This document shows, piece by piece, positions 1 through 64,000 of a DNA stretch of 64,000 nt. A program made the translations under genes and the position numbers. The notes under the pieces were generated by a model. The model saw nothing but the letters and a program-made list of their open reading frames with translations, had not been told where the DNA came from and did no database searches. The stretch spans positions 64,001-128,000 of the forward strand of contig CAWHDT010000005.1 in the NCBI GenBank assembly GCA_963828195.1, in the 5' to 3' direction. The stretch's first letter is position 1; the number at the start of each line of letters is the position of its first letter. Origin of the DNA: Candidatus Bathyarchaeota archaeon (GTDB taxonomy: Archaea > Thermoproteota > Bathyarchaeia > Bathyarchaeales > Bathycorpusculaceae).

Positions 1-2
1 AA

Positions 3-503
3 AAACTCGCCATAGCCCGCGCCCTCATCCATGACCCACAAGTCCTTTTCATGGACGAGCCTACTGCAAATTTAGATCCTGAGGCTGCGAAAACAGTCCG
101 AGATTTCATTCTTCAACTAAAAAAAGAGAAGAAGACAATCTTCCTGAACACTCACAACCTCGACGAGGCGCAGAGAATCTGCGACAGGGTAGCAATAATG
201 AATACGAGTCTTAGGGCAATTGGTACTCCGCAGGAACTTGAAAGGTCCGTTAGCGGTAGGAAGACAGTTATCGGATTGGACCAGCCAGTGAACGATGCCG
301 TTTTGGCGGCATTGAAAAAACTGGCGCTCAAAAACCTGTCCACCAGCGGCGACACGATAACATTTGATGTGGAAAACCCAGACAAGGAAAATTCACCTGT
401 TATAGAGGCTATAGTGTTGGCGGGCGGTCATGTCAGATCAATCAATGTGGTAGGCTCAACTTTGGAAGATACCTATCTAAAACTTGTGAGGAAACAAATA
501 TGA
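3..503 (+). CDS. ABC transporter ATP-binding protein (5'-partial, runs off window)
   Basis: KLAIARALIHDPQVLFMDEPTANLD (signature/Walker B/D-loop), NTHNLDEA H-loop. Confidence 0.9.
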   Translation, partial: KLAIARALIHDPQVLFMDEPTANLDPEAAKTVRDFILQLKKEKKTIFLNTHNLDEAQRICDRVAIMNTSLRAIGTPQELERSVSGRKTVIGLDQPVNDAVLAALKKLALKNLSTSGDTITFDVENPDKENSPVIEAIVLAGGHVRSINVVGSTLEDTYLKLVRKQI

Positions 504-1243
504 GACTCTCAAAGGCGTGGCTTGTAGCAGCTAGGGACTTCAAAATATTTAGGCGAGTAAAAAACGTCTGGACTTCAATCATCGTCTTCCCTGTTGTCAT
601 CTCGGTCCTGTTTCCGGTGATACTGGAGTATGTAAAAGCAAGGGGGAGCCACGGACTCGCAGCGCCGAGTGTGCTTCCAAATTTGCTTACCTCCTTTTCT
701 TTCTTTTTAGTTATAGGCGCAGCGTACGTTCCCTTAGGGATTGCCTCCTACAGTATAGTGGGGGAGAAAGTGGAGAAGAGTCTGGAACCGCTTCTAGCCA
801 CACCCCTTACTGACGGAGAAATATTGCTTGGAAAAGCCCTCTCCGCAGTTATTCCAACTTTAGTAGCAATGTACGCGGCTGCTGCAGTCTTCATGGTGGG
901 CATTGATGAAGTTACTTTCCATACGCTTGGCTACTATTATTTTCCAAACTGGAACATCGCCACTTTGCTCTTGGCTCTGATGCCGGTCGCCATTGTTATG
1001 AGTGTTCTGTTCAGCGTTATTGTTTCATCGAGAGTTAATGATGTGCGCAGCGCCAACAGTTTTGGAATTTTTATTCTCTTTCCACTCCTTGGCATATACC
1101 TTCTCAGCGAGACAAGCATAATAACCCTTGATGTAAACAGCTTGCTCATAATCTCAGGGGTCATCTTAGCGGTTGATGCGGCGCTGTTCTTTGTCAGCAC
1201 CAAGACTTTCCGAAGGGAAGAAATACTAACAAAGTGGAAGTAG
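500..1243 (+). CDS. ABC-2 type transporter permease
   Basis: 6 hydrophobic segments, GEKVEKSLEPLLATPL motif, ATGA overlap with ATPase gene. Confidence 0.9.
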   Translation: MRLSKAWLVAARDFKIFRRVKNVWTSIIVFPVVISVLFPVILEYVKARGSHGLAAPSVLPNLLTSFSFFLVIGAAYVPLGIASYSIVGEKVEKSLEPLLATPLTDGEILLGKALSAVIPTLVAMYAAAAVFMVGIDEVTFHTLGYYYFPNWNIATLLLALMPVAIVMSVLFSVIVSSRVNDVRSANSFGIFILFPLLGIYLLSETSIITLDVNSLLIISGVILAVDAALFFVSTKTFRREEILTKWK

Positions 1244-1277
1244 CAAAGTTGGAAGCGAAGAGGGCGGAGGTGGAACA

Positions 1278-1487
1278 TTGGATCCGAGTAAATATTATCA
1301 GACAAATAAGGGGAGACTTCTTGCGTTTGGAACCGTACTAATAGTTTTGGGCGTTGTCCTCTTTTTTGCAAAAGGCATCCAAGATGCGGTCGTATTACCC
1401 GTCTTTGGAGTGGTATTGCTTATTGCCGGCGTTCTTTATAAGCCGCGGCAGAAGAAACCAGAGAACTTAACCAGCGACACACCCTGA
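1278..1487 (+). CDS. small two-TM membrane protein
   Basis: two hydrophobic helices, GGAGGTGG SD upstream of TTG. Confidence 0.6.
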   Translation: MDPSKYYQTNKGRLLAFGTVLIVLGVVLFFAKGIQDAVVLPVFGVVLLIAGVLYKPRQKKPENLTSDTP

Positions 1488-1723
1488 GCACGATCTCGAC
1501 CGCCGGGTGTCAGTTCCCTCATTGTCCTATTTTTTCTTATTTTTTAGTTCTATCAGCAGCGTCGGTGATTTTTTAAGTTAAATGCTAAATCTACTGCACC
1601 GAAACTTCGTGGGGCGCTCTATCTCCTGGATTAAAGCAGGTAATTAGTCAATTCGTCCAACAATTTATAACATGCGCAATGGTGTTTTCTGCTCAAATTT
1701 ACAGCAAATTGTAACTAGGAGAA

Positions 1724-1798
1724 TGGGCCGGACCGGATTCGGACCGGCGACCTTCTGCACGTCAAGCAGATGTCCTAACCAGGCTAGACGACCGGCCC
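1724..1798 (-). tRNA. tRNA-Val(GAC)
   Basis: revcomp GGGCCGGTCGTCTAGCCTGGTTAGGACATCTGCTTGACGTGCAGAAGGTCGCCGGTCCGAATCCGGTCCGGCCCA folds as cloverleaf, anticodon GAC. Confidence 0.93.
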
Positions 1799-2193
1799 AC
1801 ATGCGCGTGTTTTTACGTTGTTTGGCTATTTAGGTGCTTCGTCTTTCTATGCGATGCATATTCAAAATTCTCGCTTCTATTAATCTATTTCCCACCGCTT
1901 AACGAACCAAAAAATTTGAGTTAAGATTTTTGTTCATTACAATGCATATAGCGCCACAGTAAACTGGGAAAGCCATGGCAACCGACTAAGTGCTCTATTT
2001 ACTTGCCAATTTTATAAACCAAAACTCCGATGTTAACGACATCCAGTGGGATCAGAAAAGGCACCTACAGCGAATAACCCGCCCCTCCCCGCTATTTACA
2101 CCCTACTCCAATATGCAAAAAGAGCCTTAACATTTCCAAGTTAAATTGGACGCATTAATTAAGAGGTGCAGACTTGGGTATTGTTGACAGGGC

Positions 2194-2556
2194 ATGGGGC
2201 AGGACAATTTTAAACCGATGATAGTCTGGCTTATTCTTAATGGAAAACCAGAGGAAGCACTGACTTTGCTGGCGAAAAACTATAATGTAAATATCCCCAA
2301 ACTAAAAGTGGGTTTACCGAAAGGGCACAAGATCACCGCATATGGATGCTACACCTCAAAAAACGAAACCATCTCACTTCTAAACAGCGACATAATAGCA
2401 AACCCCTTCGTCATCCTCCACGAGTTTTACCATCACCTGCGCAGCAAATCAGTCGATAAAATGCATAAGGGCACAGAAAAAAACGCTGACAAATTCGCCA
2501 TAGATTTTCTACAGGAGTATCAGGCAGCTGTTAAAAAAGCGCAGAGCACTACTTAA
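2194..2556 (+). CDS. small zincin-like (HExxH) metallopeptidase-domain protein
   Basis: ILHEFYHH motif followed by E..AD.FA. Confidence 0.65.
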   Translation: MGQDNFKPMIVWLILNGKPEEALTLLAKNYNVNIPKLKVGLPKGHKITAYGCYTSKNETISLLNSDIIANPFVILHEFYHHLRSKSVDKMHKGTEKNADKFAIDFLQEYQAAVKKAQSTT

Positions 2557-2986
2557 AATCCTCTCCAAAGTCTTCTTCTTCAAAATTTTTTCCTATTTCT
2601 TCGGTGATTTCAATGATTAATCTTTCAGTTTTGCAATTGTACGCTGCAACGCAGCCTCGCCCTTCAAACGGGGACCCCACAATCATGAGGATTCTTCCAA
2701 AGAAATAGTTCATATCCACATTGCTGGGTGAAATGTTGCCTGAAGGATGCGAATGCACGGTGCCAACCAACGAGAAATCGCCCGAAAACATGAACGGGTT
2801 AAAACGAACATTGCCATGTCCGTGAGCGGCAAACGGTGCCAAGACAAGGTCAGTTACTTTAATTTCGTTTTTTCCTGGTTTGCCTCTTAGAAGCAGAAAG
2901 CTTTCCCGTGGGTAAAGTTGTTTGGCGCCAGCGTAAATTGCGTCCATTATGTCTTTGGGAACCTTAACCACCGTTGTGGGTGCCAT
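2549..2986 (-). CDS. JAMM/MPN+ (Mov34) metalloprotease
   Basis: YPRE...GTVHSHPSGNISPSNVD JAMM motif. Confidence 0.88.
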   Translation of the reverse strand: MAPTTVVKVPKDIMDAIYAGAKQLYPRESFLLLRGKPGKNEIKVTDLVLAPFAAHGHGNVRFNPFMFSGDFSLVGTVHSHPSGNISPSNVDMNYFFGRILMIVGSPFEGRGCVAAYNCKTERLIIEITEEIGKNFEEEDFGEDFK

Positions 2987-3131
2987 GTCGAAAAAAGATG
3001 TCGTCGTTGGTTAATTACTTTACCTGCATATCAACGGTTTTTTCGGGTTAAAACACAAAAAGCAACGCTTAATTTTACGGAGCTTTCGGTAAACATTTAA
3101 AGAGCGCGCGAAATAGATTGTTGATTTGCTT

Positions 3132-3216
3132 GCCGAGGTGGCAGAGTGGTTAACGCGCGGGCCTTGAGAGCCCGTGGATCGCGAGGTCCGCATGGGTTCG
3201 AATCCCATCCTCGGCG
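3132..3216 (+). tRNA. tRNA-Ser(TGA)
   Basis: cloverleaf with long variable arm, anticodon stem CGGGC/GCCCG, loop CTTGAGA, GGTTCGAATCC. Confidence 0.95.
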
Positions 3217-3443
3217 CCTAATTGTAATTATTTAATGAATGAAACCCATAGCGTGGGTCAAAAAGTAGCCTATTAAGCCGCAGCCTAAAAAGCACGTTAA
3301 CAACAATAATCCTTCTTGATTAGGAGACAATTCCAAATTCAGCTTTTTTCTCAGACTCATAACCTGCACCGCTAAGCCATTTGTTTTGCGAGGGGAAAGG
3401 CTTTATGAAGGGAAAATAAGTATTTTCAATCCACAATACTTGC

Positions 3444-3517
3444 GGGCCGTTCGTCCAGCCTGGTAAGACGTCGCCCTCACGCGGCGAAGATCACCGGTTC
3501 AAATCCGGTACGGCCCA
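3444..3517 (+). tRNA. tRNA-Val(CAC); integration target of downstream island
   Basis: GGGCCGT...TCGCC CTCACGC GGCGA...ACCGGTTCAAATCCGGTACGGCCCA; last 14 nt repeated at 22770-22783. Confidence 0.95.
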
Positions 3518-3557
3518 TATTAGACTCAGCCCCTGCACGGTCTGAGCCCCAATTTGA
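3504..3557 (+). repeat. attL-like site: 14-bp core plus left inverted arm
   Basis: TCCGGTACGGCCCA then TATTAGACTCAGCCCCTGCACGGTCTGAGCCCCAATTTGA. Confidence 0.8.
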
Positions 3558-4132
3558 TACGCCCACAGAGTTATTCGCCCTTTGGTGTTCGACTCCCATA
3601 GAGACTCAAACTGTTGTAGGTACGAATCCTTTAACGACGCCACTTTCTGTTACATTAATCTGTTTTTTTCCACTCTCCATTTTTCTCCCGCTTAAATAGA
3701 GTCCTTTGATCAAGAAACAATAAAAAAAATAGGGAGCGTATGATTTGGCGGGTCAAAGCACGTTTTGGTCCAGACGCGCAAGGGTTTCAAGTTTGGGCTA
3801 AGAAGCCACCGTGTCCTGCCAATGTTGACTCAGCCAAACGTTTTTCCTTTTAAGGGAACATGCTTCCCGTTCAACTTGTAGCTTTATTTATCGATAAAGG
3901 GCTTTTTGATAGTTTTTTTGTACTTCGATGTTTAATAAAATTTAGCACACAAAAAAGCAAGCATAGTTTGAAGAGAGAGGGTAACGCGCTATTGCAATTT
4001 TACGTTTTTAGGGACTCGATGTTGCAGAAACAATGATGTAATGTTCATGCTTGCTGCCGTAAATGTCGGAGTATTATGCGTTTTTTTTATGCTTCTTTAT
4101 GTGTATTTTCGAATGTTAGTCGAATTGTTTAA

Positions 4133-4295
4133 TCTTCTACTGGAACCGCCGCAACTGGCTTGGGTTATGGTCCACAATTTTCCGTCGTCGGTATAGGTGA
4201 ATACATATTAGTCCATTACCAGACCATAGTAGCGATAGTCTTTGCAATAGCCAGCGATGGACTAGCCTCCGTTCCCACCCTCCAGGAGTCCGAGG
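4133..4295 (+). pseudogene. fragment of a membrane protein gene
   Basis: startless frame reads ...QTIVAIVFAIASDGLASVPTL..., a TM helix pattern; stop codon immediately upstream. Confidence 0.4.
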
Positions 4296-4913
4296 ATGAA
4301 AATTCACAAGAGAGTAACGCACATAGCAATTGAGCAGATGCAGGCGCCAGAAGTAATTGTGGAGGGCAAAAAAGTAAAAATCTGCTTAAATGGGTGCGGC
4401 ACACTTGTACCAGAGGGTAACAAAAAATACTGCAGTTTAAAATGCGCTAACGAATTCTACGCCAAACACAACCAAAAAGGATTACGAGAATACCTTCGCA
4501 AACGTGAACATGCCAAATGCCAAAGATGCGGCTGGAAAAACCCTAAAAAGCCACGACTACCGGCTTACCCCAAAAGACCGGGCTGGGTTGAAGGCGGCGT
4601 AAAAGCACACAGATTAGCAATGCAACAATACGAAAAAGATTATGAAGAAATTAGCAAAAAACGTAAAATGATAATGCGGGAATGGCATAAAACATCTCCA
4701 AAGCCCAGAACATTTGTAGCTGACCACATTATACCCATAGCAATAGGAGGGGACGAATTTGACCTCAAAAATGTTCAATGGCTATGCGCCCCCTGCAACA
4801 AAGAAAAAACAAAACACGACCAAGCTACAATAGCCCTCTACCGCAGACGAATCAAACTAATCGGAACCGGCGGGCAACCTTTAACACAATTCAATTCGAT
4901 TGATAAGAAATGA
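4296..4913 (+). CDS. HNH endonuclease with N-terminal Cys-rich Zn finger
   Basis: CQRC...ADHIIPIAIGG...NVQWLCAPCNKEK (HNH); CLNGC...YCSLKC N-terminal finger. Confidence 0.88.
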   Translation: MKIHKRVTHIAIEQMQAPEVIVEGKKVKICLNGCGTLVPEGNKKYCSLKCANEFYAKHNQKGLREYLRKREHAKCQRCGWKNPKKPRLPAYPKRPGWVEGGVKAHRLAMQQYEKDYEEISKKRKMIMREWHKTSPKPRTFVADHIIPIAIGGDEFDLKNVQWLCAPCNKEKTKHDQATIALYRRRIKLIGTGGQPLTQFNSIDKK

Positions 4914-5327
4914 CTGATTACGAAATGGTTTATACTGAAGTAAAATAGAATCTATGATAGAAAGTATAGGCAGACCGGAACTGGCAAACATCACAGCAGC
5001 TTTCACGTACCAAACGCCTAAAAACAGCTCCATTCACGAAATTAAGCCAAAAAAGAATTAATGACCAGTTATGCGCGTACTCTTCCAGCGTCCACCGTTA
5101 GAGGTTTTAGTAGTTAATTGGTGAAATTAATGAGCCGCCTAAAAATGGAGCAGTATCTTAATGAGCGATTATGACCTTATTGAAACCGGATTAATTGATG
5201 ATTTGCCAGAACGATGGTTTAAATGTGGCATGTGCAACGCTAAAGTCGAAATATCTTATAGAGGTTGAATTCTTTTTGTCGAATGTTATAGTACTAGTTT
5301 GAGGTCGGAGTAAATTGAGTAACCAAA

Positions 5328-5543
5328 ATGAAGAAAATAAAATTAAACCTAATGAAGAAAATAAACCTAAACCTAAAAACGCCTATGTTAAAAGTAATCG
5401 TCATAATCGTAAATTTCATAGACGATAGAGAGAAGCGCGCTTATACGGTTTTATTTGGTCATGTTCACGAAATTATGGTTGAAGGTAGCAAAGTTGTCGT
5501 GGAAGACTGTAAAGCAAAAGTGGATAAACTGCCATGTCAGTAA
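5328..5543 (+). CDS. hypothetical protein (24-bp tandem duplication at 5' end)
   Basis: ORF track; AATGAAGAAAATAAA(A/C)(T/C)TAAACCT repeated twice. Confidence 0.35.
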   Translation: MKKIKLNLMKKINLNLKTPMLKVIVIIVNFIDDREKRAYTVLFGHVHEIMVEGSKVVVEDCKAKVDKLPCQ

Positions 5544-5737
5544 CGGAAAAACGTAGCGGTGTTAATCAGGATGAACGGCGTGCTAAAAGTTTGGCTCTTA
5601 AGTTTTTAGCATCATTTCCTAATTACTCGGTTGCTCTGTTTGAATTAAGGTGGACTGAGTTTTTGAAAGAAAAAGCACGATATGGCAACCCAAAAGATAT
5701 AGCCAATGAATTCCTTAAAAAATATGGAGAACTTTAA
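5534..5737 (+). CDS. hypothetical protein
   Basis: ORF overlapping previous stop, protein-like composition. Confidence 0.45.
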   Translation: MSVTEKRSGVNQDERRAKSLALKFLASFPNYSVALFELRWTEFLKEKARYGNPKDIANEFLKKYGEL

Positions 5738-5930
5738 AATGAGTAACCAAACAAGCCTAAAAAATAGCAAAATAAACATCGAAAGTAATAGGATAGCTTT
5801 TGATGCTAAACTGTCCTATTTCTACACTCATCATCAGAACATATAACATACAACAAATAAAATGCGGGTTGGATCATCCTATGCCGCCCAGTCCGTGGAA
5901 AGCCTTTAGGACAAAAAAGTTGGAGGTTGT

Positions 5931-6221
5931 TTAGGGTTTTGCGATAGTTATTTCCATCGTGGAAACCATTCGGGATCTGTTCTCGCCTTCTCGCGGCGGC
6001 ATCTCGACAGTGCCGATTGCAATGTTTGTCACTTTGAGGTCTTTTACGAAGCGGTTTCTTGTGATTTCTACGGAGTCTACTACAGTGGTTATTGCCTGGC
6101 CTCGAGCCTTTAGGGTGAGTTCTTTATTGGCGCCTGAGGAGAACGCGGTTATGATGGCGAGCACGTAGCTCATCGGCGGCTTGTTCCCGACAAATATTAC
6201 GTCATTAGGTTTTTCGGTCAT
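5931..6221 (-). CDS. albA: DNA/RNA-binding protein Alba
   Basis: IFVGNKPPMSYVLA...LKARGQAI...VSTMEITI; start MTEKPND chosen. Confidence 0.93.
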   Translation of the reverse strand: MTEKPNDVIFVGNKPPMSYVLAIITAFSSGANKELTLKARGQAITTVVDSVEITRNRFVKDLKVTNIAIGTVEMPPREGENRSRMVSTMEITIAKP

Positions 6222-6769
6222 GTTCTTTTCACTTCTGGATTCCAATGGTGCCATCAATTATATAGGTACCGATTCGGCAATGCCGTAAGGCTTTCCAAAA
6301 ATTTACCCCATAGAGGGAAGAAGGTCTTATGGGTTTTACCTTATCATCATAACATATAAAATGAATATAATTTATTTTGACTTGGCTTCTCCCATCCCAG
6401 CCGATTCGCGGAAGGGCTTTGAAGAATACTTACAAGAGATATTCCGAAGTCATTGATTGCTTTTTTTCGCAAAAACTAGCGATTGCTCTACTTACAACGT
6501 ACATTGATAGCGAAATGTCCCACATAAGAAATCTAAGGTTTCCGAAAATCGGAATCTTAATCCAGCGCGCGCTGTTGCCAAAAGCTTCAAGCAGTTGCCA
6601 AAGCCCTGAAATCAACCTTCAGTGAGCGTATCTTCCGCCAAACGCTATGTAGAAAACTGTGACTGCAGCATACAAAGCCAAACTGACGTAAACTGAAACA
6701 TATGCAAAGCCGACAGCTAAAGAGTAGACAATGGGACCCACAAAGACTATTCTGTTTCGATAGGTCGTC

Positions 6770-7289
6770 ACTTCAGGGCTCGGCTACCAAGTTTTGGAGG
6801 AGCGCTTTTCCCGGTCAGATTCCGGACAGGCTTGTGATGGCTGAAGAGCTTAAGGGGGACGTGATCTCTCTCGAAGGTGAAGAGTTGGTGGCCGTGGAGG
6901 TCGGGCATGGCGACTCAGACTACAGTACCTGTCTAAACATCCCCTCCATAGGCCTCGAAGTGGCTGGAGATGTAGCCTACAATGACGTGCACCTGTATTT
7001 TGTCGAGTCGAACCATCTAAAACGCGGCGAGTGGATCTCAGCGCTCGACAAGATCGAATCGCTCAATCCGAGAGCTGTGATCGCGGGACACAAGAGGCCT
7101 GGGAGGGAGGACAGCCCCAAGATCATCGAAGAAACCAGGCAGTACATCCGCGATTTCGACCGCTTGGACGGGGTAACGACGACTTCGACGGAACTCTACG
7201 ACCAGATGCTCAAGCTGTATCCCGATAGGTACAATCCTGGCATGCTGTGGACCTCCGCCCGCACGGCCAAAGGTGGGAGTTCCGTTTGA
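6770..7289 (+). pseudogene. C-terminal part of MBL-fold metallo-hydrolase, N-terminus missing
   Basis: GHGDS...VAGDVAYNDVH...VIAGH motifs; no HxHxDH; GC-rich relative to flanks. Confidence 0.7.
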
Positions 7290-7592
7290 GTGAACTCGTC
7301 AACCGTGCTGCGATGCTACTGGCGCGCGCCCACCCGGACTCGACTGCAGTTAGTTTTTAATGGTAAAAAGGTGCTGGGATCCCCCGTCCAACACCTTTGA
7401 ATATCTCCAATAATACGTATGAAAATGTTATCCGACCGTTTGAGAAGGATTAATTCCTTTGTTTTTAGTGAAGGTTTTGAACTTAAATGGGTTTAGGAAC
7501 GGGCAGCCCCCAGCATGTTCATTTGTTTAATCGCTTTATAGGGCAGTTGCGTAGTATAGGGCAGTAACGTTATGATTAAATGGTGATGGTAA

Positions 7593-7880
7593 ATGTCGGA
7601 AAAATCAAAAATTGTTTTCGTTGGAAAGAAAATGCCAATGGACTATGTTCTCGCTATTATTACAGGTCTGTCGGCGAGCGATGCTAAAGATATAACCTTG
7701 AAGGCGAGAGGACAAGCAATAACCACTGCTGTTGACGCGGCTGAAATAGCGAGAAATCGCTTCCTAAAAGACTTGAAAGTAAACAAAATCGTGATAGGAA
7801 CCGAGGAGATGCCGCCAAGAGAGGGCGAAACCAGAGCACGGATGGTTTCAACAATTGAAATAATGCTTACAAAAGAGTAG
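7593..7880 (+). CDS. albA: DNA/RNA-binding protein Alba (second paralog)
   Basis: VFVGKKMPMDYVLA...LKARGQAITTAVDAAEI...VSTIEIML. Confidence 0.93.
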   Translation: MSEKSKIVFVGKKMPMDYVLAIITGLSASDAKDITLKARGQAITTAVDAAEIARNRFLKDLKVNKIVIGTEEMPPREGETRARMVSTIEIMLTKE

Positions 7881-8132
7881 GAATACTTTGCGAAACACGC
7901 GCTAAGTAAACGTAAAGGCGCGGCACGTTTTGGTCTTCTACCGTTCGATTGAAAATCCCTTTGAAAAACTAAGACAACGTCGCTTTCTCTTATTAGACGC
8001 GCCACAGATTATGTGGCAGTAGTTAAAGATGGGAAAGTCCAATTTAAAGAGTACATTTATGAAAACGATGACTTTGGTGAATTGCTAGATAGGGACGTGG
8101 CAACATGACGTTGAATAGAAGTAAACCTTGGT

Positions 8133-8333
8133 GTGACTATGAAATGTCCCGCTTGCAATAAAATTCTTAAACGAATAGAGAGTGTATGCGGCGAGTACAT
8201 CTGTATTAATCCTGAATGCCTTGAAAACAAGAAAGCACATGTGCAGGGATGCGCGGAGTTTTACGGGCTTACCCAAGCAGACATAAACGCAAACTATCAC
8301 ATAGCACTTACCAAAAATAGGACGCAGAAATAG
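8133..8333 (+). CDS. small Zn-ribbon protein
   Basis: CPAC...CINPEC. Confidence 0.55.
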   Translation: MTMKCPACNKILKRIESVCGEYICINPECLENKKAHVQGCAEFYGLTQADINANYHIALTKNRTQK

Positions 8334-8385
8334 CCAAACACCAAAAGAAGGTAAATAAAATATAAATAAGGAGAATAAACAACCT

Positions 8386-8529
8386 GTGAAAAACTTGAAT
8401 AACGTTTTAGGTCCAAGGTGTTCTTATTGTGGTAGCACTCGCCTTGAAGAAGATGAAGATGTCGTTAAGTGTCTTGATTGCGGCATGGGGAATTATAAGA
8501 AAGGTAGGCATAAGAAGTATTGTAAATAA
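8386..8529 (+). CDS. 47-aa Zn-ribbon microprotein (TFIIB-ribbon-like), not in ORF track
   Basis: VKNLNNVLGPRCSYCGSTRLEEDEDVVKCLDCGMG...; AGGAG upstream. Confidence 0.55.
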   Translation: MKNLNNVLGPRCSYCGSTRLEEDEDVVKCLDCGMGNYKKGRHKKYCK

Positions 8530-8540
8530 TTGCTTAGGTA

Positions 8541-8762
8541 ATGATATGGAAAAAAATGGAAAATTTTTACATGTTCGAATCTAATGGAAGACCACGTAGT
8601 AATTGGGGAAGCAATCAACCTTACGAGTGCCTTCGATGCGGATCAACCACGATGGGTGAAAACATAGAGGAGAGAAACGGCTTAATCAAATGTATCGTAT
8701 GCGGATACAGAGTTTTAAAGAAGACGAAACCGCCAGTAGTAAAGAGAGTTCTCGCAAGATGA
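8541..8762 (+). CDS. rpoP: DNA-directed RNA polymerase subunit P (Rpo12)
   Basis: YECLRCG...IKCIVCGYRVLKKTKPPVVKRVLAR; start uncertain. Confidence 0.85.
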   Translation: MIWKKMENFYMFESNGRPRSNWGSNQPYECLRCGSTTMGENIEERNGLIKCIVCGYRVLKKTKPPVVKRVLAR

Positions 8763-9035
8763 TATAAGAGCTTTGCATCAAAAATGTTTCTTTTAAGCCA
8801 ATATAACTACTGTCTTTTGTACGTTTTTGGTTTTTTTGCCTAATTAAAAAGTCTTTAATCTGCACAGCATAGAAATAGCCAACAAACACTCAAATCCTTA
8901 GAAAGACGCATAAACACGTTGGAACAGGCGCTTTCTGGCTCAGAAACAAGAACCAAAACAAACGAAAATACATTCCTCCGAGAACATCAGGATTTATAAT
9001 AAAGTTCAGCGTATTAATATTACAGATGGTGCATT

Positions 9036-9242
9036 ATGGCTGTTCTTGAATGCCCATCCTGCAATGAAATCCTTGAAGTCGAAGCGCCTGATAAACTCCA
9101 CTCAGCATTCTCATCAGCAAAGCCAACACAAAAAAGTTCTCATGGCAAAATCATTCAAAAGAAAGTAAGGTGCAAAAACCAAGATTGCAAAAAAACATTC
9201 ACGGTCTACTGGTATGCTCCACTAGAATACTTCTGCAGATGA
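9036..9242 (+). CDS. small Zn-ribbon protein
   Basis: CPSC...CKNQDC; TATA-like TTTATAA and GGTG upstream. Confidence 0.65.
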   Translation: MAVLECPSCNEILEVEAPDKLHSAFSSAKPTQKSSHGKIIQKKVRCKNQDCKKTFTVYWYAPLEYFCR

Positions 9243-9475
9243 TGAGCTTCAAATCTGATACTATCGATTAAGTAGCGTTGGCTTTGAAAATTAAGAGAGC
9301 TTATTATTTCAGTTCTAAGTAAAACGTGAAGTTTTGTATTTATGCTAACCAGGAAGGCTCAGCGGGCTTCGCCCGTTTCGCACGAACGCCAACCTAATCA
9401 CTCTTTCTTGGTGAAGACCCTGATAAGGCTGAATCGCCGTCAGCATAAATTGACGTTTATCTGTCCCTTCCGAAA

Positions 9476-11644
9476 TTACACTACAAAAGGCGCGGGCTTC
9501 TGCGGCCTTCGAACCTGATTCATAAAGCTCCTATACCAATTCTCAATTTCTGGCGATATGCTCGGCGGAACCTCCTCCATAGCTTTCTCAAAATCGCTTA
9601 AGGTAACCTCTTTTGCGTTGCTGTCTCTTCTTAAAGCGTTCATGGCGGCCTCCCTGCATACGGATGATATATCGGCGCCGGAGTAACCTTTCGTCATGCG
9701 ATACTCCTTGATGTCCACATCATTTGATAGTGGCATGTTCATTGTATTAATCTTGAAGATTTCAAGTCTGGCCGCTTCGTCGGGTTCTGGAACATAAATT
9801 AGCCGATCGAACCTGCCTGGTCTTAATACGGCTGAGTCGACAATATCGGGCCTATTTGTCGCAGCTATAACTATAATGTTTTCTAAGGGCATTATTCCAT
9901 CCATTTCTGTTAAAAGCTGGCTGATGACGCGTTCAGTTACTCCGCTGTCGCCGTCACCCAGTCCCCTCCTTGGAACAAGAGAGTCAACTTCATCGAAGAA
10001 TATGACCGCTGGCGAAGCCATTCTAGCCTTCCTGAAGATCTCTCGAATAGCCTTTTCAGACTCGCCAACCCACCTAGAGAAAACCTCCGGGCTCTTAATC
10101 GAAATGAAGTTTGCCTCGCTCTCAGTTGCAACAGCCCTAGCCAGCATTGTCTTCCCACACCCAGGCGGGCCTATTAACATTATACCTTTAGGCGGCTGAA
10201 TCCCCATTCTCTTGAAGACTTCAGGATTTTTCAGTGGCCACTCAACAGCCTCCTTTAACTTTTCTTTAACCTCCGCCAAGCCGCCCACTTCATCCCAATG
10301 AACAACTGGAACTTCCACAGCAATCTCTCTCATAGCTGTAGGCGTAATTTCCTTGAATGCGTTCAAGAAATCATCTATCTGAACCTCCATCTTCTCCAGG
10401 ACGTAGGGCGGTATTTGCTCTTCCGTCAGATTTATCTCGGGAAGATACCTAAGTAGAGCTTTCATAGCTGCCTCTCTGCACAGGGCGGCCAAGTCAGCAC
10501 CCGTGTAACCGTGCGCTCGCTCAGCAAGCACCTTTAAGTCAACATCACGGCCTAAGGGCATACCTCTGCTATGAATCAACAATATTTCATGACGCCCCCG
10601 CTTGCCTGGGGTCCCTATCTCTATCTCGCGGTCAAACCTCCCAGGCCTCCTGAGAGCTGGATCCAAGGCATTCGGCCTGTTTGTTGCGCCTATTACTATG
10701 ACATTTCCTCTACCAGCCAATCCGTCCATGAGAGATAGAAGCTGAGCGACAACCCTTTTCTCCACTTCACCTGTAACCTCCTCACGTTTGGGCGCGATGG
10801 AGTCCAACTCGTCTATAAGTATGATGCTCGGGGCGGTTTTATGAGCCTGTTGAAATATTTCTCGAAGCTTCGCCTCCGACTCCCCATAGAACTTACTTAT
10901 TATCTCAGGCCCGTTTATTGAGGAGAAGTTTGCGTTCGACTCATTCGCTACTGCTTTAGCTAGGAGTGTCTTTCCGCAGCCGGGTGGGCCGAGCAGTAGA
11001 ACCCCTTTTGGAGGATCTATTCCAAGCGTCTGGAAAATCTCGGGATGCCGCATTGGAAGTTCAACCATCTCCCTTATGCGTTGAATCTCCTCTTCCAAAC
11101 CTCCTAAGTCCTCATAGGTGATGCGTGGTACACCTTTGGGTTCCGCCGCAGGTTCAGTCAATATCTGCAATGTAGTATCGTGGTTCATCTTTACTATTCC
11201 TTGGGGCTGCATCTTCGCTACAGTGAACTGGACAGAGTGACCAAGCATCATAACGGACGTCGTGTCTCCCTCAACAAATGTCCTATCGATAAGTCTGTTC
11301 TTCACAAAATTTGCAAAGTCTTCGTCAACGTTCAATCGCATTTCTACTGGAGCAAGCACTATGCTCATGGCATCTTTAACTTCAGCCTTGCGAACTACAA
11401 CGTACTCGTTTATTAATACGCCAGCATTTTTACGTAAGAACCCATCGATTCGCATAACGTTTGGATCCTGTTCTTCAGAGTCCGCTGGCCAAGCGATCGC
11501 CGACGTTTTTTTCTTCCCTGAGAACTCTATTACGTCTCCAGATGAAACCCCTAACTTTTGCATTGTACTCTGGTCTATTCTAGCGATTCCTCTAGCCACA
11601 TCTCTCTGTCTGGAATCCAGAACTTTCAGCTGAACTTCGCTCAA
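9476..11644 (-). CDS. cdc48: CDC48/VAT family AAA ATPase
   Basis: N-domain plus two AAA modules, GPPGCGKT x2, DELD/DEVD, RPGRFDR x2. Confidence 0.97.
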
Positions 11645-11851
11645 TTTTCAACGCTCCATTAAACATATTTTTGATAAAAGCACTAAATCCGTTCTCTCAA
11701 CATCATTAGAACATATTGTGATTTGATAAGGGTGTCAGGACACTTTCTTAGACATAAACGTTGCATTTTTCTGAAAGTGAAGCTATTTTTCAGCGCACAC
11801 GCTGATTAGTTTAATTCAATTTTTCCCTGTTGTTATTTGGCTTCACTCTTC

Positions 11852-11998
11852 TTAGTGGGTTTTATTTTCGCCCCTCTTTAGGGTGTCCGTGTAGGTTTTC
11901 TTTTTCACGCTCTTTCTAATCGGGCAATTAAGCCGAATAGACGATTTACACCTGCGGCAGTTCTTAACTAAACCTACTCTTAATTGGCACATTTTCAT
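11852..11998 (-). CDS. 48-aa Cys/Lys-rich microprotein
   Basis: MKMCQLRVGLVKNCRRCKSSIRLNCPIRK...; GAGGT upstream. Confidence 0.4.
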   Translation of the reverse strand: MKMCQLRVGLVKNCRRCKSSIRLNCPIRKSVKKKTYTDTLKRGENKTH

Positions 11999-12675
11999 TT
12001 ACCTCTTTTCCTCTGTTTATACTCATTGCTCGTATGTTTATACCCATTGCTTTTTTAGCTTAATTTGTTATTTTTGCAATAGTTAAGCAATTAATTAAAA
12101 TTAACTATTCACTATATTTGCCAAAATCAGATTATCATTTGCCTTGGTGACTTGGTTTAGGCTTTTCTGGTTGCTCTATCTCACTACCCTATGGGTTACA
12201 GCCATCACCTTTATCCTCGGTTTTCCGTATTGAGGTTTCAACTGTTCACTTTTGCCTTTGCTTATAAATTCATTTAAACATGTGTTATTGCGCAAACTAC
12301 TGTCTAAATTAACAGCTAAAACCTTGCCCATTACTTTCTCTTCTATTTCTTTTACTTTAGTTCCCTTCTTTGGACTATCATGGCTCCATTTCTTTTCCTA
12401 ACGTAACTTGCCCCACATTTGTTTGAATGGTCCACTTTTTTTGGATCATACGTTTCAAATACGATACCACAGGGGCAGGTTCTAATGAGAACTTCATTAC
12501 TTAATCTCTCAGAGTTTTCCATACCACTCTACCCAACAATATTTACATTCAAGAACTTATGAACAGCCTTCTCCACATCATTATACTCAACGATTAAAGA
12601 TAATAATTCCTTCTTTTCCTCTTCAGGATTCCATGGATGCTCTTTTTCGTTAGTTCTTCTCTGGAATAGTAAGTT

Positions 12676-13236
12676 TTATTCGTAGAATATGAGGTTTTGT
12701 TCCTCCAATATTTCATGAAGCTTATGCACTGCGTCATAAACGTCCTGTTCTTTCTTCGCCCCGGTACAAACAAGGCTCCCGCTTGCAAATACCAGTATGA
12801 CCACCTTAGGCTCTTCCATCCTGTAGACCAAGCCTGGAAACTGCTCCGGCTCATACATCGTTTGTCTAAGCATGGAAACTGTCTTCTCCAAATCTACCTG
12901 TCCGCCTAGACTTGCAGAAGCAACGATGTTCACAACCTTCAAGTCCGGCTTGCAAACAATGATTATTCCGCCCATTTTCAGTTCTTTAACAACTTTCATG
13001 ATTGCTCTGCGGGCTTCCTCTCCCGATTTTGCGCCTGTACAAATCATTTTACCAGAACTAAAAATCAGCGTGGCAGTCTTCGGTCTCTTAAGCCTAAACA
13101 CTAATCCGGGAAACCGGTCAGGACGATATTCTGCGGTTGGATAACTCTTCACAACCGCGTTTAAGTCAACTTTCTGATTTAGAGCGGCCGAGGCAACAAT
13201 GTTCTGAATGTTAATTATGGCTTTAGTCTTCGGCAT
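12676..13236 (-). CDS. tbp: TATA-box-binding protein
   Basis: two TBP repeats: NIVAS...YRPDRFPGLVFR...LIFSSGKMICTGAK and NIVAS...YEPEQFPGLVYR...LVFASGSLVCTGAK. Confidence 0.97.
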   Translation of the reverse strand: MPKTKAIINIQNIVASAALNQKVDLNAVVKSYPTAEYRPDRFPGLVFRLKRPKTATLIFSSGKMICTGAKSGEEARRAIMKVVKELKMGGIIIVCKPDLKVVNIVASASLGGQVDLEKTVSMLRQTMYEPEQFPGLVYRMEEPKVVILVFASGSLVCTGAKKEQDVYDAVHKLHEILEEQNLIFYE

Positions 13237-13594
13237 TAAACATCTCTTCCTATAGTGTAGCGGATGCCTAAATACTATTCACAAAGCCTTAATGTTGCCT
13301 TGATTAGAAGCGACCTGCACGTTCCGTGTTTTTCTCTGATACATAAAATTGGTTTGAAGGAAACTTCTCAGGGGAATAAACAAACTTTAACAGCGATTTC
13401 CATTCTATAATAGTTGGAGCGAAGACGTCAAGTGATGAGACGGTCGCGTCAAAGAATATTTCGTATCTATATCATTCACCGCTATAGCATCATTAGCTTT
13501 TTATAACATATTTTTTGCCTTACTAACTTTTTGACTATTTTAGCATGAACAAATAAAGCATGGAAAAATGCAAACAATCATAGTTTTAGAATAT

Positions 13595-13663
13595 TTACCA
13601 GTCCTCTTCTTCCCAATCTTCTTCAGTTAACTCTTCTTCCCCTTCTTCCTCTTCCTCAAACAT
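13595..13663 (-). CDS. 22-aa hyperacidic peptide MFEEEEEGEEELTEEDWEEEDW
   Basis: ATG-TAA ORF; TTTATAAG TATA-like box ~45 nt upstream. Confidence 0.45.
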   Translation of the reverse strand: MFEEEEEGEEELTEEDWEEEDW

Positions 13664-14061
13664 GCATTTTTCAACTCACTTTTTAAAAAAATCGTAATAG
13701 TTACTACACTTATAAAGTTCTCTTGAAAAAATTTAAGAGATCTTCACTCTAATCCCCAATTATTGCGAATCCACCTGCCCAGAGTATGATGGCATCTGAC
13801 TACTTCATTTTCTTTCAAGCTCTTGAAGTACATGATTCCTTTCTTACTCAACTTTTTTCCAGTTCCGCAAACAACTCTTCAAGAACAGTTGAAGGAATCG
13901 TTGGAAGACTTAGAAAAACAAGGCAAAAAACCTTAACTCATTTTCTTTGGTAGGAAGACTTAAAGAACCAGTCAACATAACGCTAAAGGAGAGAAAAAAA
14001 TTGGAAAAATACAGTTACGACTTATGCACTCTTGACTTTTTCTTGTTTTAGGTGAAAATAT

Positions 14062-14238
14062 ATGAAAGATTTTAAATGCCCAATATGTGGTGCACCAACG
14101 GAAAAGGTTTGGGAAAATGCAATCAAAACAAGATACGGAATGAGATGCACGAAAGGCCACAAAAAAACAGGTGGCAAATCAGGTGATTCAATAGAGTACC
14201 CTACATTTCTTGTTCCAAGAGAAGAACTTGTCAAGTAA
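14062..14238 (+). CDS. 58-aa Zn-ribbon microprotein, not in ORF track
   Basis: MKDFKCPICGAPTEKVWE...MRCTKGH; GGTGA SD. Confidence 0.6.
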   Translation: MKDFKCPICGAPTEKVWENAIKTRYGMRCTKGHKKTGGKSGDSIEYPTFLVPREELVK

Positions 14239-14662
14239 AGAATAGACGCTTTTTTAAGTGAAAAACATGTTACGTTCAGTTTCCTATCCAAAGTTGAAGA
14301 ACAGATGCCTTAACTATATCGAGAAGAATAAGAACTTTAAGAAGGTTAGAACATGACGGACAGCTATAAAAAAGAATTGATGAATTAATAGCAAAATAAA
14401 AAGTTCAGCGTGAAGTAATCAGTGAAACCCCCGAGTGCAAAACCGTCAAAATACATAGTAGCATAGATGGTAAAAGATGCCAAGTTTGCGATAAAAAACT
14501 TAACCCCAATAAAATATTTTGGTACAAACATGACAGAGGAATTACATCAACAAATCCACGCAAAATGGCTATATATACCCGTTTCAGGCGCTAATTTTGA
14601 AGCGGATTTTGTATCTTCAACGAGACGGCAACTAAAGATAATCCCTTTTACATTGGACCTCG

Positions 14663-14971
14663 TTAAGGCTTTAATTCTCTGTCTTCACTGTAGTCTCTGT
14701 CCTCGTGGACTTCCTCTTCAGCTTCGTCTTCGCTTTCTTCTTCAGCCTCACTTGCTTCTTCGCCTTCAGCACTTGCTTTATCTTCAGCTTCACCCTTTGG
14801 TGGATAAGCCTTATCCAACCAAATTTCAAACTGTGCTTTATATTCGGAGTTAGAAAAAGCCCAATCACACAATCCACCAATAACCTTGCCCACGTCAATT
14901 TCATGTTCTTCAGCTAAACGTTTCAAGAACTCTTCCCAATTTGCAGGTAAAGACACTGGAAAACTACTCAT
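14663..14971 (-). CDS. hypothetical protein, possible ribbon-helix-helix N-terminus, acidic tail
   Basis: FPVSLPANWEEFLKRLAEE pattern; E/D-rich C-terminus; GGAGA SD. Confidence 0.6.
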   Translation of the reverse strand: MSSFPVSLPANWEEFLKRLAEEHEIDVGKVIGGLCDWAFSNSEYKAQFEIWLDKAYPPKGEAEDKASAEGEEASEAEEESEDEAEEEVHEDRDYSEDRELKP

Positions 14972-15056
14972 AAAACAATCTCCGCTATCTTGTTAGTGGC
15001 AAGTTATATTTAAGTTTCAAAGGCACTTGAAAAATTGTTTTTTGGAATGGATGTTT

Positions 15057-15245
15057 CTACCTTTGCTCTTTTAACAGTTGCAGTCGTTTGGCGACTTCTT
15101 TGGAGATCTTTTCTAAACCTTGCGCTAATTCTTCGCGATCGACTTCGTCTAAAGGGTACCATTTCCCTTCCTTGTCGATGAAGACAAGTTCCACTTTTCT
15201 TTTTATCATTAATTTCACCTTATTAATCAAATGCTTATTGTTCAC
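15057..15245 (-). CDS. hypothetical protein
   Basis: ORF track; charged helical composition. Confidence 0.45.
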   Translation of the reverse strand: MNNKHLINKVKLMIKRKVELVFIDKEGKWYPLDEVDREELAQGLEKISKEVAKRLQLLKEQR

Positions 15246-15401
15246 GAATCGCTTAAACTTTTCTTGCCCAATGGCTTCAATCAGATAATGTACACGAGTT
15301 AACAGAGAATTACCCTCAAAGCCAAATCCCGAGAAGAGTTAACAGAACCAAACAAAGCAATATTCTCAAGTGTAATCTTGAGAAACGCTTATCGATATTA
15401 A

Positions 15402-15970
15402 ATGGCAACTTCGAATAAATGGTGTGTAGCCGTTTTCAAATACAATCCTGACTCGGTAAAAAATGTGCTTGTTGAATTCTACAGGTTTGCTGATGACCTA
15501 AAAGGAGTGCGAAGTCTACATTTCTTGATCAGAGATAGAATTGACGATGAGTTTTTTTTTAGCTTCAGAGTAATGGTTGAACCTAAATTCAAAGAAATAG
15601 TCAAAACCAAATTAGCAAACAAACTGGGTATATTACTATCCGAAGATAAGTATGCCGTTGATCCAGCTGCGAAAAACAGTCTTGAGCAGTATGTTGCTTG
15701 GCTACCTGAAAAGAGAATTGCGAATTTTGGACAAAACAAGTTTGACCAATTCATTGATCTTCTCAAAAACCTGAGCACACTTGTTGTTCAGCTAATTGAG
15801 AATAACTACTTTGCCTCAAATGAGAAGAGTTGAACTAGCACACGTCACATCTTGGATGCCTGGATGAACCGAATATGGTCTGCTTAGTTCCTCAGGAATG
15901 GAAATAGGGTACTGCGACCGCTTGGACGACAAGTATTGTTCATATTTGAGACAGGACTTCCCAAAATCAA
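15402..15970 (+). pseudogene. disrupted hypothetical gene
   Basis: frameshift near 15825 (YFASNE/RVELAHVTSW) and in-frame TGA at ~15865 before TEYGLLSSSGMEIGY. Confidence 0.6.
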
Positions 15971-16049
15971 GTGACCAAAAGAAACCACAAATCATACCTA
16001 AAGACAAGTTTGCTATTATTATGCGCCAAAACTGTGCAACGCAGATGGC

Positions 16050-16357
16050 TTATTTTAGCAGTTTTATGCTTTCTTCTAGACTCATGGCTAGCTTGATTTC
16101 GCTGGTGTTCCAAGCCATCCATTTTATCATGTCGGGCTCCATGGAGAATTTCTGGAGGCTTTCTGAACTTGGGGCTTTATACACCCAAACAGTCAAATGT
16201 TCAGGAATTACAGTCCAGACTCCGATTCTTTTGATGCCATGTTTCTTTTCCAAGTCACCCAATTTTTCAGGTAATCCAATGTTATTTTTTTCATTTTCTC
16301 ATTATTTATTGGACAGTTCTCAGGAGAATGCTTAGAAACTATCAAAAAAATAGCCTT
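16050..16357 (-). pseudogene. disrupted small hypothetical gene (ferredoxin-like fold, DUF3303-like)
   Basis: upstream frame FLIVSKHSPENCPINNEK joins ORF-track frame by a 1-nt shift in an A-run at ~16263; start codon appears lost. Confidence 0.55.
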
Positions 16358-16543
16358 AAAACAACGCTCTCAAAAGAGAGAAGACTCAAAACTAAGATAT
16401 AAACCATAAGCAGACTTGACATTCTATTTAAAAATAGTTTTGTTTAGTAGAAATAGACTCAGAATAGTGCGAAATTAGGCTCGGAGCAAAACTAGGAAAG
16501 CCTTAACTGAATCATACCTGTATTGATATATGAGGAATAGTTT

Positions 16544-18193
16544 TTGTCTTCGCAAGCAGGTGGCGTGCCTGTTCTAATTATGAGAGAAGGATCTGGATCC
16601 AGAGGAAAGGATGTCCAGCGTAACAATATTATTGCGGCCAAAACAATAGCGGAAGCCGTAAAAAGTTCGTTAGGCCCCAAAGGAATGGATAAAATGTTGG
16701 TGGATAGTTCTGGCGATGTAATCATTACCAGTGATGGAAGAACTATCCTAGACAAGATGGATATTGACCATCCAGCTGCTAAGATGATGGTTGAAGTAGC
16801 TAAGACCCAAGACGCGGAAGTAGGAGACGGAACCACCACGTCGGTCATAGTTGCCGGCGAACTCTTAGGAAAAGCTGAAGACTTGGTAAACAAGGGCATA
16901 CACCCCATCCTAATTGTCGAAGGATACAGCAAAGCAGCTGATAAAGCTCTTGAAACACTTGAAAAAATTGCGTTTTCCGTTAATCCTACGGAAAAAGAGT
17001 TTTTGATGAAGGTCGCGGCAACCTCTATGGCCAGTAAGCTGGTAGCTACGAACAAAGAACAGCTTGCAGACATAGTCGTCAAAGCTGTTTTGCATGTCGC
17101 CCAAAAAGTAGGAGACGACTACACAGTAGACTTAGACGATATCATGGTGGAGAAAAAGCCAGGCGAATCCGTTGCAGAAACCACACTTATCGAAGGGTTA
17201 GTTCTTGACAGAGAAGTTGTTCACTCAGACATGCCTAAACGGGTGGAAAAAGCAAACATAGCATTATTAGAAAGCGCGCTTGAAATTGAAAAAACCGAGT
17301 TTGACGCTAAAATCAACATTGAACGCCCAGAACAGATCCAATCTTTCCTACAAGAAGAAGAAAATATGCTCAAAGCAATGGTTGAAAAGATAGTTGCCTC
17401 AGGCGCCAACGTTGTTTTGTGCCAGAAAGGCATAGACGACATTGTCAAGCACTTCTTAACTAGGAAAGGAGTCTTAGCCGTACATCGAGTCAAAGAGTCG
17501 GATATGAAGAAACTATCAAAAGCCACCAGCGGAAAAATTGTCAATAACGTAGACAGCCTCTTAACAAGCGACTTAGGCTTTGCAGAAATCGTTGAGGAAA
17601 GGAAGATCGGCAACGACAAGATGACCTTCATCGAAGGATGCAAGAACCCGCACGCAGTAGCTATCCTCATACGAGGTGCAGATAAACGCTTTATTGATGA
17701 AGCTGAACGATCACTTCACGATGCACTATGCGTAGTCCAAGACGTAGTTCAGGAGCCCAAAATCGTTGCGGGAGGGGGTGCCCCAGAAATGGAAATCGCT
17801 AGAGCACTAAGAAGCTATGCTGAAACCCTGCCAGGCAGAGAACAGCTTGCCGTCCGAAGCTTCGGCGAGGCCATGGAAATTGTGCCACTGACGTTGGGTG
17901 AAAATGCCGGTCTCGATCCCATAGATCTGCTATTAGAGCTCAGAACCCGCCATGAGAAAGGCGAAAAATGGGCAGGCGTAGACGTTTTGGAAGGAAAAAT
18001 CAAAGACATGAAAGACCTAGAAGTCTACGAGCCTTTAGCTGTTAAGAAACAGATCATCAAGTCTGCCACCGAAGCTGCCACAATGATACTGAGGATTGAT
18101 GACGTCATCGCCTCTGGAAAGATGAAAGCTCCACGTATGCCTCCTGGCGGAAGGCCAGGCGGCGGCTACGGCGGCATGCCCCCACAATATTAA
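16544..18193 (+). CDS. thermosome (group II chaperonin) subunit
   Basis: [32 protein letters not shown] tail. Confidence 0.97.
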   Translation: MSSQAGGVPVLIMREGSGSRGKDVQRNNIIAAKTIAEAVKSSLGPKGMDKMLVDSSGDVIITSDGRTILDKMDIDHPAAKMMVEVAKTQDAEVGDGTTTSVIVAGELLGKAEDLVNKGIHPILIVEGYSKAADKALETLEKIAFSVNPTEKEFLMKVAATSMASKLVATNKEQLADIVVKAVLHVAQKVGDDYTVDLDDIMVEKKPGESVAETTLIEGLVLDREVVHSDMPKRVEKANIALLESALEIEKTEFDAKINIERPEQIQSFLQEEENMLKAMVEKIVASGANVVLCQKGIDDIVKHFLTRKGVLAVHRVKESDMKKLSKATSGKIVNNVDSLLTSDLGFAEIVEERKIGNDKMTFIEGCKNPHAVAILIRGADKRFIDEAERSLHDALCVVQDVVQEPKIVAGGGAPEMEIARALRSYAETLPGREQLAVRSFGEAMEIVPLTLGENAGLDPIDLLLELRTRHEKGEKWAGVDVLEGKIKDMKDLEVYEPLAVKKQIIKSATEAATMILRIDDVIASGKMKAPRMPPGGRPGGGYGGMPPQY

Positions 18194-18346
18194 CACCCCT
18201 TAACAACAATTACAAAGATCCTATTTTCAAAAAAACCCTATTAACTGGGTTAATATTCGAGGTAACTTTTTCATCCATAGTCCTTAACAGGGCAGATCTT
18301 TTCAAAAACGTACAACAGTTAATTTTTTAAAAGAAAATGGGGGTGT

Positions 18347-19993
18347 TTATTCTTCACCTTCGGAGCCGCCGGGCATTCCACCGGCTGGTCCGCCTTTTGG
18401 CGCTTTGGATGTTATGACATCGTCAATGCGTAGTATCATGGCTGCTGATTCTGCTGCGGATTTGATTGCTTGTTCTTTAACGGCGATCGGTTCGATTACG
18501 CCGTTGTCGAGGCTGTTCTGCACTTTGCCCGTGAAAACGTTTATGCCCATGTATTTGCCGGTTTCTTTGTCGTGTGCTGATCTCAGCTCCACAAGTAAAT
18601 CTATTGGATCTAGCCCAGCGTTTTCTGCGAGTGTGCGAGGGATTACTTCCATTGCATCTGCGAATGCTTCAACAGCTAATTGTTCTCTTCCACCGACTTT
18701 TGTTGCGTACTTCCGTAGCTCTTTGGCTACTTCGATTTCTACTGCTCCTCCGCCGGCAACGATTTTGCTGTTTTCAAAAACGTCTGAAACAACTGAAAGC
18801 GCGTCGATAAGTGCTCTTTCAGCTTCATCCACCATTCGTTCAAGCCCTGCTCGTATCAATATAGCTACTGAATGAGGATCTTTGCATTTCTCAACGAAGA
18901 TCATTTTGTCGTCGCCGATTTTGCGCTCTTCAACCAAGCCGGCAAAACCCAAGTCTGTCGTCTTCAAATCGTTCAAATTGGAGGTAACTCTTCCGCCTGT
19001 TGCTCTTGCGAGTTTCTCCATGTCTGACTCCTTGACTCGTCTAGCAGCCATTATTCCTTCTTTAGATAGGTAGTGTTGAACCATATCGTCTAATCCTTTC
19101 TGGCAGAACACAACATCTGCGCCTGAAGCTTTGATCTTGGTTACCATGTCTTTGAGCATGCTGTCCTCTTGGTCTAGGAAAGCTTTCATTTGGTTCGGAT
19201 CGCGTATGCGTATTTCGGCGCTCATTTCGGTTTTCTCAATTTCCAATGCAGAATCCAAGAGTGCGATTTTCGCGTTTTCTTTCTTTTTGGGCATCGTCGG
19301 ATGGACGATTTCTTTGTCAATGATTATGCCTCTGACGAGTTGCGTCTCGATGAGGCTTTTTCCCGTCTTCTTTACCAGCTGTATGTTATCTATGTCTGCT
19401 ATCATCTTGTCTCCACGTTTCTCGGCTATCTGCTTTACAGCTTCTATGGCGATTTCCGCAAAGTGTTCTTTAGCACCGCCCACCGCTTTGCTGCCCATGG
19501 ACGTCAAGGCGACTTTCATCATTGTTTTTTGATCTTCTACGTCGATGGGCACAGCGTTTTTCTCTATGATTTCGATTGCTTTTTGAGTTGCCTTGCGGTA
19601 TCCGCTGACAAGTATTATTGGGTGAATATTTTGGTCCAACAGTTCTTCAGCTTTTTTGAGAAGTTCACTGGCCAACACCACGGCGGTTGTGGTTCCGTCG
19701 CCTACCATGTCGTCTTGTGTTTTAGCGATTTCAACCATCATTTTTGCTGCTGGGTGTTCAACGTCTATTTCTTTTAGGATTGCTGCGCCGTCGTTTGTTA
19801 TTGTTATGTCGCCTAGGCTGTCGATGAGCATTTTATCCATGCCCTTTGGGCCTAAGGTGGTTTTGAGTACTTCGCCGATTACTCGTGCAGCCATGATGTT
19901 GTTTCTCTGGGCTTCTTTACCCCTGCTTCGAGAGGTCCCCTCCTTCAAAATGAGTACTGGTTGACCACTTTGGGTTTGAGTTAAATATGCCAA
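18347..19993 (-). CDS. thermosome (group II chaperonin) subunit, second paralog
   Basis: [28 protein letters not shown]. Confidence 0.97.
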
Positions 19994-20326
19994 GTTATTC
20001 TCTCCTTAATTTTATTCATTAATAGTCTTTTTTTAGCATAGTAAGCGTTTTTGTGATTCGCAGGAAACGCCCAAATCTCAGGCGCGCTGAATAAGATGGA
20101 TTTGACCAGTAAGAGACTGGAGACTAAACATTTTCCACTGTTCCAAAACCGCTCACTCTGTAATGTAGATATCGTCAAACAGGGATTTAAACCCGTTTAG
20201 CAATTACAGCGCGATTTCTAACTAACTATTTAGTTTTAAACTGTACACGTTGATTTTTCAAAAATGCGCGTCCATATTGAAGTGCATAGGTTATCTTATT
20301 CAGCAGAAGTTTTCTAAAGTAACCAT

Positions 20327-20515
20327 TTAACTATCGTCGTGCATAAGAAAAAGTGGTTTAAGGGCTTCTTCTTTCATAATTTTTTTGATTGCAGCATCAT
20401 CATCAAAGTTCTCGCCATTTGTGGCACTCACGTGGATCTCTAATTCTTTCAGAATAAGATGAATTTCATTATTAGTACAATCGACGCAAAGCACTTGTGC
20501 CTGTTTCAAGATCAT
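20327..20515 (-). CDS. hypothetical protein
   Basis: ORF track only. Confidence 0.3.
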   Translation of the reverse strand: MILKQAQVLCVDCTNNEIHLILKELEIHVSATNGENFDDDAAIKKIMKEEALKPLFLMHDDS

Positions 20516-20539
20516 TTACTTCCATAATTACAATAGACA

Positions 20540-20914
20540 CACCGAGATGCCGAACGACTAATATTGGGAGCTGAAAAATACATTTGGCTTATCGGACAAA
20601 GACCGTTAAGCAACCTGGACGCAAAAACACTCGATATGGTCCAAAAAGGTGTTACGGTTAGACTGTTATTTGATGAAAGCAACCGCAAATTCTACGAAAT
20701 ATTCCAGAGATAAAAGATCATTTTGAAAAGAGAGTAATTCAAGTTGTTCCAGCAATTGTTAATCAGTGAAAAAATTGCGGGTATTAACATGCTTTCATTC
20801 GACGGCAGAGCAGACAGCGCAGTATTTTATGGAAAAGACCCAAAGTTACTAAAGATGGGCAAACGATTTATTTCTCTATTATTGGGAACTGGGAAAGAGA
20901 TGCTATTCAACATA
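20540..20914 (+). pseudogene. remnant of C-terminal effector domain of an archaeal HTH regulator (DUF1724/FilR1-like)
   Basis: stitched reading AEKYIWLI...KGVTVRLLF/.../ISEKIAGI...FDGRAD...GKDP/WANDLFLYYWE with three frameshifts. Confidence 0.6.
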
Positions 20915-21026
20915 ATGTAGTTCTCTATTGTTTGCGGATCGAGCCGGACTAATCCTCGCGGCACAACCGTAAACTTAAAAACAGGTCTTATGAGAGCCCT
21001 CAAAGAGACAGGTTTTGAACCCGTTC

Positions 21027-22667
21027 GAGAGTGTGTGAAAAGTCTCTTTTTTGCGTCTATTTACCGTTAACCTTAAATCTAGACTGGCTTTAGAGCAACA
21101 GAAAGAGCTGAAGAGCCATGAGCGAACACGTAACAGGCCATTACAGAAATCAATCAGTTCTCTTCCCAAACATACTCGACGATTACGTTGACAAAGAGAA
21201 CCCGGTTCGGTTCATTGACGCCTTTATCGATAGCCTCAACTTAGAGAAGCTCGGATTCAAGCACTCAGTACTGGCAGACACAGGAAGACCATCTTATGAT
21301 CCTTCAGACCTGCTAAAACTCTATCTTTATGGTTACCTCAACCAAGTGAGATCAAGCAGAAAACTCGAGAAAGAGTGCCACCGCAATGTCGAGGCCATGT
21401 GGCTCATGAAAAAGTTGGCTCCAGACTTCAAAACCATTGCTGACTTCCGAAAGAATAACGTAGAATGCATCAAGGGAGTGTTCAAGGAATTCGTTTATCT
21501 TTGCAAAAGCCTGGACCTTTACGGTGCTCAGTTAATAGCTATTGATGGAACCAAATTCAAAGCGGTAAACTCAAAAAGCAACAATCTCAACGAGAAAACA
21601 GTCGCTTTGAGGCTCAAACAAACAGAAGAAAAGATAGCAGAGTACCTCAAAGAAATGGACCATAACGACACGGCTGACTCAGATGAAGATGAAAGCATCA
21701 ATGTAGATGATCTCAAGGAAAAAATATGCAAGCTTGAAGAGGAAAAGCAGCGATATGAGCAGATTCAAGGCCAAATGAAGGCAACTGGCCAGAGGGAGGT
21801 TTCACTTGTTGATCCTGATAGCCGTTTGATGCGGGTAGACAGTCAAAGGCTTGAGGTCTGCTACAACATTCAGACGTCTGTGGATGCGAAGCAGCATTTA
21901 ATTGTGGATTATGATGTTATCAATAATTCGACTGATCACCATCAGCTAGCGACTGATGCTAAGGCTGCAAAACAGATGCTTGGTGTTGATCGGTTGGAAG
22001 TGTTGAGTGACAAAGGATTCTACGTTGCGAATGATCTCGTTAAATGTGAGGAAGCTGGGATAACGGTGTTCATGCCGATTCCAGCTTTCAATCCTACTAA
22101 GAGTGCGGGTGTACCGGAGCCTGAGTTTGGTTCTGAAAGGTTTATTTTCGATGGGGTCAAGGACGTTTATGTTTGTCCTGGTGGGAAGGAACTGGGGTTT
22201 TGGAAGGGAAGTTTCAAGGGTAAGCCTGAATGTGGTAGGCGTTATAGAACGGTTTCCTGTTCTCGTTGTGATTCTAGAAGCAGGTGTACTCGAAATAGGC
22301 GGGGCAGGATAATGGTGAGGTGGGAATATCAGGATGCGGTTGACAGGCTTAGAGCAAGGCTTGTGAGTTCTGAGGGAAAAGAGAAGTTGCGTTTGCGTCG
22401 GATGTTGGCGGAGCATCCGTTTGGAACAATGAAGCGGGCATTCAATCAGGGTTATTTGCTTTTGAAAGGTTTGCGGAAGGTCAAAGGAGAAGTAGGATTT
22501 ACTATGCTTGCGTACAACATAAGGCGGGTCTTCAACATTCTTGGAGTTAGAGCGCTAATGGGTTTGATGAAGACGTAAAAAAGAGAAAACAAGTGAATAA
22601 TGATCCATGACAATAGCTTGAGCGCCAGGTATTCTTAGACTTTAGCTCTGAGTTTTGACACAGTCTG
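21027..22667 (+). mobile_element. IS1182-family insertion sequence
   Basis: imperfect TIRs GAGAGTGTGTGAAAAGTC (21027-21044) and GAGTTTTGACACAGTCTG (22650-22667), 14/18 match; 4-bp target duplication GTTC (21023-26, 22668-71). Confidence 0.92.
21118..22578 (+). CDS. IS1182-family DDE transposase
   Basis: GRPSYDP..LLKLYLYGY...SSRKLE...PDFKTIADFR, IDGTK, DKGF, EHPFGTMK. Confidence 0.95.
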   Translation: MSEHVTGHYRNQSVLFPNILDDYVDKENPVRFIDAFIDSLNLEKLGFKHSVLADTGRPSYDPSDLLKLYLYGYLNQVRSSRKLEKECHRNVEAMWLMKKLAPDFKTIADFRKNNVECIKGVFKEFVYLCKSLDLYGAQLIAIDGTKFKAVNSKSNNLNEKTVALRLKQTEEKIAEYLKEMDHNDTADSDEDESINVDDLKEKICKLEEEKQRYEQIQGQMKATGQREVSLVDPDSRLMRVDSQRLEVCYNIQTSVDAKQHLIVDYDVINNSTDHHQLATDAKAAKQMLGVDRLEVLSDKGFYVANDLVKCEEAGITVFMPIPAFNPTKSAGVPEPEFGSERFIFDGVKDVYVCPGGKELGFWKGSFKGKPECGRRYRTVSCSRCDSRSRCTRNRRGRIMVRWEYQDAVDRLRARLVSSEGKEKLRLRRMLAEHPFGTMKRAFNQGYLLLKGLRKVKGEVGFTMLAYNIRRVFNILGVRALMGLMKT

Positions 22668-22736
22668 GTTCGGGTATGGGGATGGGCAGCTTCAAACCAT
22701 GGTCAAAATTCGCAAAATATCCTTATTCAGTAAGTT

Positions 22737-22786
22737 TGAGATAGGGACTCATACCGTGTACGGGGTAAGTCCGGTACGGCCCACCA
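22737..22786 (+). repeat. attR-like site: right inverted arm, core and displaced tRNA CCA end
   Basis: ...GGGACTCATACCGTGTACGGGGTAAG TCCGGTACGGCCCA CCA. Confidence 0.8.
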
Positions 22787-22873
22787 TAATCTCCAATGTT
22801 TGACTTGGTTTCCTCGTTTTTGGTAGCTTTGCTTGAATTAATGCTTATTAACTTGAAAAAGAATATTATTTAA

Positions 22874-23242
22874 TTGATTTTTATGCATCGAAAAGCCGTT
22901 TTTTCACTTGCAGCTGTTTTTCTGGTGGTTGCTTTAGTCGTGCCCCCAGCTATTGTTATACTTCAAACGAATAACACCATATACAAATACATCATTCCAG
23001 GCAACAGCCCTGTACAGGGAGCAACCAACATCACATTAACAATCACTCCAAAAGACCGTTCAAGCTACAATAACGCGATCCTCATAGCAGTCATAATTGA
23101 AATTGTCTTCATAATTCTCTTTGTCGTCATCATGTACACAGGCATAAACCACACCCATCCAGAACATCAACCATTATTCCGCAAACAAACTTCCCCAAAC
23201 AAAACATCGTTAACTTCCACTACCATCAGACGCCAATTATAA
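22874..23242 (+). CDS. two-TM membrane protein
   Basis: N- and C-terminal hydrophobic helices. Confidence 0.6.
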   Translation: MIFMHRKAVFSLAAVFLVVALVVPPAIVILQTNNTIYKYIIPGNSPVQGATNITLTITPKDRSSYNNAILIAVIIEIVFIILFVVIMYTGINHTHPEHQPLFRKQTSPNKTSLTSTTIRRQL

Positions 23243-23407
23243 ATCGCTCTTCAGCGTTTTCTGAACCAAGGCTATAGTGGAGACCATGCACGGAAATAGT
23301 AAGCTTTAAAAATTTTTGTTGCTGTGGTCGCACAGTCACATATTTTTAAAAGCACTCAACTATCAATGACTTTAGCGTTATCACTCTCGTATTTAGGAGG
23401 TGCATTT

Positions 23408-23608
23408 ATGCCTGAAACATCTATTAATATAACTGAGAAGTTACAGAAAATCGGTCAAACTGCTCAAGAATACAAAGACGCAATTGTAAGCCAATTCAAG
23501 GACATGGAAGTAGAAGTTAAAGATTGGAACTTTGCTGTTGGAAAATCTGACAAAGAATACACCATTGAAGTTAATCTCAAGCTTGGAGTACGCTCAAAAA
23601 AAGCCTAA
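23408..23608 (+). CDS. small hypothetical protein
   Basis: AGGAGGTG SD before ATG (MPETSIN); pyrimidine-rich terminator after. Confidence 0.7.
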   Translation: MPETSINITEKLQKIGQTAQEYKDAIVSQFKDMEVEVKDWNFAVGKSDKEYTIEVNLKLGVRSKKA

Positions 23609-23804
23609 GCAACAAAGCATCTGTTCAGCAGTAGAAACCGGAACCCCTTTTCTTTAAAATTAAATGTTAATCTTTTAAATGCTGTATTTGGCTCTCTTAA
23701 GTTAAGTGTTATTTTTTCGACTTGTGATGGTTAAAATTGTTTTTCACCAAAACAGATAAAAACTCGACTTACATCCATGAAAGCACCAAATAGAGTGAAA
23801 AAAT

Positions 23805-24005
23805 ATGCCAACTGAAATAACGGATGTTGATAAGTTCGTAGCCATGAGCGCCAAAGCAAAGCATTGCTCAGTACAAAGACTCAAAGACACTGTAAAACTT
23901 AAACTGAGAACCCCCAGTCAACTTTACACCTTAAAAATTGAGCCCCTGCGAGCTGATGAAATCATAAAAAGGCTTCAATGCGAAATTCAAGAGAAAGAGA
24001 AATAA
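23805..24005 (+). CDS. rpl38e: 50S ribosomal protein L38e
   Basis: MPTEITDVDKF...VKLKLRTPSQLYTLK, typical eL38. Confidence 0.85.
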   Translation: MPTEITDVDKFVAMSAKAKHCSVQRLKDTVKLKLRTPSQLYTLKIEPLRADEIIKRLQCEIQEKEK

Positions 24006-24066
24006 AAAATTTTTAATTTTACCAACTTATTCTTTTAATTTAAACTGTTAGCATTACGTGTAAGCC

Positions 24067-24090
24067 GTATACATTAGCATCAACAAAACA
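24067..24090 (-). repeat. 24-bp dispersed motif copy 1
   Basis: revcomp TGTTTTGTTGATGCTAATGTATAC. Confidence 0.75.
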
Positions 24091-24282
24091 TATTTTGAAG
24101 AGCCCTATTGCCTCAAGTCTAACTTTTTACTTTCTTAAAACGTCTCGAAAAGCAACGAACCTTAAATATACATGAAAAGATAGACGAGCTTAGTTTAAAA
24201 AAACGGCAAATCAGAAACTAAAATTGACTTCGACCAACGTCTTTTCTTCAAAAAGAACAAGACAATCCTGATTTTCTTTTTC

Positions 24283-24326
24283 AAAAGAAGAAGAAGACTA
24301 GAAAAACTGTTTTTCTTCTTCTTCCA
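24283..24326. repeat. GAA/TTC fold-back repeat, copy A
   Basis: AAAAGAAGAAGAAGACTAGAAAAACTGTTTTTCTTCTTCTTCCA; near-identical copy at 40144. Confidence 0.7.
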
Positions 24327-24771
24327 AAGCTTGCAATTATGACATAGTGACACAAAAACGCCAATAAACAGGGAAGATAGCTATTGGCAGATATTAAAAT
24401 TGGCCTCATGTGAGGGTTAATAAAATGTTTTTTGACAGCCGGTAGCCTCTCACGCCAGCCTTTTTAAAAGTGTTGAGGTGCAATGCATTTGCTTTCGTGT
24501 TTCCTTGCCTACGAAATTCAATCGAATGTAAATTTTTCATATGTAAAAGTTAAAAAAAATAATAAGATTAAGTTAAAAATTAACTAATCCTGTTAAATCA
24601 TCCATGCACGTTGTGTTCTTAAACAGCTTCGGATAACGAAATTCAAGCTATTTTTTAGTTTGGGAAAAGAAGATATTTCTGCAGGGATGAATAGCATTAG
24701 TTTGACGATAGTAACTTTGATTTGCTGCAAATGAGGACTTCACTTGGGAAGGAGATGGAGAGTTAAAAATG

Positions 24772-24795
24772 TGTTTGGTTGATGCTTTTGTATAC
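24772..24795 (+). repeat. 24-bp dispersed motif copy 2
   Basis: TGTTTGGTTGATGCTTTTGTATAC. Confidence 0.85.
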
Positions 24796-24886
24796 CGTTG
24801 GGGCTTTCCTACACCGATTTTCTTTTCAGTTTTGTCGAAAACTCAATTTTTTGCTAGTAATACTTCAAAACTTTATGGTGTAATCT

Positions 24887-25594
24887 GTGAATATTGAATG
24901 CAACTTGTTAACTTCTATTCTTAAAATGACGAAAAAAGGGCCAGTTTTAATTGAAAATGTCAACAATGATGCCCGCATCCCATCCTCAACTGCCCAAAAA
25001 TTGCTTGGGAAACTGCAAAATGAAGGTCTCATTTATTTAAGAGAGGGCAGCATCGAAGTGGAAAAAAACAGTAGGCTCAAATTGGCGGTAAAAGCGGTGT
25101 CCGAAGGGGGAGACTTGGAGCACATCAGCAACTTGCTCCGTTGGCAGGAGTTTGAAGAAATAACAGCTTTTTCCCTGAAAAATTATGGTTATACTGTGTC
25201 AAATAATGTTCGATTTAAAGGTGCAGCGCGCAGATGGGAAATAGATGTAGTCGGTTGCAAGAAGCCCTTAGTCATCTGTATAGACTGCAAACATTGGCAA
25301 CATGCAATTACGCCTTCAGCTTTAAAAAGAATTGTAGAATCACAATTGGACCGCACAAAAGCATTTGCGGATTCGCTGCCAAAAATCAAACTAAACTTTG
25401 AATGCACACAATGGAATAAGGCAAAGTTTATTCCATGCATATTGTCGCTGATGCCTAGCTCTTTCAAGTTCTATTATGACGTGCCTATTGTGCCTGTGCT
25501 TCAGCTGCAGGATTTCTTGAACCAGTTGCCAGTTTATACCGAATCGATTAAGTATTTTCCGAAAACCTTCAATTCTTTAAGTCATAATTTTTAA
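24887..25594 (+). CDS. wHTH plus PD-(D/E)xK restriction-endonuclease-like (Mrr-like) protein
   Basis: WQEFE...GYTV...WEIDVVG...IDCKHW; N-terminal HTH-like segment. Confidence 0.75.
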   Translation: MNIECNLLTSILKMTKKGPVLIENVNNDARIPSSTAQKLLGKLQNEGLIYLREGSIEVEKNSRLKLAVKAVSEGGDLEHISNLLRWQEFEEITAFSLKNYGYTVSNNVRFKGAARRWEIDVVGCKKPLVICIDCKHWQHAITPSALKRIVESQLDRTKAFADSLPKIKLNFECTQWNKAKFIPCILSLMPSSFKFYYDVPIVPVLQLQDFLNQLPVYTESIKYFPKTFNSLSHNF

Positions 25595-27451
25595 AATCGA
25601 ACTTTTAGCTACCCTAAAAGCTGGGTAGAGACTAAAAAGCAAGATTCCAGCCAAAGCTGCAAACAACAAACCAGTTATCTCCAAGATTGTAAAGCCCGTA
25701 ACTATGGGTTGAGGCAGCAAAATAAGTAACGTAATAATGGTGCCGAGTGATATTCCAACGCCAAAGCTTGAAAGCAGGATAATTATGCTTTGTATCGCCA
25801 AAACAACGACGACAAATTTAGGTTTAGCACCAATAGCCCGTAAAACGGCGAATTCTTGATGCTGCTCATCCACGGCAAGCATCATGTAACTAAACATGCA
25901 AAGAGCAGCAGACACCAAAGTAAATAGAGGAATAATCATTACGGTCTGCCAGGCTGAGGCTAAAAAACTCGTGTTTTTGTCAACAGTGCGATCTAACTGG
26001 AAAACATTCAAGCTTGGATCCGTCGATTGAACCAAAGTTTTAATTTGCGCAATAGCCGCAGATTGGTCAGCCGAGTTTTTCAGCGTTAACAGTAGCAGGT
26101 TGGGGTTGAATTCGCCTGAGATGCTTTCTAACGTTTGAATGGGCAGGTAGGTGACATAGCCATTGTTTGTGGGGTCCACGCAGGTCCCAACGATGTTAAA
26201 GGTCACGTTCTCAAAAGATATTCCTTCCACAAGAGGATTGGCTTGACTTATGCCCTTGCTGGGATCAGCAGTGTACATGGTAACAGCTATTGAGTCGCCT
26301 ACAACTGCGTCATAATTGTCGGGTGAACTTAAAAATTGGCCTTCAACGTGCCAGGTTCCAGCAAGAGTAGCGGGGTCAACCCCCATAATTATTGAATTTC
26401 CCTGTCGATCGCCGCCAACTATAACGGTATCAGCCGATGTAGTTCCAAAGCTGTAGTTAGAGACCTCTTGCACGGTTCCCTGTAAAACAAGACGTGAATC
26501 AACTGAACCTACAGTGGACAAGGAGTTTAATTGATTGATGATTGTTTGGGGAATCATCAAGTTTGGATCTGAATAATTAAAGTTGGCTGCTGCTTTGGCG
26601 CCCGAAAATGTTGAAAGCAACTGTTCATATTGGTTGCCCATACTGTTTGTAGCTATGGCAATCGTGTTTTTGCCAACGGTGTTTTGAACCCATGTGGTTG
26701 TTGTGCCTTCAGCAATGATGCCTCCTGCAATCGAAATTGTAAGCAAAATAAACACTATCGCAAGTAAAGCAAATATTCGTAAGGTCCCTGATTGTCGGCG
26801 GAGCATGCTTCGAGCAGCGATAGCCCATGTTAAACGGGACTTTGACAACGATTTATGCTTGCTGGCTGTGATTAAACCATAAAAGTTTACTAGTGACAAC
26901 GCCTTTGTCGGCGACATTCTAGAAGCTTTCAGGATAGGCCAGAGACCAAAAAACAGCGACAAAACAAAAAACACGACGAAAACTGCAGGAATATACAATA
27001 AATTGGGCAATCGGTAGCTTGAAAAAACGTAGCTAGCTACGCCAAAATCCATTAAAAAACCCAGCAGTATACCTAAAACACATCCAGCGAGAGTCGTTGT
27101 AAAGAGTTCCGTCATAAAGTAACCTGCAACGAGGCTGTTTGGGCATCCAGCCGCCTTTATTAAGCCGAAATCTCGGGTTCGCTGTGCCATCATAAAGAAA
27201 GCAATGAACGAAGTTAGCGCTGCACCCACTGCAAAGATTAAAATGCCGATAAAAAACATGAACTGTGAAAAAATTGATGTCAAACCCTGTGTCAAGACGC
27301 CCGTAGAGGCGGTAAAACCAACGCCTAAACGTCCGCTGAAAAGCAGCAGAAACAGGGTGGATGCGACGCTTAACGCCAAGGTGACAATAGTTAAGGTTGT
27401 TTGGAGGCGCCTGCGAAGCAAATCATTGATGGGGAAAGCAACGTTACTCAT
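25577..27451 (-). CDS. FtsX/MacB-like ABC transporter permease
   Basis: two FtsX modules (QRTRDFGLIKAAG; EFAVLRAIGA) around an extracellular domain. Confidence 0.88.
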   Translation of the reverse strand: MSNVAFPINDLLRRRLQTTLTIVTLALSVASTLFLLLFSGRLGVGFTASTGVLTQGLTSIFSQFMFFIGILIFAVGAALTSFIAFFMMAQRTRDFGLIKAAGCPNSLVAGYFMTELFTTTLAGCVLGILLGFLMDFGVASYVFSSYRLPNLLYIPAVFVVFFVLSLFFGLWPILKASRMSPTKALSLVNFYGLITASKHKSLSKSRLTWAIAARSMLRRQSGTLRIFALLAIVFILLTISIAGGIIAEGTTTTWVQNTVGKNTIAIATNSMGNQYEQLLSTFSGAKAAANFNYSDPNLMIPQTIINQLNSLSTVGSVDSRLVLQGTVQEVSNYSFGTTSADTVIVGGDRQGNSIIMGVDPATLAGTWHVEGQFLSSPDNYDAVVGDSIAVTMYTADPSKGISQANPLVEGISFENVTFNIVGTCVDPTNNGYVTYLPIQTLESISGEFNPNLLLLTLKNSADQSAAIAQIKTLVQSTDPSLNVFQLDRTVDKNTSFLASAWQTVMIIPLFTLVSAALCMFSYMMLAVDEQHQEFAVLRAIGAKPKFVVVVLAIQSIIILLSSFGVGISLGTIITLLILLPQPIVTGFTILEITGLLFAALAGILLFSLYPAFRVAKSSILKIMT

Positions 27452-28136
27452 TGCTACCCGCCAATTTGCCGTCTTCAAGACATAAAACTATGTCGGCCAA
27501 CTCTTTTATTTCACTGTCATGAGTTGCAACAATAACAGTTTTGCCCCTACTTTTAAGCAGCTGGAGCACTTGAACGATTTTCAAACTGTTTTTAGAATCC
27601 AAGTTTCCGGTGGGTTCATCCGCCAAAATAAGCTGTGGATCATTAGCCAATGCCCGTGCAAAAGCTACCCGTTGCTGCTCACCGCCGCTAAGTTGGGCTG
27701 GAAAATGGTTCGCCCTATTCTGCAAACCTACAGTTTCAAGAAGTTCGGTTATCCGCGTCTCCGCTTTTTCCTCAGACGTCCCAATCCACTCCATCGGGAA
27801 CGCAATGTTCTCAGCAACTGTTAATGTTGAAACAAGATTGTACGCTTGAAAAACAAAGCCCACATTGTTGCATCGATAATCTGACAGAGCATCTTCGTTT
27901 TGAACAGTTAAATCTTGGTCGTTGACGAGAATTTTGCCGCTTGTCGGCTTGTCAATTCCGCCGATAATGTTAAGCAATGTTGTTTTTCCCGAACCCGAAG
28001 CCCCGCTTAGCACGACGAATTTGGCTTTGGGAATTGAGAAAGTTACGTCTTTTAGGACTTCAAGTGTTTCGTTACCGATCGGGTATTTTTTTCCCAGATC
28101 CTGGGCATTTACTGTGACGCCTTTTTGCTTTTCCAG
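27444..28136 (-). CDS. LolD/MacB-like ABC ATPase, probable CTG start
   Basis: [25 protein letters not shown]; frame stays open upstream of the ORF-track GTG and encodes the expected N-terminal strands. Confidence 0.88.
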
Positions 28137-28212
28137 TTTAGATCTTTTCTCCGGTATAGAGAGAGGTTTCAGCCTCTAATAATATACTTTGAGGTTCATT
28201 TGCGTACATTGC

Positions 28213-28647
28213 CTAATTGTAAGTTGTGTCCAAGTTTAGATTTCCTCTATCCCGCTTAAGAATTCTGACTTTTTCAGGAAGCTTATTTTTCTCCCAATCT
28301 ACCCAGCTGATTTCCTTGAAAAGCCAACGTTTACCCAGATGCGCTGCAACGACGGCGTGCTTATGCCCGTTGTCGGCAGGGATGAAGAAGTCGAGAAACC
28401 TGAAGAGTTTATCGATCTGTTGTTTGGGAAAGTAGGCGTAGTAGGTGGCGTTTTTTACTTCAAAGGCGTAGCTGTGTGCGCCTTTTCTCGCCATGATGTC
28501 TGGCAGCGGATTGAGGCTGGGATTACTTACTGGCACCCGGACGGCATTGTAGCCTTTTTTTTGCAGAAGCTTAACCAACACCGTTTCGCTGTAGAAGCCT
28601 CTTTTGCGCCAGCGCCGAAGCCTCACTCTGTCTAGTTCAGTGCTCAA
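28213..28647 (-). CDS. Hjc-like Holliday junction resolvase
   Basis: RGFYSE...GYNAVRVPVS...PDIMA...FEVK. Confidence 0.78.
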   Translation of the reverse strand: MSTELDRVRLRRWRKRGFYSETVLVKLLQKKGYNAVRVPVSNPSLNPLPDIMARKGAHSYAFEVKNATYYAYFPKQQIDKLFRFLDFFIPADNGHKHAVVAAHLGKRWLFKEISWVDWEKNKLPEKVRILKRDRGNLNLDTTYN

Positions 28648-28724
28648 ACTGTTTTCCCCTTTTATGTCGCTACTTTATAGGCTTTGGAGATACAAATTGT
28701 TGCATAGAAGTGCCTGAAAAAGTT

Positions 28725-28748
28725 TGTTGTGTGGATGCTTTTGTATAC
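28725..28748 (+). repeat. 24-bp dispersed motif copy 3
   Basis: TGTTGTGTGGATGCTTTTGTATAC. Confidence 0.8.
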
Positions 28749-29000
28749 GACTCAAAAGGTGGTGTGCTCTGGAGAACGCTGGTTACGGTAGAAATTCTGT
28801 GTAATACCGACGTCACCAATGTTACCGTACACGTAAATTTCTTCATTCACACAACCAAAATATTGCCTGATTAGGCTACAGTAACCAATGCAAAAGCAAG
28901 CGCTGAACCCGAAAGAACCCCAAACAAAGACACCTCAGAGACAAAAAAAATCGCCCCCACCAAAACTTAGTGAAGCCCAAAAAACGCGGACAGTCAGGCT

Positions 29001-29024
29001 GTATACAAAAACATAAACCAAACA
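29001..29024 (-). repeat. 24-bp dispersed motif copy 4
   Basis: revcomp TGTTTGGTTTATGTTTTTGTATAC. Confidence 0.8.
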
Positions 29025-29637
29025 CACCCCGCTGAGGTCAAAGGCAAAACTGTCTCAACCCACTGGGCAATATAGAGCTCTAAAAAACTGTTGACAAAGT
29101 ACAGACTATTTTCCACCAAGAAACAATCAAACAAAAGTTTCCTGCCTAAATGTTAAGACTTCGGCGTGACTGCGTAAATTTTTTGTAGCTGATAATTTGT
29201 GTCTAAAATCAGCTAAGTTTTCAAAGGCTTTGAGAAAAACTGTAAAATGCTCGAAGTTGAACCGAAAAGTGAGCCGTTTGTTTCGTATGGAGATTTTCGA
29301 GGGTACTTATATGAGGCCCCGATATTCTCCATGCCAGTGCTCTATAGGGTGGATAGAAAAGGCTAAAATAAGGTCTTTTTGACAGTTTAGACATGAATCA
29401 GGCTTTTTAATTTTCGTTTCCATAGGAAAAAACTGGCTGAATTTTCGGCTTCATAGTTTCGCATAAAAACACCAATGTTTTACCAATTTTATGGCAAAAT
29501 AACCTTTAAAATCAATTATTTTATTAAAATATGGCAAACGGTAAACCGTTTTTTAAGGCTCACGTGGGGAGCAAAAAATTTTTACAGATTTAATAATTTT
29601 TTCTGAAAAAGCAACAGCTCACTCAGATGTGGGTTGG

Positions 29638-30161
29638 TTAAGGCGGCAAGCCTTTAGCTGCATTATCTCTTAATGTTTCCAACCAAACTTGGTGCTGCTT
29701 CACCATTCGTTTTCCAGCCAACACATTTACCAATCGTGTGAGAAAGCCACGCTGCCGCTCCTCAGTAACAACACGGCAACCTGATTCAGTTTTTTCAATT
29801 AGCCACGCTTGATAGCCAGAATCCCCAGTGCCGCGAAACTCAAAGGCAAGACGCTGAGGAGGCAGAAATTCCTGCACTTTGCAGTTCACGGTTACACTGA
29901 AGGCAGTGGCCTTTCCTTATCAGGATTATAGAATCCGATTTTCCACTTAAATCGCGTACCCAAAGCAAGGTCAGGAGGCTGCCCCTCAATGAAGCGCATG
30001 TTGGCTGAGTTCGGATACCACGTAGGCCAAAGTTGCGCGCGTATAAGCCAAGCCCAAACGACCTCTGGATCCGAAGGCATTTCAAGTTCATTTCGGACGT
30101 CAACACGGCAATTTACAACGGCATAGTGCGTTGGCCATAAAATCTGATTTGACTCGGCCAT
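29638..30161 (-). pseudogene. SRPBCC/START (polyketide cyclase-like) gene split by a 35-nt insertion
   Basis: PEVVWAWLIRAQLWPTWY...RFKWK / FSVTVNCKVQEF...GCRVVTEE; removing 35 nt at ~29905-29939 gives one 162-aa ORF. Confidence 0.75.
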
Positions 30162-30306
30162 AGATTGAACCCTAACAAGCCATTATGTCACCTTTAGGTA
30201 TAAAAAATTTTTTGCCTCTAAGACCCCAGCGTAAGCTATAACTAACGAATAGAAGTCTCAAAAGTTCAATAGCTTAGCCGCAAAGAAGCTAAAATACTAG
30301 AGCGAG

Positions 30307-30483
30307 GTGATTGAAACGAAACTTAAAACCTCACGGATACTTTCTATTCTGACATTAGTTTTAGGGTTGATTACTGCAGGGGTTAGCGGAACCACAGATC
30401 ATACTGTTCACGCAGCGTTCGGTGGACTAACAGTGTTATTTGCATTAGTAACAGCGATAAGCCTTTTTCTTTTAAAGCAATAA
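30307..30483 (+). CDS. 58-aa two-TM membrane protein, start uncertain
   Basis: SRILSILTLVLGLITAGV...HAAFGGLTVLFALVTAISLFLL. Confidence 0.5.
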   Translation: MIETKLKTSRILSILTLVLGLITAGVSGTTDHTVHAAFGGLTVLFALVTAISLFLLKQ

Positions 30484-30646
30484 TTCCTGCCTACGCAAAG
30501 CCAGAATCATCCTGCTGCTTTATTTTTAGAATTGCCAAATAAACAAGTCCAGCTCCGCTTGTTTAAAACCTTACATAACAAGCTTAGCGGCTTCCGCTAT
30601 TATTAGAACTTCACGAGCCCAGAAGCCAGCCGACCTTAAGAGCTTT

Positions 30647-30670
30647 GTATACAAAAGCATCAACCAAAAA
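30647..30670 (-). repeat. 24-bp dispersed motif copy 5
   Basis: revcomp TTTTTGGTTGATGCTTTTGTATAC. Confidence 0.85.
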
Positions 30671-31195
30671 GCTTGACTGCCTTAATTTCGGCAGCTTAAG
30701 TTTTCAAAAAACTTCGAAGCCTAACGAACTTTATATATACGTTGCAGATTTAAAACCAAAGTCGGTTAAAAAGAGCAAACAAGAGCGCAACTGATTTTTT
30801 AAATTAGAAAATAGACGCCTTAAGCCATTAAACATGTTCAGTATCACTTAAAATTATTTTTTTGGGGCTAAATTAATCGGTTTTGGGTCAGTAAGAGGTT
30901 GACTCTCAGCTTTTGACCTGACTATATTTAGAAAAATGCATGCCGAACAACTTTTTTATTAAACGAAAGCCAGTAAGAACGTTCATTTTAAACACATAAA
31001 CGTCAAAAGAATCTTAAACTTTCATGCAAAATTCAACATTACTTGCAATTATCCACGTTATTTTTGTTTTGGTGAGGCGTTCGGGCGGCGAAGCCTCGTC
31101 AATTTTGCCTTTTGCGAAAATCGGATTTCATGAAGTTTGTACCCTTAGAAACGTTTTTCAGCGCTTCATGTGATAAACAATTAGAAGAGGTTGCA

Positions 31196-31612
31196 ATGTC
31201 AAACTTTAAAGTTGTAAACAAAAGCTACAGCTTCACCACGAGGGGCGAAATCGACTTTATTGATTTATCTGACAAAGTGCAGGAGGAGGTTTCGTTTTCA
31301 GGCGTCAAAAACGGAGTAGTTCATATCTTCGCGCCTCACGCAACAGGCATCCTGATTTTGACGGAAAACGATTCTGCATTGCTAGACGACATTAAAGCGC
31401 TGTTGGAGGAACTTGCGCCAAAAAACAAGGAATATCATCATCCATCTAACGCTCATTCACATTTGCGCTCAATGATTTTTCCGCCAGATAAAACACTGCC
31501 CATAGTTGGTGGCCACATAGCTTTTGGAACTTGGCAGTCGCTGCTTTTTGTTGAAACAGATGTTTACCCGAGGAAAAGAACCGTAATAATCCAGGTCATG
31601 GGCGAGCAATAA
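31196..31612 (+). CDS. yjbQ: YjbQ/UPF0047 family protein
   Basis: FAPHATG, YHH..NAHSHL, GTWQ..LFVE; GAGGT SD before ATG 31196. Confidence 0.9.
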   Translation: MSNFKVVNKSYSFTTRGEIDFIDLSDKVQEEVSFSGVKNGVVHIFAPHATGILILTENDSALLDDIKALLEELAPKNKEYHHPSNAHSHLRSMIFPPDKTLPIVGGHIAFGTWQSLLFVETDVYPRKRTVIIQVMGEQ

Positions 31613-32185
31613 AAAACAGCAACATCGCTTTTGGCTGTGTGATAAATTTTGCGAAGGTTTCTGATTTCGCGTCTCGTACAGGCAAGAACAAGTGGCTAGC
31701 ATGGTATTTTTAACGTTTTAATGATAATCCAATAACATAGCAAACTATTTTTTAACTATTTATTGTAAAAAATTACCATTCGGAATAGTTTCGCCTCGCA
31801 TCAAAAAAACATTAACTCAATTTTGAACTGCTGAACCGAGTCTGCAAGCTAAAACTACCTGATAAGACTGAATAAACCCGCTAACAGAAGCGCGAAAACT
31901 GGCTAAAAACATTGAAAATCAAAATTAATTAAAGCCAATTACAACAATGTTTCAAAATTAGGTCTTTTTCAAATGGTTGCACCGCCAAATGCAGGAAACG
32001 CGAGGGGCTTTTACTGCAGAAATGCGTGGTTGGGCTTCACTTGACCCATTTTTAGATTCTTGAGCAACAAAAAACGGGTTAGTTGCCAATTTTGGTAAGT
32101 TGAAGAGACAGTTAATTAATCAGGCTGGTTTTTTTTAAAAATAAAAAAGTATGATTATATAAGGTTCGTTGTACTTCGAGAAAAT

Positions 32186-32923
32186 TCAGCGTGTGCTTTC
32201 AGTACGAACCCTTTTTGCCGCTCCTTTAGAACGCATTCTTGCTTTTTTCTTAACCACCGCTCTCTCAGAAGGCTTATTCTCCAAGACATCAGGCTCAGCT
32301 TCTCCTAGCGGCAGGTCATCAACAGCATCTGGAAAATCATCGTTTGTAGCTTGTTCACCTCCAGCTTTAAGCATCGCTGCCATTGCCCGGTCAACATCGC
32401 CCGGCTCCAAGTTGATTCCCAAGGTTGCATCCGCCAGCACAACCGTCACGTAGCCAAGTTTACGGGCGTCAAGAACCGTGTTCAAAACGCAGTAATCTGT
32501 TGCTAAACCTCCGATGAAAAGACGTTTGGTCTCGCACATTTTTAGTTCATGAGCGAAGCTTGTTCCGTCGAAAACCGAGTAGCTTTCATGCTCTGGATTT
32601 GTGGCTTTAGAAATCACCGCGACGCCATCAGGCAGCTTAAGGTCGGGGCTGAATTTTGCCCCTTCAGTTCCCTGCACGCAGTGGGGCGGCCAAGGACCAC
32701 CCTGTGTTTTGAAGGATACGTGATTGATTGGGTGCCAGTCTCTTGAGGCAAAAATATGTGCTTTGGCATCTTCAAAGCGCCGCTCATAAGCGTTTAAAAC
32801 AGGAATTATTTCGTCGCCGCCTTCAACGGGAAGGGCGCCGCCGGGCATGAAGTCTTTTTGGATGTCAGTTATCAAAAGGGCATCGGAACTTGTTATAACA
32901 TAGTTTTTTTTCAAACAAAACAC
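32186..32923 (-). CDS. pncA: nicotinamidase/pyrazinamidase
   Basis: DIQKDFMPGGAL, SRDWHP, WPPHCVQGT, GLATDYCV. Confidence 0.92.
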   Translation of the reverse strand: MFCLKKNYVITSSDALLITDIQKDFMPGGALPVEGGDEIIPVLNAYERRFEDAKAHIFASRDWHPINHVSFKTQGGPWPPHCVQGTEGAKFSPDLKLPDGVAVISKATNPEHESYSVFDGTSFAHELKMCETKRLFIGGLATDYCVLNTVLDARKLGYVTVVLADATLGINLEPGDVDRAMAAMLKAGGEQATNDDFPDAVDDLPLGEAEPDVLENKPSERAVVKKKARMRSKGAAKRVRTESTR

Positions 32924-33058
32924 CTATCATTTTTTCGTTCAGAATACATTCAGAAGCTTAACATAAAATAAGTGGGTACTATCGAATAAACTTTTTTGAA
33001 GCCGCTCGTCAATGGAGAGGTAATTAAGGTTTTGCGAGCGTAGTGAAATGGTGAGACC

Positions 33059-33195
33059 ATGTCAGTTTTAGCCTATGTTTTATTCAAGGTTTCTTCGGGA
33101 ACGAAGCAGGATTTCGTTTCGGAAAGTTAGAACAATGCCTGACATTCTTGTTCACTTCCACCATGATAATTTCGAAAGAGTACATCGGAAAATGT
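33059..33195 (+). pseudogene. internally deleted Lrp/AsnC ligand-binding-domain remnant
   Basis: MSVLAYVLFKVSSG... joined to ...KVRTMPDI..TSTMII. Confidence 0.45.
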
Positions 33196-33227
33196 TACCG
33201 ACCTCAAAACAAGTGAGGCTTTTAGTT

Positions 33228-33251
33228 TGTTTTGGTGATGCTTTCGTATAC
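33228..33251 (+). repeat. 24-bp dispersed motif copy 6
   Basis: TGTTTTGGTGATGCTTTCGTATAC. Confidence 0.85.
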
Positions 33252-33306
33252 CGCTTAGGATAGGCTTATCTCTTAACAGGGCACAATAATTTATTCAGGC
33301 ATCAAC

Positions 33307-34848
33307 ATGCAGGCTGAAAAACAAAACTCAACCATTTCAAGCCGCGAAATGCGAGCCCTTGAAACCAACGCAGAGTACTTTGGCATAAGTCTCCTTCAAC
33401 TGATGGAAAACGCAGGGCGCAACATAGCCCGCGAAACCATTTCAAGGTTCCCAAAAGAAAACAAAATTGCTGTTTTCTGCGGTTTAGGCGGAAACGGCGG
33501 CGACGGCTTCGTAGCTGCCAGGCACCTTTCAGCGGCAGGTTACGGTGTAGTCGTCATTCTCGTGGGCAGAAGCCGCGATATTAACCATGAAGCTGCCTTG
33601 AAAAATTGGGAGATTCTCCAGTGGACCCAAGATAAAACTCCTATAGTTGAGGTAACAGACAGCTCTGTTATACCCAAAGTTTCTGCGGACGTAGTCATCG
33701 ACGCCTTGTTGGGAACGGGCATTAAAGGAAAACTTAAGCCGCCGATTTCCCAAGTAGTTGACTACATTAATTCTTTGAATGCGTTCAAAATAGCGGTCGA
33801 TGTCCCCACAGGTATAGATTCAGACACAGGTGAAGTTTTAGGCACCGCTGTAAAAGCCGATTTGACAGTGACATTCCACAAGTCAAAGCTGGGGTTAAGC
33901 AAAGCGAAAAAATACGTTGGTGAACTCGTTGTAAAATATATAGGGGTGCCTCGGGAAATGGAGCAGTTTGCAGGTCCAGGCGACGTTTTCTTGGTTACGA
34001 AACCGCGTAATCCGATGGCTCATAAGGGAGATTTTGGGCGTCTTCTGGTTATTGGCGGAAACGAAGTTTACTCAGGAGCCCCAACTTTGGTTTCTCTTGG
34101 TGCTCTTCGGACAGGCATAGATCTTGTTTATCTTGCTGCCCCAGCAAAGGTGGCTTACGCGATTTCCTCAATGTCTCCTGACTTGATAACGATAAAACTT
34201 GACGGAGACCACCTGAACCCGGGCAACGTAGAAACGTTAAAACCGTACTTGAAACTTGTTGACGCGGTAGCGATGGGGCCAGGCATGGGGTTAAAACCTG
34301 AAACCCAAGAATTCGTCAAATTATGCATTGAAGAAGTTGAGAAGGCTGGGAAACCCCTGCTTCTAGATGCGGACGGGCTAAAAGCGTTCGCCAAATTCAA
34401 AAGACCCTTAAAAGTTCCCCTTGTCCTTACGCCCCACGCAGGCGAATACGCAATTCTGACAGGCGAAACTTTACCTGAAAACCAAGAAGAACGCGTCTTG
34501 GCAGTGCAGGAAACCGCTGAGGAACTTGACGCTGTTGTTCTTGTAAAGGGCAAAGTTGACATAATTTGTGATGCCGAAAGGGTAAAGTTGAATTTCACGG
34601 GTAACCCAGGCATGACTGTTGGGGGAACAGGCGACGTTCTCAGCGGCATTGTGGGAGGTTTAATGGCTCAACACGTCGATCCGTTTGAAGCCGCAGTTGC
34701 AGGCGCCTTTGTCAATGGTGCCGCAGGCGATTTTGTTGCAGATGAAATTGGTTTTCACATGGTTGCATCTGACATTATTGATTGGATTCCTCAGGTTTTG
34801 GATGATCCCATGAGTCATTTGAAGGTGCGCAAGTCAAATGGAAACTAA
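33307..34848 (+). CDS. nnr: bifunctional NAD(P)HX epimerase/dehydratase
   Basis: LMENAG, GGNGGDG, DALLGTG, HKGDFG, LTPHAGE, GGTGDVLSG. Confidence 0.95.
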   Translation: MQAEKQNSTISSREMRALETNAEYFGISLLQLMENAGRNIARETISRFPKENKIAVFCGLGGNGGDGFVAARHLSAAGYGVVVILVGRSRDINHEAALKNWEILQWTQDKTPIVEVTDSSVIPKVSADVVIDALLGTGIKGKLKPPISQVVDYINSLNAFKIAVDVPTGIDSDTGEVLGTAVKADLTVTFHKSKLGLSKAKKYVGELVVKYIGVPREMEQFAGPGDVFLVTKPRNPMAHKGDFGRLLVIGGNEVYSGAPTLVSLGALRTGIDLVYLAAPAKVAYAISSMSPDLITIKLDGDHLNPGNVETLKPYLKLVDAVAMGPGMGLKPETQEFVKLCIEEVEKAGKPLLLDADGLKAFAKFKRPLKVPLVLTPHAGEYAILTGETLPENQEERVLAVQETAEELDAVVLVKGKVDIICDAERVKLNFTGNPGMTVGGTGDVLSGIVGGLMAQHVDPFEAAVAGAFVNGAAGDFVADEIGFHMVASDIIDWIPQVLDDPMSHLKVRKSNGN

Positions 34849-35395
34849 ACCTGAAGCGCAAAAACCAATTTTATCCGTCAGGATCAGCATTTATCATGCG
34901 GCTCAAGATGACCCAAAAAAGAACACTGCATTAAGGCTTAAACGTCGGGGATTCGCCAGAATAGTCACTAGAGCGAAGTTTTTGCCAAAGCGAGCCATCG
35001 TATTGAATCCTTTTGGTGAAATCGCGTTTTCTCCAGCCGACAGGGGAAGGCTTGAACAATTCGGGTTGGCTGCGCTGGATTGCAGTTGGGAACATGCCCA
35101 GAAAGTAATGGGTAAACAGGTTAGAGGGACGAGCCGCTGCTTACCCATCTTGATTGCGGGGAACCCCGTTAATTTTGGCAAATGGACAAAGTTAACTACG
35201 GCTGAAGCGATCGCGGCTGCATTGTATATTGCGGATTTCAAGAAGGACGCTGAAGAGCTTTTGTCGATTTTTACATGGGGACACACGTTTTTGGAGTTAA
35301 ACAGCGTGTTGCTTGAGAATTACTCGTTGGCGAAAGATAGCGGTGAAATCGTGGAGATGCAGACGAGGCTTCTGAAGGGGAAAAGATGCGATTAA
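34838..35395 (+). CDS. tsr3: 16S rRNA aminocarboxypropyltransferase
   Basis: QDDPKKNT, SPAD, LDCSW, LIAGNPVNFG, FTWGHTFLELN. Confidence 0.92.
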   Translation: METKPEAQKPILSVRISIYHAAQDDPKKNTALRLKRRGFARIVTRAKFLPKRAIVLNPFGEIAFSPADRGRLEQFGLAALDCSWEHAQKVMGKQVRGTSRCLPILIAGNPVNFGKWTKLTTAEAIAAALYIADFKKDAEELLSIFTWGHTFLELNSVLLENYSLAKDSGEIVEMQTRLLKGKRCD

Positions 35396-35398
35396 CTG

Positions 35399-35422
35399 TG
35401 TTTTGGTGATGCTTTTGTATAC
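35399..35422 (+). repeat. 24-bp dispersed motif copy 7
   Basis: TGTTTTGGTGATGCTTTTGTATAC. Confidence 0.85.
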
Positions 35423-35489
35423 GGCTACCCAGAAAATAGGCTAATTAGCCGCGAATACTTAAGCAAGATAAACGTTTGTTCCAATTAAT

Positions 35490-36107
35490 ATGGGAAAAGT
35501 GACCATGGAAACAAAGCAGCAAAACCCTGATGTTGAACACTTCAACCGCAGAGCAGCAACTTACGAGACCGAAAGTAGCCAAGGATATTTTTTTGATAGA
35601 GTACAGAGAAGAGTTTTAAAGTTAGCTAAGGATCAAAGCAGCCCAGAAGTCATTATGGATGTGGGTTGCGGAACGGGGCGGCTGCTTAGAAAAGCCAAGC
35701 TGCAATGGCCCAAAGCCCGTTTGGTTGGTGTTGATGCAGCTGAAAAAATGATACAGCAGGCAACCCTGCTTTTTTCAGAAGCAGAATTCCATGTTGCGAT
35801 GGCTGGAGCTTTGCCTCTGCCTAACGCCTCGGTTGACCTTGCCTTTAGCACTCTTTCATTTCACCATTGGGCAAATCAGGCTAAGGGCATCAGCGAAATC
35901 GCACGCGTTTTACGACCTCAAGGAAGGTTTATTCTGGCTGATATCGTTATTCCAAGTTGGTTATCGCTTTTTGTCCAGCATTTTAGATTTAACAGCCCCG
36001 CAAAAATACGCGAAATGTTTACGCAAGCAGAGTTAACTGTTGAGTTGCAGCAACAGCAATGGCGGTGGTCAAGGGTTCTTTTAATTACCGAGGGAAGGAA
36101 GCATTAA
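35490..36107 (+). CDS. class I SAM-dependent methyltransferase
   Basis: MDVGCGTG, FHHW, RVLRPQG. Confidence 0.9.
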   Translation: MGKVTMETKQQNPDVEHFNRRAATYETESSQGYFFDRVQRRVLKLAKDQSSPEVIMDVGCGTGRLLRKAKLQWPKARLVGVDAAEKMIQQATLLFSEAEFHVAMAGALPLPNASVDLAFSTLSFHHWANQAKGISEIARVLRPQGRFILADIVIPSWLSLFVQHFRFNSPAKIREMFTQAELTVELQQQQWRWSRVLLITEGRKH

Positions 36108-36132
36108 CACGGAGGAGCAGTGCTAGGGATCA

Positions 36133-36786
36133 ATGGCGTTTATCACTAACGAATACTTGTTTTTGGCTTCGGTTTTCTTAATTTCGATGTCGGGTGTTTT
36201 AATGCCTGGACCCTTATTCGCCGTGACTATTCAGAAAGCCGCTAAAAGTAAAGCTGCAGGCGCGTTGATCGCTGTTGGCCACGGAATAGTGGAGTTTCCA
36301 TTGATGTTTGTCATCTTTTTCGTTTTGAGCCAATTTACGATTCCAAGTTTTGGTCAGATTACAGTGGAGCTGGTCGGCGGGCTATTGATGGTTTTGATGG
36401 GTGTTCAAACGTTTAGGAAACGACATAAGACTGAAGAGGTACCTGTAAGTTCCAGTCGGGAATCCGTTCTTGCAGGCGTTTATACCACCGCAGTAAACGC
36501 AGGTTTTATCCTTTGGTGGTTAACGATTGGCACAGCTCTGATTCTTAATGCTCAGCTGTTTGGGGTAGTTGGTTTCTCGCTGTTTGCTGGGGTGCATTGG
36601 CTCTGCGATTTGTCATTTTACACAGTTATAGCATTGGCAATTTTTAAGTCACAGCAACTTTGGTCTCAACGTTGGAATCAGAGGGTTAGAATGGGGATGA
36701 CACTTTTTTGTGTGGCAGTTTTCATCGGTTTCGGTGCGTACTTTATGGGTTCAGCCCTGGCGTCAGTCTTTAGCACAGTTATATAG
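36133..36786 (+). CDS. LysE family translocator
   Basis: SGVLMPGP, GHGIVE, multiple TM helices. Confidence 0.85.
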   Translation: MAFITNEYLFLASVFLISMSGVLMPGPLFAVTIQKAAKSKAAGALIAVGHGIVEFPLMFVIFFVLSQFTIPSFGQITVELVGGLLMVLMGVQTFRKRHKTEEVPVSSSRESVLAGVYTTAVNAGFILWWLTIGTALILNAQLFGVVGFSLFAGVHWLCDLSFYTVIALAIFKSQQLWSQRWNQRVRMGMTLFCVAVFIGFGAYFMGSALASVFSTVI

Positions 36787-36802
36787 TAAGCAAGAGTGAA
36801 AT

Positions 36803-37360
36803 ATGCTCATGGAATTTCAAGTTGGAAAAGCCACTGTGCAACTAATCAAGGGAGACCTCACAGAAGTTGAAGCAGACGCGATAGTGAACGCGGCAAATTC
36901 TTCTCTGATGGGCGGCGGCGGAGTGGACGGAGCAATTCACCGCAAAGGCGGACCTAAAATTCTTGAAGAATGCAAACGCATTAGAGCTACAGAGTGGCCT
37001 GATGGTCTGCCAACGGGGAAAGCAGTGATTACGTCAAGCGGCGACTTAAAAGCTAAATTTGTTATTCACACAGTTGGGCCTGTTTGGCTGGGAGGATTCC
37101 ATGTGGAAGCTGAACTTTTGAAGCAAGCGTATAGAAACTCGTTAAAGCTTGCGGCTGCTAAAGGGCTCAAGACAATTGCGTTTCCGTCAATTAGTACTGG
37201 AGCTTACGGTTACCCGATTGAAGATGCCAGCCAAATAGCTGTAAGAACTGTAAAAGATTTTTTGGAAAAAGAAGATAAGCTTGAGAAAGTAGTTTTCGTT
37301 TTATTTTCTGAGAGTGATTTTCAGGTTTATCTGCGAAATGCAAAGGCTATTTTGGCTTAA
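36803..37360 (+). CDS. macrodomain O-acetyl-ADP-ribose deacetylase
   Basis: GDLT, AIVNAAN, GGGGVDGAIH, HTVGP, FPSISTGAYGYP. Confidence 0.93.
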   Translation: MLMEFQVGKATVQLIKGDLTEVEADAIVNAANSSLMGGGGVDGAIHRKGGPKILEECKRIRATEWPDGLPTGKAVITSSGDLKAKFVIHTVGPVWLGGFHVEAELLKQAYRNSLKLAAAKGLKTIAFPSISTGAYGYPIEDASQIAVRTVKDFLEKEDKLEKVVFVLFSESDFQVYLRNAKAILA

Positions 37361-37679
37361 TGGGAAGCAGTAAACTGTTGAACGTTTTTAGATGTGGTTA
37401 GGTCTGCCAAGCGGAGTGGAGTTGAATTACATTTTGGCGTTTAATTCTTCAATTTCAGACTCGAGCGAGAAATTGTAAAACATTATGGGAGACATTTTTC
37501 GTTGAGCCTGACAGGTGCGGTTTCGTCCAATCTTATTTTTAGGGTTATTTAAATTTCTTTTTTTTGGATATGTTCGATTTTCAGAATATATCGGTTTTTG
37601 AGTGGTCTGTTCATATATTAAATGTTACGATATACATGTAGTTAAGAACAACATATCAACAGAAACATGAGACGAGAAA

Positions 37680-38096
37680 ATGGGTCAACCTCAAATCATC
37701 GTAAGTGCTTCGTGTTCACTCGTATCCCGAAACAAAGAATCTGAAGCTGTTTTTGAAGATGCTTTAGGACAGGCAATAGATAATATTCTCTCAGCATTGG
37801 GAAACGCCAACAAGCAAGCCATTTACCGTCAACTAAAAAATAATTACGGCATTAACGAAAACGAGATTCCTGGTAAAATTGAAGATTTTGCATGCGCGCT
37901 GGAAGATATCTTCGGGTCAGCGGCTAAACTGATTGAAATAAAAATAATCGAGCAGCTACATTCAAAATACAAAGACTTCGCTTATGCCCCGAAAAAAGGA
38001 GAACTAAATTTTGTCGCGTTTGTTTACGGTTTGAAGCGTTATTTTCAACTGAAAACTTTGGAAATCCCCGCTTTTTCGCCGGTGCTGATAAGCTAA
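37680..38096 (+). CDS. archaeal hypothetical protein (DUF3227-like)
   Basis: AIDNILSALG...EIPGKIEDFACALEDIFG.AA.LIE pattern. Confidence 0.6.
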   Translation: MGQPQIIVSASCSLVSRNKESEAVFEDALGQAIDNILSALGNANKQAIYRQLKNNYGINENEIPGKIEDFACALEDIFGSAAKLIEIKIIEQLHSKYKDFAYAPKKGELNFVAFVYGLKRYFQLKTLEIPAFSPVLIS

Positions 38097-38404
38097 ACTA
38101 ACGTTAAAATCAAAGTTGAGCTGATGCTGCTTAGATTCTTTATTTGCTTAAGGGCGATTTCCCGAATATGATCCAAGGATTCACCGCTTACTTTTACGAC
38201 AAAATCGTAAGCTCCATGGGAAAGATACAATTCGATGACTCCTTCGACTTTTTTCAAATCTTCCAATGCACTTTTACCTGAATCAGGCTTAGCGGTTACA
38301 AAAACAAAAGCGTTTCTTTTAGGCTTCTCTTTCGCCTCTGCAGTGGAGGGCACGAGTATTTGGCTGCTTAAATCTGCAAAAACATTTTCCAAACAATCCA
38401 CCAC
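38093..38404 (-). CDS. Lrp/AsnC ligand-binding-domain protein
   Basis: AFVFV...GAYDFVVKV...ISSTLIL. Confidence 0.75.
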   Translation of the reverse strand: MVDCLENVFADLSSQILVPSTAEAKEKPKRNAFVFVTAKPDSGKSALEDLKKVEGVIELYLSHGAYDFVVKVSGESLDHIREIALKQIKNLSSISSTLILTLV

Positions 38405-38664
38405 TTGAATACGTTAACCCTCGAAGCATAGTTATTAAACCTGTGTTGCTGTGTGGCGACGCCAACAAATCAATATAACATCGCCAGCCTCTTGGAAACT
38501 TGCAGCTGAAAGAAGCTGGGGCTTGGCGAGAACCAGCTTTTTTCGTCAGAAGGCACATAGAAAGCAAACCGCGCCCATTCGCAATAATTTTTATCGCCCG
38601 ATAAGAAGAAAAGAATGGAGGCTTACTCTGCGTCTTCTTTGAAGCCAAGCCCGGAATTAAGTTG

Positions 38665-39210
38665 TTACCCGTTTGACGTTTTTAGTTGAATGAGCGAGTA
38701 AACGTCGTATTTGTTGCCCACCATTTTTCGTCCCTCCAGATAACAGAGCTCTATCAGAAAGCCTAAGCCCACCACTTTTCCACCCAGCTTTTCAACCAAT
38801 TCAATATTTGCTTTCACGGTTCCGCCGGTAGCGAGTAAATCGTCAATCAGCAAAATGTTTTGGCCCTTTTCGATTGCGTCTTCATGAATTTCGATTGTGT
38901 CACACTCGTACTCTTTTTTGTAAGTGAGGTCAACACATTTGAAAGGCAGCTTGCCCTTCTTTCTTATAGGAACAAAACCCACGCCTAATTCGTAAGCTAC
39001 AGCGGCTCCGATGATGAAACCTCTGGCTTCATTTGAGACCACTGCATCGATGGGTTTTTCGCGGTAATGGTCTGCTAACTGTTTAATGGATTGCTGGAGG
39101 CAATTTTTGTCTTTTAAAAGTGTGGTGATATCCCAGAAAACCACGCCTTTAAACTCAGGTATTCTTCTAACTTTCGATTTAAGATCCAGCGGTTTTTCTG
39201 GTTTATTCAT
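38665..39210 (-). CDS. apt: adenine phosphoribosyltransferase
   Basis: FWDITTLL, EARGFI, RKKGKLP, IDDLLATGGT. Confidence 0.93.
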   Translation of the reverse strand: MNKPEKPLDLKSKVRRIPEFKGVVFWDITTLLKDKNCLQQSIKQLADHYREKPIDAVVSNEARGFIIGAAVAYELGVGFVPIRKKGKLPFKCVDLTYKKEYECDTIEIHEDAIEKGQNILLIDDLLATGGTVKANIELVEKLGGKVVGLGFLIELCYLEGRKMVGNKYDVYSLIQLKTSNG

Positions 39211-39224
39211 TTTTGCTTCGCTCC

Positions 39225-40010
39225 TTACACAAAGGCCCCTTTCAAGGCTTCGTTGCATTTGCAGGCGCACTCATTCGGCAGCTGGGCAACTGTGTCAGCA
39301 ATTATCTGTTTGACGTTTTCAATGTTAGACTTCATTATCTTAACTACGTCGTCAACGCAGACTGGATGGTCTTTCCAAACATCGTAATCTGTTACGGTTG
39401 AAATGGATGCGTAGCATATTTCTGCTTCTCTAGCCAAGACGCATTCGGGAACCAGCGTCATGCCAACCACATCTGCACCCCATTGCCGAAACATTTTGGA
39501 TTCAGCCTTAGTTGAAAAGCGCGGTCCTTCAATGCACACGTAAGTTCCTGTTTCATGCATCTTGACGCCTATTTTTTTGGCCACAGCGATCAGGTTTTGT
39601 CTTAGCTCGGGGCACATTGGTTCGGCAACAGATATGTGGCAAACCTTGTTTTCGGTGTAGAATGATTGTTCGCGTCTTGTGGTTCGATCGATGAATTGGT
39701 CACAGAAAACGATTTCGCCCGGATGATACTCTTCCCGAAGAGAGCCGACGGTTGATGGTGCAAGAATGCGTTTTACGCCAAGCTTCTTTAACGCGGAAAT
39801 ATTAGCTTTAACGTTGATGTTGGTTGGTCTGATGGTGTGTTTTTTTCCGTGTCTGGGCAGAAAAGCCACGCATTTCCCCGCCAACTCTCCAACGGTTATG
39901 GAGTCTGAAGGTTTCCCGTAGGGGGTTTCAACGGTGACTTCTTGAGCGTTCTTGAGAAGTTTAGGGTCGTAGAGGCCTGTTCCGCCGATAACTCCAATTT
40001 CAGCTTGCAT
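39225..40010 (-). CDS. mtnP: S-methyl-5'-thioadenosine phosphorylase
   Basis: IGVIGGTG, PRHG, EGPRFST.AES, VGMT..PE, TDYD. Confidence 0.95.
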   Translation of the reverse strand: MQAEIGVIGGTGLYDPKLLKNAQEVTVETPYGKPSDSITVGELAGKCVAFLPRHGKKHTIRPTNINVKANISALKKLGVKRILAPSTVGSLREEYHPGEIVFCDQFIDRTTRREQSFYTENKVCHISVAEPMCPELRQNLIAVAKKIGVKMHETGTYVCIEGPRFSTKAESKMFRQWGADVVGMTLVPECVLAREAEICYASISTVTDYDVWKDHPVCVDDVVKIMKSNIENVKQIIADTVAQLPNECACKCNEALKGAFV

Positions 40011-40087
40011 AAACCATTTACTTTAAACGTTGAACTTATAAGAATAGCGATAACCATCGGTTCATTACAATAATTTTCTGAAATTTT

Positions 40088-40238
40088 GAAAGAACAACAA
40101 CACCCAAAAAACAACTGTTGTTCTTCTCGGCAACATTTTTTTTAAAAGAAGAAGAAGCCTAGAAAAACCATTTTTCTTCTTCCACTTTATTTTTTAAAAA
40201 GAACAGCAATAACTCAAAACAACCGCTGTTCTTCTACC
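40088..40238. repeat. three related fold-back units including GAA/TTC repeat copy B (40144-40184)
   Basis: AAAGAA(C/G)A...AAAAC...(G/T)TTCTTC units in tandem. Confidence 0.65.
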
Positions 40239-40313
40239 CATTGAACTTGGAGGATGCCCATGTTTTCCTGTTTTTTTCAAGGTCACTACGTAGCCAAGCT
40301 TCCGCAAGAAATG

Positions 40314-41615
40314 TTATGATAGGTTTCCTATGGTTACTGAAACTGTTTGTGTTTGCCCGTTTCGAACAACAGTGAAGTTAGCCGTTTGTCCTGGGAGCGT
40401 GTTTTCCTCCAGATAGGACAGCAGGTCGTCGGTGTTTGTGATTCTTACTCCGTTGACGGCTATGATTATGTCGCCGCCGATTGTTAGGGTTGAACCTAAA
40501 ATTGAGACTTGAGTAGTGCCGCCTTTAAGCCCGTTCTGAGCCGAAACGCTCTCCACGAGCGATCCGTAGGTAACGCTGGTTCCCATGGCTTGAGCAATCT
40601 GAAGATTCATGTCCGTCAGCGTCGCGTCAATGGACGGATGCTCATTGTATGAGCCAGTTGTCACCAATGAACTGAGTTCACGCATTATGGTGTCTGATGG
40701 AATTGCAAAGCCTAAACCCTGAGAATCACTCACAGCAGCAGTAGTTATGCCTACGACTTCGCCAGCATAATTGAGAAGTGGACCGCCAGAATTGCCAGGG
40801 TTAATAGCAGTGCTCGTCTGAATAACATCCGGGACTGTTGCGCCTGTAGCTCCGCTGTCAGTCGTTTCAGTAATTACTCGTCCCAAAGCGCTGATTACAC
40901 CTGTAGTTAGCGTCCCAGATAACCCGTAAGGTGAACCTACAGCAACAACAGGTTCTCCAACCTGCAAAGTGCTGGAGCTAACAAGCGTCAAAGGCACTAA
41001 ACCGCTGGGCATAGGCGCGATCGAAACCACTGCAAGGTCAGCAAGCTGGTCTGAACCTAACACTTGTCCAGTGTAGCTGACCCCATCCGCAAAAGTTACA
41101 GTTATGTTAATTGCACTCTGCACCACGTGGTCGTTGGTGACAATGACTAACTGATTGTCCACCGAAGCGATAAATCCTGAACCCTGCTGCTCATTATAGC
41201 CCACCGTTCCGAAGAAACTGGTCACGGGTACGAGATCTGTTATCACAACTACAGAAAGCTGAACTTGCTCATACAGGTTTGAAAGCGAAACATTAGTGCC
41301 TAACTCGAATGTTGCGTTAGGATAATATGTGGCGTTTTGAGAATAACCATTAAGCTGAGATTGTATGCTGTTGAGTTTGCCGGTGAAATTTGAATAAGTT
41401 ACTGCATAGCCAATAAAACCGCCCGCGATCAAGCCTACAACAAGAAGAATCACCAAAGCAAAAATTGAGAAACGCCTGTTTTTAGGAGATTTCTGAGGCG
41501 TCGAAACTGAAGCCGGCGAAGTAGTAGGTGGCGGTGAAGTTTGGGGTGCTTCAGGTGGGGATTGAGGTGGGGCTTCGGGCGAAGATTGAGGCGGAGATTC
41601 AGGGGAAGTTTCCAT
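40314..41615 (-). CDS. membrane-anchored HtrA/DegP-like serine protease with PDZ domain
   Basis: GSGF, TNDHV, DLAVV, INPGNSGGPL; Pro-rich N-terminus plus TM helix. Confidence 0.92.
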   Translation of the reverse strand: METSPESPPQSSPEAPPQSPPEAPQTSPPPTTSPASVSTPQKSPKNRRFSIFALVILLVVGLIAGGFIGYAVTYSNFTGKLNSIQSQLNGYSQNATYYPNATFELGTNVSLSNLYEQVQLSVVVITDLVPVTSFFGTVGYNEQQGSGFIASVDNQLVIVTNDHVVQSAINITVTFADGVSYTGQVLGSDQLADLAVVSIAPMPSGLVPLTLVSSSTLQVGEPVVAVGSPYGLSGTLTTGVISALGRVITETTDSGATGATVPDVIQTSTAINPGNSGGPLLNYAGEVVGITTAAVSDSQGLGFAIPSDTIMRELSSLVTTGSYNEHPSIDATLTDMNLQIAQAMGTSVTYGSLVESVSAQNGLKGGTTQVSILGSTLTIGGDIIIAVNGVRITNTDDLLSYLEENTLPGQTANFTVVRNGQTQTVSVTIGNLS

Positions 41616-41678
41616 AAATATTCCTTCCTAATTTAAAGGAAAAAAAGAAAAGTTTTTGAATATTTCTCTTTTGACATT

Positions 41679-42551
41679 TTAAGAGAAGAGTTCATCGCTT
41701 GCATAGATCGGTTTTTTGCACGTTGGACATTTCTCGTCGGTGGCTTGAATGCGGCTTCCGCAGTTTGGACATATCTGGTTCTTTTTGTTCGCGTGTAGAC
41801 CCTGCATTTCCTTCATTATTTTTCCGTCTTTGAGGAGAAGCATTCTTTCTGTGTTGCGTGCAGCTTGGCTGTCATGCGTGACCATAATTATTGTTGTGCC
41901 CTGGGTGATGTTGAGGTTGCCCAGCAACTTTATGATTCCCTGTTTATTCTGGCTATCCAAGTTTCCTGTCGGTTCATCAGCAAGAATAATCGCGGGATCA
42001 TTTGCTAAAGCTCTGGCAATGGCGACACGTTGTTGCTCTCCAGCGCTGAGACGCTGAGGCCTATGTTCTTCTCTTCCAGACAAGCCAACCATGGCGAGGA
42101 GTTCTTTTGCTTTTTTTGTTTGTTCAGCCTTTGATTTGCCGCGTCCTTCCATGGGTAACTCAACGTTTTCTCTTGCATTTAGGTATGGCAGCAGATTGAA
42201 AGTTTGAAAAACAAACCCCATTTTGTCTCTTCTAATTTTGTAGAGTTCATTTTCGGGAAGCGCTGAAGCGTCGATACCGTCCAGCAGAACTTTACCTTTA
42301 GTCGGCTTATCAATGCAGCCAATAACGTTAAGCAGTGTAGTTTTGCCCGAGCCTGAAGGACCCATAATGGCGACAAACTCCCCTGCGTTTACTGTAAGAT
42401 TCAGATTTACTAAGGCTGGGACATCGCGTTTGCCAAGCATATACGTTTTGCTAAGGTTTTCTATCTGTAGTACTGGTTTACCTGGTCGTGACACCGGTTG
42501 AGGTGCTGCTTGTGGCAGTGGTTTATCTGACTGTAGTGCTGTTTTACTCAT
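41679..42551 (-). CDS. LolD-like ABC ATPase with C-terminal Zn ribbon
   Basis: [25 protein letters not shown]; CPNC..CPTC. Confidence 0.92.
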
Positions 42552-44037
42552 ATCTCATTGCCTCTGCTGGTCTGATTTTTGCTGCTCTCCACGCAGGATA
42601 CAGACTTCCTATTGTTCCAAGTAGGATAGCTACACCGAAACCTAAGAGTACAAGCTCAGGAGTCAACGTTGCTACTGCTAATCCTCCGAATCGCGTAGTG
42701 CCTGAGAGCGCCACCGCGCCTGCGGTTCTGCTTGCTCCGCCAGCAACGCTTGGAAGCAAATATTGTGAAATCGTGGGTGCCGCTACCATGCCTATTGCAA
42801 TCCCGACTACGCCTGCAATCATACTTAAGAGAACTCCTTCAAGCATGAATTGCCCCATGACTGTAGAGTTGCTAAAGCCTATTGCTTTAAGCGTGCCAAT
42901 CTCTTTGGTTCGTTCCTTGACCGTGTAGAGCATGACAAACAACACTATCAAGCTTGTTGCTAAAACCACCACAACAATCTCTTCAATAGCGGTTGAATTC
43001 GTTGTGTTATCGGAGGCTTGCGCATTAGCCAGTGCAGTACTATAACCGGTTTCTTCAGTTTGAAGATTGCTTTCGCGATCCTGAGCAGTGCTGACTGTGA
43101 GTTCTGGATGCAATGCACTTATGGCACTTGCTACCGATGAAACATCATCGCTGTTTTGGGCAAAGACAGTGAAGCTGGTTATGTAGCCAGTGTTGTTTGT
43201 TATTGATTGAGCGTCAGCGATGTTCATATACAGAGTTTGTGTGTCCGAAACCGATGATGGGCTGTAGATGCCTACGACTGTAAAGGGTTGGCCTAAAATG
43301 GTAACTGTGTCGCCTACTCCTGCTCCAAAGTACGCTGAGTTGTTTTCGCTGAGAAGTACAGCTCCAGTTTCGCCTGCTTGCAAGTTGCTTCCAGCAGTTA
43401 TGTTTGTCGGCAAAATCGGGTAATTGTTAATCAGGGAAGCATCTACTGGAACCCCTTCAATTGTGTATTCGACTTGCAGAGTCGTAATGGTTCGTGAGTA
43501 CCCGTTAAAATTCAGATTTTGTGTAACATTATTGCCTTCAGAAGCTTGCAGTATTGGTTCAACAGCCGCGACTCCAGAGAGGGTGGTATTAATGTCGCTG
43601 TATAGGGTCTCGTTCATTGGATTAGCTTGGCCACCGTTAAATGCACCGCCACCAAAATAGCCGCCTACAGTACCGCCGCCGAATTGACCGGGCGTAAAGG
43701 TGTGGCCTGATGTGCCGCTATCGCCGGTGCCACCATAGCCACCGTAACCGCTATTGCCGGACGATGTGCTGCCGCTTGGGGGAGTGAAGCCGAACCCTGA
43801 ATAGCTTGACGCAAGACTGCAGTCTATTTGGGTTAATGTTTGGTTGATTTGTGCGCCAGTTTGATTAATTATGTTGCTTAGGTTCGATGAAACCGTGTTT
43901 GCTGTCTTCTCATTAGCTAAAACACCGGCGGGGATTGAAATCATGATTGCTAAAGAGAAACCTAAAGCAATAATGACCAATAACGCACGCATTTTTCTTC
44001 TTGAAATGTTCCTTACTGCTCTACTTACTATACCCAT
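42544..44037 (-). CDS. MacB/FtsX-like ABC permease
   Basis: ERTKEIGTLKAIG, YPAWRAAKI.P.EAMRYE. Confidence 0.9.
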   Translation of the reverse strand: MGIVSRAVRNISRRKMRALLVIIALGFSLAIMISIPAGVLANEKTANTVSSNLSNIINQTGAQINQTLTQIDCSLASSYSGFGFTPPSGSTSSGNSGYGGYGGTGDSGTSGHTFTPGQFGGGTVGGYFGGGAFNGGQANPMNETLYSDINTTLSGVAAVEPILQASEGNNVTQNLNFNGYSRTITTLQVEYTIEGVPVDASLINNYPILPTNITAGSNLQAGETGAVLLSENNSAYFGAGVGDTVTILGQPFTVVGIYSPSSVSDTQTLYMNIADAQSITNNTGYITSFTVFAQNSDDVSSVASAISALHPELTVSTAQDRESNLQTEETGYSTALANAQASDNTTNSTAIEEIVVVVLATSLIVLFVMLYTVKERTKEIGTLKAIGFSNSTVMGQFMLEGVLLSMIAGVVGIAIGMVAAPTISQYLLPSVAGGASRTAGAVALSGTTRFGGLAVATLTPELVLLGFGVAILLGTIGSLYPAWRAAKIRPAEAMRYE

Positions 44038-44509
44038 ATTATACGCCTTTCACATTATTTTTAAAAGGCAACCAAGAGAGAATCGAAGGGGAATTTTATT
44101 GGGCAGTTAATTGGGCTTCTGGCCTAATTTTAATTTCTTTTCTCTACTTGATTGCCTTTTCATGCATACTGTTGAAGTCTTATTAAACAATTTCTCAAAA
44201 TCTCACCCAAATCCAACCATAATTCCAAGAGCAGAAAAACTTGCATATAGAACTGCGTTTATGAAAAAAATCGAATCTAAGATTTACAAAGCCAACCGAG
44301 ATTCCCCCTTGGTCAAAGGTACGTATGCAAGCAAGAAACAACGGATAACAACTTAATTCCGGGCTTGGCTTCAAAGTATAACGTTCTTTCAGTCGAACGG
44401 TAAAGTTTCAAGCAGAACCTGCACAAACGCGATTTTCACAGTTTGAGTTGAAATAAACAAAAAACTTAAACTACACTGAGGAAACTAAAACAGTAAGGAA
44501 GATAACTTT

Positions 44510-44821
44510 ATGGAGCTATTAGAAGAGCTCATTGCAGTTATAGTTATTCTGGCAGGAGTAGGTTTGCTTGTTTATTCGATTCGCACCTTAAGGAAAGAAT
44601 CAAAAACGACGCCAGAACCAAAAATCTATTGTAGTTCATGCGGAACTGCGAATACACCGGAAGCCGTTTTCTGTATTAAATGCGGAGCGAAAATCGCGTG
44701 TTTGCAACAAAATTCAAACGTGGATAAAACTGAAGAAAAAGAGGTAGATGATAAAGAAGCAAACTTGTTTTTTAACGCCGACAAAGACGATGATTTGGTT
44801 TTTCCCGAAGATGGAATTTAA
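44510..44821 (+). CDS. membrane-anchored Zn-ribbon protein
   Basis: N-terminal TM, YCSSCG...FCIKCG. Confidence 0.7.
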   Translation: MELLEELIAVIVILAGVGLLVYSIRTLRKESKTTPEPKIYCSSCGTANTPEAVFCIKCGAKIACLQQNSNVDKTEEKEVDDKEANLFFNADKDDDLVFPEDGI

Positions 44822-45005
44822 ACGCGAGTTTTGGAAGGAAGACGTTGAGGGCAACTGTGGGCAATTAGTTTTGAAGCTCTTGTTGATTTTTTATACAGTT
44901 CCGCATGGACATTAAAGTTTGATTTTGGGGTAAATAGGGTTCGATTTTGGTAAAGGATTTAATAGTTTTTTGGGCACATCCTCGCATGGAGATGAATCAA
45001 AAAAC

Positions 45006-45650
45006 ATGAGAAAGAGCCTACTAATAATCGCTATCATAGGAGTAATGCTATGCGTAACTGGAGCTATCCTCTTTGCCAACGCTTCTACACCAGCTAGCCC
45101 AGCCGTCAACAGCGCTGCAGCACAGTTAAACGTTCAGCCATCGCTTAGTGTGACAGGCGATTCAATGACGCCATCTAACTGTACGTTCCCAGGCAATTTC
45201 ACTTTTCTAGGTAACATGACCTTCCCAGGGAACTTTGGGTTCCAAGGTAACCGCGGCTTCCAAGGACGAATGATGCAGGGAATGCGGGGGCCGCAAATGA
45301 ATGGTCAGCAATTATCTGAGGGTTTCCTTCAGAACGCTACAGTGGCATCAGTTTCAGGTACAGTTGTCACGGAAACCAGAGGTCTTCTGCTGTTAGACAC
45401 CACTTCAGGTCAGGTCAGCATTCAAATCCCCAATGAATGGAACATAGGCAGCCAAGTCATAGGCGGATATGCCCTATTTAATGGAACATTCGCCAGTTCA
45501 GGACAAACAATAACCATACAAGTACTAGAAAGCAACATCTTCAGCAACACAAACTTCAACCTAAACGAGATGGTCGGTTACCAAGCAACCAACTCAACAG
45601 GCACAATAGCAACCGCAGTACTTCCATTCAATATAACCCCAGCAAGCTAA
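45006..45650 (+). CDS. secreted hypothetical protein with hexapeptide repeats
   Basis: signal peptide; FPGNFT FLGNMT FPGNFG FQGNRG FQGRMM. Confidence 0.7.
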   Translation: MRKSLLIIAIIGVMLCVTGAILFANASTPASPAVNSAAAQLNVQPSLSVTGDSMTPSNCTFPGNFTFLGNMTFPGNFGFQGNRGFQGRMMQGMRGPQMNGQQLSEGFLQNATVASVSGTVVTETRGLLLLDTTSGQVSIQIPNEWNIGSQVIGGYALFNGTFASSGQTITIQVLESNIFSNTNFNLNEMVGYQATNSTGTIATAVLPFNITPAS

Positions 45651-45920
45651 ATCATACGATCCCAAAAACTCGCCACCCCTTTTTTCTTTAATACTATTTT
45701 GACTTTTATCTTGATAAAAGTTAACTCAACTTAATTTTCGTCGTTTGATAAACTTTCGGCGATTAATCAATATTAAATTAAACGTTTTTTTTATATTTAG
45801 ACTTAAATTCTTTATAATATGCTGTAAACCTTCGATTTCAATTATTTCTGAAAAGAACACATTTATTACTTCAACCAGATTAAGAGTGACAAAGAATCTC
45901 CTCAACTCGGAGCCCCCTAA

Positions 45921-46223
45921 ATGTCCGTAAACCTCCGCTCGCTAAAATACTTGTTAGGATGGCTTATTGCAGGTACCCGAGGCGGACCAACTCGTGCAAA
46001 AATAATTGAGGAATTAAAAGAAACACCGCAGAATGCAAATCAACTGGCGACTTCGCTGAAGATGGATTATAAAACGATGAGGCATCATCTTGAAGTGCTG
46101 GAGAAAAACAAAATAATCACTTCTGTGGGCGATAGATATGGGGCAACGTATTTTCTGACGCAGGTTATGGAAGAGAACTACGTGATTTTTGAGGAGATTA
46201 TGCAGAAAATCGGGAAAAAGTAG
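45921..46223 (+). CDS. ArsR-type winged HTH regulator
   Basis: GTRGG.TR..I...PQNANQLA...DYKT.RHHL. Confidence 0.88.
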   Translation: MSVNLRSLKYLLGWLIAGTRGGPTRAKIIEELKETPQNANQLATSLKMDYKTMRHHLEVLEKNKIITSVGDRYGATYFLTQVMEENYVIFEEIMQKIGKK

Positions 46224-46254
46224 AAAAAGGAGCAGGAGCAAGAGGGAGAAACAA

Positions 46255-46692
46255 ATGGATAAACGATTGAAATACGGGTTAATTGTCGGGATTTTAGCAG
46301 CAGCCGCTATTTTTGCGGCTTTTTGGACATTAGTTTTACGTCAGCAGCATATCCCCGGCTTTCAACAAATACGAACCCCCCCGCCCCGTTTTATTCCAGG
46401 AGACTACGAGTATTTTTATGTGGCAAATACGATAATCTCTACAATCAACATTGTGCTCTTGGCGATCTTGTCTTTAATTTACATTAATATCTATGTCAAG
46501 ACGCGTTCTCAATTCACAGGGGGACTTGTAATTTTTGCTTTAGTCTTCCTTGTGCAAAACGTGACGTCAAGTCCATTTATAATATCGCCATTCGGATTTA
46601 GAGCTTATGGACTTGGGCCATTCGAGTTTCTGCCAGGCTTATTCGAGCTTGTCGCCTTATCCGTACTTCTTTACCTAAGCGTCAGGTACTAA
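46255..46692 (+). CDS. membrane protein co-transcribed with ArsR regulator
   Basis: four hydrophobic segments; GAGGGAG SD. Confidence 0.7.
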   Translation: MDKRLKYGLIVGILAAAAIFAAFWTLVLRQQHIPGFQQIRTPPPRFIPGDYEYFYVANTIISTINIVLLAILSLIYINIYVKTRSQFTGGLVIFALVFLVQNVTSSPFIISPFGFRAYGLGPFEFLPGLFELVALSVLLYLSVRY

Positions 46693-46856
46693 ACAAAAGC
46701 CAACCTAAAGATGGCTTACTGTTAAACGGGGAGCAGGCAAGCTAAATCCGCGGGTACATTTTTGAAATCTGCGTCAGCGACAACAATTAGGTTTTCGTAG
46801 GGCAAAAAATAAATCGTTAGTCAAACAAACGCTTTGGCACCTGCTCTTAGCTGAAA

Positions 46857-47831
46857 ATGGAGAAGACAATAATACAGACGCTTACCAAAAACCAGAAACT
46901 CATTTTAGTCATAGCTATAGCCGCGGCGTTGAACGCAATTACCTTTTGCCTCGCGTTTCCCGAAACGTTTAAGCCAGAATCAACCACGTGGGCAAGAGAT
47001 TTTTCAGCGTACTACATTGGAGCTTGGCGATTGTATCATAATCCAAATACGATCTATTGGGGAGCTGTTCAACCGGGAGACTACCGGATTCTGCCTGCGC
47101 CGCAAACCTTCAAGTATGCGCCATCCTTCCTGATTTTGTTTACACCCTTCCTATCTTTAAGTTACCAAAATGCATTCACCATATTTGACATATTACAAGT
47201 CGCTTTGATTCCAGCTTTGGCTTTCTTTGTTTACAAACTCGTGAAGAACAAAAACTTGGTTTTCGGTGCCATAGCAGCCGTCGTTGTTTTGATGGAGCCT
47301 CTTCCAACGCCGCCCATCAACCAAGCCTCACTAAACCTGCTTCAAAGCAGATTCTTCAGCCTGAATCCCCAATCCTTTGCTCCCGGCTACTTCGTGGGTT
47401 ACGCCTTAGGAAATGCGCACATACTTCAAACTGTCCTTTTGGTAGGCGCTTTGTATTTTGGATTCACTAAAAAACCTTGGATATCGGCGTTACTGTTTGC
47501 GTTCGGCGCATTTGATCCGCGTGCAGCACTTCTTGCGCTCCCCCTGCTTTTATGGTACAACCGACAAAGAATAAAGCCGTTTATTGCGGGCGCTGCCTCA
47601 TTTTTCGCCATCACAAACTTGCCTTTCTTCTTCTATCATAATATAGGATTTTCATTCTTGCGCGGTGAAGTAAGCGGCTCCATCATCTCGCAGATGTACC
47701 CCTACGATTGGCTTCCAATATATGCGGTTGTTTCTTTAACCGTGATCGAAATAATCAATGTTGCCCGAACCTCAAAAACAGAAAGCCTTCCAGTAGAGAA
47801 AAAAATTGGAACCGATAGAACGGCGCTGTGA
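46857..47831 (+). CDS. GT87-like membrane glycosyltransferase
   Basis: RDFSAYY...FKYAPSF motif, polytopic. Confidence 0.65.
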   Translation: MEKTIIQTLTKNQKLILVIAIAAALNAITFCLAFPETFKPESTTWARDFSAYYIGAWRLYHNPNTIYWGAVQPGDYRILPAPQTFKYAPSFLILFTPFLSLSYQNAFTIFDILQVALIPALAFFVYKLVKNKNLVFGAIAAVVVLMEPLPTPPINQASLNLLQSRFFSLNPQSFAPGYFVGYALGNAHILQTVLLVGALYFGFTKKPWISALLFAFGAFDPRAALLALPLLLWYNRQRIKPFIAGAASFFAITNLPFFFYHNIGFSFLRGEVSGSIISQMYPYDWLPIYAVVSLTVIEIINVARTSKTESLPVEKKIGTDRTAL

Positions 47832-47871
47832 AGAATCTTTTTAGGCGACGTATCAAGGTTATTTTTAGCGG

Positions 47872-49062
47872 TCATTCCTTGCGAATTACTTCGAATTTTT
47901 TTGGATCTCCCTTAAAAAGACCAATAAGATGAACAACAAAATTCAACCCCACTGTAAGGTAACTTGCCGCGGTCCCAGCTAACGCGTGTTTCCAGCCCAT
48001 ACATTTTCCAATGGTGTAGGCTCTAATTGCAAGCCATACGCCTAAAGTCATGTATATGAATGGCAAGAGCACAGCGGGGATATTAACGACGCCTAAATAG
48101 TACAGTGGCAGTCCTATTGTTCCGATTGAGAATAGCCACAATCCTGAGAACCCGATAACAGTTAACCTAATCCTGTTTGGCAGAGGCAGCATTTTCTCCC
48201 TTAAAATTGACATTTGCCCCCAAAACCATCTGCGCCTCTGTGTAACTGCATCTGCGAAACTCAATGGCGGCAGTATGAAAATTCTTGCGTCCGAATTAAA
48301 TATGCTGTAACCCATCACTGCTGCTTTGTGGAAATAAAAGGAGTCTTCGTTGAGGATCAATTTGTGCTTAGTGTTATGGGTAAAGGTGCTTATGTCGTAG
48401 GAAACGTTTTTGTCTACTTGACTGCTCATGCAGGTTCCTTCGCCGTGAGCCCAAAGCGGATGCCCCAAATTTGTAAAAAAGTTGCAGAAGATCCCGCATG
48501 CGACGCAGCGTTCATAGTCAAGAATGGTGTTCCATACGCTTTTTACTTGAGGAGTAATGGTTCCAATGATGATGTCAGCTTGGACGGTTAAGCTTTCATT
48601 TATGAATTCAATGCTGGGCACTGCGTCATCATCGCCCTGAAGCAGCAAGTAGTTTGATTCCAGCTTGCCTTCGTCAACTAAGCTTTGCCTTAACCTGCGA
48701 GCGTACTCTAAAGCGCGGCTTTTGTATAAATCTTCACAGACGAAATCTTTGGGAACAACCACAACCTTATCGCATACGTATTCAGCCTTATGTTTATCCC
48801 ATTCTTCAATAATCACCCAGGTCTCCAGAGGCACAGGCAAAGAATAGTTTTTCACTGTCGCAAATATTTTATTTACCGAATTAACGTTGCCTATAGTAGG
48901 TATCTGAAAAATAATTTTGTCAACTTTTTTCTCAACCAGCCCTTTCTGTTTCAACAGCTTCGTCTTTCTTGTCCTGTTAAATAATTCTCCAAACCCTAAC
49001 AGGAATAGGTACAAAAGCGGAGAGAGCCAAATCACCGAAATTAAATAATCAACTACAAGCAT
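47872..49062 (-). CDS. GT2-family glycosyltransferase
   Basis: KSRAL, GDDD, NED, QRRRW. Confidence 0.85.
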   Translation of the reverse strand: MLVVDYLISVIWLSPLLYLFLLGFGELFNRTRKTKLLKQKGLVEKKVDKIIFQIPTIGNVNSVNKIFATVKNYSLPVPLETWVIIEEWDKHKAEYVCDKVVVVPKDFVCEDLYKSRALEYARRLRQSLVDEGKLESNYLLLQGDDDAVPSIEFINESLTVQADIIIGTITPQVKSVWNTILDYERCVACGIFCNFFTNLGHPLWAHGEGTCMSSQVDKNVSYDISTFTHNTKHKLILNEDSFYFHKAAVMGYSIFNSDARIFILPPLSFADAVTQRRRWFWGQMSILREKMLPLPNRIRLTVIGFSGLWLFSIGTIGLPLYYLGVVNIPAVLLPFIYMTLGVWLAIRAYTIGKCMGWKHALAGTAASYLTVGLNFVVHLIGLFKGDPKKFEVIRKE

Positions 49063-49412
49063 GCTTATGACTTAATCCATCCTTAGAGTACATGCTCTAT
49101 GATTAGAAGCACATTTGAAACTGACATGTTTTTGAGGACTCTTGAGGTCGGAGAAGACGTCACATTCAAAAATGAAAGCTAATTGACTTAACTTCTCAAA
49201 CAGAAACTTCCGTACCCCCTCAATTGCCAGACCCTCATGACGTTAATCACGCTTTTAAGCCCACTCTCTTGACTAGTCAGCGTTTCTTTTGTCAACCAAT
49301 TCTTAAAAGCTTTGCTCCAAATACTCTCCCAATTATTTTTCTACGAAAACGTAAATAAACTTGACCAACATTGAGTCTATGGCGCTCCCAAAAAACATAT
49401 CAGCAAACAAGT

Positions 49413-49489
49413 GCCGAGGTAGCTCAGCCTGGGAGAGCGCTCGGCTGAAGACCGAGTCGTCGCATGTTCAAACCCTGCCCTCGGCACCA
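49413..49489 (+). tRNA. tRNA-Phe(GAA), with T-stem mismatch
   Basis: GCCGAGGTAGCTCAGCCTGGGAGAGCGCTCGGCTGAAGACCGAG...CCTCGGCACCA. Confidence 0.85.
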
Positions 49490-49724
49490 ACCAACATTTC
49501 TAGATATAACCTTCGAAAATTGGGGTTGCTTTTAATAGGTTAGTTGCTTAAAAATATCGAACATCAAGTCAATTTTCAGACTTTATTTTTTGCTAAATAT
49601 TTCCCCGTAGGTTTCAGGAGAAATAATGGGAAATCCTTAAGAAAGGCGCGGCAAGGCACACATGCTATAACCACTAAATTGCATGGTGACCATATAAGAA
49701 TTGCTTAACAGGACCTTGATGTAA

Positions 49725-52298
49725 ATGCCAAGATCATTTTTCGACTCATTAAACCACCTAATCCAAAAGCGTTATCGATGGGTTATCGTCGCATGGGTGA
49801 TTGCGGTGGTGCTTTCGCTTGCTCTTATCCCAAGCTTCTTCTCATCGGTCAACTATAACCTAACTGGCGGGTTCGGAGGGCCGTCGAACGCCATGTCGGC
49901 TAAAGCAGCCAACATAGTGCAGGCTCAGTTTCCAAGCTCTAACGCCAGCGACAATAGCATCCTTGTTGTCATCCAGAACGCTTCTGTGTATTCCGATTCT
50001 CTGCGGCAGAGCGTGCTTGAACTAAACCAAACATTATACAACGACCCCAACGTCGGAAATTACACGGGGGAACAAAGCCTCTATTCGTTAGAAGAGAGCC
50101 TTCTTGACGAGTCTTTGCCAGCTCTGGTTAGTCAGGCGGCAAGCCTTCAATCAAGCTTGATCACAACTAACACTAGCAACGTGCAAGCATGGAATCAAGC
50201 CTGCAGCATTATTTCAACCGCCACCGAAAACACCTTTACCGATTCTCCGCTCTTCACAATAAACACTGCTTCCTTAACCAGCTTACTTTCAAGCCTTTCG
50301 CCTAACGCAACAACCGCCGACATAAACCAAGCGATTGACAACGTGATTAAAACTCAATCAGCTACAAATTACCCGTACGCTGCTTCGACGGCGTTAACAG
50401 GTAACTTCGTTAACTCACAGAACAACACCATGCTTGTAGTTTTCACTTTCTCATCAAACCCAATCGACGGCACCATCTCTCATGTGCAGTCTGATGTGGA
50501 TAACTCGGGGCTGCAAAACTACGGAACAATTTATGTGACAGGGAACTCGGTGTTAACAGAAGACATGGGAAAAGCGTTCTTGCCTGCCCTAGAAATTACC
50601 ATTGGACCTGGAATTGCAATATCGCTTCTGATTGTTGGCTTGCTCTTTTTGGCGCCGTTAGCTGCTTTGATTCCTGTGCTGCTTGGAGGGGTTTCAATTT
50701 CAGTTGCACTTGCATCCATCTACTTTGGCGTTGTAGAGGTTGGCAAAGGAACATTAACTTTCCTCACGCCCACGTTGACTATTCTGCTTATGCTCGGGTT
50801 AGCTGTGGACTACGCGGTGCTGCAGCTTAGACGCACAAGAGAAGAGCGGCAAAAAGGAAAAACAATCGAGGAAAGTGTAGCTGTTTCCATTAAGTGGGCT
50901 GGTCAAGCCGTATTAACCGCAGGCATAACCGTTATTGTCGCATACATCGTCATGGCAGTTGCTAACGTGCCCCTCTTCAGCGACGTGGGAACAGCCATAG
51001 CGCTTGGAGTTGCAATTTTGCTGACGGCTTCTCTTACCTTATTGCCTGCTCTTGAGATTGCGTTAGGTGACAGGATTTTTTGGCCAGGAATAAATAGGCA
51101 AGGCAAAGCGAAGGCTGATCCTAACCAGAACAGGTTAAGGCGCTTCGCACGTAGCACTCTTAAACATAAAGTGCCCGTAGTAATCATAATTAGTTTAGTG
51201 GCTTTAAGCGCCTTCGCCGTAGTCTACATTACCCCTACCGGAGAGGATTTTCTAAAGCTTATCCCCAACTTCCAAAGCAATCAAGGGCTCACTGTTATTT
51301 CAAACAGTTTTGGAAGCGGAACATTGAGTCCAACCTCCATCGTTGTCACAACTTCCACACCGATAACTTACGGAAACAACCAGTTTAACGAGACTTTGTT
51401 GAACCAGATAGAGCAAATTACAGCTTCCGCTGCAGATTCTAAGGGAGTTACCAGCGTTTCTGGACCAACTAGACCCTACGGAGACGTATTCAACTACTCT
51501 AACTTGGAAAATATGGCTCAGCCAATCCAAATACAATACGAAAGTCAGATGCTTTCAACAATTGGAAAAGATAATCAGACTGCAGTAATTACAGTGAACC
51601 TTTCGAATTCATCAGAGAGCCCAGCTGCCATCAACGCATTACATGGGGTCGAAAAGAACATCAACCAACTGTCTCTTGTAAACGGCGTTAAAGTTTACTT
51701 TGGAGGCGAAACGCAGTCAGTAGCTGACAGCGAAGCCTTTATGGGAAGTTTGGTTCCGGAAGTTGTGTTGATTTTGGCAGCCGCGGTTTACGTGATTTTG
51801 TTTCTGCAGCTCCGTTCAGCCTTCACTCCAATACGCTTGATTGTTACGATACTTTGCAGCGTTGTCTTCTCTTTAACACTCATCTCGATCATATTCTACT
51901 ACGCTCTTAACCTGCCTATTCTGGATTTTGCGCCGCTGTTCGTAGTTGTAACAATGCTTGGAGTCGGAATCGACTACGACATATTCTTCATAACGCGCAT
52001 CCGCGAAGAAGTCCTCAGCGGCAAAAGCGACAACGAAGCAATAGTGACCGCCGTCGAGAAAGTTTGGGTCACCATCCTTGGACTCGGACTGGTACTCGCC
52101 ACAGTTTTCGCATCACTAATAATAACTAACATCGCTATCCTCCAAGAAATCGCCCTTGCAGTCGCCGGCGCCATAATGATAGACGTAACCATCGTTATTC
52201 TGCTCTTCGTACCATCGCTTATGGGTCTGGCGCAAAAACTCAACTGGTGGCCCTACAAGCTCTCCAGAAACAAAAAGCCCGAAAACAACAGCAGCTAA
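49725..52298 (+). CDS. MMPL/RND family transporter
   Basis: GLAVDYA...RTREE and GVGIDYDIFFITRIREE repeats. Confidence 0.92.
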   Translation: MPRSFFDSLNHLIQKRYRWVIVAWVIAVVLSLALIPSFFSSVNYNLTGGFGGPSNAMSAKAANIVQAQFPSSNASDNSILVVIQNASVYSDSLRQSVLELNQTLYNDPNVGNYTGEQSLYSLEESLLDESLPALVSQAASLQSSLITTNTSNVQAWNQACSIISTATENTFTDSPLFTINTASLTSLLSSLSPNATTADINQAIDNVIKTQSATNYPYAASTALTGNFVNSQNNTMLVVFTFSSNPIDGTISHVQSDVDNSGLQNYGTIYVTGNSVLTEDMGKAFLPALEITIGPGIAISLLIVGLLFLAPLAALIPVLLGGVSISVALASIYFGVVEVGKGTLTFLTPTLTILLMLGLAVDYAVLQLRRTREERQKGKTIEESVAVSIKWAGQAVLTAGITVIVAYIVMAVANVPLFSDVGTAIALGVAILLTASLTLLPALEIALGDRIFWPGINRQGKAKADPNQNRLRRFARSTLKHKVPVVIIISLVALSAFAVVYITPTGEDFLKLIPNFQSNQGLTVISNSFGSGTLSPTSIVVTTSTPITYGNNQFNETLLNQIEQITASAADSKGVTSVSGPTRPYGDVFNYSNLENMAQPIQIQYESQMLSTIGKDNQTAVITVNLSNSSESPAAINALHGVEKNINQLSLVNGVKVYFGGETQSVADSEAFMGSLVPEVVLILAAAVYVILFLQLRSAFTPIRLIVTILCSVVFSLTLISIIFYYALNLPILDFAPLFVVVTMLGVGIDYDIFFITRIREEVLSGKSDNEAIVTAVEKVWVTILGLGLVLATVFASLIITNIAILQEIALAVAGAIMIDVTIVILLFVPSLMGLAQKLNWWPYKLSRNKKPENNSS

Positions 52299-52322
52299 GC
52301 AAACCTAAGCAGAAAAAGCCGT

Positions 52323-52928
52323 TCAACCTTTGCAGCTGGCCGAGTTTTTATCGCCTTTCGGCATCACTATTCCATCGCCAGGCGCTCCATAAGTCACAGC
52401 TTTTCCCTCCAACAACAGTTTACCAACATATGCACATGTTACCGCATCAAGCTCATGATCACTCATTTGATTATCGAGACCCTTTATGCCTAAATTTTCT
52501 AAGCCAAATTTCAGTTTTTCAAGCCCCCTCTGTTTTCGCGGGATGCCTAGAACATCTTGGGCGCCTCCCGGGTAAGCTTCAATGACAAGGAAGTTTTCTG
52601 CTTCAAGAATATGCCTTAAGTTTATTCCACGCATGGTTAGTTTTCTCATAGGACCCAGAGTTACGGGAAAGAATCTTATCCGCCTTTTCAAAAGTTCCCG
52701 ATCGCACGCTCTTAAATGGACACCTGTTCTCTCCTCAAGCGTCACTCTGCCAGGCGGCAAGCTCAACGGCGCATCAATGGCAACGACGTCAGGCTTACGT
52801 TCTTTGATTTTCAACAGGATTTCTTCGTCCGCATAAACCAAAAAAGTCACTGCATCCATCTCCTCAAGGACACAGAAACCTGTAGGCCTGCTTTCAACGC
52901 CAGCCAAATCTAAACCAATTATCACCAT
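52323..52928 (-). CDS. DUF429 family (RNase H-like) protein
   Basis: IGLDLAG, AIDAPL, IEAYP, HELDA. Confidence 0.85.
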   Translation of the reverse strand: MVIIGLDLAGVESRPTGFCVLEEMDAVTFLVYADEEILLKIKERKPDVVAIDAPLSLPPGRVTLEERTGVHLRACDRELLKRRIRFFPVTLGPMRKLTMRGINLRHILEAENFLVIEAYPGGAQDVLGIPRKQRGLEKLKFGLENLGIKGLDNQMSDHELDAVTCAYVGKLLLEGKAVTYGAPGDGIVMPKGDKNSASCKG

Positions 52929-53171
52929 TTGCTTTCACCAAACCCATAGATTAATACTAAATAATTCTTCCACACAAAAGTGTACCTCAAGATTCCGAAG
53001 CGAGTACAAGTTTAAACCCCGAAAATGTGGCTTCATTTAGTTTACCTGCTTAATCATAATCGTATTTTTTGATCAGTTTATGGCTTTAGAAGCCCTTTTT
53101 TGCCCCTTTAACAAGCGAATGATAGAAAACGTTTTATGTACATACATATAACATGACCATCAGGGATAATC

Positions 53172-53336
53172 ATGGCAAAATGCCCAACCTGTGGAAAAGA
53201 AGTAAAAACAGCAAAGAAAACCTGGAAGATGGCAGGCAAACCTGACAAGAAAGGAAAAAGAACCCAACTCACCATTGCACTCTACGAGTGCTGCGATAAG
53301 ACTTTCCGCGAAGTCCTTGACAAGAAAAAAATCTAA
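53172..53336 (+). CDS. Cren7-like small chromatin protein with Cys ligands, not in ORF track
   Basis: MAKCPTCGKEVKTAKKTWKMAGKPDKKGKRTQLTIALYECCDKTFREVLDKKKI; T-rich terminator follows. Confidence 0.7.
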   Translation: MAKCPTCGKEVKTAKKTWKMAGKPDKKGKRTQLTIALYECCDKTFREVLDKKKI

Positions 53337-53447
53337 ACTGCGCTTCCAACTTTCCTTTTTCTTTTTTTCATTTTTTTACCGGTCAATTGTGACTGACAGT
53401 ACGCTACAACAAATGTTTAATTGCTTGAATAGCAGCCAATCCATTGG

Positions 53448-53786
53448 ATGAAGCAAGCAATGGCTTTTTACAAGAAACGAGACCACACCGAAGTCATCGC
53501 GGAAATACTTGGTTTGAGCAAAAGCCCTCAAACTAAAACCTATATTAGACGCAAAACAAGCATTTCGTGCGCCATGCTTCAAAATTGTTTCACGGAACTA
53601 CTACAAAGACAGTGGTTAACGCTTGTGCAAAATGACGGTGGACAAAAAAAATTCAGAACAACGGAAAAAGGATTTTTGTTTTTAGAAAAATATTGGCAAC
53701 TTCAAACTCTCATGGGAATAAAAAGCAGGCAAATGCCAGTGTTAGTTGTTCCTGAGCTTCGCAAAGTGTTGGCTAAATCGATTTAA
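53448..53786 (+). CDS. winged HTH protein (HTH_45-like)
   Basis: KRDHTEVIAEIL...KTYI...FRTTEKG..FL. Confidence 0.75.
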   Translation: MKQAMAFYKKRDHTEVIAEILGLSKSPQTKTYIRRKTSISCAMLQNCFTELLQRQWLTLVQNDGGQKKFRTTEKGFLFLEKYWQLQTLMGIKSRQMPVLVVPELRKVLAKSI

Positions 53787-53794
53787 AGAAACAT

Positions 53795-54484
53795 TCAACA
53801 TAAGGGCTTATTCTGTTTGCCGATTAAAGTGCAAACTGTTTCTCGCCCAGCTAAAATGGACGCAACCCGCTCAGGATAAAGCCCATTAACAACGTAACAT
53901 TCAATCTGCAACTGTAAAAGTAGTTTAGGCAAAAACTTGTCCACGCTGGTCCGCGTTTCCATCTTAAGAAGGTCTTCAGAGGATATTTTGCTAAGTAATT
54001 TTGCACCAGAAAATTTATTTGGGTCACACGTATAAACACCGTTTACGTCAGTCGCCAAAATAACTTTGTCTGCATGCACCTCACTTGCAATGTAAGCAGC
54101 AATAGAGTCAGAAGTTACATCCCAAGAGTTCTCCAGCGGGTCCCGGCTAAGCAAAAAATTAGACGGCAAAAAAACGGGCAATTTACCCAGATCCAAAATT
54201 TTTTGCGCATCGTCTAGCTCATCTATTGCGCAAGAATGCGGCACCAAATCAGACAGAAGTAAACCGTATTGATCCATTCCTAAAATTGCCATTCTGTGAG
54301 ATACCGCATCTGACAGGCTAAAACGATTATCCAAATTCTTTACCGTATCGGCAAATTCGCCGCCTCCCGGCACCACTATTACCCTATGCGTCTGGGAGGC
54401 TTCACTTAACTTTGCACAGAGGTTTCTTAGTTCTTTCGGGTGCGAGGCTAAGCTGCCTCCGACTTTGACTACTGTCAGGTCCAT
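53795..54484 (-). CDS. mfnE: [5-(aminomethyl)furan-3-yl]methyl phosphate kinase
   Basis: VVKVGGSL, VPGGGEFAD, SWDVTSDSIA; amino-acid-kinase fold within mfn cluster. Confidence 0.82.
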   Translation of the reverse strand: MDLTVVKVGGSLASHPKELRNLCAKLSEASQTHRVIVVPGGGEFADTVKNLDNRFSLSDAVSHRMAILGMDQYGLLLSDLVPHSCAIDELDDAQKILDLGKLPVFLPSNFLLSRDPLENSWDVTSDSIAAYIASEVHADKVILATDVNGVYTCDPNKFSGAKLLSKISSEDLLKMETRTSVDKFLPKLLLQLQIECYVVNGLYPERVASILAGRETVCTLIGKQNKPLC

Positions 54485-55542
54485 TTCGTGTTTTCTCCGT
54501 CAAGTTTATTGGCTGTCATCAGAGCTACAGCGAAGGCAGGAGTTGCAACCACAACGCCAGTCGGAACAAACGTTCCCAAATCGACTATAGAGTTGGCGCC
54601 GATTTTTTCAGCGGCTTTCCTTGCGATGAAGTCTTTGCCAAGCCCCGTAACCACCACTGGAACCTCGTTTGACGCCAATTTTTTTGTGTAAGAGTAAACT
54701 TTGCTTAAGCCTTCAGCAACCTGCAGGACCTGCTGATCGCAGATGTACTTAGCTATGCTGATGATTTCTTGTTGAGTCAACATTTCCGTGTCAGCGCAAA
54801 CCACCCTTGCTAACCTCGCAAAGGTTTCAGGCAAACTTTTTCCCCGTCCATCAGCCGTTTCACAAGTGTATTGCACCGGATTGATGTTGCCTAAAGCTAA
54901 GTGTACATCGCCAGATAACGCGAACAACTCAGAAGCGACACCCGCAACCCCGTTTTTAACAGGGACAGAATGCACGATTGCCGCCACATTGGTCCTTAAG
55001 CTTCCAGTGTAAACAAGTTCTCCGCAAATGAGCTTATCCAAATCCGTTTTACCCCTCGCCGCAACTTGCCCGTTGACTATGGGAATTATGCTTGCGCTTG
55101 TGCTTCCGACGTCAACGACCACGCAATCTTTAACCCGCTGCGCTACTAACCAGCCAGTTGCAGCCCAATTAGCCGCCGCGACGCCAAGCGGTTCATCTTC
55201 AGCTGCAGCCAGAGGCGCCAGTTTTGCGTCAGTGTTCAAGACGTAAATTGGCACTGAGGGAAAAGCTTTCTTTAGACAGCCTAAAATATGGAGGACCCCT
55301 TCACGTTTGGTTGCGTAAACATCAGACAGTTCAGCGGTCATTGTTACGCCTATACCATCAAGCCTTTCGATGCCTAACCGTTCCTTAAGTGCGAGGAAGA
55401 CGCTGCTGAGTTTTTCTGGTTCTTTCCATACGGGGAAGTACTTCACTGCCACTTGGTGCTGTTGCAGCTTGCCTTTTTGCGTTTGAACAAAGACGGCTTT
55501 AGTGTTTGCCCCGCCAACATCGTAGCCCAACACGTTTACCAA
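54475..55542 (-). CDS. mfnF: methanofuran synthesis hydantoinase/oxoprolinase-family enzyme
   Basis: GYDVGGANTK, TMTAELSD, AAANW, DVGST, ELVYTG.LRT, TADGR. Confidence 0.85.
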   Translation of the reverse strand: MVNVLGYDVGGANTKAVFVQTQKGKLQQHQVAVKYFPVWKEPEKLSSVFLALKERLGIERLDGIGVTMTAELSDVYATKREGVLHILGCLKKAFPSVPIYVLNTDAKLAPLAAAEDEPLGVAAANWAATGWLVAQRVKDCVVVDVGSTSASIIPIVNGQVAARGKTDLDKLICGELVYTGSLRTNVAAIVHSVPVKNGVAGVASELFALSGDVHLALGNINPVQYTCETADGRGKSLPETFARLARVVCADTEMLTQQEIISIAKYICDQQVLQVAEGLSKVYSYTKKLASNEVPVVVTGLGKDFIARKAAEKIGANSIVDLGTFVPTGVVVATPAFAVALMTANKLDGENTKWT

Positions 55543-55543
55543 G

Positions 55544-56773
55544 CTACATTCCTCCGCTGATAATGGTGAGCAGACGCTTTTTAGCTTCTTCTAACCGTAA
55601 CTGGGCATCTTCCAAAGATTCGCCTTTACCGTAAACGAGCGAGCACGTTTCATCATTATTTCCCATTGGAAAAGGCGGTGAAACCACTTCTTTTGATTGA
55701 GCGGCTTTTTGAAAAGCGTCAAGTGTCGGCTTGGGGGTTTCCACTTTTGAGAAGCAAACAAAACCCTTAGTTTCTTTTCCAGTTGGAAGCTTACCCTTCA
55801 CAACCGCGTTAACCATTTCCTCGGCAACGTTGAAGGCGGCAACTCTGCATAAGCCAACGTAAGAAGTTGTTAACCGCGGATTGACATCAACTACAAACGC
55901 TTTATCTTCCGCCAAAATCAAATCAACACCCACATAACCCCTTAGACCAGCAAAAGACTCAACAACCTTCTCTGCCACACTGAAGGCTTCCTGCTTTAGC
56001 GGATGGTCAAATGGGACAGCGCCGCCTTCATAGCTTGAATCAGCCTCTGGAGCGGCAAACATGATGTTTTGTTTATTCAAGCTAATTGCCGACGCTTTGC
56101 CGCCTGCAGAAAGAACGCTTACGCTTGCAGCTTCGCCGTCAATAAATTCTTGGACTAAAAAATGGTTCCCTGATTTAACCTTTAATTTTGCAATTGCCTT
56201 CTCAACCTGTGCGGTTTCTTTAACGATGCTTAAGCCGCCGCAGCTGACGCCCACCGTGGGCTTGAAAACTATTGGATAACTAAATTTTTTGGTGATTTCA
56301 TTTTTAGTTTCTGCTAACGCCTCGCCGACCTTGAGCACGATGGTTTTGGGAGTGTTTAAACTGTTGTTTTTTAACGTCTCATGCAGAATTCCCTTATCCG
56401 CGACTTTTTTAATGGCATGGGCTTCGCAGTTAAGAGAAACCTTACCTGTGTGCTCCACAAGTTCAACAAGCGACTGCAGGGTTTGCCCCGTTTCAGGAGC
56501 AATGACGTAAACAGCGTCGTTAATTTTGGCGGCGTTAACGAGAAGTCTTTCGGCTTCATGGCGATAGAAAACTGGTACCGTGCAGTCAGCTTCTACTGGG
56601 GGATTCAGTTTTGAAAGCCTGCCATCGAGCAAAACGGTTACCGCGTTGCCTGCGCACTTAAAATCGGAAGCAATTGACCGTAGCATTGCGAAGCCTTCAG
56701 ATAAAACGCTTGGCGGAATAGGTTGCCCTGCGTATCCGCCGCCTGAAACGTGCTCGTAAACTAAAAGCCTCAA
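55544..56773 (-). CDS. mfnD: tyramine--L-glutamate ligase (ATP-grasp)
   Basis: YEHVSGG..SEGFAML, IAPE, QEFIDG, GYVGVD, NPRLTTSY. Confidence 0.82.
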   Translation of the reverse strand: MRLLVYEHVSGGGYAGQPIPPSVLSEGFAMLRSIASDFKCAGNAVTVLLDGRLSKLNPPVEADCTVPVFYRHEAERLLVNAAKINDAVYVIAPETGQTLQSLVELVEHTGKVSLNCEAHAIKKVADKGILHETLKNNSLNTPKTIVLKVGEALAETKNEITKKFSYPIVFKPTVGVSCGGLSIVKETAQVEKAIAKLKVKSGNHFLVQEFIDGEAASVSVLSAGGKASAISLNKQNIMFAAPEADSSYEGGAVPFDHPLKQEAFSVAEKVVESFAGLRGYVGVDLILAEDKAFVVDVNPRLTTSYVGLCRVAAFNVAEEMVNAVVKGKLPTGKETKGFVCFSKVETPKPTLDAFQKAAQSKEVVSPPFPMGNNDETCSLVYGKGESLEDAQLRLEEAKKRLLTIISGGM

Positions 56774-56813
56774 AGCAAACCTCCGTCAGAGTCGATGGAA
56801 ACCCACAGTAGCC

Positions 56814-57953
56814 TTAAAGCTTTTCTATTTCCGCTAGATCTTTCAAAAAAGCTTCTACGTGCTTCTTTTTAACGTGAGGCATCACGATGATTCTGATGCA
56901 GTCGTAGCGTGGCACGTAAGCCACAAACCAGTCGCCTCTCCAAAGCTTCTCAGCTAAACTCCTCGTTCCCTTATCACTTCGAAAAGCTACAATGTTAAGT
57001 GTCGGCTCCACAACAAGTTTGAAACCAGCACCGCTTAGCCCATCAGCAAGCAATCTGGTAGTTTTCATGCAGTCTCCCACCACTTTTTTGAACCCGTCCA
57101 CTCCGAGAACCCTGAAAACTGCCCACGCTGAAGCTGCAGCGGCGCCTGACCGCGTTCCGACAAACGTGAACTGGTACGGGTCGGTTAAGTAAGGCGTTTC
57201 CGTTTTGATAAGATCCAGGGCTTTGCCGTCTCTGAAAATGATTCCGCCAGCGGGGATTGCCGCCATACCCATTTTGTGCGGGTCAACCGTCATAGACTTC
57301 ACCGCGTCTAAAGCGAAATCAAATTTACAGTTTGCGTTTTTGAGAAACGGAATAACTAATCCACCGAAAGCTGCGTCAACATGCAACCAAACATTATGCT
57401 CCAAAGCAATTCTGGATAGCTCCTCGATTGGGTCGACTGCGCCCAACTCCGATGTTCCAGCGGTCCCAACGATGGCGACTGTGTTTTCGCTGACGCATTT
57501 TTCAACCGACGAAGGGTCAACCCTAAATGAGCCGTCTAAACCCGCATAGACTGGCTTGAGATTCAGCAGGTTGCAGATTTTGGTGAAAGAGAAATGGGCG
57601 GATTCTGGCAACACAACCTCAGGCTGGCGGATTTGCGTCATGTTTCTTGCGGCTAAAAGCGCCATCAAATTTGCTTCTGTCCCGCCCGAAACCACGAAGC
57701 CAACGCCGTTTTGCCCATGCAGAAGCGCCGATAGCTGATTTACAACTTCTTTTTCAAGGCGTGCGGTTCCTGGAAAGAGAGCTTTGTCCCCCAGATTGGA
57801 GCTTAAAAATAGTCGATAAGCCTTTTCGGCTATAGGATGGGGTTTTGTGCACATTGAACACAAAATCTTGCCGTCTTCATACCGCGGGTCCTCGGCGCGG
57901 GTTGCTTTAAGTTCAGCCAACACTTTTTTCCCGCTTGACCCGCTGGATTGCAA
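56814..57953 (-). CDS. mfnA: L-tyrosine/L-aspartate decarboxylase
   Basis: SMCT.PH, NLGD, SGGTEAN, HVDAAFGG, DPHKMG, GTRSG. Confidence 0.92.
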   Translation of the reverse strand: MQSSGSSGKKVLAELKATRAEDPRYEDGKILCSMCTKPHPIAEKAYRLFLSSNLGDKALFPGTARLEKEVVNQLSALLHGQNGVGFVVSGGTEANLMALLAARNMTQIRQPEVVLPESAHFSFTKICNLLNLKPVYAGLDGSFRVDPSSVEKCVSENTVAIVGTAGTSELGAVDPIEELSRIALEHNVWLHVDAAFGGLVIPFLKNANCKFDFALDAVKSMTVDPHKMGMAAIPAGGIIFRDGKALDLIKTETPYLTDPYQFTFVGTRSGAAAASAWAVFRVLGVDGFKKVVGDCMKTTRLLADGLSGAGFKLVVEPTLNIVAFRSDKGTRSLAEKLWRGDWFVAYVPRYDCIRIIVMPHVKKKHVEAFLKDLAEIEKL

Positions 57954-57955
57954 AG

Positions 57956-58696
57956 TTAAATCCTCTTTGTGTTAGCTTGTTTTTCAGCTTGCTTAACGGT
58001 TTCAACAAGTTCCGCCACCAGCTTCTTGGTAATTTTGCCGCCTACTCTGTCGCTGTTTGTGCAGGCTGCTCCACGTAGACCCGCCACATCCGCGCCTAAA
58101 CCGTACACCACGGATAAATCCTGTTTTCTCAGCGAACCAGCCAGCGCCGCTTCCAAGCCAAGTTTATGGGCGGAACCGATGAATTTTTCAAGTTGCTGGG
58201 TGGACAAGAAGTTGAAGAGGTTTTTGCCGTCTTTCACGGCTGTATCAACCATTGCAAGGTCCACCTTAGCCAACGAAGCTATTTCTGGAATAAGCATAGG
58301 GTCTAATGCGCCAACTCTTTCTGCGTCCGCGTAGCCTGCGGCTGCCACTTTGATTTTAGGGTTGATTTCTTTGGCTGCCCTGTTGACGTTCTGCAACAGA
58401 AAAACGGCTTCTTTGGGCGTTTTGAACCCGTAAAGACCCACTTTAATGTAGTCAACACCCAGTGACGCTGCGCCAAACGCAGCCAACGCTATTGACCCTG
58501 GAAGGTTCGGAACATCGCCAAGTGCGCAGCTTACCTGGATGTTTCTCGGAGTGATTTCCCGTATCCGCTTGATAACCCACGGGAAATTTGCTCCTAACGC
58601 GCCCTCCTGAGGGTTCTTGACATCTATTATGTCGGCGCCGCCGGCGATGGCTTCACAGGCTTCTTTCTCGTTCATGGGGCTTATGAGTAGCTTCAA
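57956..58696 (-). CDS. mfnB: (5-formylfuran-3-yl)methyl phosphate synthase
   Basis: LLISP, GADIIDVKNP.EG.LGANFPW, DYIKVG, DTAVKDG, ALAGS. Confidence 0.93.
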   Translation of the reverse strand: MKLLISPMNEKEACEAIAGGADIIDVKNPQEGALGANFPWVIKRIREITPRNIQVSCALGDVPNLPGSIALAAFGAASLGVDYIKVGLYGFKTPKEAVFLLQNVNRAAKEINPKIKVAAAGYADAERVGALDPMLIPEIASLAKVDLAMVDTAVKDGKNLFNFLSTQQLEKFIGSAHKLGLEAALAGSLRKQDLSVVYGLGADVAGLRGAACTNSDRVGGKITKKLVAELVETVKQAEKQANTKRI

Positions 58697-58770
58697 GTAG
58701 CATCCTTATTGATGCGCATTGACGCTGCCTTTAAAAGTTTTGCTGAAAAACGGTTAGGTTTTTCTATTCG

Positions 58771-59532
58771 TTGAGAATCAATTCAAAGGTGGCTGGGAAC
58801 TTGAAGGTTATACCTGTAATTGACATTTTAAACGGCAAAGCTATCCACGCAGTAAGAGGAAGAAGGCAGGAGTACCAGCCGCTCAAAAGCGTTTTGTGCA
58901 AGTCATTTGAGCCGTTAGAGGTTGCCAGAGCATTCAAAGCCCTCGGATTCAGCGATCTCTATATCGCAGATTTAGATGCAATCCAAGGAGGCACCGTGAA
59001 TCTTCAGGTTTTCAGACGCATCACAGAAGAGACTGGGTTCCGCTTGATGGTTGATGATGGAGTTTCTGACCTTAAAGGAGCACAGAAGCTCCTCGACAGC
59101 GGGGTTTCCAAAGTTGTAATCGGCACGGAAACGCTTCAAAATAAAAATTTTGTCGGGGAAGCGGTCAGGCTTTTTGGAAGCGAACAGGTGGTTGTTAGCT
59201 TGGACTTGAAAGGCGGGGCAGTTCTTGTTAGATCGGGTTTTAACGGCAACGGGGAACCGATGCGTCTCCTCCGTGATTTCGAGGAAATGGGCGTTGCCGA
59301 AGTCATTGTGTTGGATTTGGCGCGCGTAGGCAGCGAAGAAGGCGTTGATACTGACTTTTTGAAGCTGGTGTTTGAGGAGACATCAATGGGGGTTTTTGTG
59401 GGCGGTGGAGTTAGAGACGTAAAAGATTTAATTGAATTGAAAAGGTTAGGCGTTTCTGGAGTTTTGGTGGCGACGGCTCTGCATTCGGGCAAAATTTCAA
59501 TTGAAGAACTAAAAAAGGCTAAATTGCTTTAA
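58771..59532 (+). CDS. HisA/HisF-related TIM-barrel protein (C1-cofactor associated)
   Basis: IPVIDI..G.A.HAVRG.R..YQP, LYIADLDAI, LDLARVGS, GGGVR. Confidence 0.85.
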   Translation: MRINSKVAGNLKVIPVIDILNGKAIHAVRGRRQEYQPLKSVLCKSFEPLEVARAFKALGFSDLYIADLDAIQGGTVNLQVFRRITEETGFRLMVDDGVSDLKGAQKLLDSGVSKVVIGTETLQNKNFVGEAVRLFGSEQVVVSLDLKGGAVLVRSGFNGNGEPMRLLRDFEEMGVAEVIVLDLARVGSEEGVDTDFLKLVFEETSMGVFVGGGVRDVKDLIELKRLGVSGVLVATALHSGKISIEELKKAKLL

Positions 59533-59538
59533 GCCGCG

Positions 59539-60258
59539 TTATTCCCGTTTTGCCAAGCAAACGATTCCGCCAAGCTGCGTGACACGTTTCCCGGCTGTTG
59601 ATTCGGCGTTTATTACCCGTGTTTTGACGCCTTTGTTCGCGGCAACCTGCATAAGCCTTTGAACCCTGAATTTTTGGCGGCTCTTCGAAAGATAATCGTC
59701 TGTAAGCATAAGATATTCCGGTTGGGGTTTGCCTTCTGCCTGTGGGTTGAGCACAAGGTTTTCTGCTTCCTGCAGAGAGAAAAGAACCAGATTGTCGGCG
59801 GCGTTTAGCCTTTTTTCGAGGATTTCAAGCAGGTTTTCGGTTTCCTGCGCTGTGGTTTGGCTGATTAATTCTTTGAATGCACCTGTTTTAGTTAAGGCAG
59901 CGACCTGCGGCGGGGTACTTGCTGACCCCGTTATGGTTGAGAAAACGGCTTTGTTTACGCCTTGAAGAAGCCAGTTTTGATGCGCTTTGATGTGGTTTAG
60001 AAATTCCTGTCCGTAACTGGTTTTACTTGGCGAAGCAACTACGACACTTCTTACGCCTTCCTTCAAAATGGGCCTCAACGCGTTCACGATGGATTCGTAA
60101 AAGCTGTAGGCTGCTTTAGCGTCGCTCCTGCTACCGTTCAGCTGAATGGTTTCCTGTTGCTTTGCCACTTGGCTGAAAACTTGCCATATTGCTGCGTGAT
60201 TCTGCTCTATTCCCACGAGAACCGCAACGGGGTAACCGCGTTTGTAAGCTTTCGGCAT
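59539..60258 (-). CDS. pelota/eRF1 domain 2-3 protein lacking the N-terminal domain
   Basis: VVVASP...QEF, C-terminal VINAESTAGKRVTQLGGIVCL. Confidence 0.65.
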   Translation of the reverse strand: MPKAYKRGYPVAVLVGIEQNHAAIWQVFSQVAKQQETIQLNGSRSDAKAAYSFYESIVNALRPILKEGVRSVVVASPSKTSYGQEFLNHIKAHQNWLLQGVNKAVFSTITGSASTPPQVAALTKTGAFKELISQTTAQETENLLEILEKRLNAADNLVLFSLQEAENLVLNPQAEGKPQPEYLMLTDDYLSKSRQKFRVQRLMQVAANKGVKTRVINAESTAGKRVTQLGGIVCLAKRE

Positions 60259-60375
60259 TGATTTTCCTACTCTGATTTGATGCATGTTGTATTTAGGTTT
60301 GCTTTTGCTGCGTTCTTTCAATTTTAAAACGGCAAGTTTATCAAAGCGCAAAACCGACCTAATTAGAGAGAAGAT

Positions 60376-60708
60376 ATGATTGAAGTTGACAACGAAAAAG
60401 ACCTGAACAGCCAGTTAAAGGCAAACGGAAAAGTCCTCGCGCTATTTTATGCTTCATGGTGCCCACACTGCAAACGCTTTGTTCCAATATTCGACAAGAA
60501 GACCCCCGGATGCGACGTCGGAACCGTAATTCACGTTCTCTTAGACGACTATGACAGCTCGTTGTGGGACGAATACTCCGTGGAGGCAGTCCCGACAATA
60601 ATATATTTTTGTGAAGGAAAAGTTAGCAGGCGCCTAGATGGAAAATTAGGTTCAGGCTTGAGTGAAAAACAACTTAACGAATGGCTTCAAGGGTTCAAAG
60701 TTCAATAA
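60376..60708 (+). CDS. thioredoxin family protein
   Basis: FYASWCPHC, VPT. Confidence 0.9.
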   Translation: MIEVDNEKDLNSQLKANGKVLALFYASWCPHCKRFVPIFDKKTPGCDVGTVIHVLLDDYDSSLWDEYSVEAVPTIIYFCEGKVSRRLDGKLGSGLSEKQLNEWLQGFKVQ

Positions 60709-60806
60709 CTTGAATAGCAATAAAGAAGTTCCGCAAAGTTTTTTCGTCAAGCGCTAATGCTACTTAAAATCATTTTAAAGAAAAAGAAAAAAGGAGATTT
60801 ATAATT

Positions 60807-61310
60807 TTAAGTCGGCGCTTGTGGTGGCGGAGCCTGAGAAGCAGGAGGAGGAGTTGATCCGATCGGTGATCTACCCACCTGGACTACTGTTGTGCCCGCA
60901 TATCGATCAGTGAATTTTTGGCGTCTATCATTTCCAGGCGTTACGATAGCTACCAACCAGTCTATCAGCAGAAAAAGCCAATAAATTTTAGTTATATTGC
61001 GAATGAATGATTTATCCATTGTAACTTTGCCGCCGTTGACCAACTGCACTTGCAATCCCATGATACGTTTGCCTATTGTTGTACCGTCCCAATAAACTTC
61101 AAGGATAACAAAGTAGATTACCTCAATTATACCGAAGATAAATGGACCTACCACAAAACCGCCGTATCTGAAAAAATTTGTTTCTACCGCAATTACGAAG
61201 TAGATAATGAAGAATGGGATAAGGCAGATTATGCTGTCTATGATTAAAGCAACTAAGCGTGTTATCCAATGATTCCAGTCAATTTGTCCACTACTGCTCT
61301 TATTTGTCAT
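60807..61310 (-). CDS. RDD family membrane protein
   Basis: RLVALIID, GTTIGKRIMGL, QKFTD..AGT.VV; start MTNKSS after AGAGGA. Confidence 0.85.
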   Translation of the reverse strand: MTNKSSSGQIDWNHWITRLVALIIDSIICLIPFFIIYFVIAVETNFFRYGGFVVGPFIFGIIEVIYFVILEVYWDGTTIGKRIMGLQVQLVNGGKVTMDKSFIRNITKIYWLFLLIDWLVAIVTPGNDRRQKFTDRYAGTTVVQVGRSPIGSTPPPASQAPPPQAPT

Positions 61311-61378
61311 TTGATAAAATCCTCTAATTAATTTGTCATTAAAGCTGTTATTATCGTTTTCTGTCAGGCAATTAAGCA

Positions 61379-62044
61379 CTAAAAAGAAGCGATAACATTC
61401 CAGGGTTTGAAACCTACCAGAAGCGCCAGCTCCAGCCATTTCCAGTAGCAATCCACGTCATCAAAACCTATTTGCCTAAGCCACTTAAGCTGCGTTTCAA
61501 CGTCCAAAAGCTTGTTGGAAGGATCTTCAGTTTCAGGAGTTAAGCCAGTCGCATACAGAAACTTTAAGTGGAGATTCTGGGTTGGCGAGGAAACGTGCTC
61601 CAAATTGCAGAAAACGCCCTTTGGATTTAGCAGTCCAAATATTTCGGTGTACAGCTGCTTTTTTCTTGGGTGCGTCATATGGTGGATAGCTAAGCTGGAA
61701 ACAACAACGTCAAAGTAGCCTAACTGCTCAGACGGAAGCGGGAAACTAAAATCATGCTTAAACAAGGTCACGGTTTTGTCTTGTGCAAATCGTTTTCGGG
61801 CTTGTTCCAGCATCGGCTCCGAAAAATCCAGCGCCACGCCTTCAGCCTCCGGATACTTCAGCTTCACCAGCGCCAACAGCCTTCCGTCACCTGTTCCTAA
61901 ATCGAGAATACGTTTGGGAGGAGCTGGGATTTGGTCAAGCAGCACTCTTTCGCCTTCGGTTCTGTGAGGAAGTTTATCTGCCCGCGCCAAATACGCAAAT
62001 GCGTGTTCCACTGTTAGCCATTCACTCATTAGTCTGCCCTTCAT
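61379..62044 (-). CDS. class I SAM-dependent methyltransferase
   Basis: [21 protein letters not shown]. Confidence 0.9.
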
Positions 62045-62210
62045 TCAGTTTATGTCCTACAGTTAACGAAGCAGAATATTTTAGTTGCGCTTCATTTCCA
62101 AAATATTCACTGCAAACTGCGGATAGCCCGAGTTTTCTTCGCTGCAAAAACAATGCTTATATCGGGTTATGTTCTTAGTTATGAAGAAATATTGTGAAGG
62201 GTTCTGATTC

Positions 62211-62552
62211 ATGGAATTTTGTCCAGAATGCGGTTGCCGGCTTGAACCGAAAAAAATTGACGATGTCGCAGTGCTTGCATGTACAAAATGCAGCTACGTC
62301 AAGCAGGCTACGAACAATAGGGCTCACGCCAGCGTAGTTAAGGTTATTCAGCCAACAACTCAACCCTTTATGACTGTTATAAGCGAAGAAGAACAAAAAA
62401 TCAAGACAATGTCCACAATTCACATGAAATGCGAGAAATGCGACAACACCACGGTGTACGTGTGGCAAGTTCAAACGCGGGGCGGGGACGAGGCATCAAC
62501 ACAATTCATGCGCTGCACAAAATGCGGACACACATTCAGGGAATACTCATAA
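62211..62552 (+). CDS. tfs: transcription factor S (TFS/RpoM)
   Basis: MEFCPECG...CTKC; CEKC...QTRGGDE...RCTKC. Confidence 0.92.
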   Translation: MEFCPECGCRLEPKKIDDVAVLACTKCSYVKQATNNRAHASVVKVIQPTTQPFMTVISEEEQKIKTMSTIHMKCEKCDNTTVYVWQVQTRGGDEASTQFMRCTKCGHTFREYS

Positions 62553-62619
62553 GGCAACGTCATTCTTTAGAAAGTTATTAAAGCACATATTCGCATAAAG
62601 TAACATCGGAGAATAACAA

Positions 62620-62712
62620 ATGCCGAAAAAAGAAAAACCATTAACTAAAAAAGAACGAGACGCAAAAAGAAAAGCACGAAAAGACAAGGAAAGCAAAACA
62701 CAGAAGTCTTAA
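62620..62712 (+). CDS. 30-aa Lys/Arg-rich microprotein
   Basis: MPKKEKPLTKKERDAKRKARKDKESKTQKS; TTATTAAA box, GGAGA SD, T-rich tail. Confidence 0.5.
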   Translation: MPKKEKPLTKKERDAKRKARKDKESKTQKS

Positions 62713-62846
62713 GCTTTTTTGGCCTAAGCCTCTGCTTTACCTTTTTTACAATTTTTATAATCTATTTATTTTTTCCATTTCTATCTTGTATATAAAAATA
62801 AACGACGCTTCACTATTTTTAAGAACTGTTATCCGTTGAAAAATGG

Positions 62847-64000
62847 TTAGGGCGAAGACGGATTTATTATTCTTGTGTCGTAGGTTTGCAGGTAAGCTAT
62901 GTTTGCGGGAGTGTACGGATATGTTTCGTTTGAGGGGTATGGGAAGCTTGTCATTGCTTGGAATGGCAGCGGGTCAACGGTGAATGGCACGTAGGGTAAG
63001 CCTTCGCCTTTGAACCAGCAGCTGGCGACGATAAAGTAGGTTCTTACCCAGCCTTGTGGAACAGGCGGAAGGTTTGATGGAAACTGTATGGAAACCATGT
63101 CGCCTTCGCGCCCAATCACAAACTGGTTGTCAGCTGACTGCAACAACGCTGTTACGTCGCCGTATTTTGTGAATGCGCCGCTGGAGTTTGAGTTTGCAAC
63201 GTACGCTTGCTCCAAAGTGGCGGATGAAGGCTCTATTGTGTGAACGATTATGTTTTGTTGGGGCGTCGTGCTGATGCCGATGTAGTTGAACTGGATGTCT
63301 TGATAGTAGTTGATTCTTAACTCGTAATTGTTAGTTAGAAAGAGACCCGTTAAGTTGACGTCAAATTCGTTGTCGGTTACATGCGGTATCGGAAACTCGC
63401 GATCCTCAGGAACGTTAACCCAGGTTCCATTCGGCGCCAAAACTTGCATGTAAGGAGGCGGAGAAGGTATCACTCCTGGCTCGCTTGCATACGACAAAAA
63501 GTTTTCTCCTCCAGCCGACGTAGTGGGCCAAGTAATTTTAGCCGCCACCACCATGTTGATCTGCGGTGCGCCAGTCAGGTTGCCTAGATTAAGCGTTAAA
63601 TTTTGCCATTGCCACGTGGCTCCAGGCGTGAAGTTGGTTCCATCCGGATTTGAGAGTAATGGCAGAACATTTTGCCCAGCTTGGTTCACCGCGGAGACTG
63701 GCGAAGCTAAGTTATCGCTTACCGTGTACATTGTTCCTTGACCTGTAAGATTGTATATGAATGTGCTCGCTGTTGATAGCACGTTTACGTCTGCTGGATG
63801 GTCTACGGCGACCATTTGGACTGAGTCAAGGTAGAAGATTTCATCGGATGTTTCGGCGATGTGGAAGTTGTAGAACCCGTTGAGCGGCTGCAGTTGTGTT
63901 GAATCCAGTTTTATGTAGTCATAGGGGTAGTTGTAGGAGAAAACCATTGAGCCGTCAGGTTGAAAATACTCCAAATAGCCAAGCCAGCCTGTGCCGTCAT
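62847..64000 (-). CDS. C-terminal part of a large extracellular protein (runs off window)
   Basis: EIFYLD...AVDHP, FTKYGDV..LL..AD..FVI...GD, WFK, DPLPF.AM..FPY; N/T-rich. Confidence 0.7.
   Translation of the reverse strand, partial: DGTGWLGYLEYFQPDGSMVFSYNYPYDYIKLDSTQLQPLNGFYNFHIAETSDEIFYLDSVQMVAVDHPADVNVLSTASTFIYNLTGQGTMYTVSDNLASPVSAVNQAGQNVLPLLSNPDGTNFTPGATWQWQNLTLNLGNLTGAPQINMVVAAKITWPTTSAGGENFLSYASEPGVIPSPPPYMQVLAPNGTWVNVPEDREFPIPHVTDNEFDVNLTGLFLTNNYELRINYYQDIQFNYIGISTTPQQNIIVHTIEPSSATLEQAYVANSNSSGAFTKYGDVTALLQSADNQFVIGREGDMVSIQFPSNLPPVPQGWVRTYFIVASCWFKGEGLPYVPFTVDPLPFQAMTSFPYPSNETYPYTPANIAYLQTYDTRIINPSSP

Follow-up and report, generated by a model that had tools for sequence, protein, structure and literature searches.

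The window, that is, the whole stretch of 64,000 nucleotides that was analysed, comes from a soil archaeon. It contains the sole tRNA-Val(CAC) gene of this genome (3444-3517, forward strand; ARAGORN prediction, Rfam score of 58.5 bits), which is the integration target and whose 3' end now forms attL. The last 14 bp of this gene, TCCGGTACGGCCCA, constitute the proximal direct repeat, or att core (3504-3517, forward strand), and include the heptamer CGGCCCA (3511-3517). As had been reported in a preliminary description, an exact copy of this tail is found at 22770-22783; together with an encoded CCA it forms attR (22770-22786, forward strand). No further exact copy exists in the window, and the tail of tRNA-Val(GAC) (1724-1737, reverse strand) provides a third site, which differs at one position. 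The chance expectation for matches to this sequence in the window is 0.09, and three matches were reached in 0 of 100 shuffles. The CCA stands immediately 3' of the distal copy, and the chromosomal flank begins right after it, at 22787.

The search for an empty site that the preliminary description had proposed was successful in relatives. In G038, G009, G031 and G049, the tRNA tail and its CCA are contiguous with a homologue of window positions 22830-22895; the tail reads CGGCCCACCA in 12 of the 15 relatives examined, and the right-flank genes are located 18-732 bp past the tRNA in 12 genomes. The interval 3518-22783 is a 19.3-kb insertion at the 3' end of tRNA-Val(CAC), and the distal, CCA-bearing repeat is the original tRNA tail, as had been supposed. 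The insertion is precise and has its empty site, and both junctions carry a repeat identical to the 3' end of the target with the tRNA rebuilt, as in islands integrated into tRNA genes.

The cargo includes an HNH endonuclease gene (4296-4913, forward strand; Pfam PF14279/PF01844 and PHROGs HNH families), for which no nucleotide match was found in the related island of G094. It further comprises a gene for the chromatin protein Alba (5931-6257, reverse strand; PF01918), a second Alba-like ORF that clusters with the former by blastp (7593-7880, forward strand), and four extra paralogues: a Cdc48/p97 AAA+ ATPase (9476-11644, reverse strand; CDC48_N, CDC48_2 and two AAA domains), a TATA-binding protein (TBP; 12676-13236, reverse strand; two repeats of PF00352) and two thermosome subunits (16544-18193, forward strand, PF00118, 630 bits; 18347-19993, reverse strand, PF00118, 610 bits). 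Other genome copies exist for all cargo genes. The island Cdc48 shares 94% identity with its counterparts in G004 and the G094 island, and only 66-69% with those elsewhere in the genus and with the C7 copy of its own genome; identity with other copies is 73% for TBP (C5:769208), and 67% (C1:109953) and 78% (C5:863457) for the first and second thermosome subunits, respectively. Such a cargo, housekeeping-like in its Cdc48, thermosome, TBP and Alba genes, is unusual, and the preliminary description was silent on it, as it was on an insertion sequence of the IS1182 family (21028-22667, forward strand). The latter has a transposase (21118-22578) above the NCBIfam cut-off (NF033551, 387 bits for a cut-off of 270), imperfect terminal inverted repeats and a short target duplication (5 bp, GTTCG, 21023-21027 and 22668-22672). 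It is absent from the right end of G026, which is 97-99% identical, and Logan contigs from runs X2 and X3 join 21022 to 22668 without it. IS1182 was inserted later, into the right end module of the island, and its DDE transposase is the sole transposase within the island.

Just inside the two CGGCCCA copies, positions 3518-3557 and the reverse complement of 22737-22776 are identical at 28 of 40 positions without gaps (24 of 33 after exclusion of the 7 nt within the direct repeat), exactly as first described. A match of 28 was attained by 1 of 2,000,000 random pairs of 40-mers from the window (resampling, ~5e-7), and its binomial P is 4e-9. In a gap-free alignment of 21 arms of the family presented below (mean column identity of 75%), the 7-nt core, a 5-nt spacer and a motif are all in register; this places the centre of the dyad on CGGCCCA, in agreement with the preliminary description, and this heptamer is likely to be the 7-bp overlap. 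The sequence CGGT(A/C)TGAG(T/C)CCC is present once per arm, facing inwards, 20 nt from CGGCCCA. The arms, which had been treated as 40 nt long, are the outer portions of longer conserved end modules, the left one of ~95 nt and the right one of ~110-150 nt. The left module, with a class A arm, covers 3518-3605 (forward strand; nhmmer profile hit at 3511-3605) and has its motif, CGGTCTGAGCCCC, at 3538-3550. The right module, with a class B arm, covers 22668-22776 (reverse strand; nhmmer hit at 22678-22782), has its motif, CGGTATGAGTCCC, at 22744-22756 on the reverse strand, and resumes on the left of the IS at ~21010-21027.

Across 120 genomes of this Bathyarchaeia genus, the arm motif gave 41 matches in 26 genomes (reversed control, 0), which adjoin the 3' ends of tRNA-Val (CAC, TAC or GAC), frequently in tandem arrays. 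In 9 of the 120 genomes the class A left module stands after the end of a tRNA-Val(CAC or TAC), and the class B right module is present in ~70 copies in 33 of them, where arm B adjoins the reverse complement of tRNA-Val(CAC) or tRNA-Val(GAC) tails. The repeat tracks the tRNA isoacceptor (GTA vs GTC), being TCCGGTA.. where the site is CAC and CCGGTC.. where it is GAC. Three unrelated classes of left end (A, C and an integrase-side attL) were distinguished, all of them paired with the same right end; many family members, having arm B and an unrelated left end, are incapable of forming a long palindrome. Units are multi-gene and 0.5-34 kb in size. The island of the window is single, and tandem accretion at the same site was observed in relatives (G094:C1, G049:C7 and G077:C9); in G094:C1, three units that all terminate in arm B are lined up after tRNA-Val(GAC), with the CCA on the last repeat. 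G094 also has a related island of 34.5 kb at the same tRNA, with Cdc48 (94%) and TBP (95%) in common, and G026 matches the final ~1 kb of the island at 97-99% identity, the adjoining chromosome being just 75-77% identical. The palindrome expected upon circularisation was found on one metagenome contig, L086, which carries arm B, core and arm A joined, beside a stretch with 86% identity to window 15805-15991; this joined form fits a circle and a tandem junction alike. No circle junction of the window's own island was found in the public contigs searched, contigs being prone to drop rare forms. These sequence comparisons support the reading of the arms as recombination-site arms of a family of elements, and the ends look conserved over many cargo-only units, suggesting that they are still in use rather than simply decaying.

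Six-frame HMM searches of the island (C5:67504-86786) with PF00589, PF16795, PF00239, PF01867 and PF03175 gave no match to a tyrosine integrase, a serine recombinase, Cas1 or a protein-primed PolB, in accordance with the first reading of the ORFs. Next to the att site there is no integrase of the island's own, as a tyrosine-recombinase-type island would have, and since none was found inside either, the island was classified as a non-autonomous derivative; it had already been described as non-autonomous. Likewise, no integrase was found in or beside the G000 and G094 islands or on the 5' side of tRNA-Val genes, and the units examined have no recombinase gene save a degraded integrase in G049.

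A divergent tyrosine-recombinase family of ~435 aa is present in 24 of the 120 genomes, with no close copy in the genome of the window. Its genes sit 60-70 bp past tRNA 3' ends: at 12 of 21 loci a tRNA is called by ARAGORN just upstream on the same strand, and at 8 further loci a tRNA 3' end is visible by eye. At two of the loci the tRNA is tRNA-Val(GAC) and the integrase gene lies beside the GGTCTGAGTCCC motif common to both arms, with an attL reading CGGCCCAC-TCCATCTT-CGGTCTGAGTCCCC; this link between the integrase family and the arm motif is an association. The G049 copy, a degraded integrase, lies within a unit ending in an arm B that borders on a variant repeat, and the G036 copy is cut off by the end of its contig. 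No element was found that has arm B, a clean tRNA-Val repeat and an intact integrase together on one contig. Invariant residues of the family are R156, K201, R275, H302 and Y310. PF00589 matches 7 of 17 members (best E of 5e-7), many members being below the Pfam cut-off, and the Val-linked integrase itself has no Pfam match at E<0.1; the only PDB match of the family profile is the XerA entry 4a8e, a weak one (E of 0.078) in which GLR and (H/Y)xLR are aligned.

From these data, we consider it probable that the locus is a non-autonomous, CIME-like integrative island that entered by recombination of the tyrosine-recombinase type and needs an integrase of the ~435-aa family in trans. Entry of the island at the 3' end of tRNA-Val(CAC) would have been a conservative site-specific recombination event. 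The attP of its circular form would consist of the right module (arm B), the core TCCGGTACGGCCCA and the left module (arm A). When this core recombined with the tRNA tail of identical sequence, the tRNA would have been rebuilt and the original tail, with its encoded CCA, displaced by 19 kb. The CGGT(A/C)TGAG(T/C)CCC copies are predicted integrase-binding sites flanking CGGCCCA as the putative overlap, and the CGGTMTGAGYCCC motif is the predicted binding site of the G036-type integrase. A decayed or cargo-only derivative of this kind would move only with a cognate integrase in trans, which is likely to belong to the ~435-aa family; because this genome has no close copy of that integrase, the island is probably immobile here at present. 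The sequences themselves show the insertion, the empty sites, the family of ends, the tandem arrays, the joined form and the link of the integrase family to the motif; the acting protein, the positions of strand cutting and any continued mobility of the island are what we infer.

The conserved arm regions (~100-150 bp per side, ~250 bp in total) are similar in size to the attP of lambda, and tRNA-targeting elements with tyrosine integrases (lambda/P4 type) share with the island the insertion at a tRNA 3' end with the tRNA rebuilt, a short identical core at both ends and inverted sites around a 7-nt centre. They differ in that the island has no integrase gene, its symmetric 40-nt arms (70% identity) are longer than usual core sites, with the motif 20 nt from the core, and the candidate integrase family is divergent, with ~435 aa. 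Among archaeal integrases, those of the SSV type have attP inside the int gene, which is split upon integration, and those of the pNOB8 type are of the non-split kind. SSV-type elements resemble the island in their archaeal tRNA target and in apparently having no intact integrase when integrated; a split integrase was rejected, as the longest stop-to-stop frame across the junction is 134 codons (IS removed in silico) and PF16795 finds nothing in the island. Casposons have 14-15-bp duplications at tRNA ends, and inverted ends with a ~14-bp direct repeat at a tRNA 3' end are seen here too; Cas1 and PolB are in no island examined, and left ends are not conserved as terminal inverted repeats (TIRs). 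In a published account, the lambda pattern is given as a 15-bp core in which inverted core sites lie on either side of a 7-bp overlap, and tRNA-Val(CAC) figures among the archaeal integration targets used most (PMC8371274). CIMEs (cis-mobilizable elements), described together with tandem accretion for ICESt1/ICESt3 of Streptococcus thermophilus, are presented as elements that have lost integration and transfer genes and kept attL and attR (PMC5704250). On that description, the island has likewise lost integration and transfer genes and retained both att sites, tandem stacking at the 3' end of the target gene is found in its relatives, and the ends can be common to integrase-bearing relatives; the archaeal host, the lack of a conjugation module anywhere in the family and the putative status of cis-mobilisation here are different.

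Some of the evidence could be read otherwise. A non-autonomous TIR transposon (casposon-like or DDE-type), in which the arms are TIRs and the 13-14-bp or 7-bp repeat a target duplication from a staggered cut, would account for inverted ends that lie between direct repeats at the 3' end of a tRNA, for the size of the repeat, which resembles casposon duplications, and equally well for its tracking of the isoacceptor, and Cas1 genes are present elsewhere in these genomes. However, neither Cas1 nor a protein-primed PolB is present in the islands examined, which have no transposase in common, homologues of the transposase found in the window are beside 0 of 20 arm loci, and the only DDE gene belongs to a later IS with a 5-bp duplication of its own. 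One right end combined with three unrelated left ends would not be tolerable for a TIR enzyme, a 13-14-bp duplication leaves the arms 4 nt out of register, their register being exact solely around the 7-nt CGGCCCA, and the recombinases linked to the motif are tyrosine recombinases. We therefore regard a transposon, one of two forms suggested earlier (7-bp duplication, 40-bp TIRs), as unlikely.

A structure-specific site like integron attC or CTX attP has little probability in our view. In this reading, which enlarges on the folded hairpin suggested earlier as a possibility, the joined arms fold as an ssDNA hairpin recognised by a host or integron-type recombinase, and tRNA-Val genes serve as cassette platforms. 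It would agree with the cargo-only units, nearly all without a recombinase gene, the conserved imperfect-palindrome ends and the direct tandem arrays beside a fixed site, and the L086 joined form does have a folding energy of -17.9 kcal/mol (shuffles, -9.96 +/- 2.37; z of -3.35; 0 of 200 as good). Yet single arms fold like shuffles (z of -0.46 and -0.23), covariation, with 92% of cells pairable, is not above the shuffled control (460 to 500 of 500 as high), and it is the arm sequence itself that is conserved; class C and integrase-side left ends cannot make the long palindrome, and tRNA-Val genes have no integrase gene on their 5' side. That the interval is ordinary chromosome, with repeat and arms due to chance or to terminator-like hairpins, might be thought from its housekeeping-like cargo, from a GC content without sharp difference from the flanks and from pieces of the interval found elsewhere, armless, in the G003 chromosome. 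At least 12 relatives with an empty site contradict this reading, and the improbability of the arm match, the 41 motif matches against none in the control, the existence of other genome copies for every cargo gene and the joined form make it very improbable indeed. The tRNA insertion, the recombination arms and the non-autonomy given in the preliminary description are thus retained, and its hairpin and its TIR transposon are not.

Beyond the CIME-like reading of the single island, we tentatively envisage, as a possibility that is rather doubtful, that the three tRNA-Val genes of the genus are stacking platforms, at which divergent tyrosine recombinases, usually encoded elsewhere, capture, stack and exchange between species, in trans, cargo-only modules of 0.5-34 kb with a shared ~150-bp end arm. 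If true, this would be an archaeal system midway between CIME accretion and an integron, moving spare TBP, TFB, RpoB-like, Alba, LSM, Cdc48 and thermosome genes, which are normally regarded as immobile core genes. Integron cassettes differ from the present units, which are multi-gene and have no adjacent platform integrase, and integron sites proper were rejected: the folded structure of attC was not recovered (no covariation; 75% column identity), nor was an attI-side integrase beside the insertion point. With integron cassettes and with the ssrA-linked tandem islands of Dehalococcoides (PMC3146451), the family shares tandem cargo units that each have a conserved imperfect palindrome or a target-3'-end repeat.

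The island (3518-22783, 19 kb) lies between two copies of the tail of tRNA-Val(CAC), its integration target (3444-3517) and the sole tRNA-Val(CAC) of the genome. The final 14 nt of this tRNA, TCCGGTACGGCCCA, recur exactly at 22770-22783 and are there followed by CCA, as the preliminary description had stated; three matches to the repeat were observed in the window against 0.09 expected by chance (0 of 100 shuffles reached 3), the third being, with one mismatch, the tail of tRNA-Val(GAC) (1724-1737). Both flanks (left, 1-3517; right, 22787-30000) were searched against 40 other genomes of the genus, and 15 tRNA-Val(CAC) loci were then fetched. Of these 15 loci, 12 have a tRNA with the reading ...CGGCCCACCA; the right-flank genes lie 18-732 bp behind it on the same strand in 12 genomes, and the bases after it are clearly homologous to window 22830-22895 in four (G038, G009, G031 and G049). 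An empty site, for which comparison with close genomes had been proposed, is therefore present in relatives; the 19,266 bp that separate the repeats are an insertion, and the original encoded CCA is retained at the distal copy, in agreement with the earlier reading of this copy as the original tRNA tail. Other insertions (2.5-13 kb) are found at the same position in G039, G047 and G042, so that this site is a hot spot; PMC8371274 lists tRNA-Val(CAC) among the most used archaeal targets. In one contig of the public sequencing run X2, position 3517 is followed directly by 22838, but one side of the join is covered by just 24 letters, too few to establish an empty site in this strain, and no circle junction of the island was seen in contigs of four runs, whose uncovered parts are uninformative. 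The D-arm of the window tRNA (3452-3466, TTCGTCCAGCCTGGTAAGACG) differs at about 5 positions from TTAGTCTAGCTGGCTAGGACG, common to the tRNA-Val(CAC) of all 15 fetched relatives, and its remaining 53 nt match the sequence that most of these share.

Just inside the two CGGCCCA copies, the left arm (3518-3557) and the reverse complement of 22737-22776 are identical at 28 of 40 positions, the count first reported, which was equalled by 1 of 2,000,000 random 40-mer pairs from the window (binomial P 4e-9). The arm consensus, searched across the genus as had been suggested, gave 41 matches in 26 of 120 genomes with 2 mismatches allowed, and 0 when the pattern was read backwards. Across prokaryotes, sampled at one genome per species, matches occurred only in records titled Bathyarchaeota; pattern scans of viral contigs gave no match to the arms, and Rfam (E<=1) returned sub-threshold chance matches only. 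Class A arms, of the left-end type, stand behind the tail of tRNA-Val(CAC) or tRNA-Val(TAC) in 9 of 120 genomes. The right-end type, class B, is a module that measures about 110-150 nt and is present in about 70 copies across 33 of 120 genomes. Its outer end adjoins the reverse complement of a tRNA-Val(CAC) or tRNA-Val(GAC) tail, often with CCA, and its copies are frequent in direct tandem arrays; on one contig (G094:C1), three units lie behind tRNA-Val(GAC), each with arm B at its end, and the last repeat has CCA. In G107, G039 and G094:C1 the place of class A is taken by a class C left end (TTTT..TATTTTGCTRTAAATTCGAG). The inner portion of the class A module (window 3575-3620; also loci L043, L038 and L039) resembles a tRNA 3' fragment (GGTTCGAGTCCC..), and the class A profile matches G095 where the homologous G001 locus has tRNA-Arg(CCG) beside an integrase; the module may combine two old att sites.

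Six-frame HMM searches of the island gave no match to PF00589, PF16795, PF00239, PF01867 or PF03175, and the earlier statement that it holds no integrase, Cas1 or PolB thus stands. All five tyrosine recombinases of the genome lie outside the island, none with a tRNA within 8 kb; the Cas1 genes are also outside, protein-primed PolB was not found, and a search of 5 genomes for serine recombinases was negative. A split SSV-type integrase was rejected because no reading frame spans the rebuilt junction. Having no recombinase gene of its own, the island is a non-autonomous integrative element. Among the ORFs of five islands and those up to 6 kb from 33 arm B copies, clustering showed only IS transposases and cargo to recur, the latter comprising histidine kinases, NHL and PQQ propellers, alcohol dehydrogenases, DUF4386, P-type ATPase, ClC channel, heliorhodopsin, ABC transporter, LSM and glycosyltransferases. 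A 400-aa integrase adjoining an arm A copy in G026:C7 was discarded, since its family occurs in 101 of 120 genomes and its link to the arms is not consistent; the copy between both tRNA-Val genes of G007 is flanked by empty sites. At both loci examined, the 400-aa family lies directly upstream of a tRNA on the same strand (tRNA-Arg(TCT) in G026:C7, L054:154-1356; tRNA-His in G055:C17), the reverse of the layout of the 435-aa family described below.

In G003, a 435-aa ORF with a weak PF00589 match is situated 1.4 kb away from an orphan class A arm, and its family is present in 24 of 120 genomes; no member was found in the genome of the window at E<=1e-30, its closest proteins being 24% identical or less. 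Twenty further loci were fetched, giving 21 in all. In 12 of these, an ARAGORN-called tRNA in the same orientation precedes the gene by 60-70 bp (Pro, Ala, Gly or Arg, and Val(GAC) in two cases); 8 more have a tRNA 3' end visible by eye, and one (L114) has a different layout. Residues R156, K201, R275, H302 and Y310 are invariant, PF00589 is matched by 7 of 17 members, and the sole PDB match of the family profile is the XerA entry 4a8e (E 0.078), with the GLR and (H/Y)xLR boxes aligned; judged from these sequence features, the family is a divergent tyrosine recombinase. In G036, the tRNA-Val(GAC) linked to an integrase gene (L095:558-1853, minus strand) is followed by TCCATCTTCGGTCTGAGTCCCC, a sequence that has two differences in G049, ahead of the motif; both loci carry GGTCTGAGTCCC, the motif common to the two arm classes, at the position where other subfamilies have GGTTCAGAACC. 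The unit that holds the degraded integrase of G049 measures 5.9 kb and has arm B at its far end. The link between enzyme and site is one of association, and CGGTMTGAGYCCC is the putative binding site of the G036 integrase. The island uses tRNA-Val tails and probably requires the 435-aa family in trans; no single contig yielded a complete autonomous Val-type element.

Taken with the empty sites, which make the reading that there is no element at all extremely improbable, these data favour an integrative element of the tyrosine-recombinase type that is mobilised in trans, a reading we consider likely. The palindrome predicted on joining the ends exists in nature, as a metagenome scan for arm B-core-arm A returned one contig (L086, 1,043 bp, ...GGGACTCATACCGTGTAGGGGATAAGCCAGGTACGGCCCACATTAGACTCAGCCCCTGCACGGTCTGAGCCCC...), in which the sequence beside the junction is 86% identical to window 15805-15991 and the junction belongs either to an excised circle or to a tandem. 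Aligned without gaps, the family arms stay in register at the 7-nt core (CGGCCCA or its complement), at a 5-nt spacer that begins with TA and at the motif, which places the dyad on CGGCCCA, where the palindrome had been centred. Lambda-type sites have a 7-bp overlap between inverted core sites (PMC8371274), and the dyad on this 7-nt core fits such an arrangement. The nearest system in concept is that of bacterial CIMEs, as defined in PMC5704250, and their tandem accretion.

A transposon with 40-bp terminal inverted repeats and a 7-bp target duplication is an unlikely reading, with which the isoacceptor-matched repeat is nevertheless compatible as a duplicated target. The folded single-stranded hairpin that had also been proposed as the site is comparably doubtful: the joined form does fold better than shuffles (-17.9 vs -9.96 +/- 2.37 kcal/mol), but single arms do not (z -0.46 and -0.23), the arm's own hairpin has no covariation beyond control, conservation is at the sequence level (75% mean column identity), and class C and integrase-side left ends are unable to pair with arm B. 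For these reasons we read the arms as putative double-stranded protein-binding sites.

The transposase gene 21118-22578 is of the IS1182 family (387 bits vs a cut-off of 270). The final ~1 kb of the island is present in G026 at 97-99% identity without the IS, which sets the IS limits at 21028-22667 with a 5-bp duplication, GTTCG; in contigs of the public runs X2 and X3, 21022 is immediately followed by 22668, so that the IS is polymorphic in nature, and the X2 contig is identical through attR, the right junction, into the flank up to 22844. The IS is a later guest within the right end module and not its source. The right arm was rejected as a DDE transposon end: three IS copies of 66% identity point to different ends, none of 20 other arm B loci has a transposase next to the arm, and the arm is present without the IS in G026 and the public contigs. 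IS1182-family elements recur in these att structures (window 21028-22667, G107:C3, G039:C9 (L063, L067/L068), L105, L113 and L089); three arm B copies are interrupted at the same hairpin place (profile positions about 21-28), the window copy is located in a second small palindrome of the right end module, and several IS ends (..CACAGTCTG) adjoin tRNA 3' fragments beginning at the T-arm, which suggests a target preference for att structures.

Besides this transposase, Pfam matches in the island identify an HNH endonuclease (4296-4913; the sole PHROGs match among 10 small island ORFs), Alba (5931-6257), Cdc48 (9476-11644), TBP (12676-13236) and two full-length thermosome subunits (16544-18193 and 18347-19993); a second Alba-like ORF lies at 7593-7880. 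Every cellular gene of the island has another copy elsewhere in the genome at 67-78% nucleotide identity, and the island genes are thus extra paralogues. The island Cdc48 is 94% identical to the G004 and G094 copies and only 66-69% to those of other genus members examined. At the same tRNA, G094 has a 34.5-kb island with an RpoB-like gene, TFB, a Vps4-like ATPase, Cdc48 and TBP, the last two 94-95% identical to the window copies. On this island (G094:C3; L051:14259-17630, L052:4212-5174), the RNA polymerase subunit B homologue is full-length (1123 aa) and stands alone beside Cdc48, and an SPFH protein and an SSB-like OB-fold protein are also encoded, the Vps4-like protein being an AAA ATPase. 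Cargo varies between units and consists of cellular genes in all of them (histidine kinases, transporters, heliorhodopsin, dehydrogenases, LSM). The presence of Cdc48, two thermosome subunits, TBP and Alba paralogues on a mobile module, to which the G094 relative adds TFB and an RpoB-like gene, bears on the archaeal acquisition of multiple general transcription factors and chaperonin subunits, and it cautions against the use of such genes as markers of vertical inheritance.

To our knowledge, the mobile elements of Bathyarchaeia are poorly known; the literature found on this class covers viruses and proviruses, and the tRNA-Val island family was not found in it. The interest of the locus lies in this core-like cargo moved by an island and in a defined att system for Bathyarchaeia, in which the att site is known, the empty site serves as a clean control, the joined form occurs naturally and there is a candidate integrase family whose subfamilies sit at Pro, Ala, Gly, Arg and Val tRNAs. 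This suffices for the design of a recombination assay and might also yield an integration tool in an uncultured lineage.

In the neighbouring chromosome, tRNA-Ser(TGA) ends at 3218 and homology to the region upstream of tRNA-Val(CAC) begins at 3224; the two blocks are 20-66 kb apart in G003, G004, G013, G038 and G039 (inverted in four), which places a rearrangement breakpoint exactly at the tRNA 3' end (window 3219-3224). The ABC-transporter genes (window 1-1460) downstream of tRNA-Val(GAC) (1723-1799, minus strand) are 85-93% identical to copies in many relatives; several genomes hold this block twice, one copy adjoining an arm B copy in G039:C11, and the region is probably a second island, at tRNA-Val(GAC). 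On another contig of the genome of the window (G000:C7:200002-203610), a decayed class A arm (nhmmer E 9e-4) stands behind tRNA-Val(TAC), with a 12-nt repeat of the tRNA tail 3.5 kb downstream, and this segment may be a small relic island.

Follow-up and report, generated by a model that had tools for sequence, protein, structure and literature searches.

Among the integrative elements of bacteria are cis-mobilisable or defective forms, which are att-flanked and carry no recombinase. In Thaumarchaeota, excerpts of PMC6563490 describe cryptic integrated elements and integrative plasmids at tRNA genes, with att sites mostly shorter than 26 bp and a median size of 17 kb, and report TFIIB homologues on ICEs. 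For haloarchaea, excerpts of PMC3404096 describe an expansion of the basal transcription factors TBP and TFB (six TBPs and seven TFBs in Halobacterium NRC-1), which is lineage-specific and whose paralogues have been suggested to work in the manner of alternative sigma factors. PMC4158269 marks CDC48-family ATPases of archaeal 'dark matter' islands as associated with viruses or plasmids. We analysed a genomic island of a bathyarchaeal genome that touches on all of these systems, and we put at roughly 80% the probability that it represents either a defective integrative mobile element or fragments of elements that have accumulated, carrying accessory paralogues that circulate horizontally.

The island is an insertion of 19,266 bp, bounded by att repeats, at the 3' end of a tRNA-Val(CAC) gene. 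Its features are listed below by position in the window, i.e., the whole stretch of 64,000 nt that was analysed.

3444-3517, forward strand: tRNA-Val(CAC), integration target (ARAGORN; Rfam 58.5 bits; repeat and pattern searches)
3518-22783, no strand: island insert, 19,266 bp (same site without island in congeners)
4296-4913, forward strand: HNH endonuclease gene, 205 aa (Pfam HNH_5 and HNH)
5931-6257, reverse strand: Alba paralogue 1 (PF01918, E 5e-14; 86% identical to the resident copy at C5:624448)
6702-7289, forward strand: truncated metallo-beta-lactamase-fold gene (Lactamase_B, E 0.006, profile positions 97-196 of 196, C-terminal part only)
7593-7880, forward strand: Alba paralogue 2, accessory 'alba2' type (PF01918, E 3e-14)
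8541-8762, forward strand: Rpo12/RpoP-like zinc ribbon (best PDB matches Rpo12; conserved core about 8622-8762; start codon uncertain)
9476-11644, reverse strand: Cdc48/VCP-type double-AAA ATPase (CDC48_N, CDC48_2, two AAA; 73% identical to the resident copy at C7:220037)
12676-13236, reverse strand: accessory TATA-binding protein, TBP (PF00352, two repeats, E 9.2e-62)
14663-15245, reverse strand: two small ORFs of 102 aa (acidic) and 62 aa (paralogous pair at C9:63371-63972; homologue in L017)
16544-18193, forward strand: accessory thermosome subunit 'ths1' (PF00118, E 4e-189)
18347-19993, reverse strand: accessory thermosome subunit 'ths2' (PF00118, E 3e-183; 84% identical to the resident copy at C5:863473)
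20537-20917, forward strand: frameshifted regulator pseudogene in two frames (fragments match consecutive parts of C1:30590-30937)
21028-22667, forward strand: insertion sequence (IS) with DDE transposase at 21118-22578 (Pfam DDE_Tnp_1_6 and DUF772)
22770-22783, forward strand: right att repeat, 14-nt exact copy of the tRNA-Val 3' end (repeat and pattern searches)

The left att repeat is formed by the last 14-17 nt of the tRNA gene. Its exact core, TCCGGTACGGCCCA, lies at 3504-3517 and recurs as a direct repeat at 22770-22783; a longer form is alike in 16 of 17 nt, the right copy starting at 22767. With up to two mismatches allowed, the pattern search would find 0.09 matches to the core by chance. 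Three of the four corresponding sites fetched from relatives were empty, the homologue of window 22838 onward following the tRNA-Val end after 47 nt in G040 (L013), 408 nt in G004 (L014) and 17 nt in G033 (L015). The fourth, G016 (L012), holds the same element at the same tRNA-Val site, with a right end 97-99% identical to that of the window. A DNA contig of run X2 joins window 3517 to 22838, with 24 letters on its short side. No circular or excised form of the island was seen in the material searched, which consisted of contigs. Compared with congeners, the window also shows a rearrangement in its left chromosomal flank.

The earlier note had read in this island intact genes for two Alba proteins, Cdc48, a TBP and two convergent thermosome subunits, and Pfam matches and open frames with no internal stops confirm all of them. 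Both Alba genes reach 52-53 bits against a PF01918 cut-off of 25, and 'alba2'-type genes are usually neighbours of accessory TBPs. The Cdc48 translation has GPPGCGKT twice along with DELD and DEVD, as befits the Cdc48/VCP type, and the two thermosome proteins belong to the group II chaperonins, covering Cpn60_TCP1 profile positions 1-488 and 2-489 of 490 with GDGTTT in each; across the 40 congeners searched, no core subunit exceeds 69% identity to ths1. The TBP is full length, and its two repeats show both FPG motifs together with the LIF/LVF phenylalanines, which presumably correspond to the residues that kink DNA. It shares 77% of its residues with one resident TBP and 64% with the other, and its first repeat does read YRPDRFPG, as had been noted, against YRPEQFPG in 25 of 25 core-synteny TBPs. 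The Rpo12-like ORF has no Pfam match at 1e-3; its last 46 residues find 2pmz_P as best PDB match (E 0.0048), the top four of the 18 PDB matches listed are Rpo12 (E 0.005-0.018 over the whole chain), and it has the CxxC...CxxC pattern and a second genome copy, 61% identical, at C1:266374. The ribosomal/exosome gene cluster that the earlier note gave as the usual context of rpoP is no guide in this genome, where the other copy also lies outside such a cluster (neighbouring ORFs, read by eye).

Whether these genes were additional to a resident set could not be told from the window. Counted genome-wide, there are five Alba, two RpoP, two Cdc48, three TBP and five thermosome genes plus one distant thermosome copy, and together with the counts in congeners this identifies the named island genes as extra copies. 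Most of 40 congeners, each at least 90% complete, have three thermosome matches; all 40 have a core-type Cdc48 match (69-77% identical), and copies at 89% or more occur in five. Genes of the alba2 type are found in roughly half of the 40 (match list, counted by eye), and two TBP matches are found in most of the 16 congeners with a match among 18 sampled.

In the TBP tree, the non-syntenic TBPs without exception fall into a single clade (SH-aLRT 97), which is old and diverse, and those in core synteny make up a basal grade. Of 32 accessory TBP loci, 23 have an Alba gene within 10 kb, compared with none of 16 core TBP loci. Purifying selection acts on the cargo in an island that also holds two decayed genes and an IS, in agreement with the selective retention proposed earlier: dN/dS is 0.02-0.21 for Alba2, 0.07-0.09 for RpoP, 0.06-0.11 for the thermosomes (ths1 0.11, ths2 0.06-0.08) and 0.20-0.35 for Cdc48. 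TBP is the least constrained cargo gene (0.20-0.69; core TBP 0.03-0.05, from the eight of 24 pairs with estimable dS). Contigs of RNA libraries from two studies, 90-96% alike, fall on cdc48, TBP, ths1 and ths2; these are contigs only, with DNA carry-over possible, and hint weakly at transcription.

The ORFs around these genes had been described as decayed at five places, which is true of two, 6702-7289 and 20537-20917, the latter having an identical two-fragment split in G016's copy. The ORF at 15402-15833 is intact, is 143 aa long and matches no family, 16053-16298 has a weak DUF3303 match only (E 0.02), and around 4133 nothing recognisable was found in ORF, Pfam and PHROG scans. The PHROG scan of ten island ORFs returned the HNH gene (22 families at E 0.01 or better, nearly all HNH endonucleases) and one weak zinc-ribbon match (E 0.0015), with no other matches among these; for these ten ORFs, then, the scan gave no capsid, terminase or portal gene of the kind that would mark a provirus. 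The IS came into the island later: the copy in G016, 97% identical, lacks it, as does an X2 contig in which 21022 runs straight into 22668, free of mismatches; three further copies in the genome share 64% amino-acid identity. A composite transposon was considered and rejected, as the island holds one IS only and a two-IS layout was found only for the left-end block in G121.

Blocks of the island are 88-96% identical at the nucleotide level to loci at other chromosomal sites in five other species, and the intergenic DNA of the shared blocks is likewise 90-96% identical. For the chromosomal flanks in those genomes, identity is 67-86%. The dS of cargo genes is 0.06-0.35 in 33 of 34 pairs and 0.92 in the remaining one, against 0.49-3.0 or saturation for flank genes (29 pairs); within the same genome pairs, it is 3- to 30-fold lower in the cargo. 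These comparisons of sequence show that the cargo block passes between species of the genus. The extra copies, the empty sites and the low cargo dS are at odds with sole, vertically inherited copies in conserved synteny, the outcome that the earlier note had set against its own proposal. We guess from their few, long contigs that the genomes of the relatives are long-read assemblies, in which case some of their frameshifts (such as those in cdc48 and in the Vps4-like gene of L017) may be sequencing errors. The sub-blocks differ in their distribution among other genomes, the one in G121 lying between two inverted IS copies; the island may be a mosaic of several events, and the idea of one fixed kit is not borne out.

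A vehicle for such exchange is present in relatives. In G133, the cargo block lies inside a 41,972-bp insertion between 14-nt repeats, which occur nowhere else in the 56 kb examined; the site is empty in G000 (C7:309953-310291), and an integrase (PF00589, 36.8 bits) and a D5_N/DUF5906 helicase are encoded next to one repeat. The copy in G134 has a decayed integrase at its edge, and in G003 the genes for TBP, an SSB-like OB protein, Alba and a wHTH protein lie between direct repeats of a tRNA-Ala 3' end, with tandem att copies. The examination of att sites and integrases covered a minority of the 80 TBP loci. The window itself has no PF00589 match, and tblastn with the G133 integrase gives island matches only at E 6 or worse; no excisionase was found in the island, nor any replication or mobilisation gene among the 18 island proteins and ORFs scanned with Pfam and PHROGs (of the 103 short ORFs, the scans covered some). 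Integrases of the G133 integrase's family are present elsewhere in the host genome. Since it has neither integrase nor replication gene, the window copy would at best be a defective or trans-mobilised remnant. The shortness of the att core (14-17 nt) also speaks against an integrative element. The mobile module of the earlier note stands as regards insertion, att repeats at a tRNA gene, interspecies exchange and an integrase-bearing relative, and falls short in the window copy, where integrase and replication gene are missing.

We envisage that site-specific recombination into the 3' end of tRNA-Val(CAC) in a soil or peat bathyarchaeal genome generated the 14-17-nt direct repeat and brought in accessory paralogues of the host core machinery (TBP, Rpo12, two Alba, Cdc48 and two thermosome subunits). 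The TBP would derive from an accessory clade that split off the syntenic chromosomal TBP, and the other cargo genes would be diverged paralogues of resident genes and not fresh duplicates. The block would now circulate among species of the genus on integrase-bearing elements; the window copy probably lost its integrase and replication module, had two genes decay and received the IS later, with the core-machinery paralogues remaining whole under purifying selection. Conceivably, the accessory TBP, with Alba and Rpo12, allows an alternative promoter choice for the cell or the element, an idea modelled on the proposal for multiple TBPs and TFBs in haloarchaea, and the Cdc48 and thermosome copies would add to or alter the capacity for protein quality control. 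The stress or 'reprogramming' role suggested for the module is hypothetical.

The island could alternatively be a flexible region owned by the host, a recombination hot spot at tRNA genes where useful paralogues (dosage or regulatory variants) were gathered by homologous recombination and IS transposition; the att repeat would then be a relic of an unrelated, older element and the cargo would never have been self-mobile. The missing integrase and the mosaic distribution of blocks fit this picture, as do the same-family IS copies that adjoin the module in the window, L016 and L052, the inverted IS copies around the left-end block of G121 and the rearranged left flank. We consider it unlikely, since the G133 block sits in a 42-kb insertion with exact repeats, an integrase and a D5-like helicase, the TBP-Alba block of G003 is bounded by tRNA-Ala repeats, and identity between G016 and the window drops from 99% (22668-22786) to 77% (22838-23166) in a step that falls at the att repeat.

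Thermosome and Alba genes are usually highly expressed, and constraint or codon bias might make ancient vertical paralogues, sorted by differential loss, look alike between species. The age and diversity of the accessory TBP clade and the occurrence of alba2-type genes in about half of the 40 congeners would suit such a history, which is very improbable and already contradicted by the equally high identity of intergenic DNA, by the dS difference between cargo and flank genes of the same genome pairs, and by a block that occupies different chromosomal sites and is absent from the site in another genome. The genome is metagenome-assembled (completeness 96%, estimated contamination 3.5%), and related strains occur together in the same soils (variants at 90-99%), so that a chimeric contig, which the earlier note had envisaged, or a bin of two Bathyarchaeia might yield only seemingly extra copies. 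This is scarcely credible, given that one 954-kb contig holds the island, both its flanks and resident genes for TBP, Alba and thermosome, that G016 has the junction too, that an independently assembled X2 contig (X2 is possibly the source sample) spans 22668-22844, from attR into the flank, with no mismatches, and that the pattern of one core copy plus accessory copies recurs in single-contig genomes such as G003.

Read as a defective integrative element, the island resembles the cis-mobilisable elements of bacteria in having att repeats and no integrase, with tandem att copies in G003 and same-family integrases elsewhere in the genome; the concept comes from bacteria and is applied here to an archaeon, in which mobilisation in trans is putative. 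Compared with the excerpts of PMC6563490, it is like the thaumarchaeal elements in its insertion at a tRNA 3' end, its short direct repeats and its size near the 17-kb median, and its relatives share with them a tyrosine integrase and a primase/helicase-type replication protein. It differs in its host, a member of the Bathyarchaeia, and in the window copy's lack of an integrase, the defining gene of that category; TBP, Rpo12, Alba, Cdc48 and thermosome are not among the element contents given in those excerpts, and a term search of the paper found no mention of TBP, Alba or chaperon(in)s. As in the excerpted 'dark matter' islands (PMC4158269), an AAA+ Cdc48-family gene is found on archaeal mobile DNA, here as a full N-D1-D2 Cdc48, 73% identical to the host copy and linked to transcription and chaperonin genes. 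As in the haloarchaea of the excerpts (PMC3404096), there are several TBP paralogues per genome. Unlike those, the extra TBPs here, known from sequence alone, belong to one accessory clade, appear to move between species on att-flanked elements, and are physically linked to Alba, in many cases also to genes for Cdc48, TFB or SSB-like proteins.

From our analysis of G000, the source genome (2.83 Mb in 9 contigs; completeness 96%, contamination 3.5%), of which the window covers C5:64001-128000, the last 14 nt of tRNA-Val(CAC) (3504-3517) were found to be repeated exactly at 22770-22783, with 16 of 17 positions matching when counted from 22767; the chance expectation for such att matches at two or fewer mismatches is 0.09. 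In three congeners (G040, G004, and G033), the end of tRNA-Val is followed after 47, 408, and 17 nt, respectively, by a homologue of the window from 22838 onward, and hence the site is empty in these genomes. At the same site, G016 carries the same right end (97% identity to 20181-21027 and 99% to 22668-22786) with the IS absent, and the fall in identity from 99% to 77% in the chromosomal flank beyond places the end of the element at the repeat. In the soil run X2, one DNA contig links 21022 directly with 22668 and continues to 22844 with zero mismatches; hence the IS is polymorphic and the attR junction is present in a second assembly, X2 possibly being the source sample. Contigs also contained a joint of 3517 to 22838, whose short side has 24 letters at 90% likeness and which may derive from a related organism. 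Among the contig joints listed, none corresponds to a circular excised form, which contigs cannot exclude, and no further att copies were found inside the island. The island is a site-specific insertion at a tRNA gene. It carries the following features:

Features of the island (coordinates, strand where assigned, description)
5931-6257, minus: Alba, intact
6702-7289: truncated metallo-beta-lactamase fragment
7593-7880, plus: Alba (alba2), intact
8541-8762, plus: Rpo12-like ORF; top four PDB matches all to archaeal Rpo12 (E 0.005-0.018)
9476-11644, minus: Cdc48, intact, with N domains and two AAA domains
12676-13236, minus: TBP, intact
16544-18193, plus: thermosome subunit (ths1), intact, convergent with ths2
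18347-19993, minus: thermosome subunit (ths2), intact, convergent with ths1
20537-20917: frameshifted regulator
21028-22667: IS

The earlier note had described intact genes for two Alba proteins, Rpo12, Cdc48, TBP, and a convergent thermosome pair, and all are present, the Rpo12-like ORF being recognized by PDB matches only, as a Pfam search at 1e-3 gave no match for it. The coding density of the island is low, and the intervening ORFs include short zinc-ribbon ones and others that belong to no family. We noticed a conserved non-coding segment of ∼230 nt at 3723-3957 (72-82% identical, one or two copies in many congeners), which lies directly downstream of a tRNA gene in the window (Val) and in the fetched loci L103 and L105 (both Pro). 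RNAalifold gave a long-range helix with few covariations, and the Rfam comparison returned no credible family (best E 0.19, far under the gathering scores); the segment could be a feature of the element's end or encode a small RNA. A repeat of ∼115 nt at 4963-5077 (80-91% identical) is present several times per genome, in congeners frequently at the ends of contigs, and resembles either the end of an IS or a miniature transposable element. Upstream of tRNA-Val, G040, G004, and G033 have the reverse-complemented sequence of window 49330-50460, where a tRNA-Phe lies; compared with these genomes, G000 thus seems to carry the segment from ∼3224 to 49330 in inverted orientation. Many congeners have one or two copies of window 1-1253 at 84-93% identity, which would fit a repetitive mobile element sitting at the left breakpoint of this putative inversion.

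Whether the cargo genes are extra copies had been left open, and a genome-wide paralogue count showed that every named cargo gene has further copies in G000 (by tblastn: Alba 5, RpoP 2, Cdc48 2, TBP 3, and thermosome 5 plus one distant). The genus is represented by 120 species genomes in the collection. Of 40 congeners with a completeness of 90% or more, the majority show three thermosome matches, and an orthologue of the island ths1 occurs in G041 only (92%), all other matches being at most 69% identical. Each of the 40 has one match of core-type Cdc48 (69-77% identical to the island copy), and five have copies at least 89% identical to it. Alba matches range from 2 to 6 per congener, with alba2-type copies (at least 82%) in about half of them, as counted from the match list. 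TBP matches were found in 16 of the 18 first-sampled congeners, mostly two each, and the island-type TBP (88%) in G003 only.

We then scanned one genome per species, which yielded 80 TBP loci, from related records whose titles name soil, peat, and bog Bathyarchaeia. The order ths2-ths1-TBP-cdc48-rpoP-alba2 is collinear with the island in L017 (genome G133); L022 (G134, the same genome as G041) has the same order, but rpoP was undetected; and shorter versions occur in L016, L023, L052, L031, and L043, matches spanning under half of the query being left out of this listing. Including intergenic DNA, the island blocks are 88-96% identical in nucleotides to L016, L017, L022, L023, and L052, whereas the chromosomal flanks of these genomes are 67-86% identical to the window, and the position of the block on the chromosome differs among them. 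Of 34 cargo pairs, 33 have a dS of 0.06-0.35 and the last has 0.92 (matches below 84% identity or 90% length dropped), against 0.49-3.0, or saturation (5 pairs), in 29 pairs of flank genes from the same genomes (matches covering less than 70% of the query or with stops dropped, here and for core TBP; no ratio taken from saturated dS). At L112 (G121:C9:12001-30000), the left-end block (window 3596-5429, including the HNH gene) lies at 90% between two inverted IS copies, an arrangement that resembles a composite transposon, with an IS related to that of the window.

In G133, the block lies within a 41,972-bp insertion bounded by two copies of a 14-nt repeat, the only two in the 56 kb examined. 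The genes flanking this element are 340 nt apart in G000 (C7:309953-310291), i.e., an empty site. Its left repeat is adjoined by a tyrosine integrase (PF00589, 36.8 bits; cut-off 27.1), a 152-aa gene, and a D5_N/DUF5906 helicase, followed by an Eco57I-type methylase, a DNA ligase, and a histidine kinase. At the edge of the G134 copy stands an integrase that has decayed. The G003 locus is bounded by direct repeats of the tRNA-Ala 3' end, which enclose genes for TBP, Alba, a wHTH protein, and an SSB-like OB protein; a further, third repeat indicates a tandem remnant. Where a module follows a tRNA in L052, L043, and L023, no att repeats were found (16-mers, at most one mismatch); L024 alone had them. 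The cargo circulates horizontally on integrase-bearing elements.

No integrase remnant was found in the island by a PF00589 genome scan and by Pfam/PHROGs searches of the unassigned ORFs, and tblastn with the integrase of G133, its 152-aa protein (p152), and its helicase found nothing there. We also considered an SSV-type split integrase, which an ORF that crosses attR and keeps frame past attL would fit. Joining the two parts gives no more than ∼110 aa without a family match, and the frames would agree by chance 1 in 3 times; this candidate was set aside. Elsewhere, G000 has three integrase-plus-152-aa modules of the G133-element family (C6, C7, and C5:949680), and the island has none. The 58.6-kb contig C6, with an integrase 65% identical to that of G133 and the adjoining 152-aa gene, has ends without overlap and no tRNA, and may be another integrated or unplaced element. 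As the defining integrase is missing from the window element, we class it as a defective derivative, filed among elements that work like, and descend from, tRNA-integrated archaeal elements.

The TBP of G000 at C5:769197 lies in a neighbourhood common to about 25 loci of several Bathyarchaeia groups. In a tree of 83 TBPs (a quick search with no bootstrap, many inner forks being open), the genes at this core synteny form a short-branched basal grade, and one clade (SH-aLRT 97) holds all 53 non-syntenic TBPs, the island TBP, and the syntenic locus L026; the island TBP falls in a 19-row subclade (SH-aLRT 98). Accessory-clade TBPs occur in thirty-nine isolates, at most four in each. L026 was grouped with the accessory TBPs because of where it falls in the tree, though its locus has synteny in common with the core site, and L056 and L092 (short contigs in the basal grade) were excluded from both groups. 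The reading YRPDRFPG in the first repeat, which the earlier note had pointed out, proved to be a mark of the island subclade: the 58 non-core rows, including the window and the 64%-type TBP of G000, contain YRPDRFPG in 9, YHPDRFPG in 3, and YSPDRFPG in 1, against YRPEQFPG in 25/25 core rows. The second repeat is YEPEQFPG in 83/83 rows. When loci of 18 kb or more are considered, 23/32 accessory TBPs have an Alba gene no farther than 10 kb away, versus 0/16 core TBPs. Other genes are linked to accessory TBPs as follows:

Genes linked to accessory TBPs (loci of 54)
SSB-like OB protein: 15
TFB: 10
Cdc48: 10
Vps4-like MIT-AAA ATPase: 5
Rpo12: 3
thermosome: 3

Across loci, the cargo set comprises a fast-evolving TBP and Alba, nearly always paired, often with TFB, the SSB-like OB protein, Cdc48, the Vps4-like ATPase, Rpo12, and thermosome pairs, and in two species with a stand-alone full-length RpoB. 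TFB genes adjoin accessory TBP and Alba in L043 (5083-6021 and 11264-12241) and in nine further loci; G000 has three TFB genes (C9:158136, C5:309801, and C1:63948), none in the island. The Vps4/CdvC-like ATPase (MIT, AAA, and Vps4_C; 392 aa) lies upstream of TBP in L016, L017 (where it is split), L022, L048, and L052, and its one homologue in G000 (C4:98453-99634, 77% identical) is outside the island. The stand-alone RpoB (1123 aa, without rpoA) lies inside the TBP/Cdc48 module at L016:13205-16576 (G132) and L022:14186-17557 (G134). RpoB loci number four, among them L061, where the gene is that of the canonical operon. Two full RpoB genes are present in G134, and a single RpoB in G000, in the canonical operon. 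The operon rpoB of G132, upstream of rpoA (L117, G132:C3:402501-411000), is in three frames with two frameshifts, which may be sequencing errors, and the module copy is intact. Beside the TBP module of L023 (3938-8521, G135), judging from the sequences, ORFs start in the manner of tail sheath and tail tube proteins of phages; a cluster akin to a contractile injection system may lie there.

The dN/dS was 0.02-0.21 for Alba2, 0.07-0.09 for Rpo12, 0.06-0.11 for thermosomes, 0.20-0.35 for Cdc48, and 0.20-0.69 for accessory TBP, compared with 0.03-0.05 for core TBP (8 of 24 pairs with usable dS; 16 saturated). The cargo is kept under selection in a copy without a mobility module. RNA-library contigs from two studies (X16 and X17), 90-96% alike, cover cdc48, TBP, ths1, and ths2, which hints at expression, although contigs show presence, DNA carry-over is possible, and these variants come from strains other than that of the window; bins 11672-12338, 15007-15673, and 20343-21009 have no X16 cover, which does not imply silence.

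TBP, RNA polymerase subunits, chromatin proteins, and chaperonins are usually seen as the stable, vertical core of archaea and serve as phylogenetic markers. The observation of the earlier note largely holds, and several independent lines of evidence support a mobile island with extra copies; informational and chaperonin genes are here accessory and horizontally exchanged in an abundant, little-cultivated soil lineage, and marker-gene copy counts and contamination estimates for such genomes can mislead. By analogy with haloarchaeal TBP/TFB, the accessory TBP and Alba (elsewhere with TFB) could change which promoters the element or the host uses, and extra Cdc48 and thermosome subunits might change protein-quality-control capacity or form hetero-oligomers with core subunits. 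More broadly, we give a probability of roughly one in four to the tentative reading that a family of integrative elements resides in soil and peat Bathyarchaeia, characterized by a portable cargo set for basal transcription, chromatin, and proteostasis. In this reading, the elements would redirect the host RNA polymerase by a TBP of their own (alone or together with TFB and Rpo subunits), and core genes could be replaced over time, as the frameshifted operon rpoB and the intact island rpoB of G132 would illustrate. An alternative TBP ∼10 times less constrained than core TBP offers a natural system for testing promoter re-targeting.

The literature searched did not describe cargo of this kind for Bathyarchaeia, although supplementary tables might list such genes; a term search of a Bathyarchaeia virus paper (PMC10541130) gave no mention of thermosome, TBP, Alba, or Cdc48, and a 2026 preprint on archaeal duplications names general transcription factors in general terms only. 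Multiple haloarchaeal TBP/TFB have been proposed to alter promoter choice (PMC3404096), thaumarchaeal ICEs are described as carrying TFIIB homologues and having short att sites (PMC6563490), and a listing for archaeal dark-matter islands gives CDC48-family ATPases as associated with viruses or plasmids (PMC4158269). In essence, the nearest category is that of archaeal tRNA-integrated cryptic integrated elements and integrative plasmids, from which the window element differs in lacking their defining integrase, and its genes extend the known cargo of archaeal integrative elements.

Follow-up and report, generated by a model that had tools for sequence, protein, structure and literature searches.

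Within 11.4 kb of a 64,000-nucleotide stretch of a Candidatus Bathyarchaeota archaeon genome (hereafter the window), the same 24-bp word occurs seven times, which raises the question of what such a sequence does on the chromosome. All seven copies were recovered when the window was rechecked (S1 to S7, Table 1), each with 0–2 mismatches to TGTTTKGKTGATGCTTTTGTATAC. The full motif had no match in any of 100 dinucleotide shuffles, and its 15-mer core gave seven matches against a shuffle mean of 0.22. The flanks differ from copy to copy without conservation, and all seven copies lie outside Pfam-supported ORFs. A position-weight scan of the whole genome (G000; nine contigs, 2,830,904 bp, 2.83 Mb) returned eight sites scoring 35.9–43.2, with the next best at 19.6. 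The eighth, at C1:247833(+), is the sole strong copy outside the seven-copy cluster. The probability of seven of eight sites falling within 11.4 kb by chance is ~2e-12, so the clustering is far beyond chance. These results bear out the coordinates, strands and intergenic placement given in a preliminary description of the window, and the genome-wide matrix map that it had proposed sets the eight sites well above the next best score. Two of its details did not hold. A degenerate copy placed at ~44881 (CTCTTGTTGATTTTTTATACAG) fell below every threshold used and was therefore left out of the copy count, and conservation does not extend to the terminal palindrome GTATAC, which reads GTATCC in families f7 and f6; this weakens the case for GTATAC as a methylation site.

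Table 1. Motif copies, spacers and neighbouring genes of the cluster, in window coordinates.
Feature	Position	Strand	Remarks
S1, copy TGTTTTGTTGATGCTAATGTATAC	24067..24090	-	62 bp after L38e stop; outward from cluster; one breakpoint of the A/B inversion
S1–S2 spacer, AT-rich, between divergent S1 and S2	24091..24771	.	33.5% GC vs 43.3% for the window
S2, motif copy	24772..24795	+	~90-130 bp upstream of NERD/wHTH gene; aims at S3/S4 pair
NERD/Mrr-like PD-(D/E)xK nuclease gene, N-terminal winged helix (P0001)	24887..25594	+	syntenic neighbour
Hjc Holliday-junction resolvase gene	28213..28647	-	adjoins S3 in the genus; beside the pair in G031
S3, left member of convergent core pair	28725..28748	+	78 bp upstream of Hjc start, on the strand opposite Hjc
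S3–S4 interval	28749..29000	.	44.8% GC; + strand A+C-rich
S4, right member of convergent core pair	29001..29024	-	
S5, motif copy, UPF0047 side	30647..30670	-	aims at S3/S4 pair
UPF0047 (YjbQ-family) gene	31112..31612	+	only gene found next to the pair across all families examined
S6, motif copy	33228..33251	+	56 bp upstream of Nnr ATG; outward; other breakpoint of the A/B inversion
S7, motif copy	35399..35422	+	4 bp after Tsr3 stop, 68 bp before methyltransferase gene; outward

Conservation across Bathyarchaeia, which the preliminary description had suggested examining, proved to be sharply bounded. Of 151 genomes belonging to the order, 123 carried the motif, with 1–13 copies each, and none of 140 Bathyarchaeia genomes from outside the order did; a reversed control pattern gave almost no matches in the same 151 genomes. 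The motif is thus confined to one order of soil archaea within Bathyarchaeia. Its smallest conserved unit is a convergent pair, 220–335 bp apart, beside the UPF0047 gene (seen in G030, G031, G032, G067, G085, G099, G126, G096, G089, G130, G117, G159, G161, G151, G136 and G072). In this genus five further copies surround the S3/S4 pair, whose members are ~250 bp apart. In family f7, too, one copy is directed outward (<- -> <-). G092 (a single-contig f6 MAG, 90–92% complete) and G093 (f7) yielded no copy.

The DNA between and beside the copies was also compared. The ~230 nt that follow S3 are kept in 15 of 15 genus genomes examined, and no consistently open reading frame was found in the S3–S4 interval. 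RNAalifold of 15 sequences of this interval, on the given strand, yielded −0.37 kcal/mol and 4 pairs with no covariation, and Rfam had no family at or beside any copy; a known RNA family or structured RNA was rejected on these grounds. Conserved 'CGAAAA..CGAA + TATA-like' modules occur in the S1–S2 spacer, which is seen only in family f1, together with one copy of a hairpin repeat that recurs throughout the genome.

The 770 bp upstream of orc1-A contain two canonical ORB boxes (TTTCCAGTAGAAAC..GGGGTG; C1:190.8-191.3k), a degenerate inverted ORB and AT-rich DNA; the predicted oriC is beside orc1-A, on another contig than the motif cluster. As a fraction of genome length, the distance from the cluster to orc1-A is 0.490 in G003, 0.484 in G014 and 0.493 in G040, which belongs to another family. 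The cluster thus stands nearly opposite the origin in all three closed motif-bearing genomes (0.484–0.493). Such distances tend to be inherited, and these positions may therefore amount to hardly more than one or two events. In G152, which is in two contigs, the cluster is ~0.49 from orc1-A. Two single-contig f6 MAGs, 90–92% complete, showed other positions: in G081 a diverged pair lies 0.39 of the genome from orc1-A, and in G095 the copies lie ~80 kb from orc1-A, both directed away from it. The position of the f6 block, which is not opposite the origin, counts against a terminus reading. A second orc1 paralogue, orc1-B, lies 400–530 kb from the cluster, so a second origin may exist. GC skew was uninformative.

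Outside the cluster, the orientation of the copies is uniform with respect to the origin. On orc1-A contigs of 24 genomes, 48 of 48 out-of-cluster site-instances, at up to 300 kb from orc1-A, are directed away from it, these instances corresponding to about ten distinct loci rather than 48 independent events. Copies 22–55 kb beside the cluster are directed towards it in five of five cases (G046, G138, G005 and twice in G008). The genes flanking out-of-cluster copies differ (GDH, MazG, the S19 3' end, LysRS/AsnB and EndoIII/RHH; in G040, GGR/DUF996, with another copy inside a TrmB gene), and the motif occurs on either strand relative to neighbouring genes, twice between convergent genes. Gene-strand bias is only 51–58% and therefore cannot account for the polarity. 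Inside the cluster, four of the seven copies fit opposed groups passable from the origin (S2 and S3 facing S4 and S5), whereas S1, S6 and S7 point outward, an arrangement that holds across the genus.

The preference of the preliminary description for a chromosome-level site over a regulon operator is supported by these data, as orientation tracks the origin–terminus axis rather than the neighbouring genes. Among the roles it had listed, a terminus-organising one agrees with the position of the cluster in the closed genomes. An initiator does not fit, given the canonical-ORB origin beside orc1-A on another contig, nor does a centromere or parS-like site, given the asymmetry of the motif and the distance of the main cluster from the origin. 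Neither of the contrary patterns that it had named was observed: the copies are not evenly spread at a fixed distance from gene starts, and no multi-copy IS or MITE has them as its ends. The polarity, the convergent core pair and the restriction to one order lay beyond what its single window could show.

Comparison of relatives revealed two arrangements, A (G000, G003 and others) and B (G014, G015 and G005), which differ by one inversion with both breakpoints inside motif copies, S1 and S6. In arrangement B, the AT-rich spacer block and the 5' half of S1 adjoin Nnr. Stalled replication forks are recombination hot spots, and it is S1 and S6 that would stand against forks entering the cluster.

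Collectively, these observations lead us to propose, with a probability of about 40%, that the 24-bp word is an asymmetric, predicted protein-binding site marking the origin-to-terminus direction, the likeliest form being a Ter-like fork trap or some other barrier that depends on direction. The motif has few copies per genome, is asymmetric and is highly conserved, and so looks like the binding site of one protein. Copies on both chromosome arms aim away from oriC and towards the S3 -> <- S4 pair near the point opposite the origin, and a protein seated on the site in one orientation would form a direction-dependent barrier, most likely a replication-fork trap of the Tus–Ter or RTP–Ter kind. 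Forks leaving oriC would pass co-oriented copies and halt at the first opposed copy, so that replication would end within or near the S3–S4 interval. The outward S1, S6 and S7 count against a strict fork trap, as they would stop forks before entry, and so does the operator-like placement of most copies, 40–130 bp upstream of a start codon. The NERD/wHTH nuclease was a candidate for the binder, but it was not found at E<=1e-8 in nine motif-bearing genomes of g24, g20 and g31. A further point against a fork trap is that in Sulfolobus replication terminates by random fork collision, according to the sections of PMC3020120 drawn on here.

The proposed fork trap resembles, in part, E. coli Tus–Ter, which, in the sections of PMC10331603 drawn on here, has asymmetric sites of ~23 bp, roughly ten per genome and on both arms, that are passable from the origin and form two groups facing each other around the point opposite oriC, one Ter site also lying in a promoter. 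It differs from Tus–Ter in that the motif sequence is unrelated, copies come within 8–11 kb of the origin, three copies inside the cluster run in the wrong direction, and the replicative helicase is MCM rather than DnaB. Tus (Pfam PF05472) had no match at E<=0.01 in G000, in a search whose control found the E. coli protein. The innermost RTP–Ter pair, TerI/TerII, is closely spaced, whereas the present pair, at 220–335 bp, encloses a conserved non-coding block. The gene always beside it is UPF0047, for which we know of no DNA binding, unlike the small winged-helix binder that is encoded beside the RTP–Ter pair. Bacillus subtilis RTP–Ter resembles the motif system in having two polar sites in inverted order at the terminus and more such sites along both arms; Tus–Ter and RTP–Ter are of independent origin, and in both cases the promoter of the gene for the binder carries a ter site (same sections of PMC10331603, also for the RTP–Ter binder). 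RTP (Pfam PF02334) was not found beside the pair, the only match (18.9 bits against a cut-off of 26.7, E=0.004; C5:37868-38080, 50 kb from the cluster) being an ORF judged by eye from its sequence to encode a PadR-type winged-helix regulator.

The machine that the sites act on might instead be an SMC loop extruder. The motif would then be a polar roadblock, loading site or unloading site, like CTCF or bacterial XerD/XDS sites, where an oriented bound protein stalls or releases Smc–ScpAB travelling from origin to terminus, and the convergent pair would be a terminus domain boundary. We consider this unlikely, although it accounts for polarity and position just as the fork trap does, accommodates the outward copies at the cluster edges more easily, as nested boundaries, and has a candidate machine in a canonical 1183-aa SMC with a hinge domain (G000:C5:934k). 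A precedent for an intergenic, chromosome-organising element comes from Thermococcus kodakarensis, where a TrmBL2-bound sequence around dif, within a large intergenic region, stalls Smc–ScpAB as a CTCF-like boundary (sections of PMC11840125 drawn on here). That boundary, however, is set by a nucleoid-protein filament and DNA structural properties rather than by a defined oriented motif, and those sections of PMC11840125 report no genome-wide copy polarity. The sole TrmB connection in the present case is one f7 copy inside a TrmB-family gene.

The placement of the copies near gene starts could also mean that the motif is the operator of a transcription factor with a small regulon (UPF0047, Hjc, the NERD nuclease, Nnr–Tsr3, methyltransferase–LysE–Macro, GDH, MazG and EndoIII), its polarity and opposite-origin position being by-products of conserved gene order. 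Most copies are 25–45 bp upstream of a canonical TATA-like box, and their distances to the genes are 52–58 bp for Nnr, 75–80 bp for Hjc, ~70 bp for UPF0047, 50–71 bp for GDH, ~40–60 bp for MazG and 49 bp for EndoIII. UPF0047 accompanies the pair in all families examined, and several neighbours act in DNA or metabolite repair. In a compact genome, however, proximity to gene starts tells little, as every non-coding element there has to sit by a promoter. Relative to neighbouring genes, the motif takes both orientations; it also lies between convergent genes (after S19, PhoU and L38e) and once inside a gene; the core block aside, its neighbours differ between families f1 and f7; and its orientation with respect to orc1-A is uniform, while gene-strand bias is slight. 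These points make an operator an unlikely explanation.

It is improbable that the motif serves DNA rearrangement. On one version, a site-specific recombinase would act on the copies, which would bound an invertible segment or be att- or dif-like; on the other, the pair would derive from an ancient 300-bp transposon whose terminal inverted repeats were domesticated, the single copies elsewhere being remnants. In favour of such a role, the convergent pair is arranged like 24-bp terminal inverted repeats that enclose a conserved core, the A/B inversion broke within copies at both ends, genomes differ in what lies between S4 and S5, and G030 has a weak integrase-like ORF at 400 bp from the pair. 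However, in 15 of 15 genus genomes the S3–S4 interval lies the same way round with respect to Hjc, so there is no sign of flipping, and the motif does not have two inverted arms around a spacer, as tyrosine and serine recombinase core sites do. Each genome has one pair unit, at the same syntenic place across the order, with no multi-copy element of the same interior, and no recombinase gene is conserved beside this unit. Since the copies on one arm are direct repeats, efficient recombination would delete hundreds of kilobases, and homologous recombination between short inverted repeats can also yield a single inversion. MITE or IS ends were rejected because the single convergent unit is syntenic and the other copies are solitary with unrelated flanks.

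Very improbable is a second, non-ORB origin opposite oriC, with the S1–S2 spacer as unwinding region and the motif as the binding box of a further initiator, such as the second Orc1 paralogue. In its favour, there is another orc1 gene, the boxes bound by Orc1 proteins are asymmetric and similarly long, the place opposite the first origin is the best for a second, and the AT-rich spacer is flanked by copies directed away from it, as oriC is, but copies 22–55 kb to both sides aim towards the cluster, genes to its right are 58% minus (282 plus, 386 minus), as expected with forks running towards it, orc1-B is distant, and the order-wide core is a convergent pair around an interval that is not AT-rich, the spacer being specific to one family.

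Other known elements were compared with the motif. KOPS-type words are short, number in the hundreds and show statistical skew only, unlike the 1–13 long, near-invariant copies found here, whose orientation outside the cluster is absolute. The likeness to KOPS and to the archaeal short polarised sequences around dif is an orientation skewed along the arms towards the terminus (sections of PMC2958812 drawn on here). A chromosome has one dif site, 28 bp long, in which two inverted 11-bp arms flank a 6-bp spacer (PMC11840125, as above); a Xer/dif site was rejected, as the motif has 1–13 copies per genome and no internal two-fold symmetry beyond GTATAC, itself replaced in other families. Archaeal ORBs are likewise asymmetric boxes of similar length with inverted copies, but the canonical ORBs of this genome, beside orc1-A, share no sequence with the motif, the cluster is not next to an orc1 gene, and the S3–S4 interval has the GC content given in Table 1; an Orc1-dependent origin was rejected on this basis. 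Centromeres of the parS type are palindromic sites clustered near the origin and were rejected for an asymmetric motif with its main cluster on the far side of the chromosome. A core promoter (BRE/TATA), already set aside in the preliminary description, was rejected because the motif occurs in both orientations and Nnr and Hjc each keep their own TATA-like box between motif and start codon. Upstream of the 36 tRNA genes, TTTAAATA/TTATATA-like boxes and an A-rich BRE recur, as judged by eye without a count.

A layout of polar, terminator-like sites is known in bacteria, and we know of no description of one in archaea. With some reservation, we suggest that the 24-bp word may be the first sequence-defined, orientation-dependent barrier of an archaeal chromosome. 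A putative protein on it would let the replisome (or SMC) pass from oriC to the terminus and not back, and the convergent pair would set the point at which replication ends. A barrier of this kind would have arisen independently of Tus–Ter and RTP–Ter and would act on an MCM/CMG-type helicase.

A preliminary description of the window had reported seven or more clustered intergenic copies of a 24-bp motif. The seven copies were borne out by a search with the pattern TGTTTKGKTGATGCTTTTGTATAC, which, allowing up to three mismatches, returned exactly seven matches (S1 to S7); none of 100 shuffles matched. The 15-base core recovered the same seven sites against 0.22 expected, and alignment of the copies together with their 80-base flanks revealed that conservation is confined to the ~24-bp word. 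When the whole source assembly (G000; 2.83 Mb, nine contigs) was scanned with a weight matrix, eight sites scored 35.9-43.2, and the next best scored 19.6. The sequence at ~44881, where a degenerate copy had been proposed, is not credible as a copy.

ORF and Pfam analysis gave the following order from left to right: L38e (+), S1, a 680-bp AT-rich spacer, S2, a gene for a NERD/Mrr-like nuclease with an N-terminal winged helix (NERD/wHTH; +), FtsX (-), an ABC ATPase (-), Hjc (-), S3, a 252-bp interval, S4, 1.6 kb of poorly coding DNA, S5, UPF0047 (+), isochorismatase (-), S6, Nnr (+), Tsr3 (+), S7, a methyltransferase, LysE and Macro. By their source names, homologues of the NERD/wHTH nuclease assign the organism to Bathyarchaeia. 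A DDE transposase gene (DUF772 and DDE_Tnp_1_6) lies 1.5 kb left of L38e; in the loci of 17 relatives used for comparison, none was found at the corresponding position. In the variable DNA from S4 to S5, ORFs of 89 and 83 aa adjoin each other in separate frames; the first has a weak Polyketide_cyc2 (SRPBCC) match, and the two look like one frameshifted gene.

Coordinates of the motif copies and of other features. Positions without a contig are window positions (window = G000:C5:64001-128000); C1 and C5 are contigs.
Feature	Position	Strand	Source or relation
S1	24067	-	pattern search of window
S2	24772	+	pattern search of window
S3	28725	+	pattern search of window
S4	29001	-	pattern search of window
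S5	30647	-	pattern search of window
S6	33228	+	pattern search of window
S7	35399	+	pattern search of window
Eighth motif copy	C1:247833	+	weight-matrix scan; outside window
Likely oriC	G000:C1:190800-191300 (locus L071 4650-5420)		770-bp region directly upstream of orc1-A; outside window
DDE transposase gene	21118-22578	+	
89- and 83-aa ORFs	29638-30161	-	
Upstream module of S1	24140-24175		~55-70 nt before motif
Upstream module of S5	30700-30745		~55-70 nt before motif
S1-S2 spacer modules	24510-24560 and 24630-24650		
Palindrome GATAGGCTTATC	33259-33270		between S6 and Nnr core promoter
Hairpin repeat	24283-24324		near S1
Hairpin repeat	G000:C1:248059-248096		near C1 motif copy
Two PadR-type winged-helix genes	G000:C5:37794-38780 (locus L087 1294-2280)	divergent	identified by eye; outside window
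Integrase gene	locus L061 2291-2680 (G040:C1 ~1,903,000)		beside tRNA gene

The strongest result of the analysis is the polarity of the motif relative to orc1-A, the gene beside the likely replication origin. We counted every copy that lies outside the terminus cluster (the S1-S7 region) and on the same contig as orc1-A. Copies left of orc1-A were on the minus strand and copies right of it on the plus strand in 48 of 48 site-instances from 24 genomes, drawn from the genus of the source genome, in family f1 (G000, G001, G003, G005, G008, G010, G011, G013, G014, G015, G016, G019, G023, G041, G043, G046, G109, G115, G134, G138, G157 and G164), and from family f7 of the same order (G040 and G105). 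Copies outside the cluster are directed away from the origin and towards the terminus, and the two sets converge on a facing pair (S3 and S4 in the window) near the point opposite the origin. The rule is kept up to 300 kb from orc1-A; all five copies in G157 are on the minus strand, and G115 has three copies to the left on the minus strand and one to the right on the plus strand. Five more copies, 22-55 kb beside the cluster, are all directed at it. Since the site-instances are orthologous across genomes, they amount to about ten distinct loci, for which the probability that all agree is ~0.001, or ~0.004 after allowing for gene-strand bias, which is weak (51-58%).

No fixed relation between the motif and its neighbouring genes was observed. 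The motif is on the strand opposite to GDH, MazG, EndoIII, LysRS, Hjc and UPF0047, but shares the strand of NERD, Nnr, the methyltransferase/LysE genes and an RHH gene. Copies also directly follow the S19, PhoU and Tsr3 stop codons, in two cases between convergent genes, and one copy in G040 is within a TrmB-family gene. Except in the core block, the genes adjoining the copies are not common to f1 and f7.

Two matches were set aside. The match at G040:1903229 was left out of all counts because this sequence encodes box II (GHKSINST) of an integrase whose gene adjoins a tRNA gene. The box II coding sequence and the reverse-complemented motif agree at 17 of 18 bases, and the reverse-complemented motif itself reads (V/G)YKSIN in one frame; the resemblance, though striking, is probably a coincidence. 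The match at G134:C5:245753(-), which has one mismatch and ends in GTAGCC, was treated as chance, being at the level of the reversed control pattern, which also matched once in this genome; if real, it breaks the polarity rule.

The cluster lies near the point opposite orc1-A in all three closed motif-bearing genomes: at 0.490 of the genome from orc1-A in G003 (2,354,843 bp; 22.5 kb off the opposite point), 0.484 in G014 (2,683,460 bp; 43 kb off) and 0.493 in G040, from another family (2,152,572 bp; 15 kb off). In G152, assembled in two contigs, the value is ~0.49. Distance from the origin tends to be inherited, so these values are not independent draws and were counted as one or two events. 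The counter-examples all come from single-contig MAGs, 90-92% complete, of family f6 and from one such MAG of f7 (G093). A diverged pair lies at 0.39 of the genome from orc1-A in G081 (f6), the copies of G095 (f6) are ~80 kb from orc1-A, and no copy was found in G092 (f6) or in G093. GC skew gave no usable signal. On contig C5 of the source genome, the cumulative gene-strand count switches at about 800 kb, where a minus-rich trend gives way to a plus-rich one, as it would at an origin; this contig has no orc1 gene, and the switch may reflect a rearrangement or a second origin.

The motif core was present, in syntenic clusters, in all 24 genus genomes first sampled. Across the order it was found in 123 of 151 genomes, and the reversed control pattern gave almost no matches. 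When 201 genomes were drawn from the whole class, the core was found in 50, all among the 61 belonging to this order, and in 0 of 140 from other orders. Many small genomes have exactly one forward and one reverse copy, which wherever inspected form a convergent pair 220-335 bp apart. UPF0047 is the sole gene adjoining the pair in every family examined; Hjc and the NERD/wHTH gene are often nearby. The version of the motif in family f6, GGTTATGCTTTTGTATCC, has diverged and mostly escaped the pattern search.

Around the convergent S3 and S4, S2 and S5 follow the polarity rule. S1, S6 and S7 are directed outward throughout the genus, and the cluster of family f7 reads <- -> <-. Neither these outward copies nor the f7 form would be expected of a strict fork trap. 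In G014, G015 and G005 the segment between S1 and S6 is inverted, giving the order L38e, site(-), isochorismatase(+), UPF0047(-) ... Hjc(+) ... NERD(-), site(-), spacer, site(+), Nnr. Here the AT-rich spacer with its conserved modules adjoins the Nnr-side copy, which has the degenerate 5' half typical of S1, TGTGTTGGG, and a 3' flank that is still the Nnr promoter region. Together, these features place both breakpoints inside the 24-26-bp copies. The overall arrow pattern is unchanged by the inversion because S1 and S6 are inverted repeats straddling the pair. Joints at 24800/28842 and 28749/28831, from short, low-depth contigs of four DNA runs, were not read as rearrangements; each joins the motif to diverged sequence, with 85% likeness and short sides in relatives. 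No RNA run was listed as containing the stretch of DNA analysed.

Several other elements lie near the copies. An upstream module common to S1 and S5, made up of a TATA-like box followed by GTTCGYT and TTCGA, looks like a promoter directed at the motif, so a short unannotated transcript may be made. The S1-S2 spacer modules, conserved in 13 of 13 genus genomes aligned, consist of CGAAAA, 4-5 nt, ATCGAATG and then TTTTTTACATTAAAAAGTTAAAAAA, with a third CG..CGAA element. The palindrome beside S6 is kept in nearly all of 15 genus genomes compared and probably serves as an operator in its own right. A hairpin repeat, GAAGAAGAAG..CTTCTTCTTC, is dispersed over ~45 loci on all nine contigs in both orientations, in the form AAAAGAAGAAGAAG, ~18 nt, CTTCTTCTTCTT, in many cases with TTTTAAAA after it. 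This repeat is distinct from the 24-bp motif, bears no relation to it, and could be a REP-like element or a terminator.

Bacterial ter sites are defined by five features together: asymmetry, the footprint size of one protein, near-invariance, few copies per genome, and an origin-to-terminus polarity that meets at a convergent pair near the point opposite the origin. All five are also seen in the Bathyarchaeia motif, the polarity for copies outside the cluster, with S1, S6 and S7 as exceptions inside it. According to part of a 2023 review, Tus-Ter and RTP-Ter are unrelated to each other and each has a ter site in a promoter (PMC10331603). On these likenesses and this precedent, we propose, as the likeliest reading, that a protein would bind the motif to form an orientation-dependent barrier, which would fix the terminus. 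The data show the sequence, its conservation, polarity and position, and the inversion; protein binding, barrier activity and the identity of the blocked machine are inferred. The first choice for the blocked machine would be the replisome. A serious alternative is that the SMC complex is blocked instead: the genome encodes SMC, and part of a study of Thermococcus describes a protein roadblock at the sequence surrounding dif that forms an Smc-dependent boundary (PMC11840125). An operator role for some copies is compatible with either machine.

Other identities were rejected. The motif is not a core promoter: TTTAAATA/TTATATA-like boxes after A-rich BRE-like sequence recur, by eye, upstream of the genome's 36 tRNA genes, and a conserved TATA-like box lies between motif and start codon at Nnr and likewise at Hjc. 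Nor is it an origin or ORB, as canonical ORBs sit beside orc1-A, where the likely oriC has two boxes of TTTCCAGTAGAAAC followed by GGGGTG, 445 bp apart, a degenerate inverted box and AT-rich DNA. A dif site was rejected because no pair of inverted arms is present in the motif; other families have GTATCC in place of its terminal palindrome, GTATAC. An origin as the termini of a mobile element with many copies does not fit, since flanks vary among copies and each genome has a single convergent unit. Conservation of ~230 nt 3' of S3 extends to 15 of 15 genus genomes. The S3-S4 stretch, folded on one strand, had no conserved structure or covariation, and a 25-41-aa reverse-strand ORF within it is open in only ~8 of 15 genomes, its frame shifted by indels. 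Rfam searches placed no family on or next to any copy: the window at the gathering threshold, and 23500-36000 at E<=5, gave only four tRNAs elsewhere and chance-level matches.

Among candidate binding proteins, no Tus homologue was found in the genome. The sole RTP match was below threshold, on a PadR-like ORF that forms, with a second PadR-type winged-helix gene, a divergent pair 50 kb from the cluster. The NERD/wHTH gene is a syntenic neighbour of the motif, and its protein is present in 129 of 151 genomes of the order. It was rejected as the binder: it was not found in nine sampled genomes of groups g24, g20 and g31, all motif-bearing and five with the convergent pair located, and it is present in 12 of 12 f6 genomes, though the consensus motif was mostly not found there. 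A PDB sequence search with this protein gave no informative match. The uncharacterised ORFs adjoining the motif pair in G040, G030 and G034 were unrelated in two comparisons (G040 with G030, and G030 with G034).

On the current view, replication in the archaea examined to date finishes at chance meetings of forks. The passages searched in the 2023 termination review mention no archaeal fork trap (PMC10331603). The motif 15-mer and its reverse complement did not occur in the paper texts searched, and the motif was not found in literature on archaeal fork traps and Bathyarchaeia origins. If the polar barrier is real, it would represent a third evolution of fork traps, or of oriented barriers of the CTCF type, active in a lineage with a eukaryote-like replisome, and would offer a natural system for one-direction arrest of an MCM-type helicase. 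Even without a mechanism, the motif marks the origin-terminus axis, aids in orienting and checking assemblies of this uncultured soil order, and accounts for at least one inversion between relatives.
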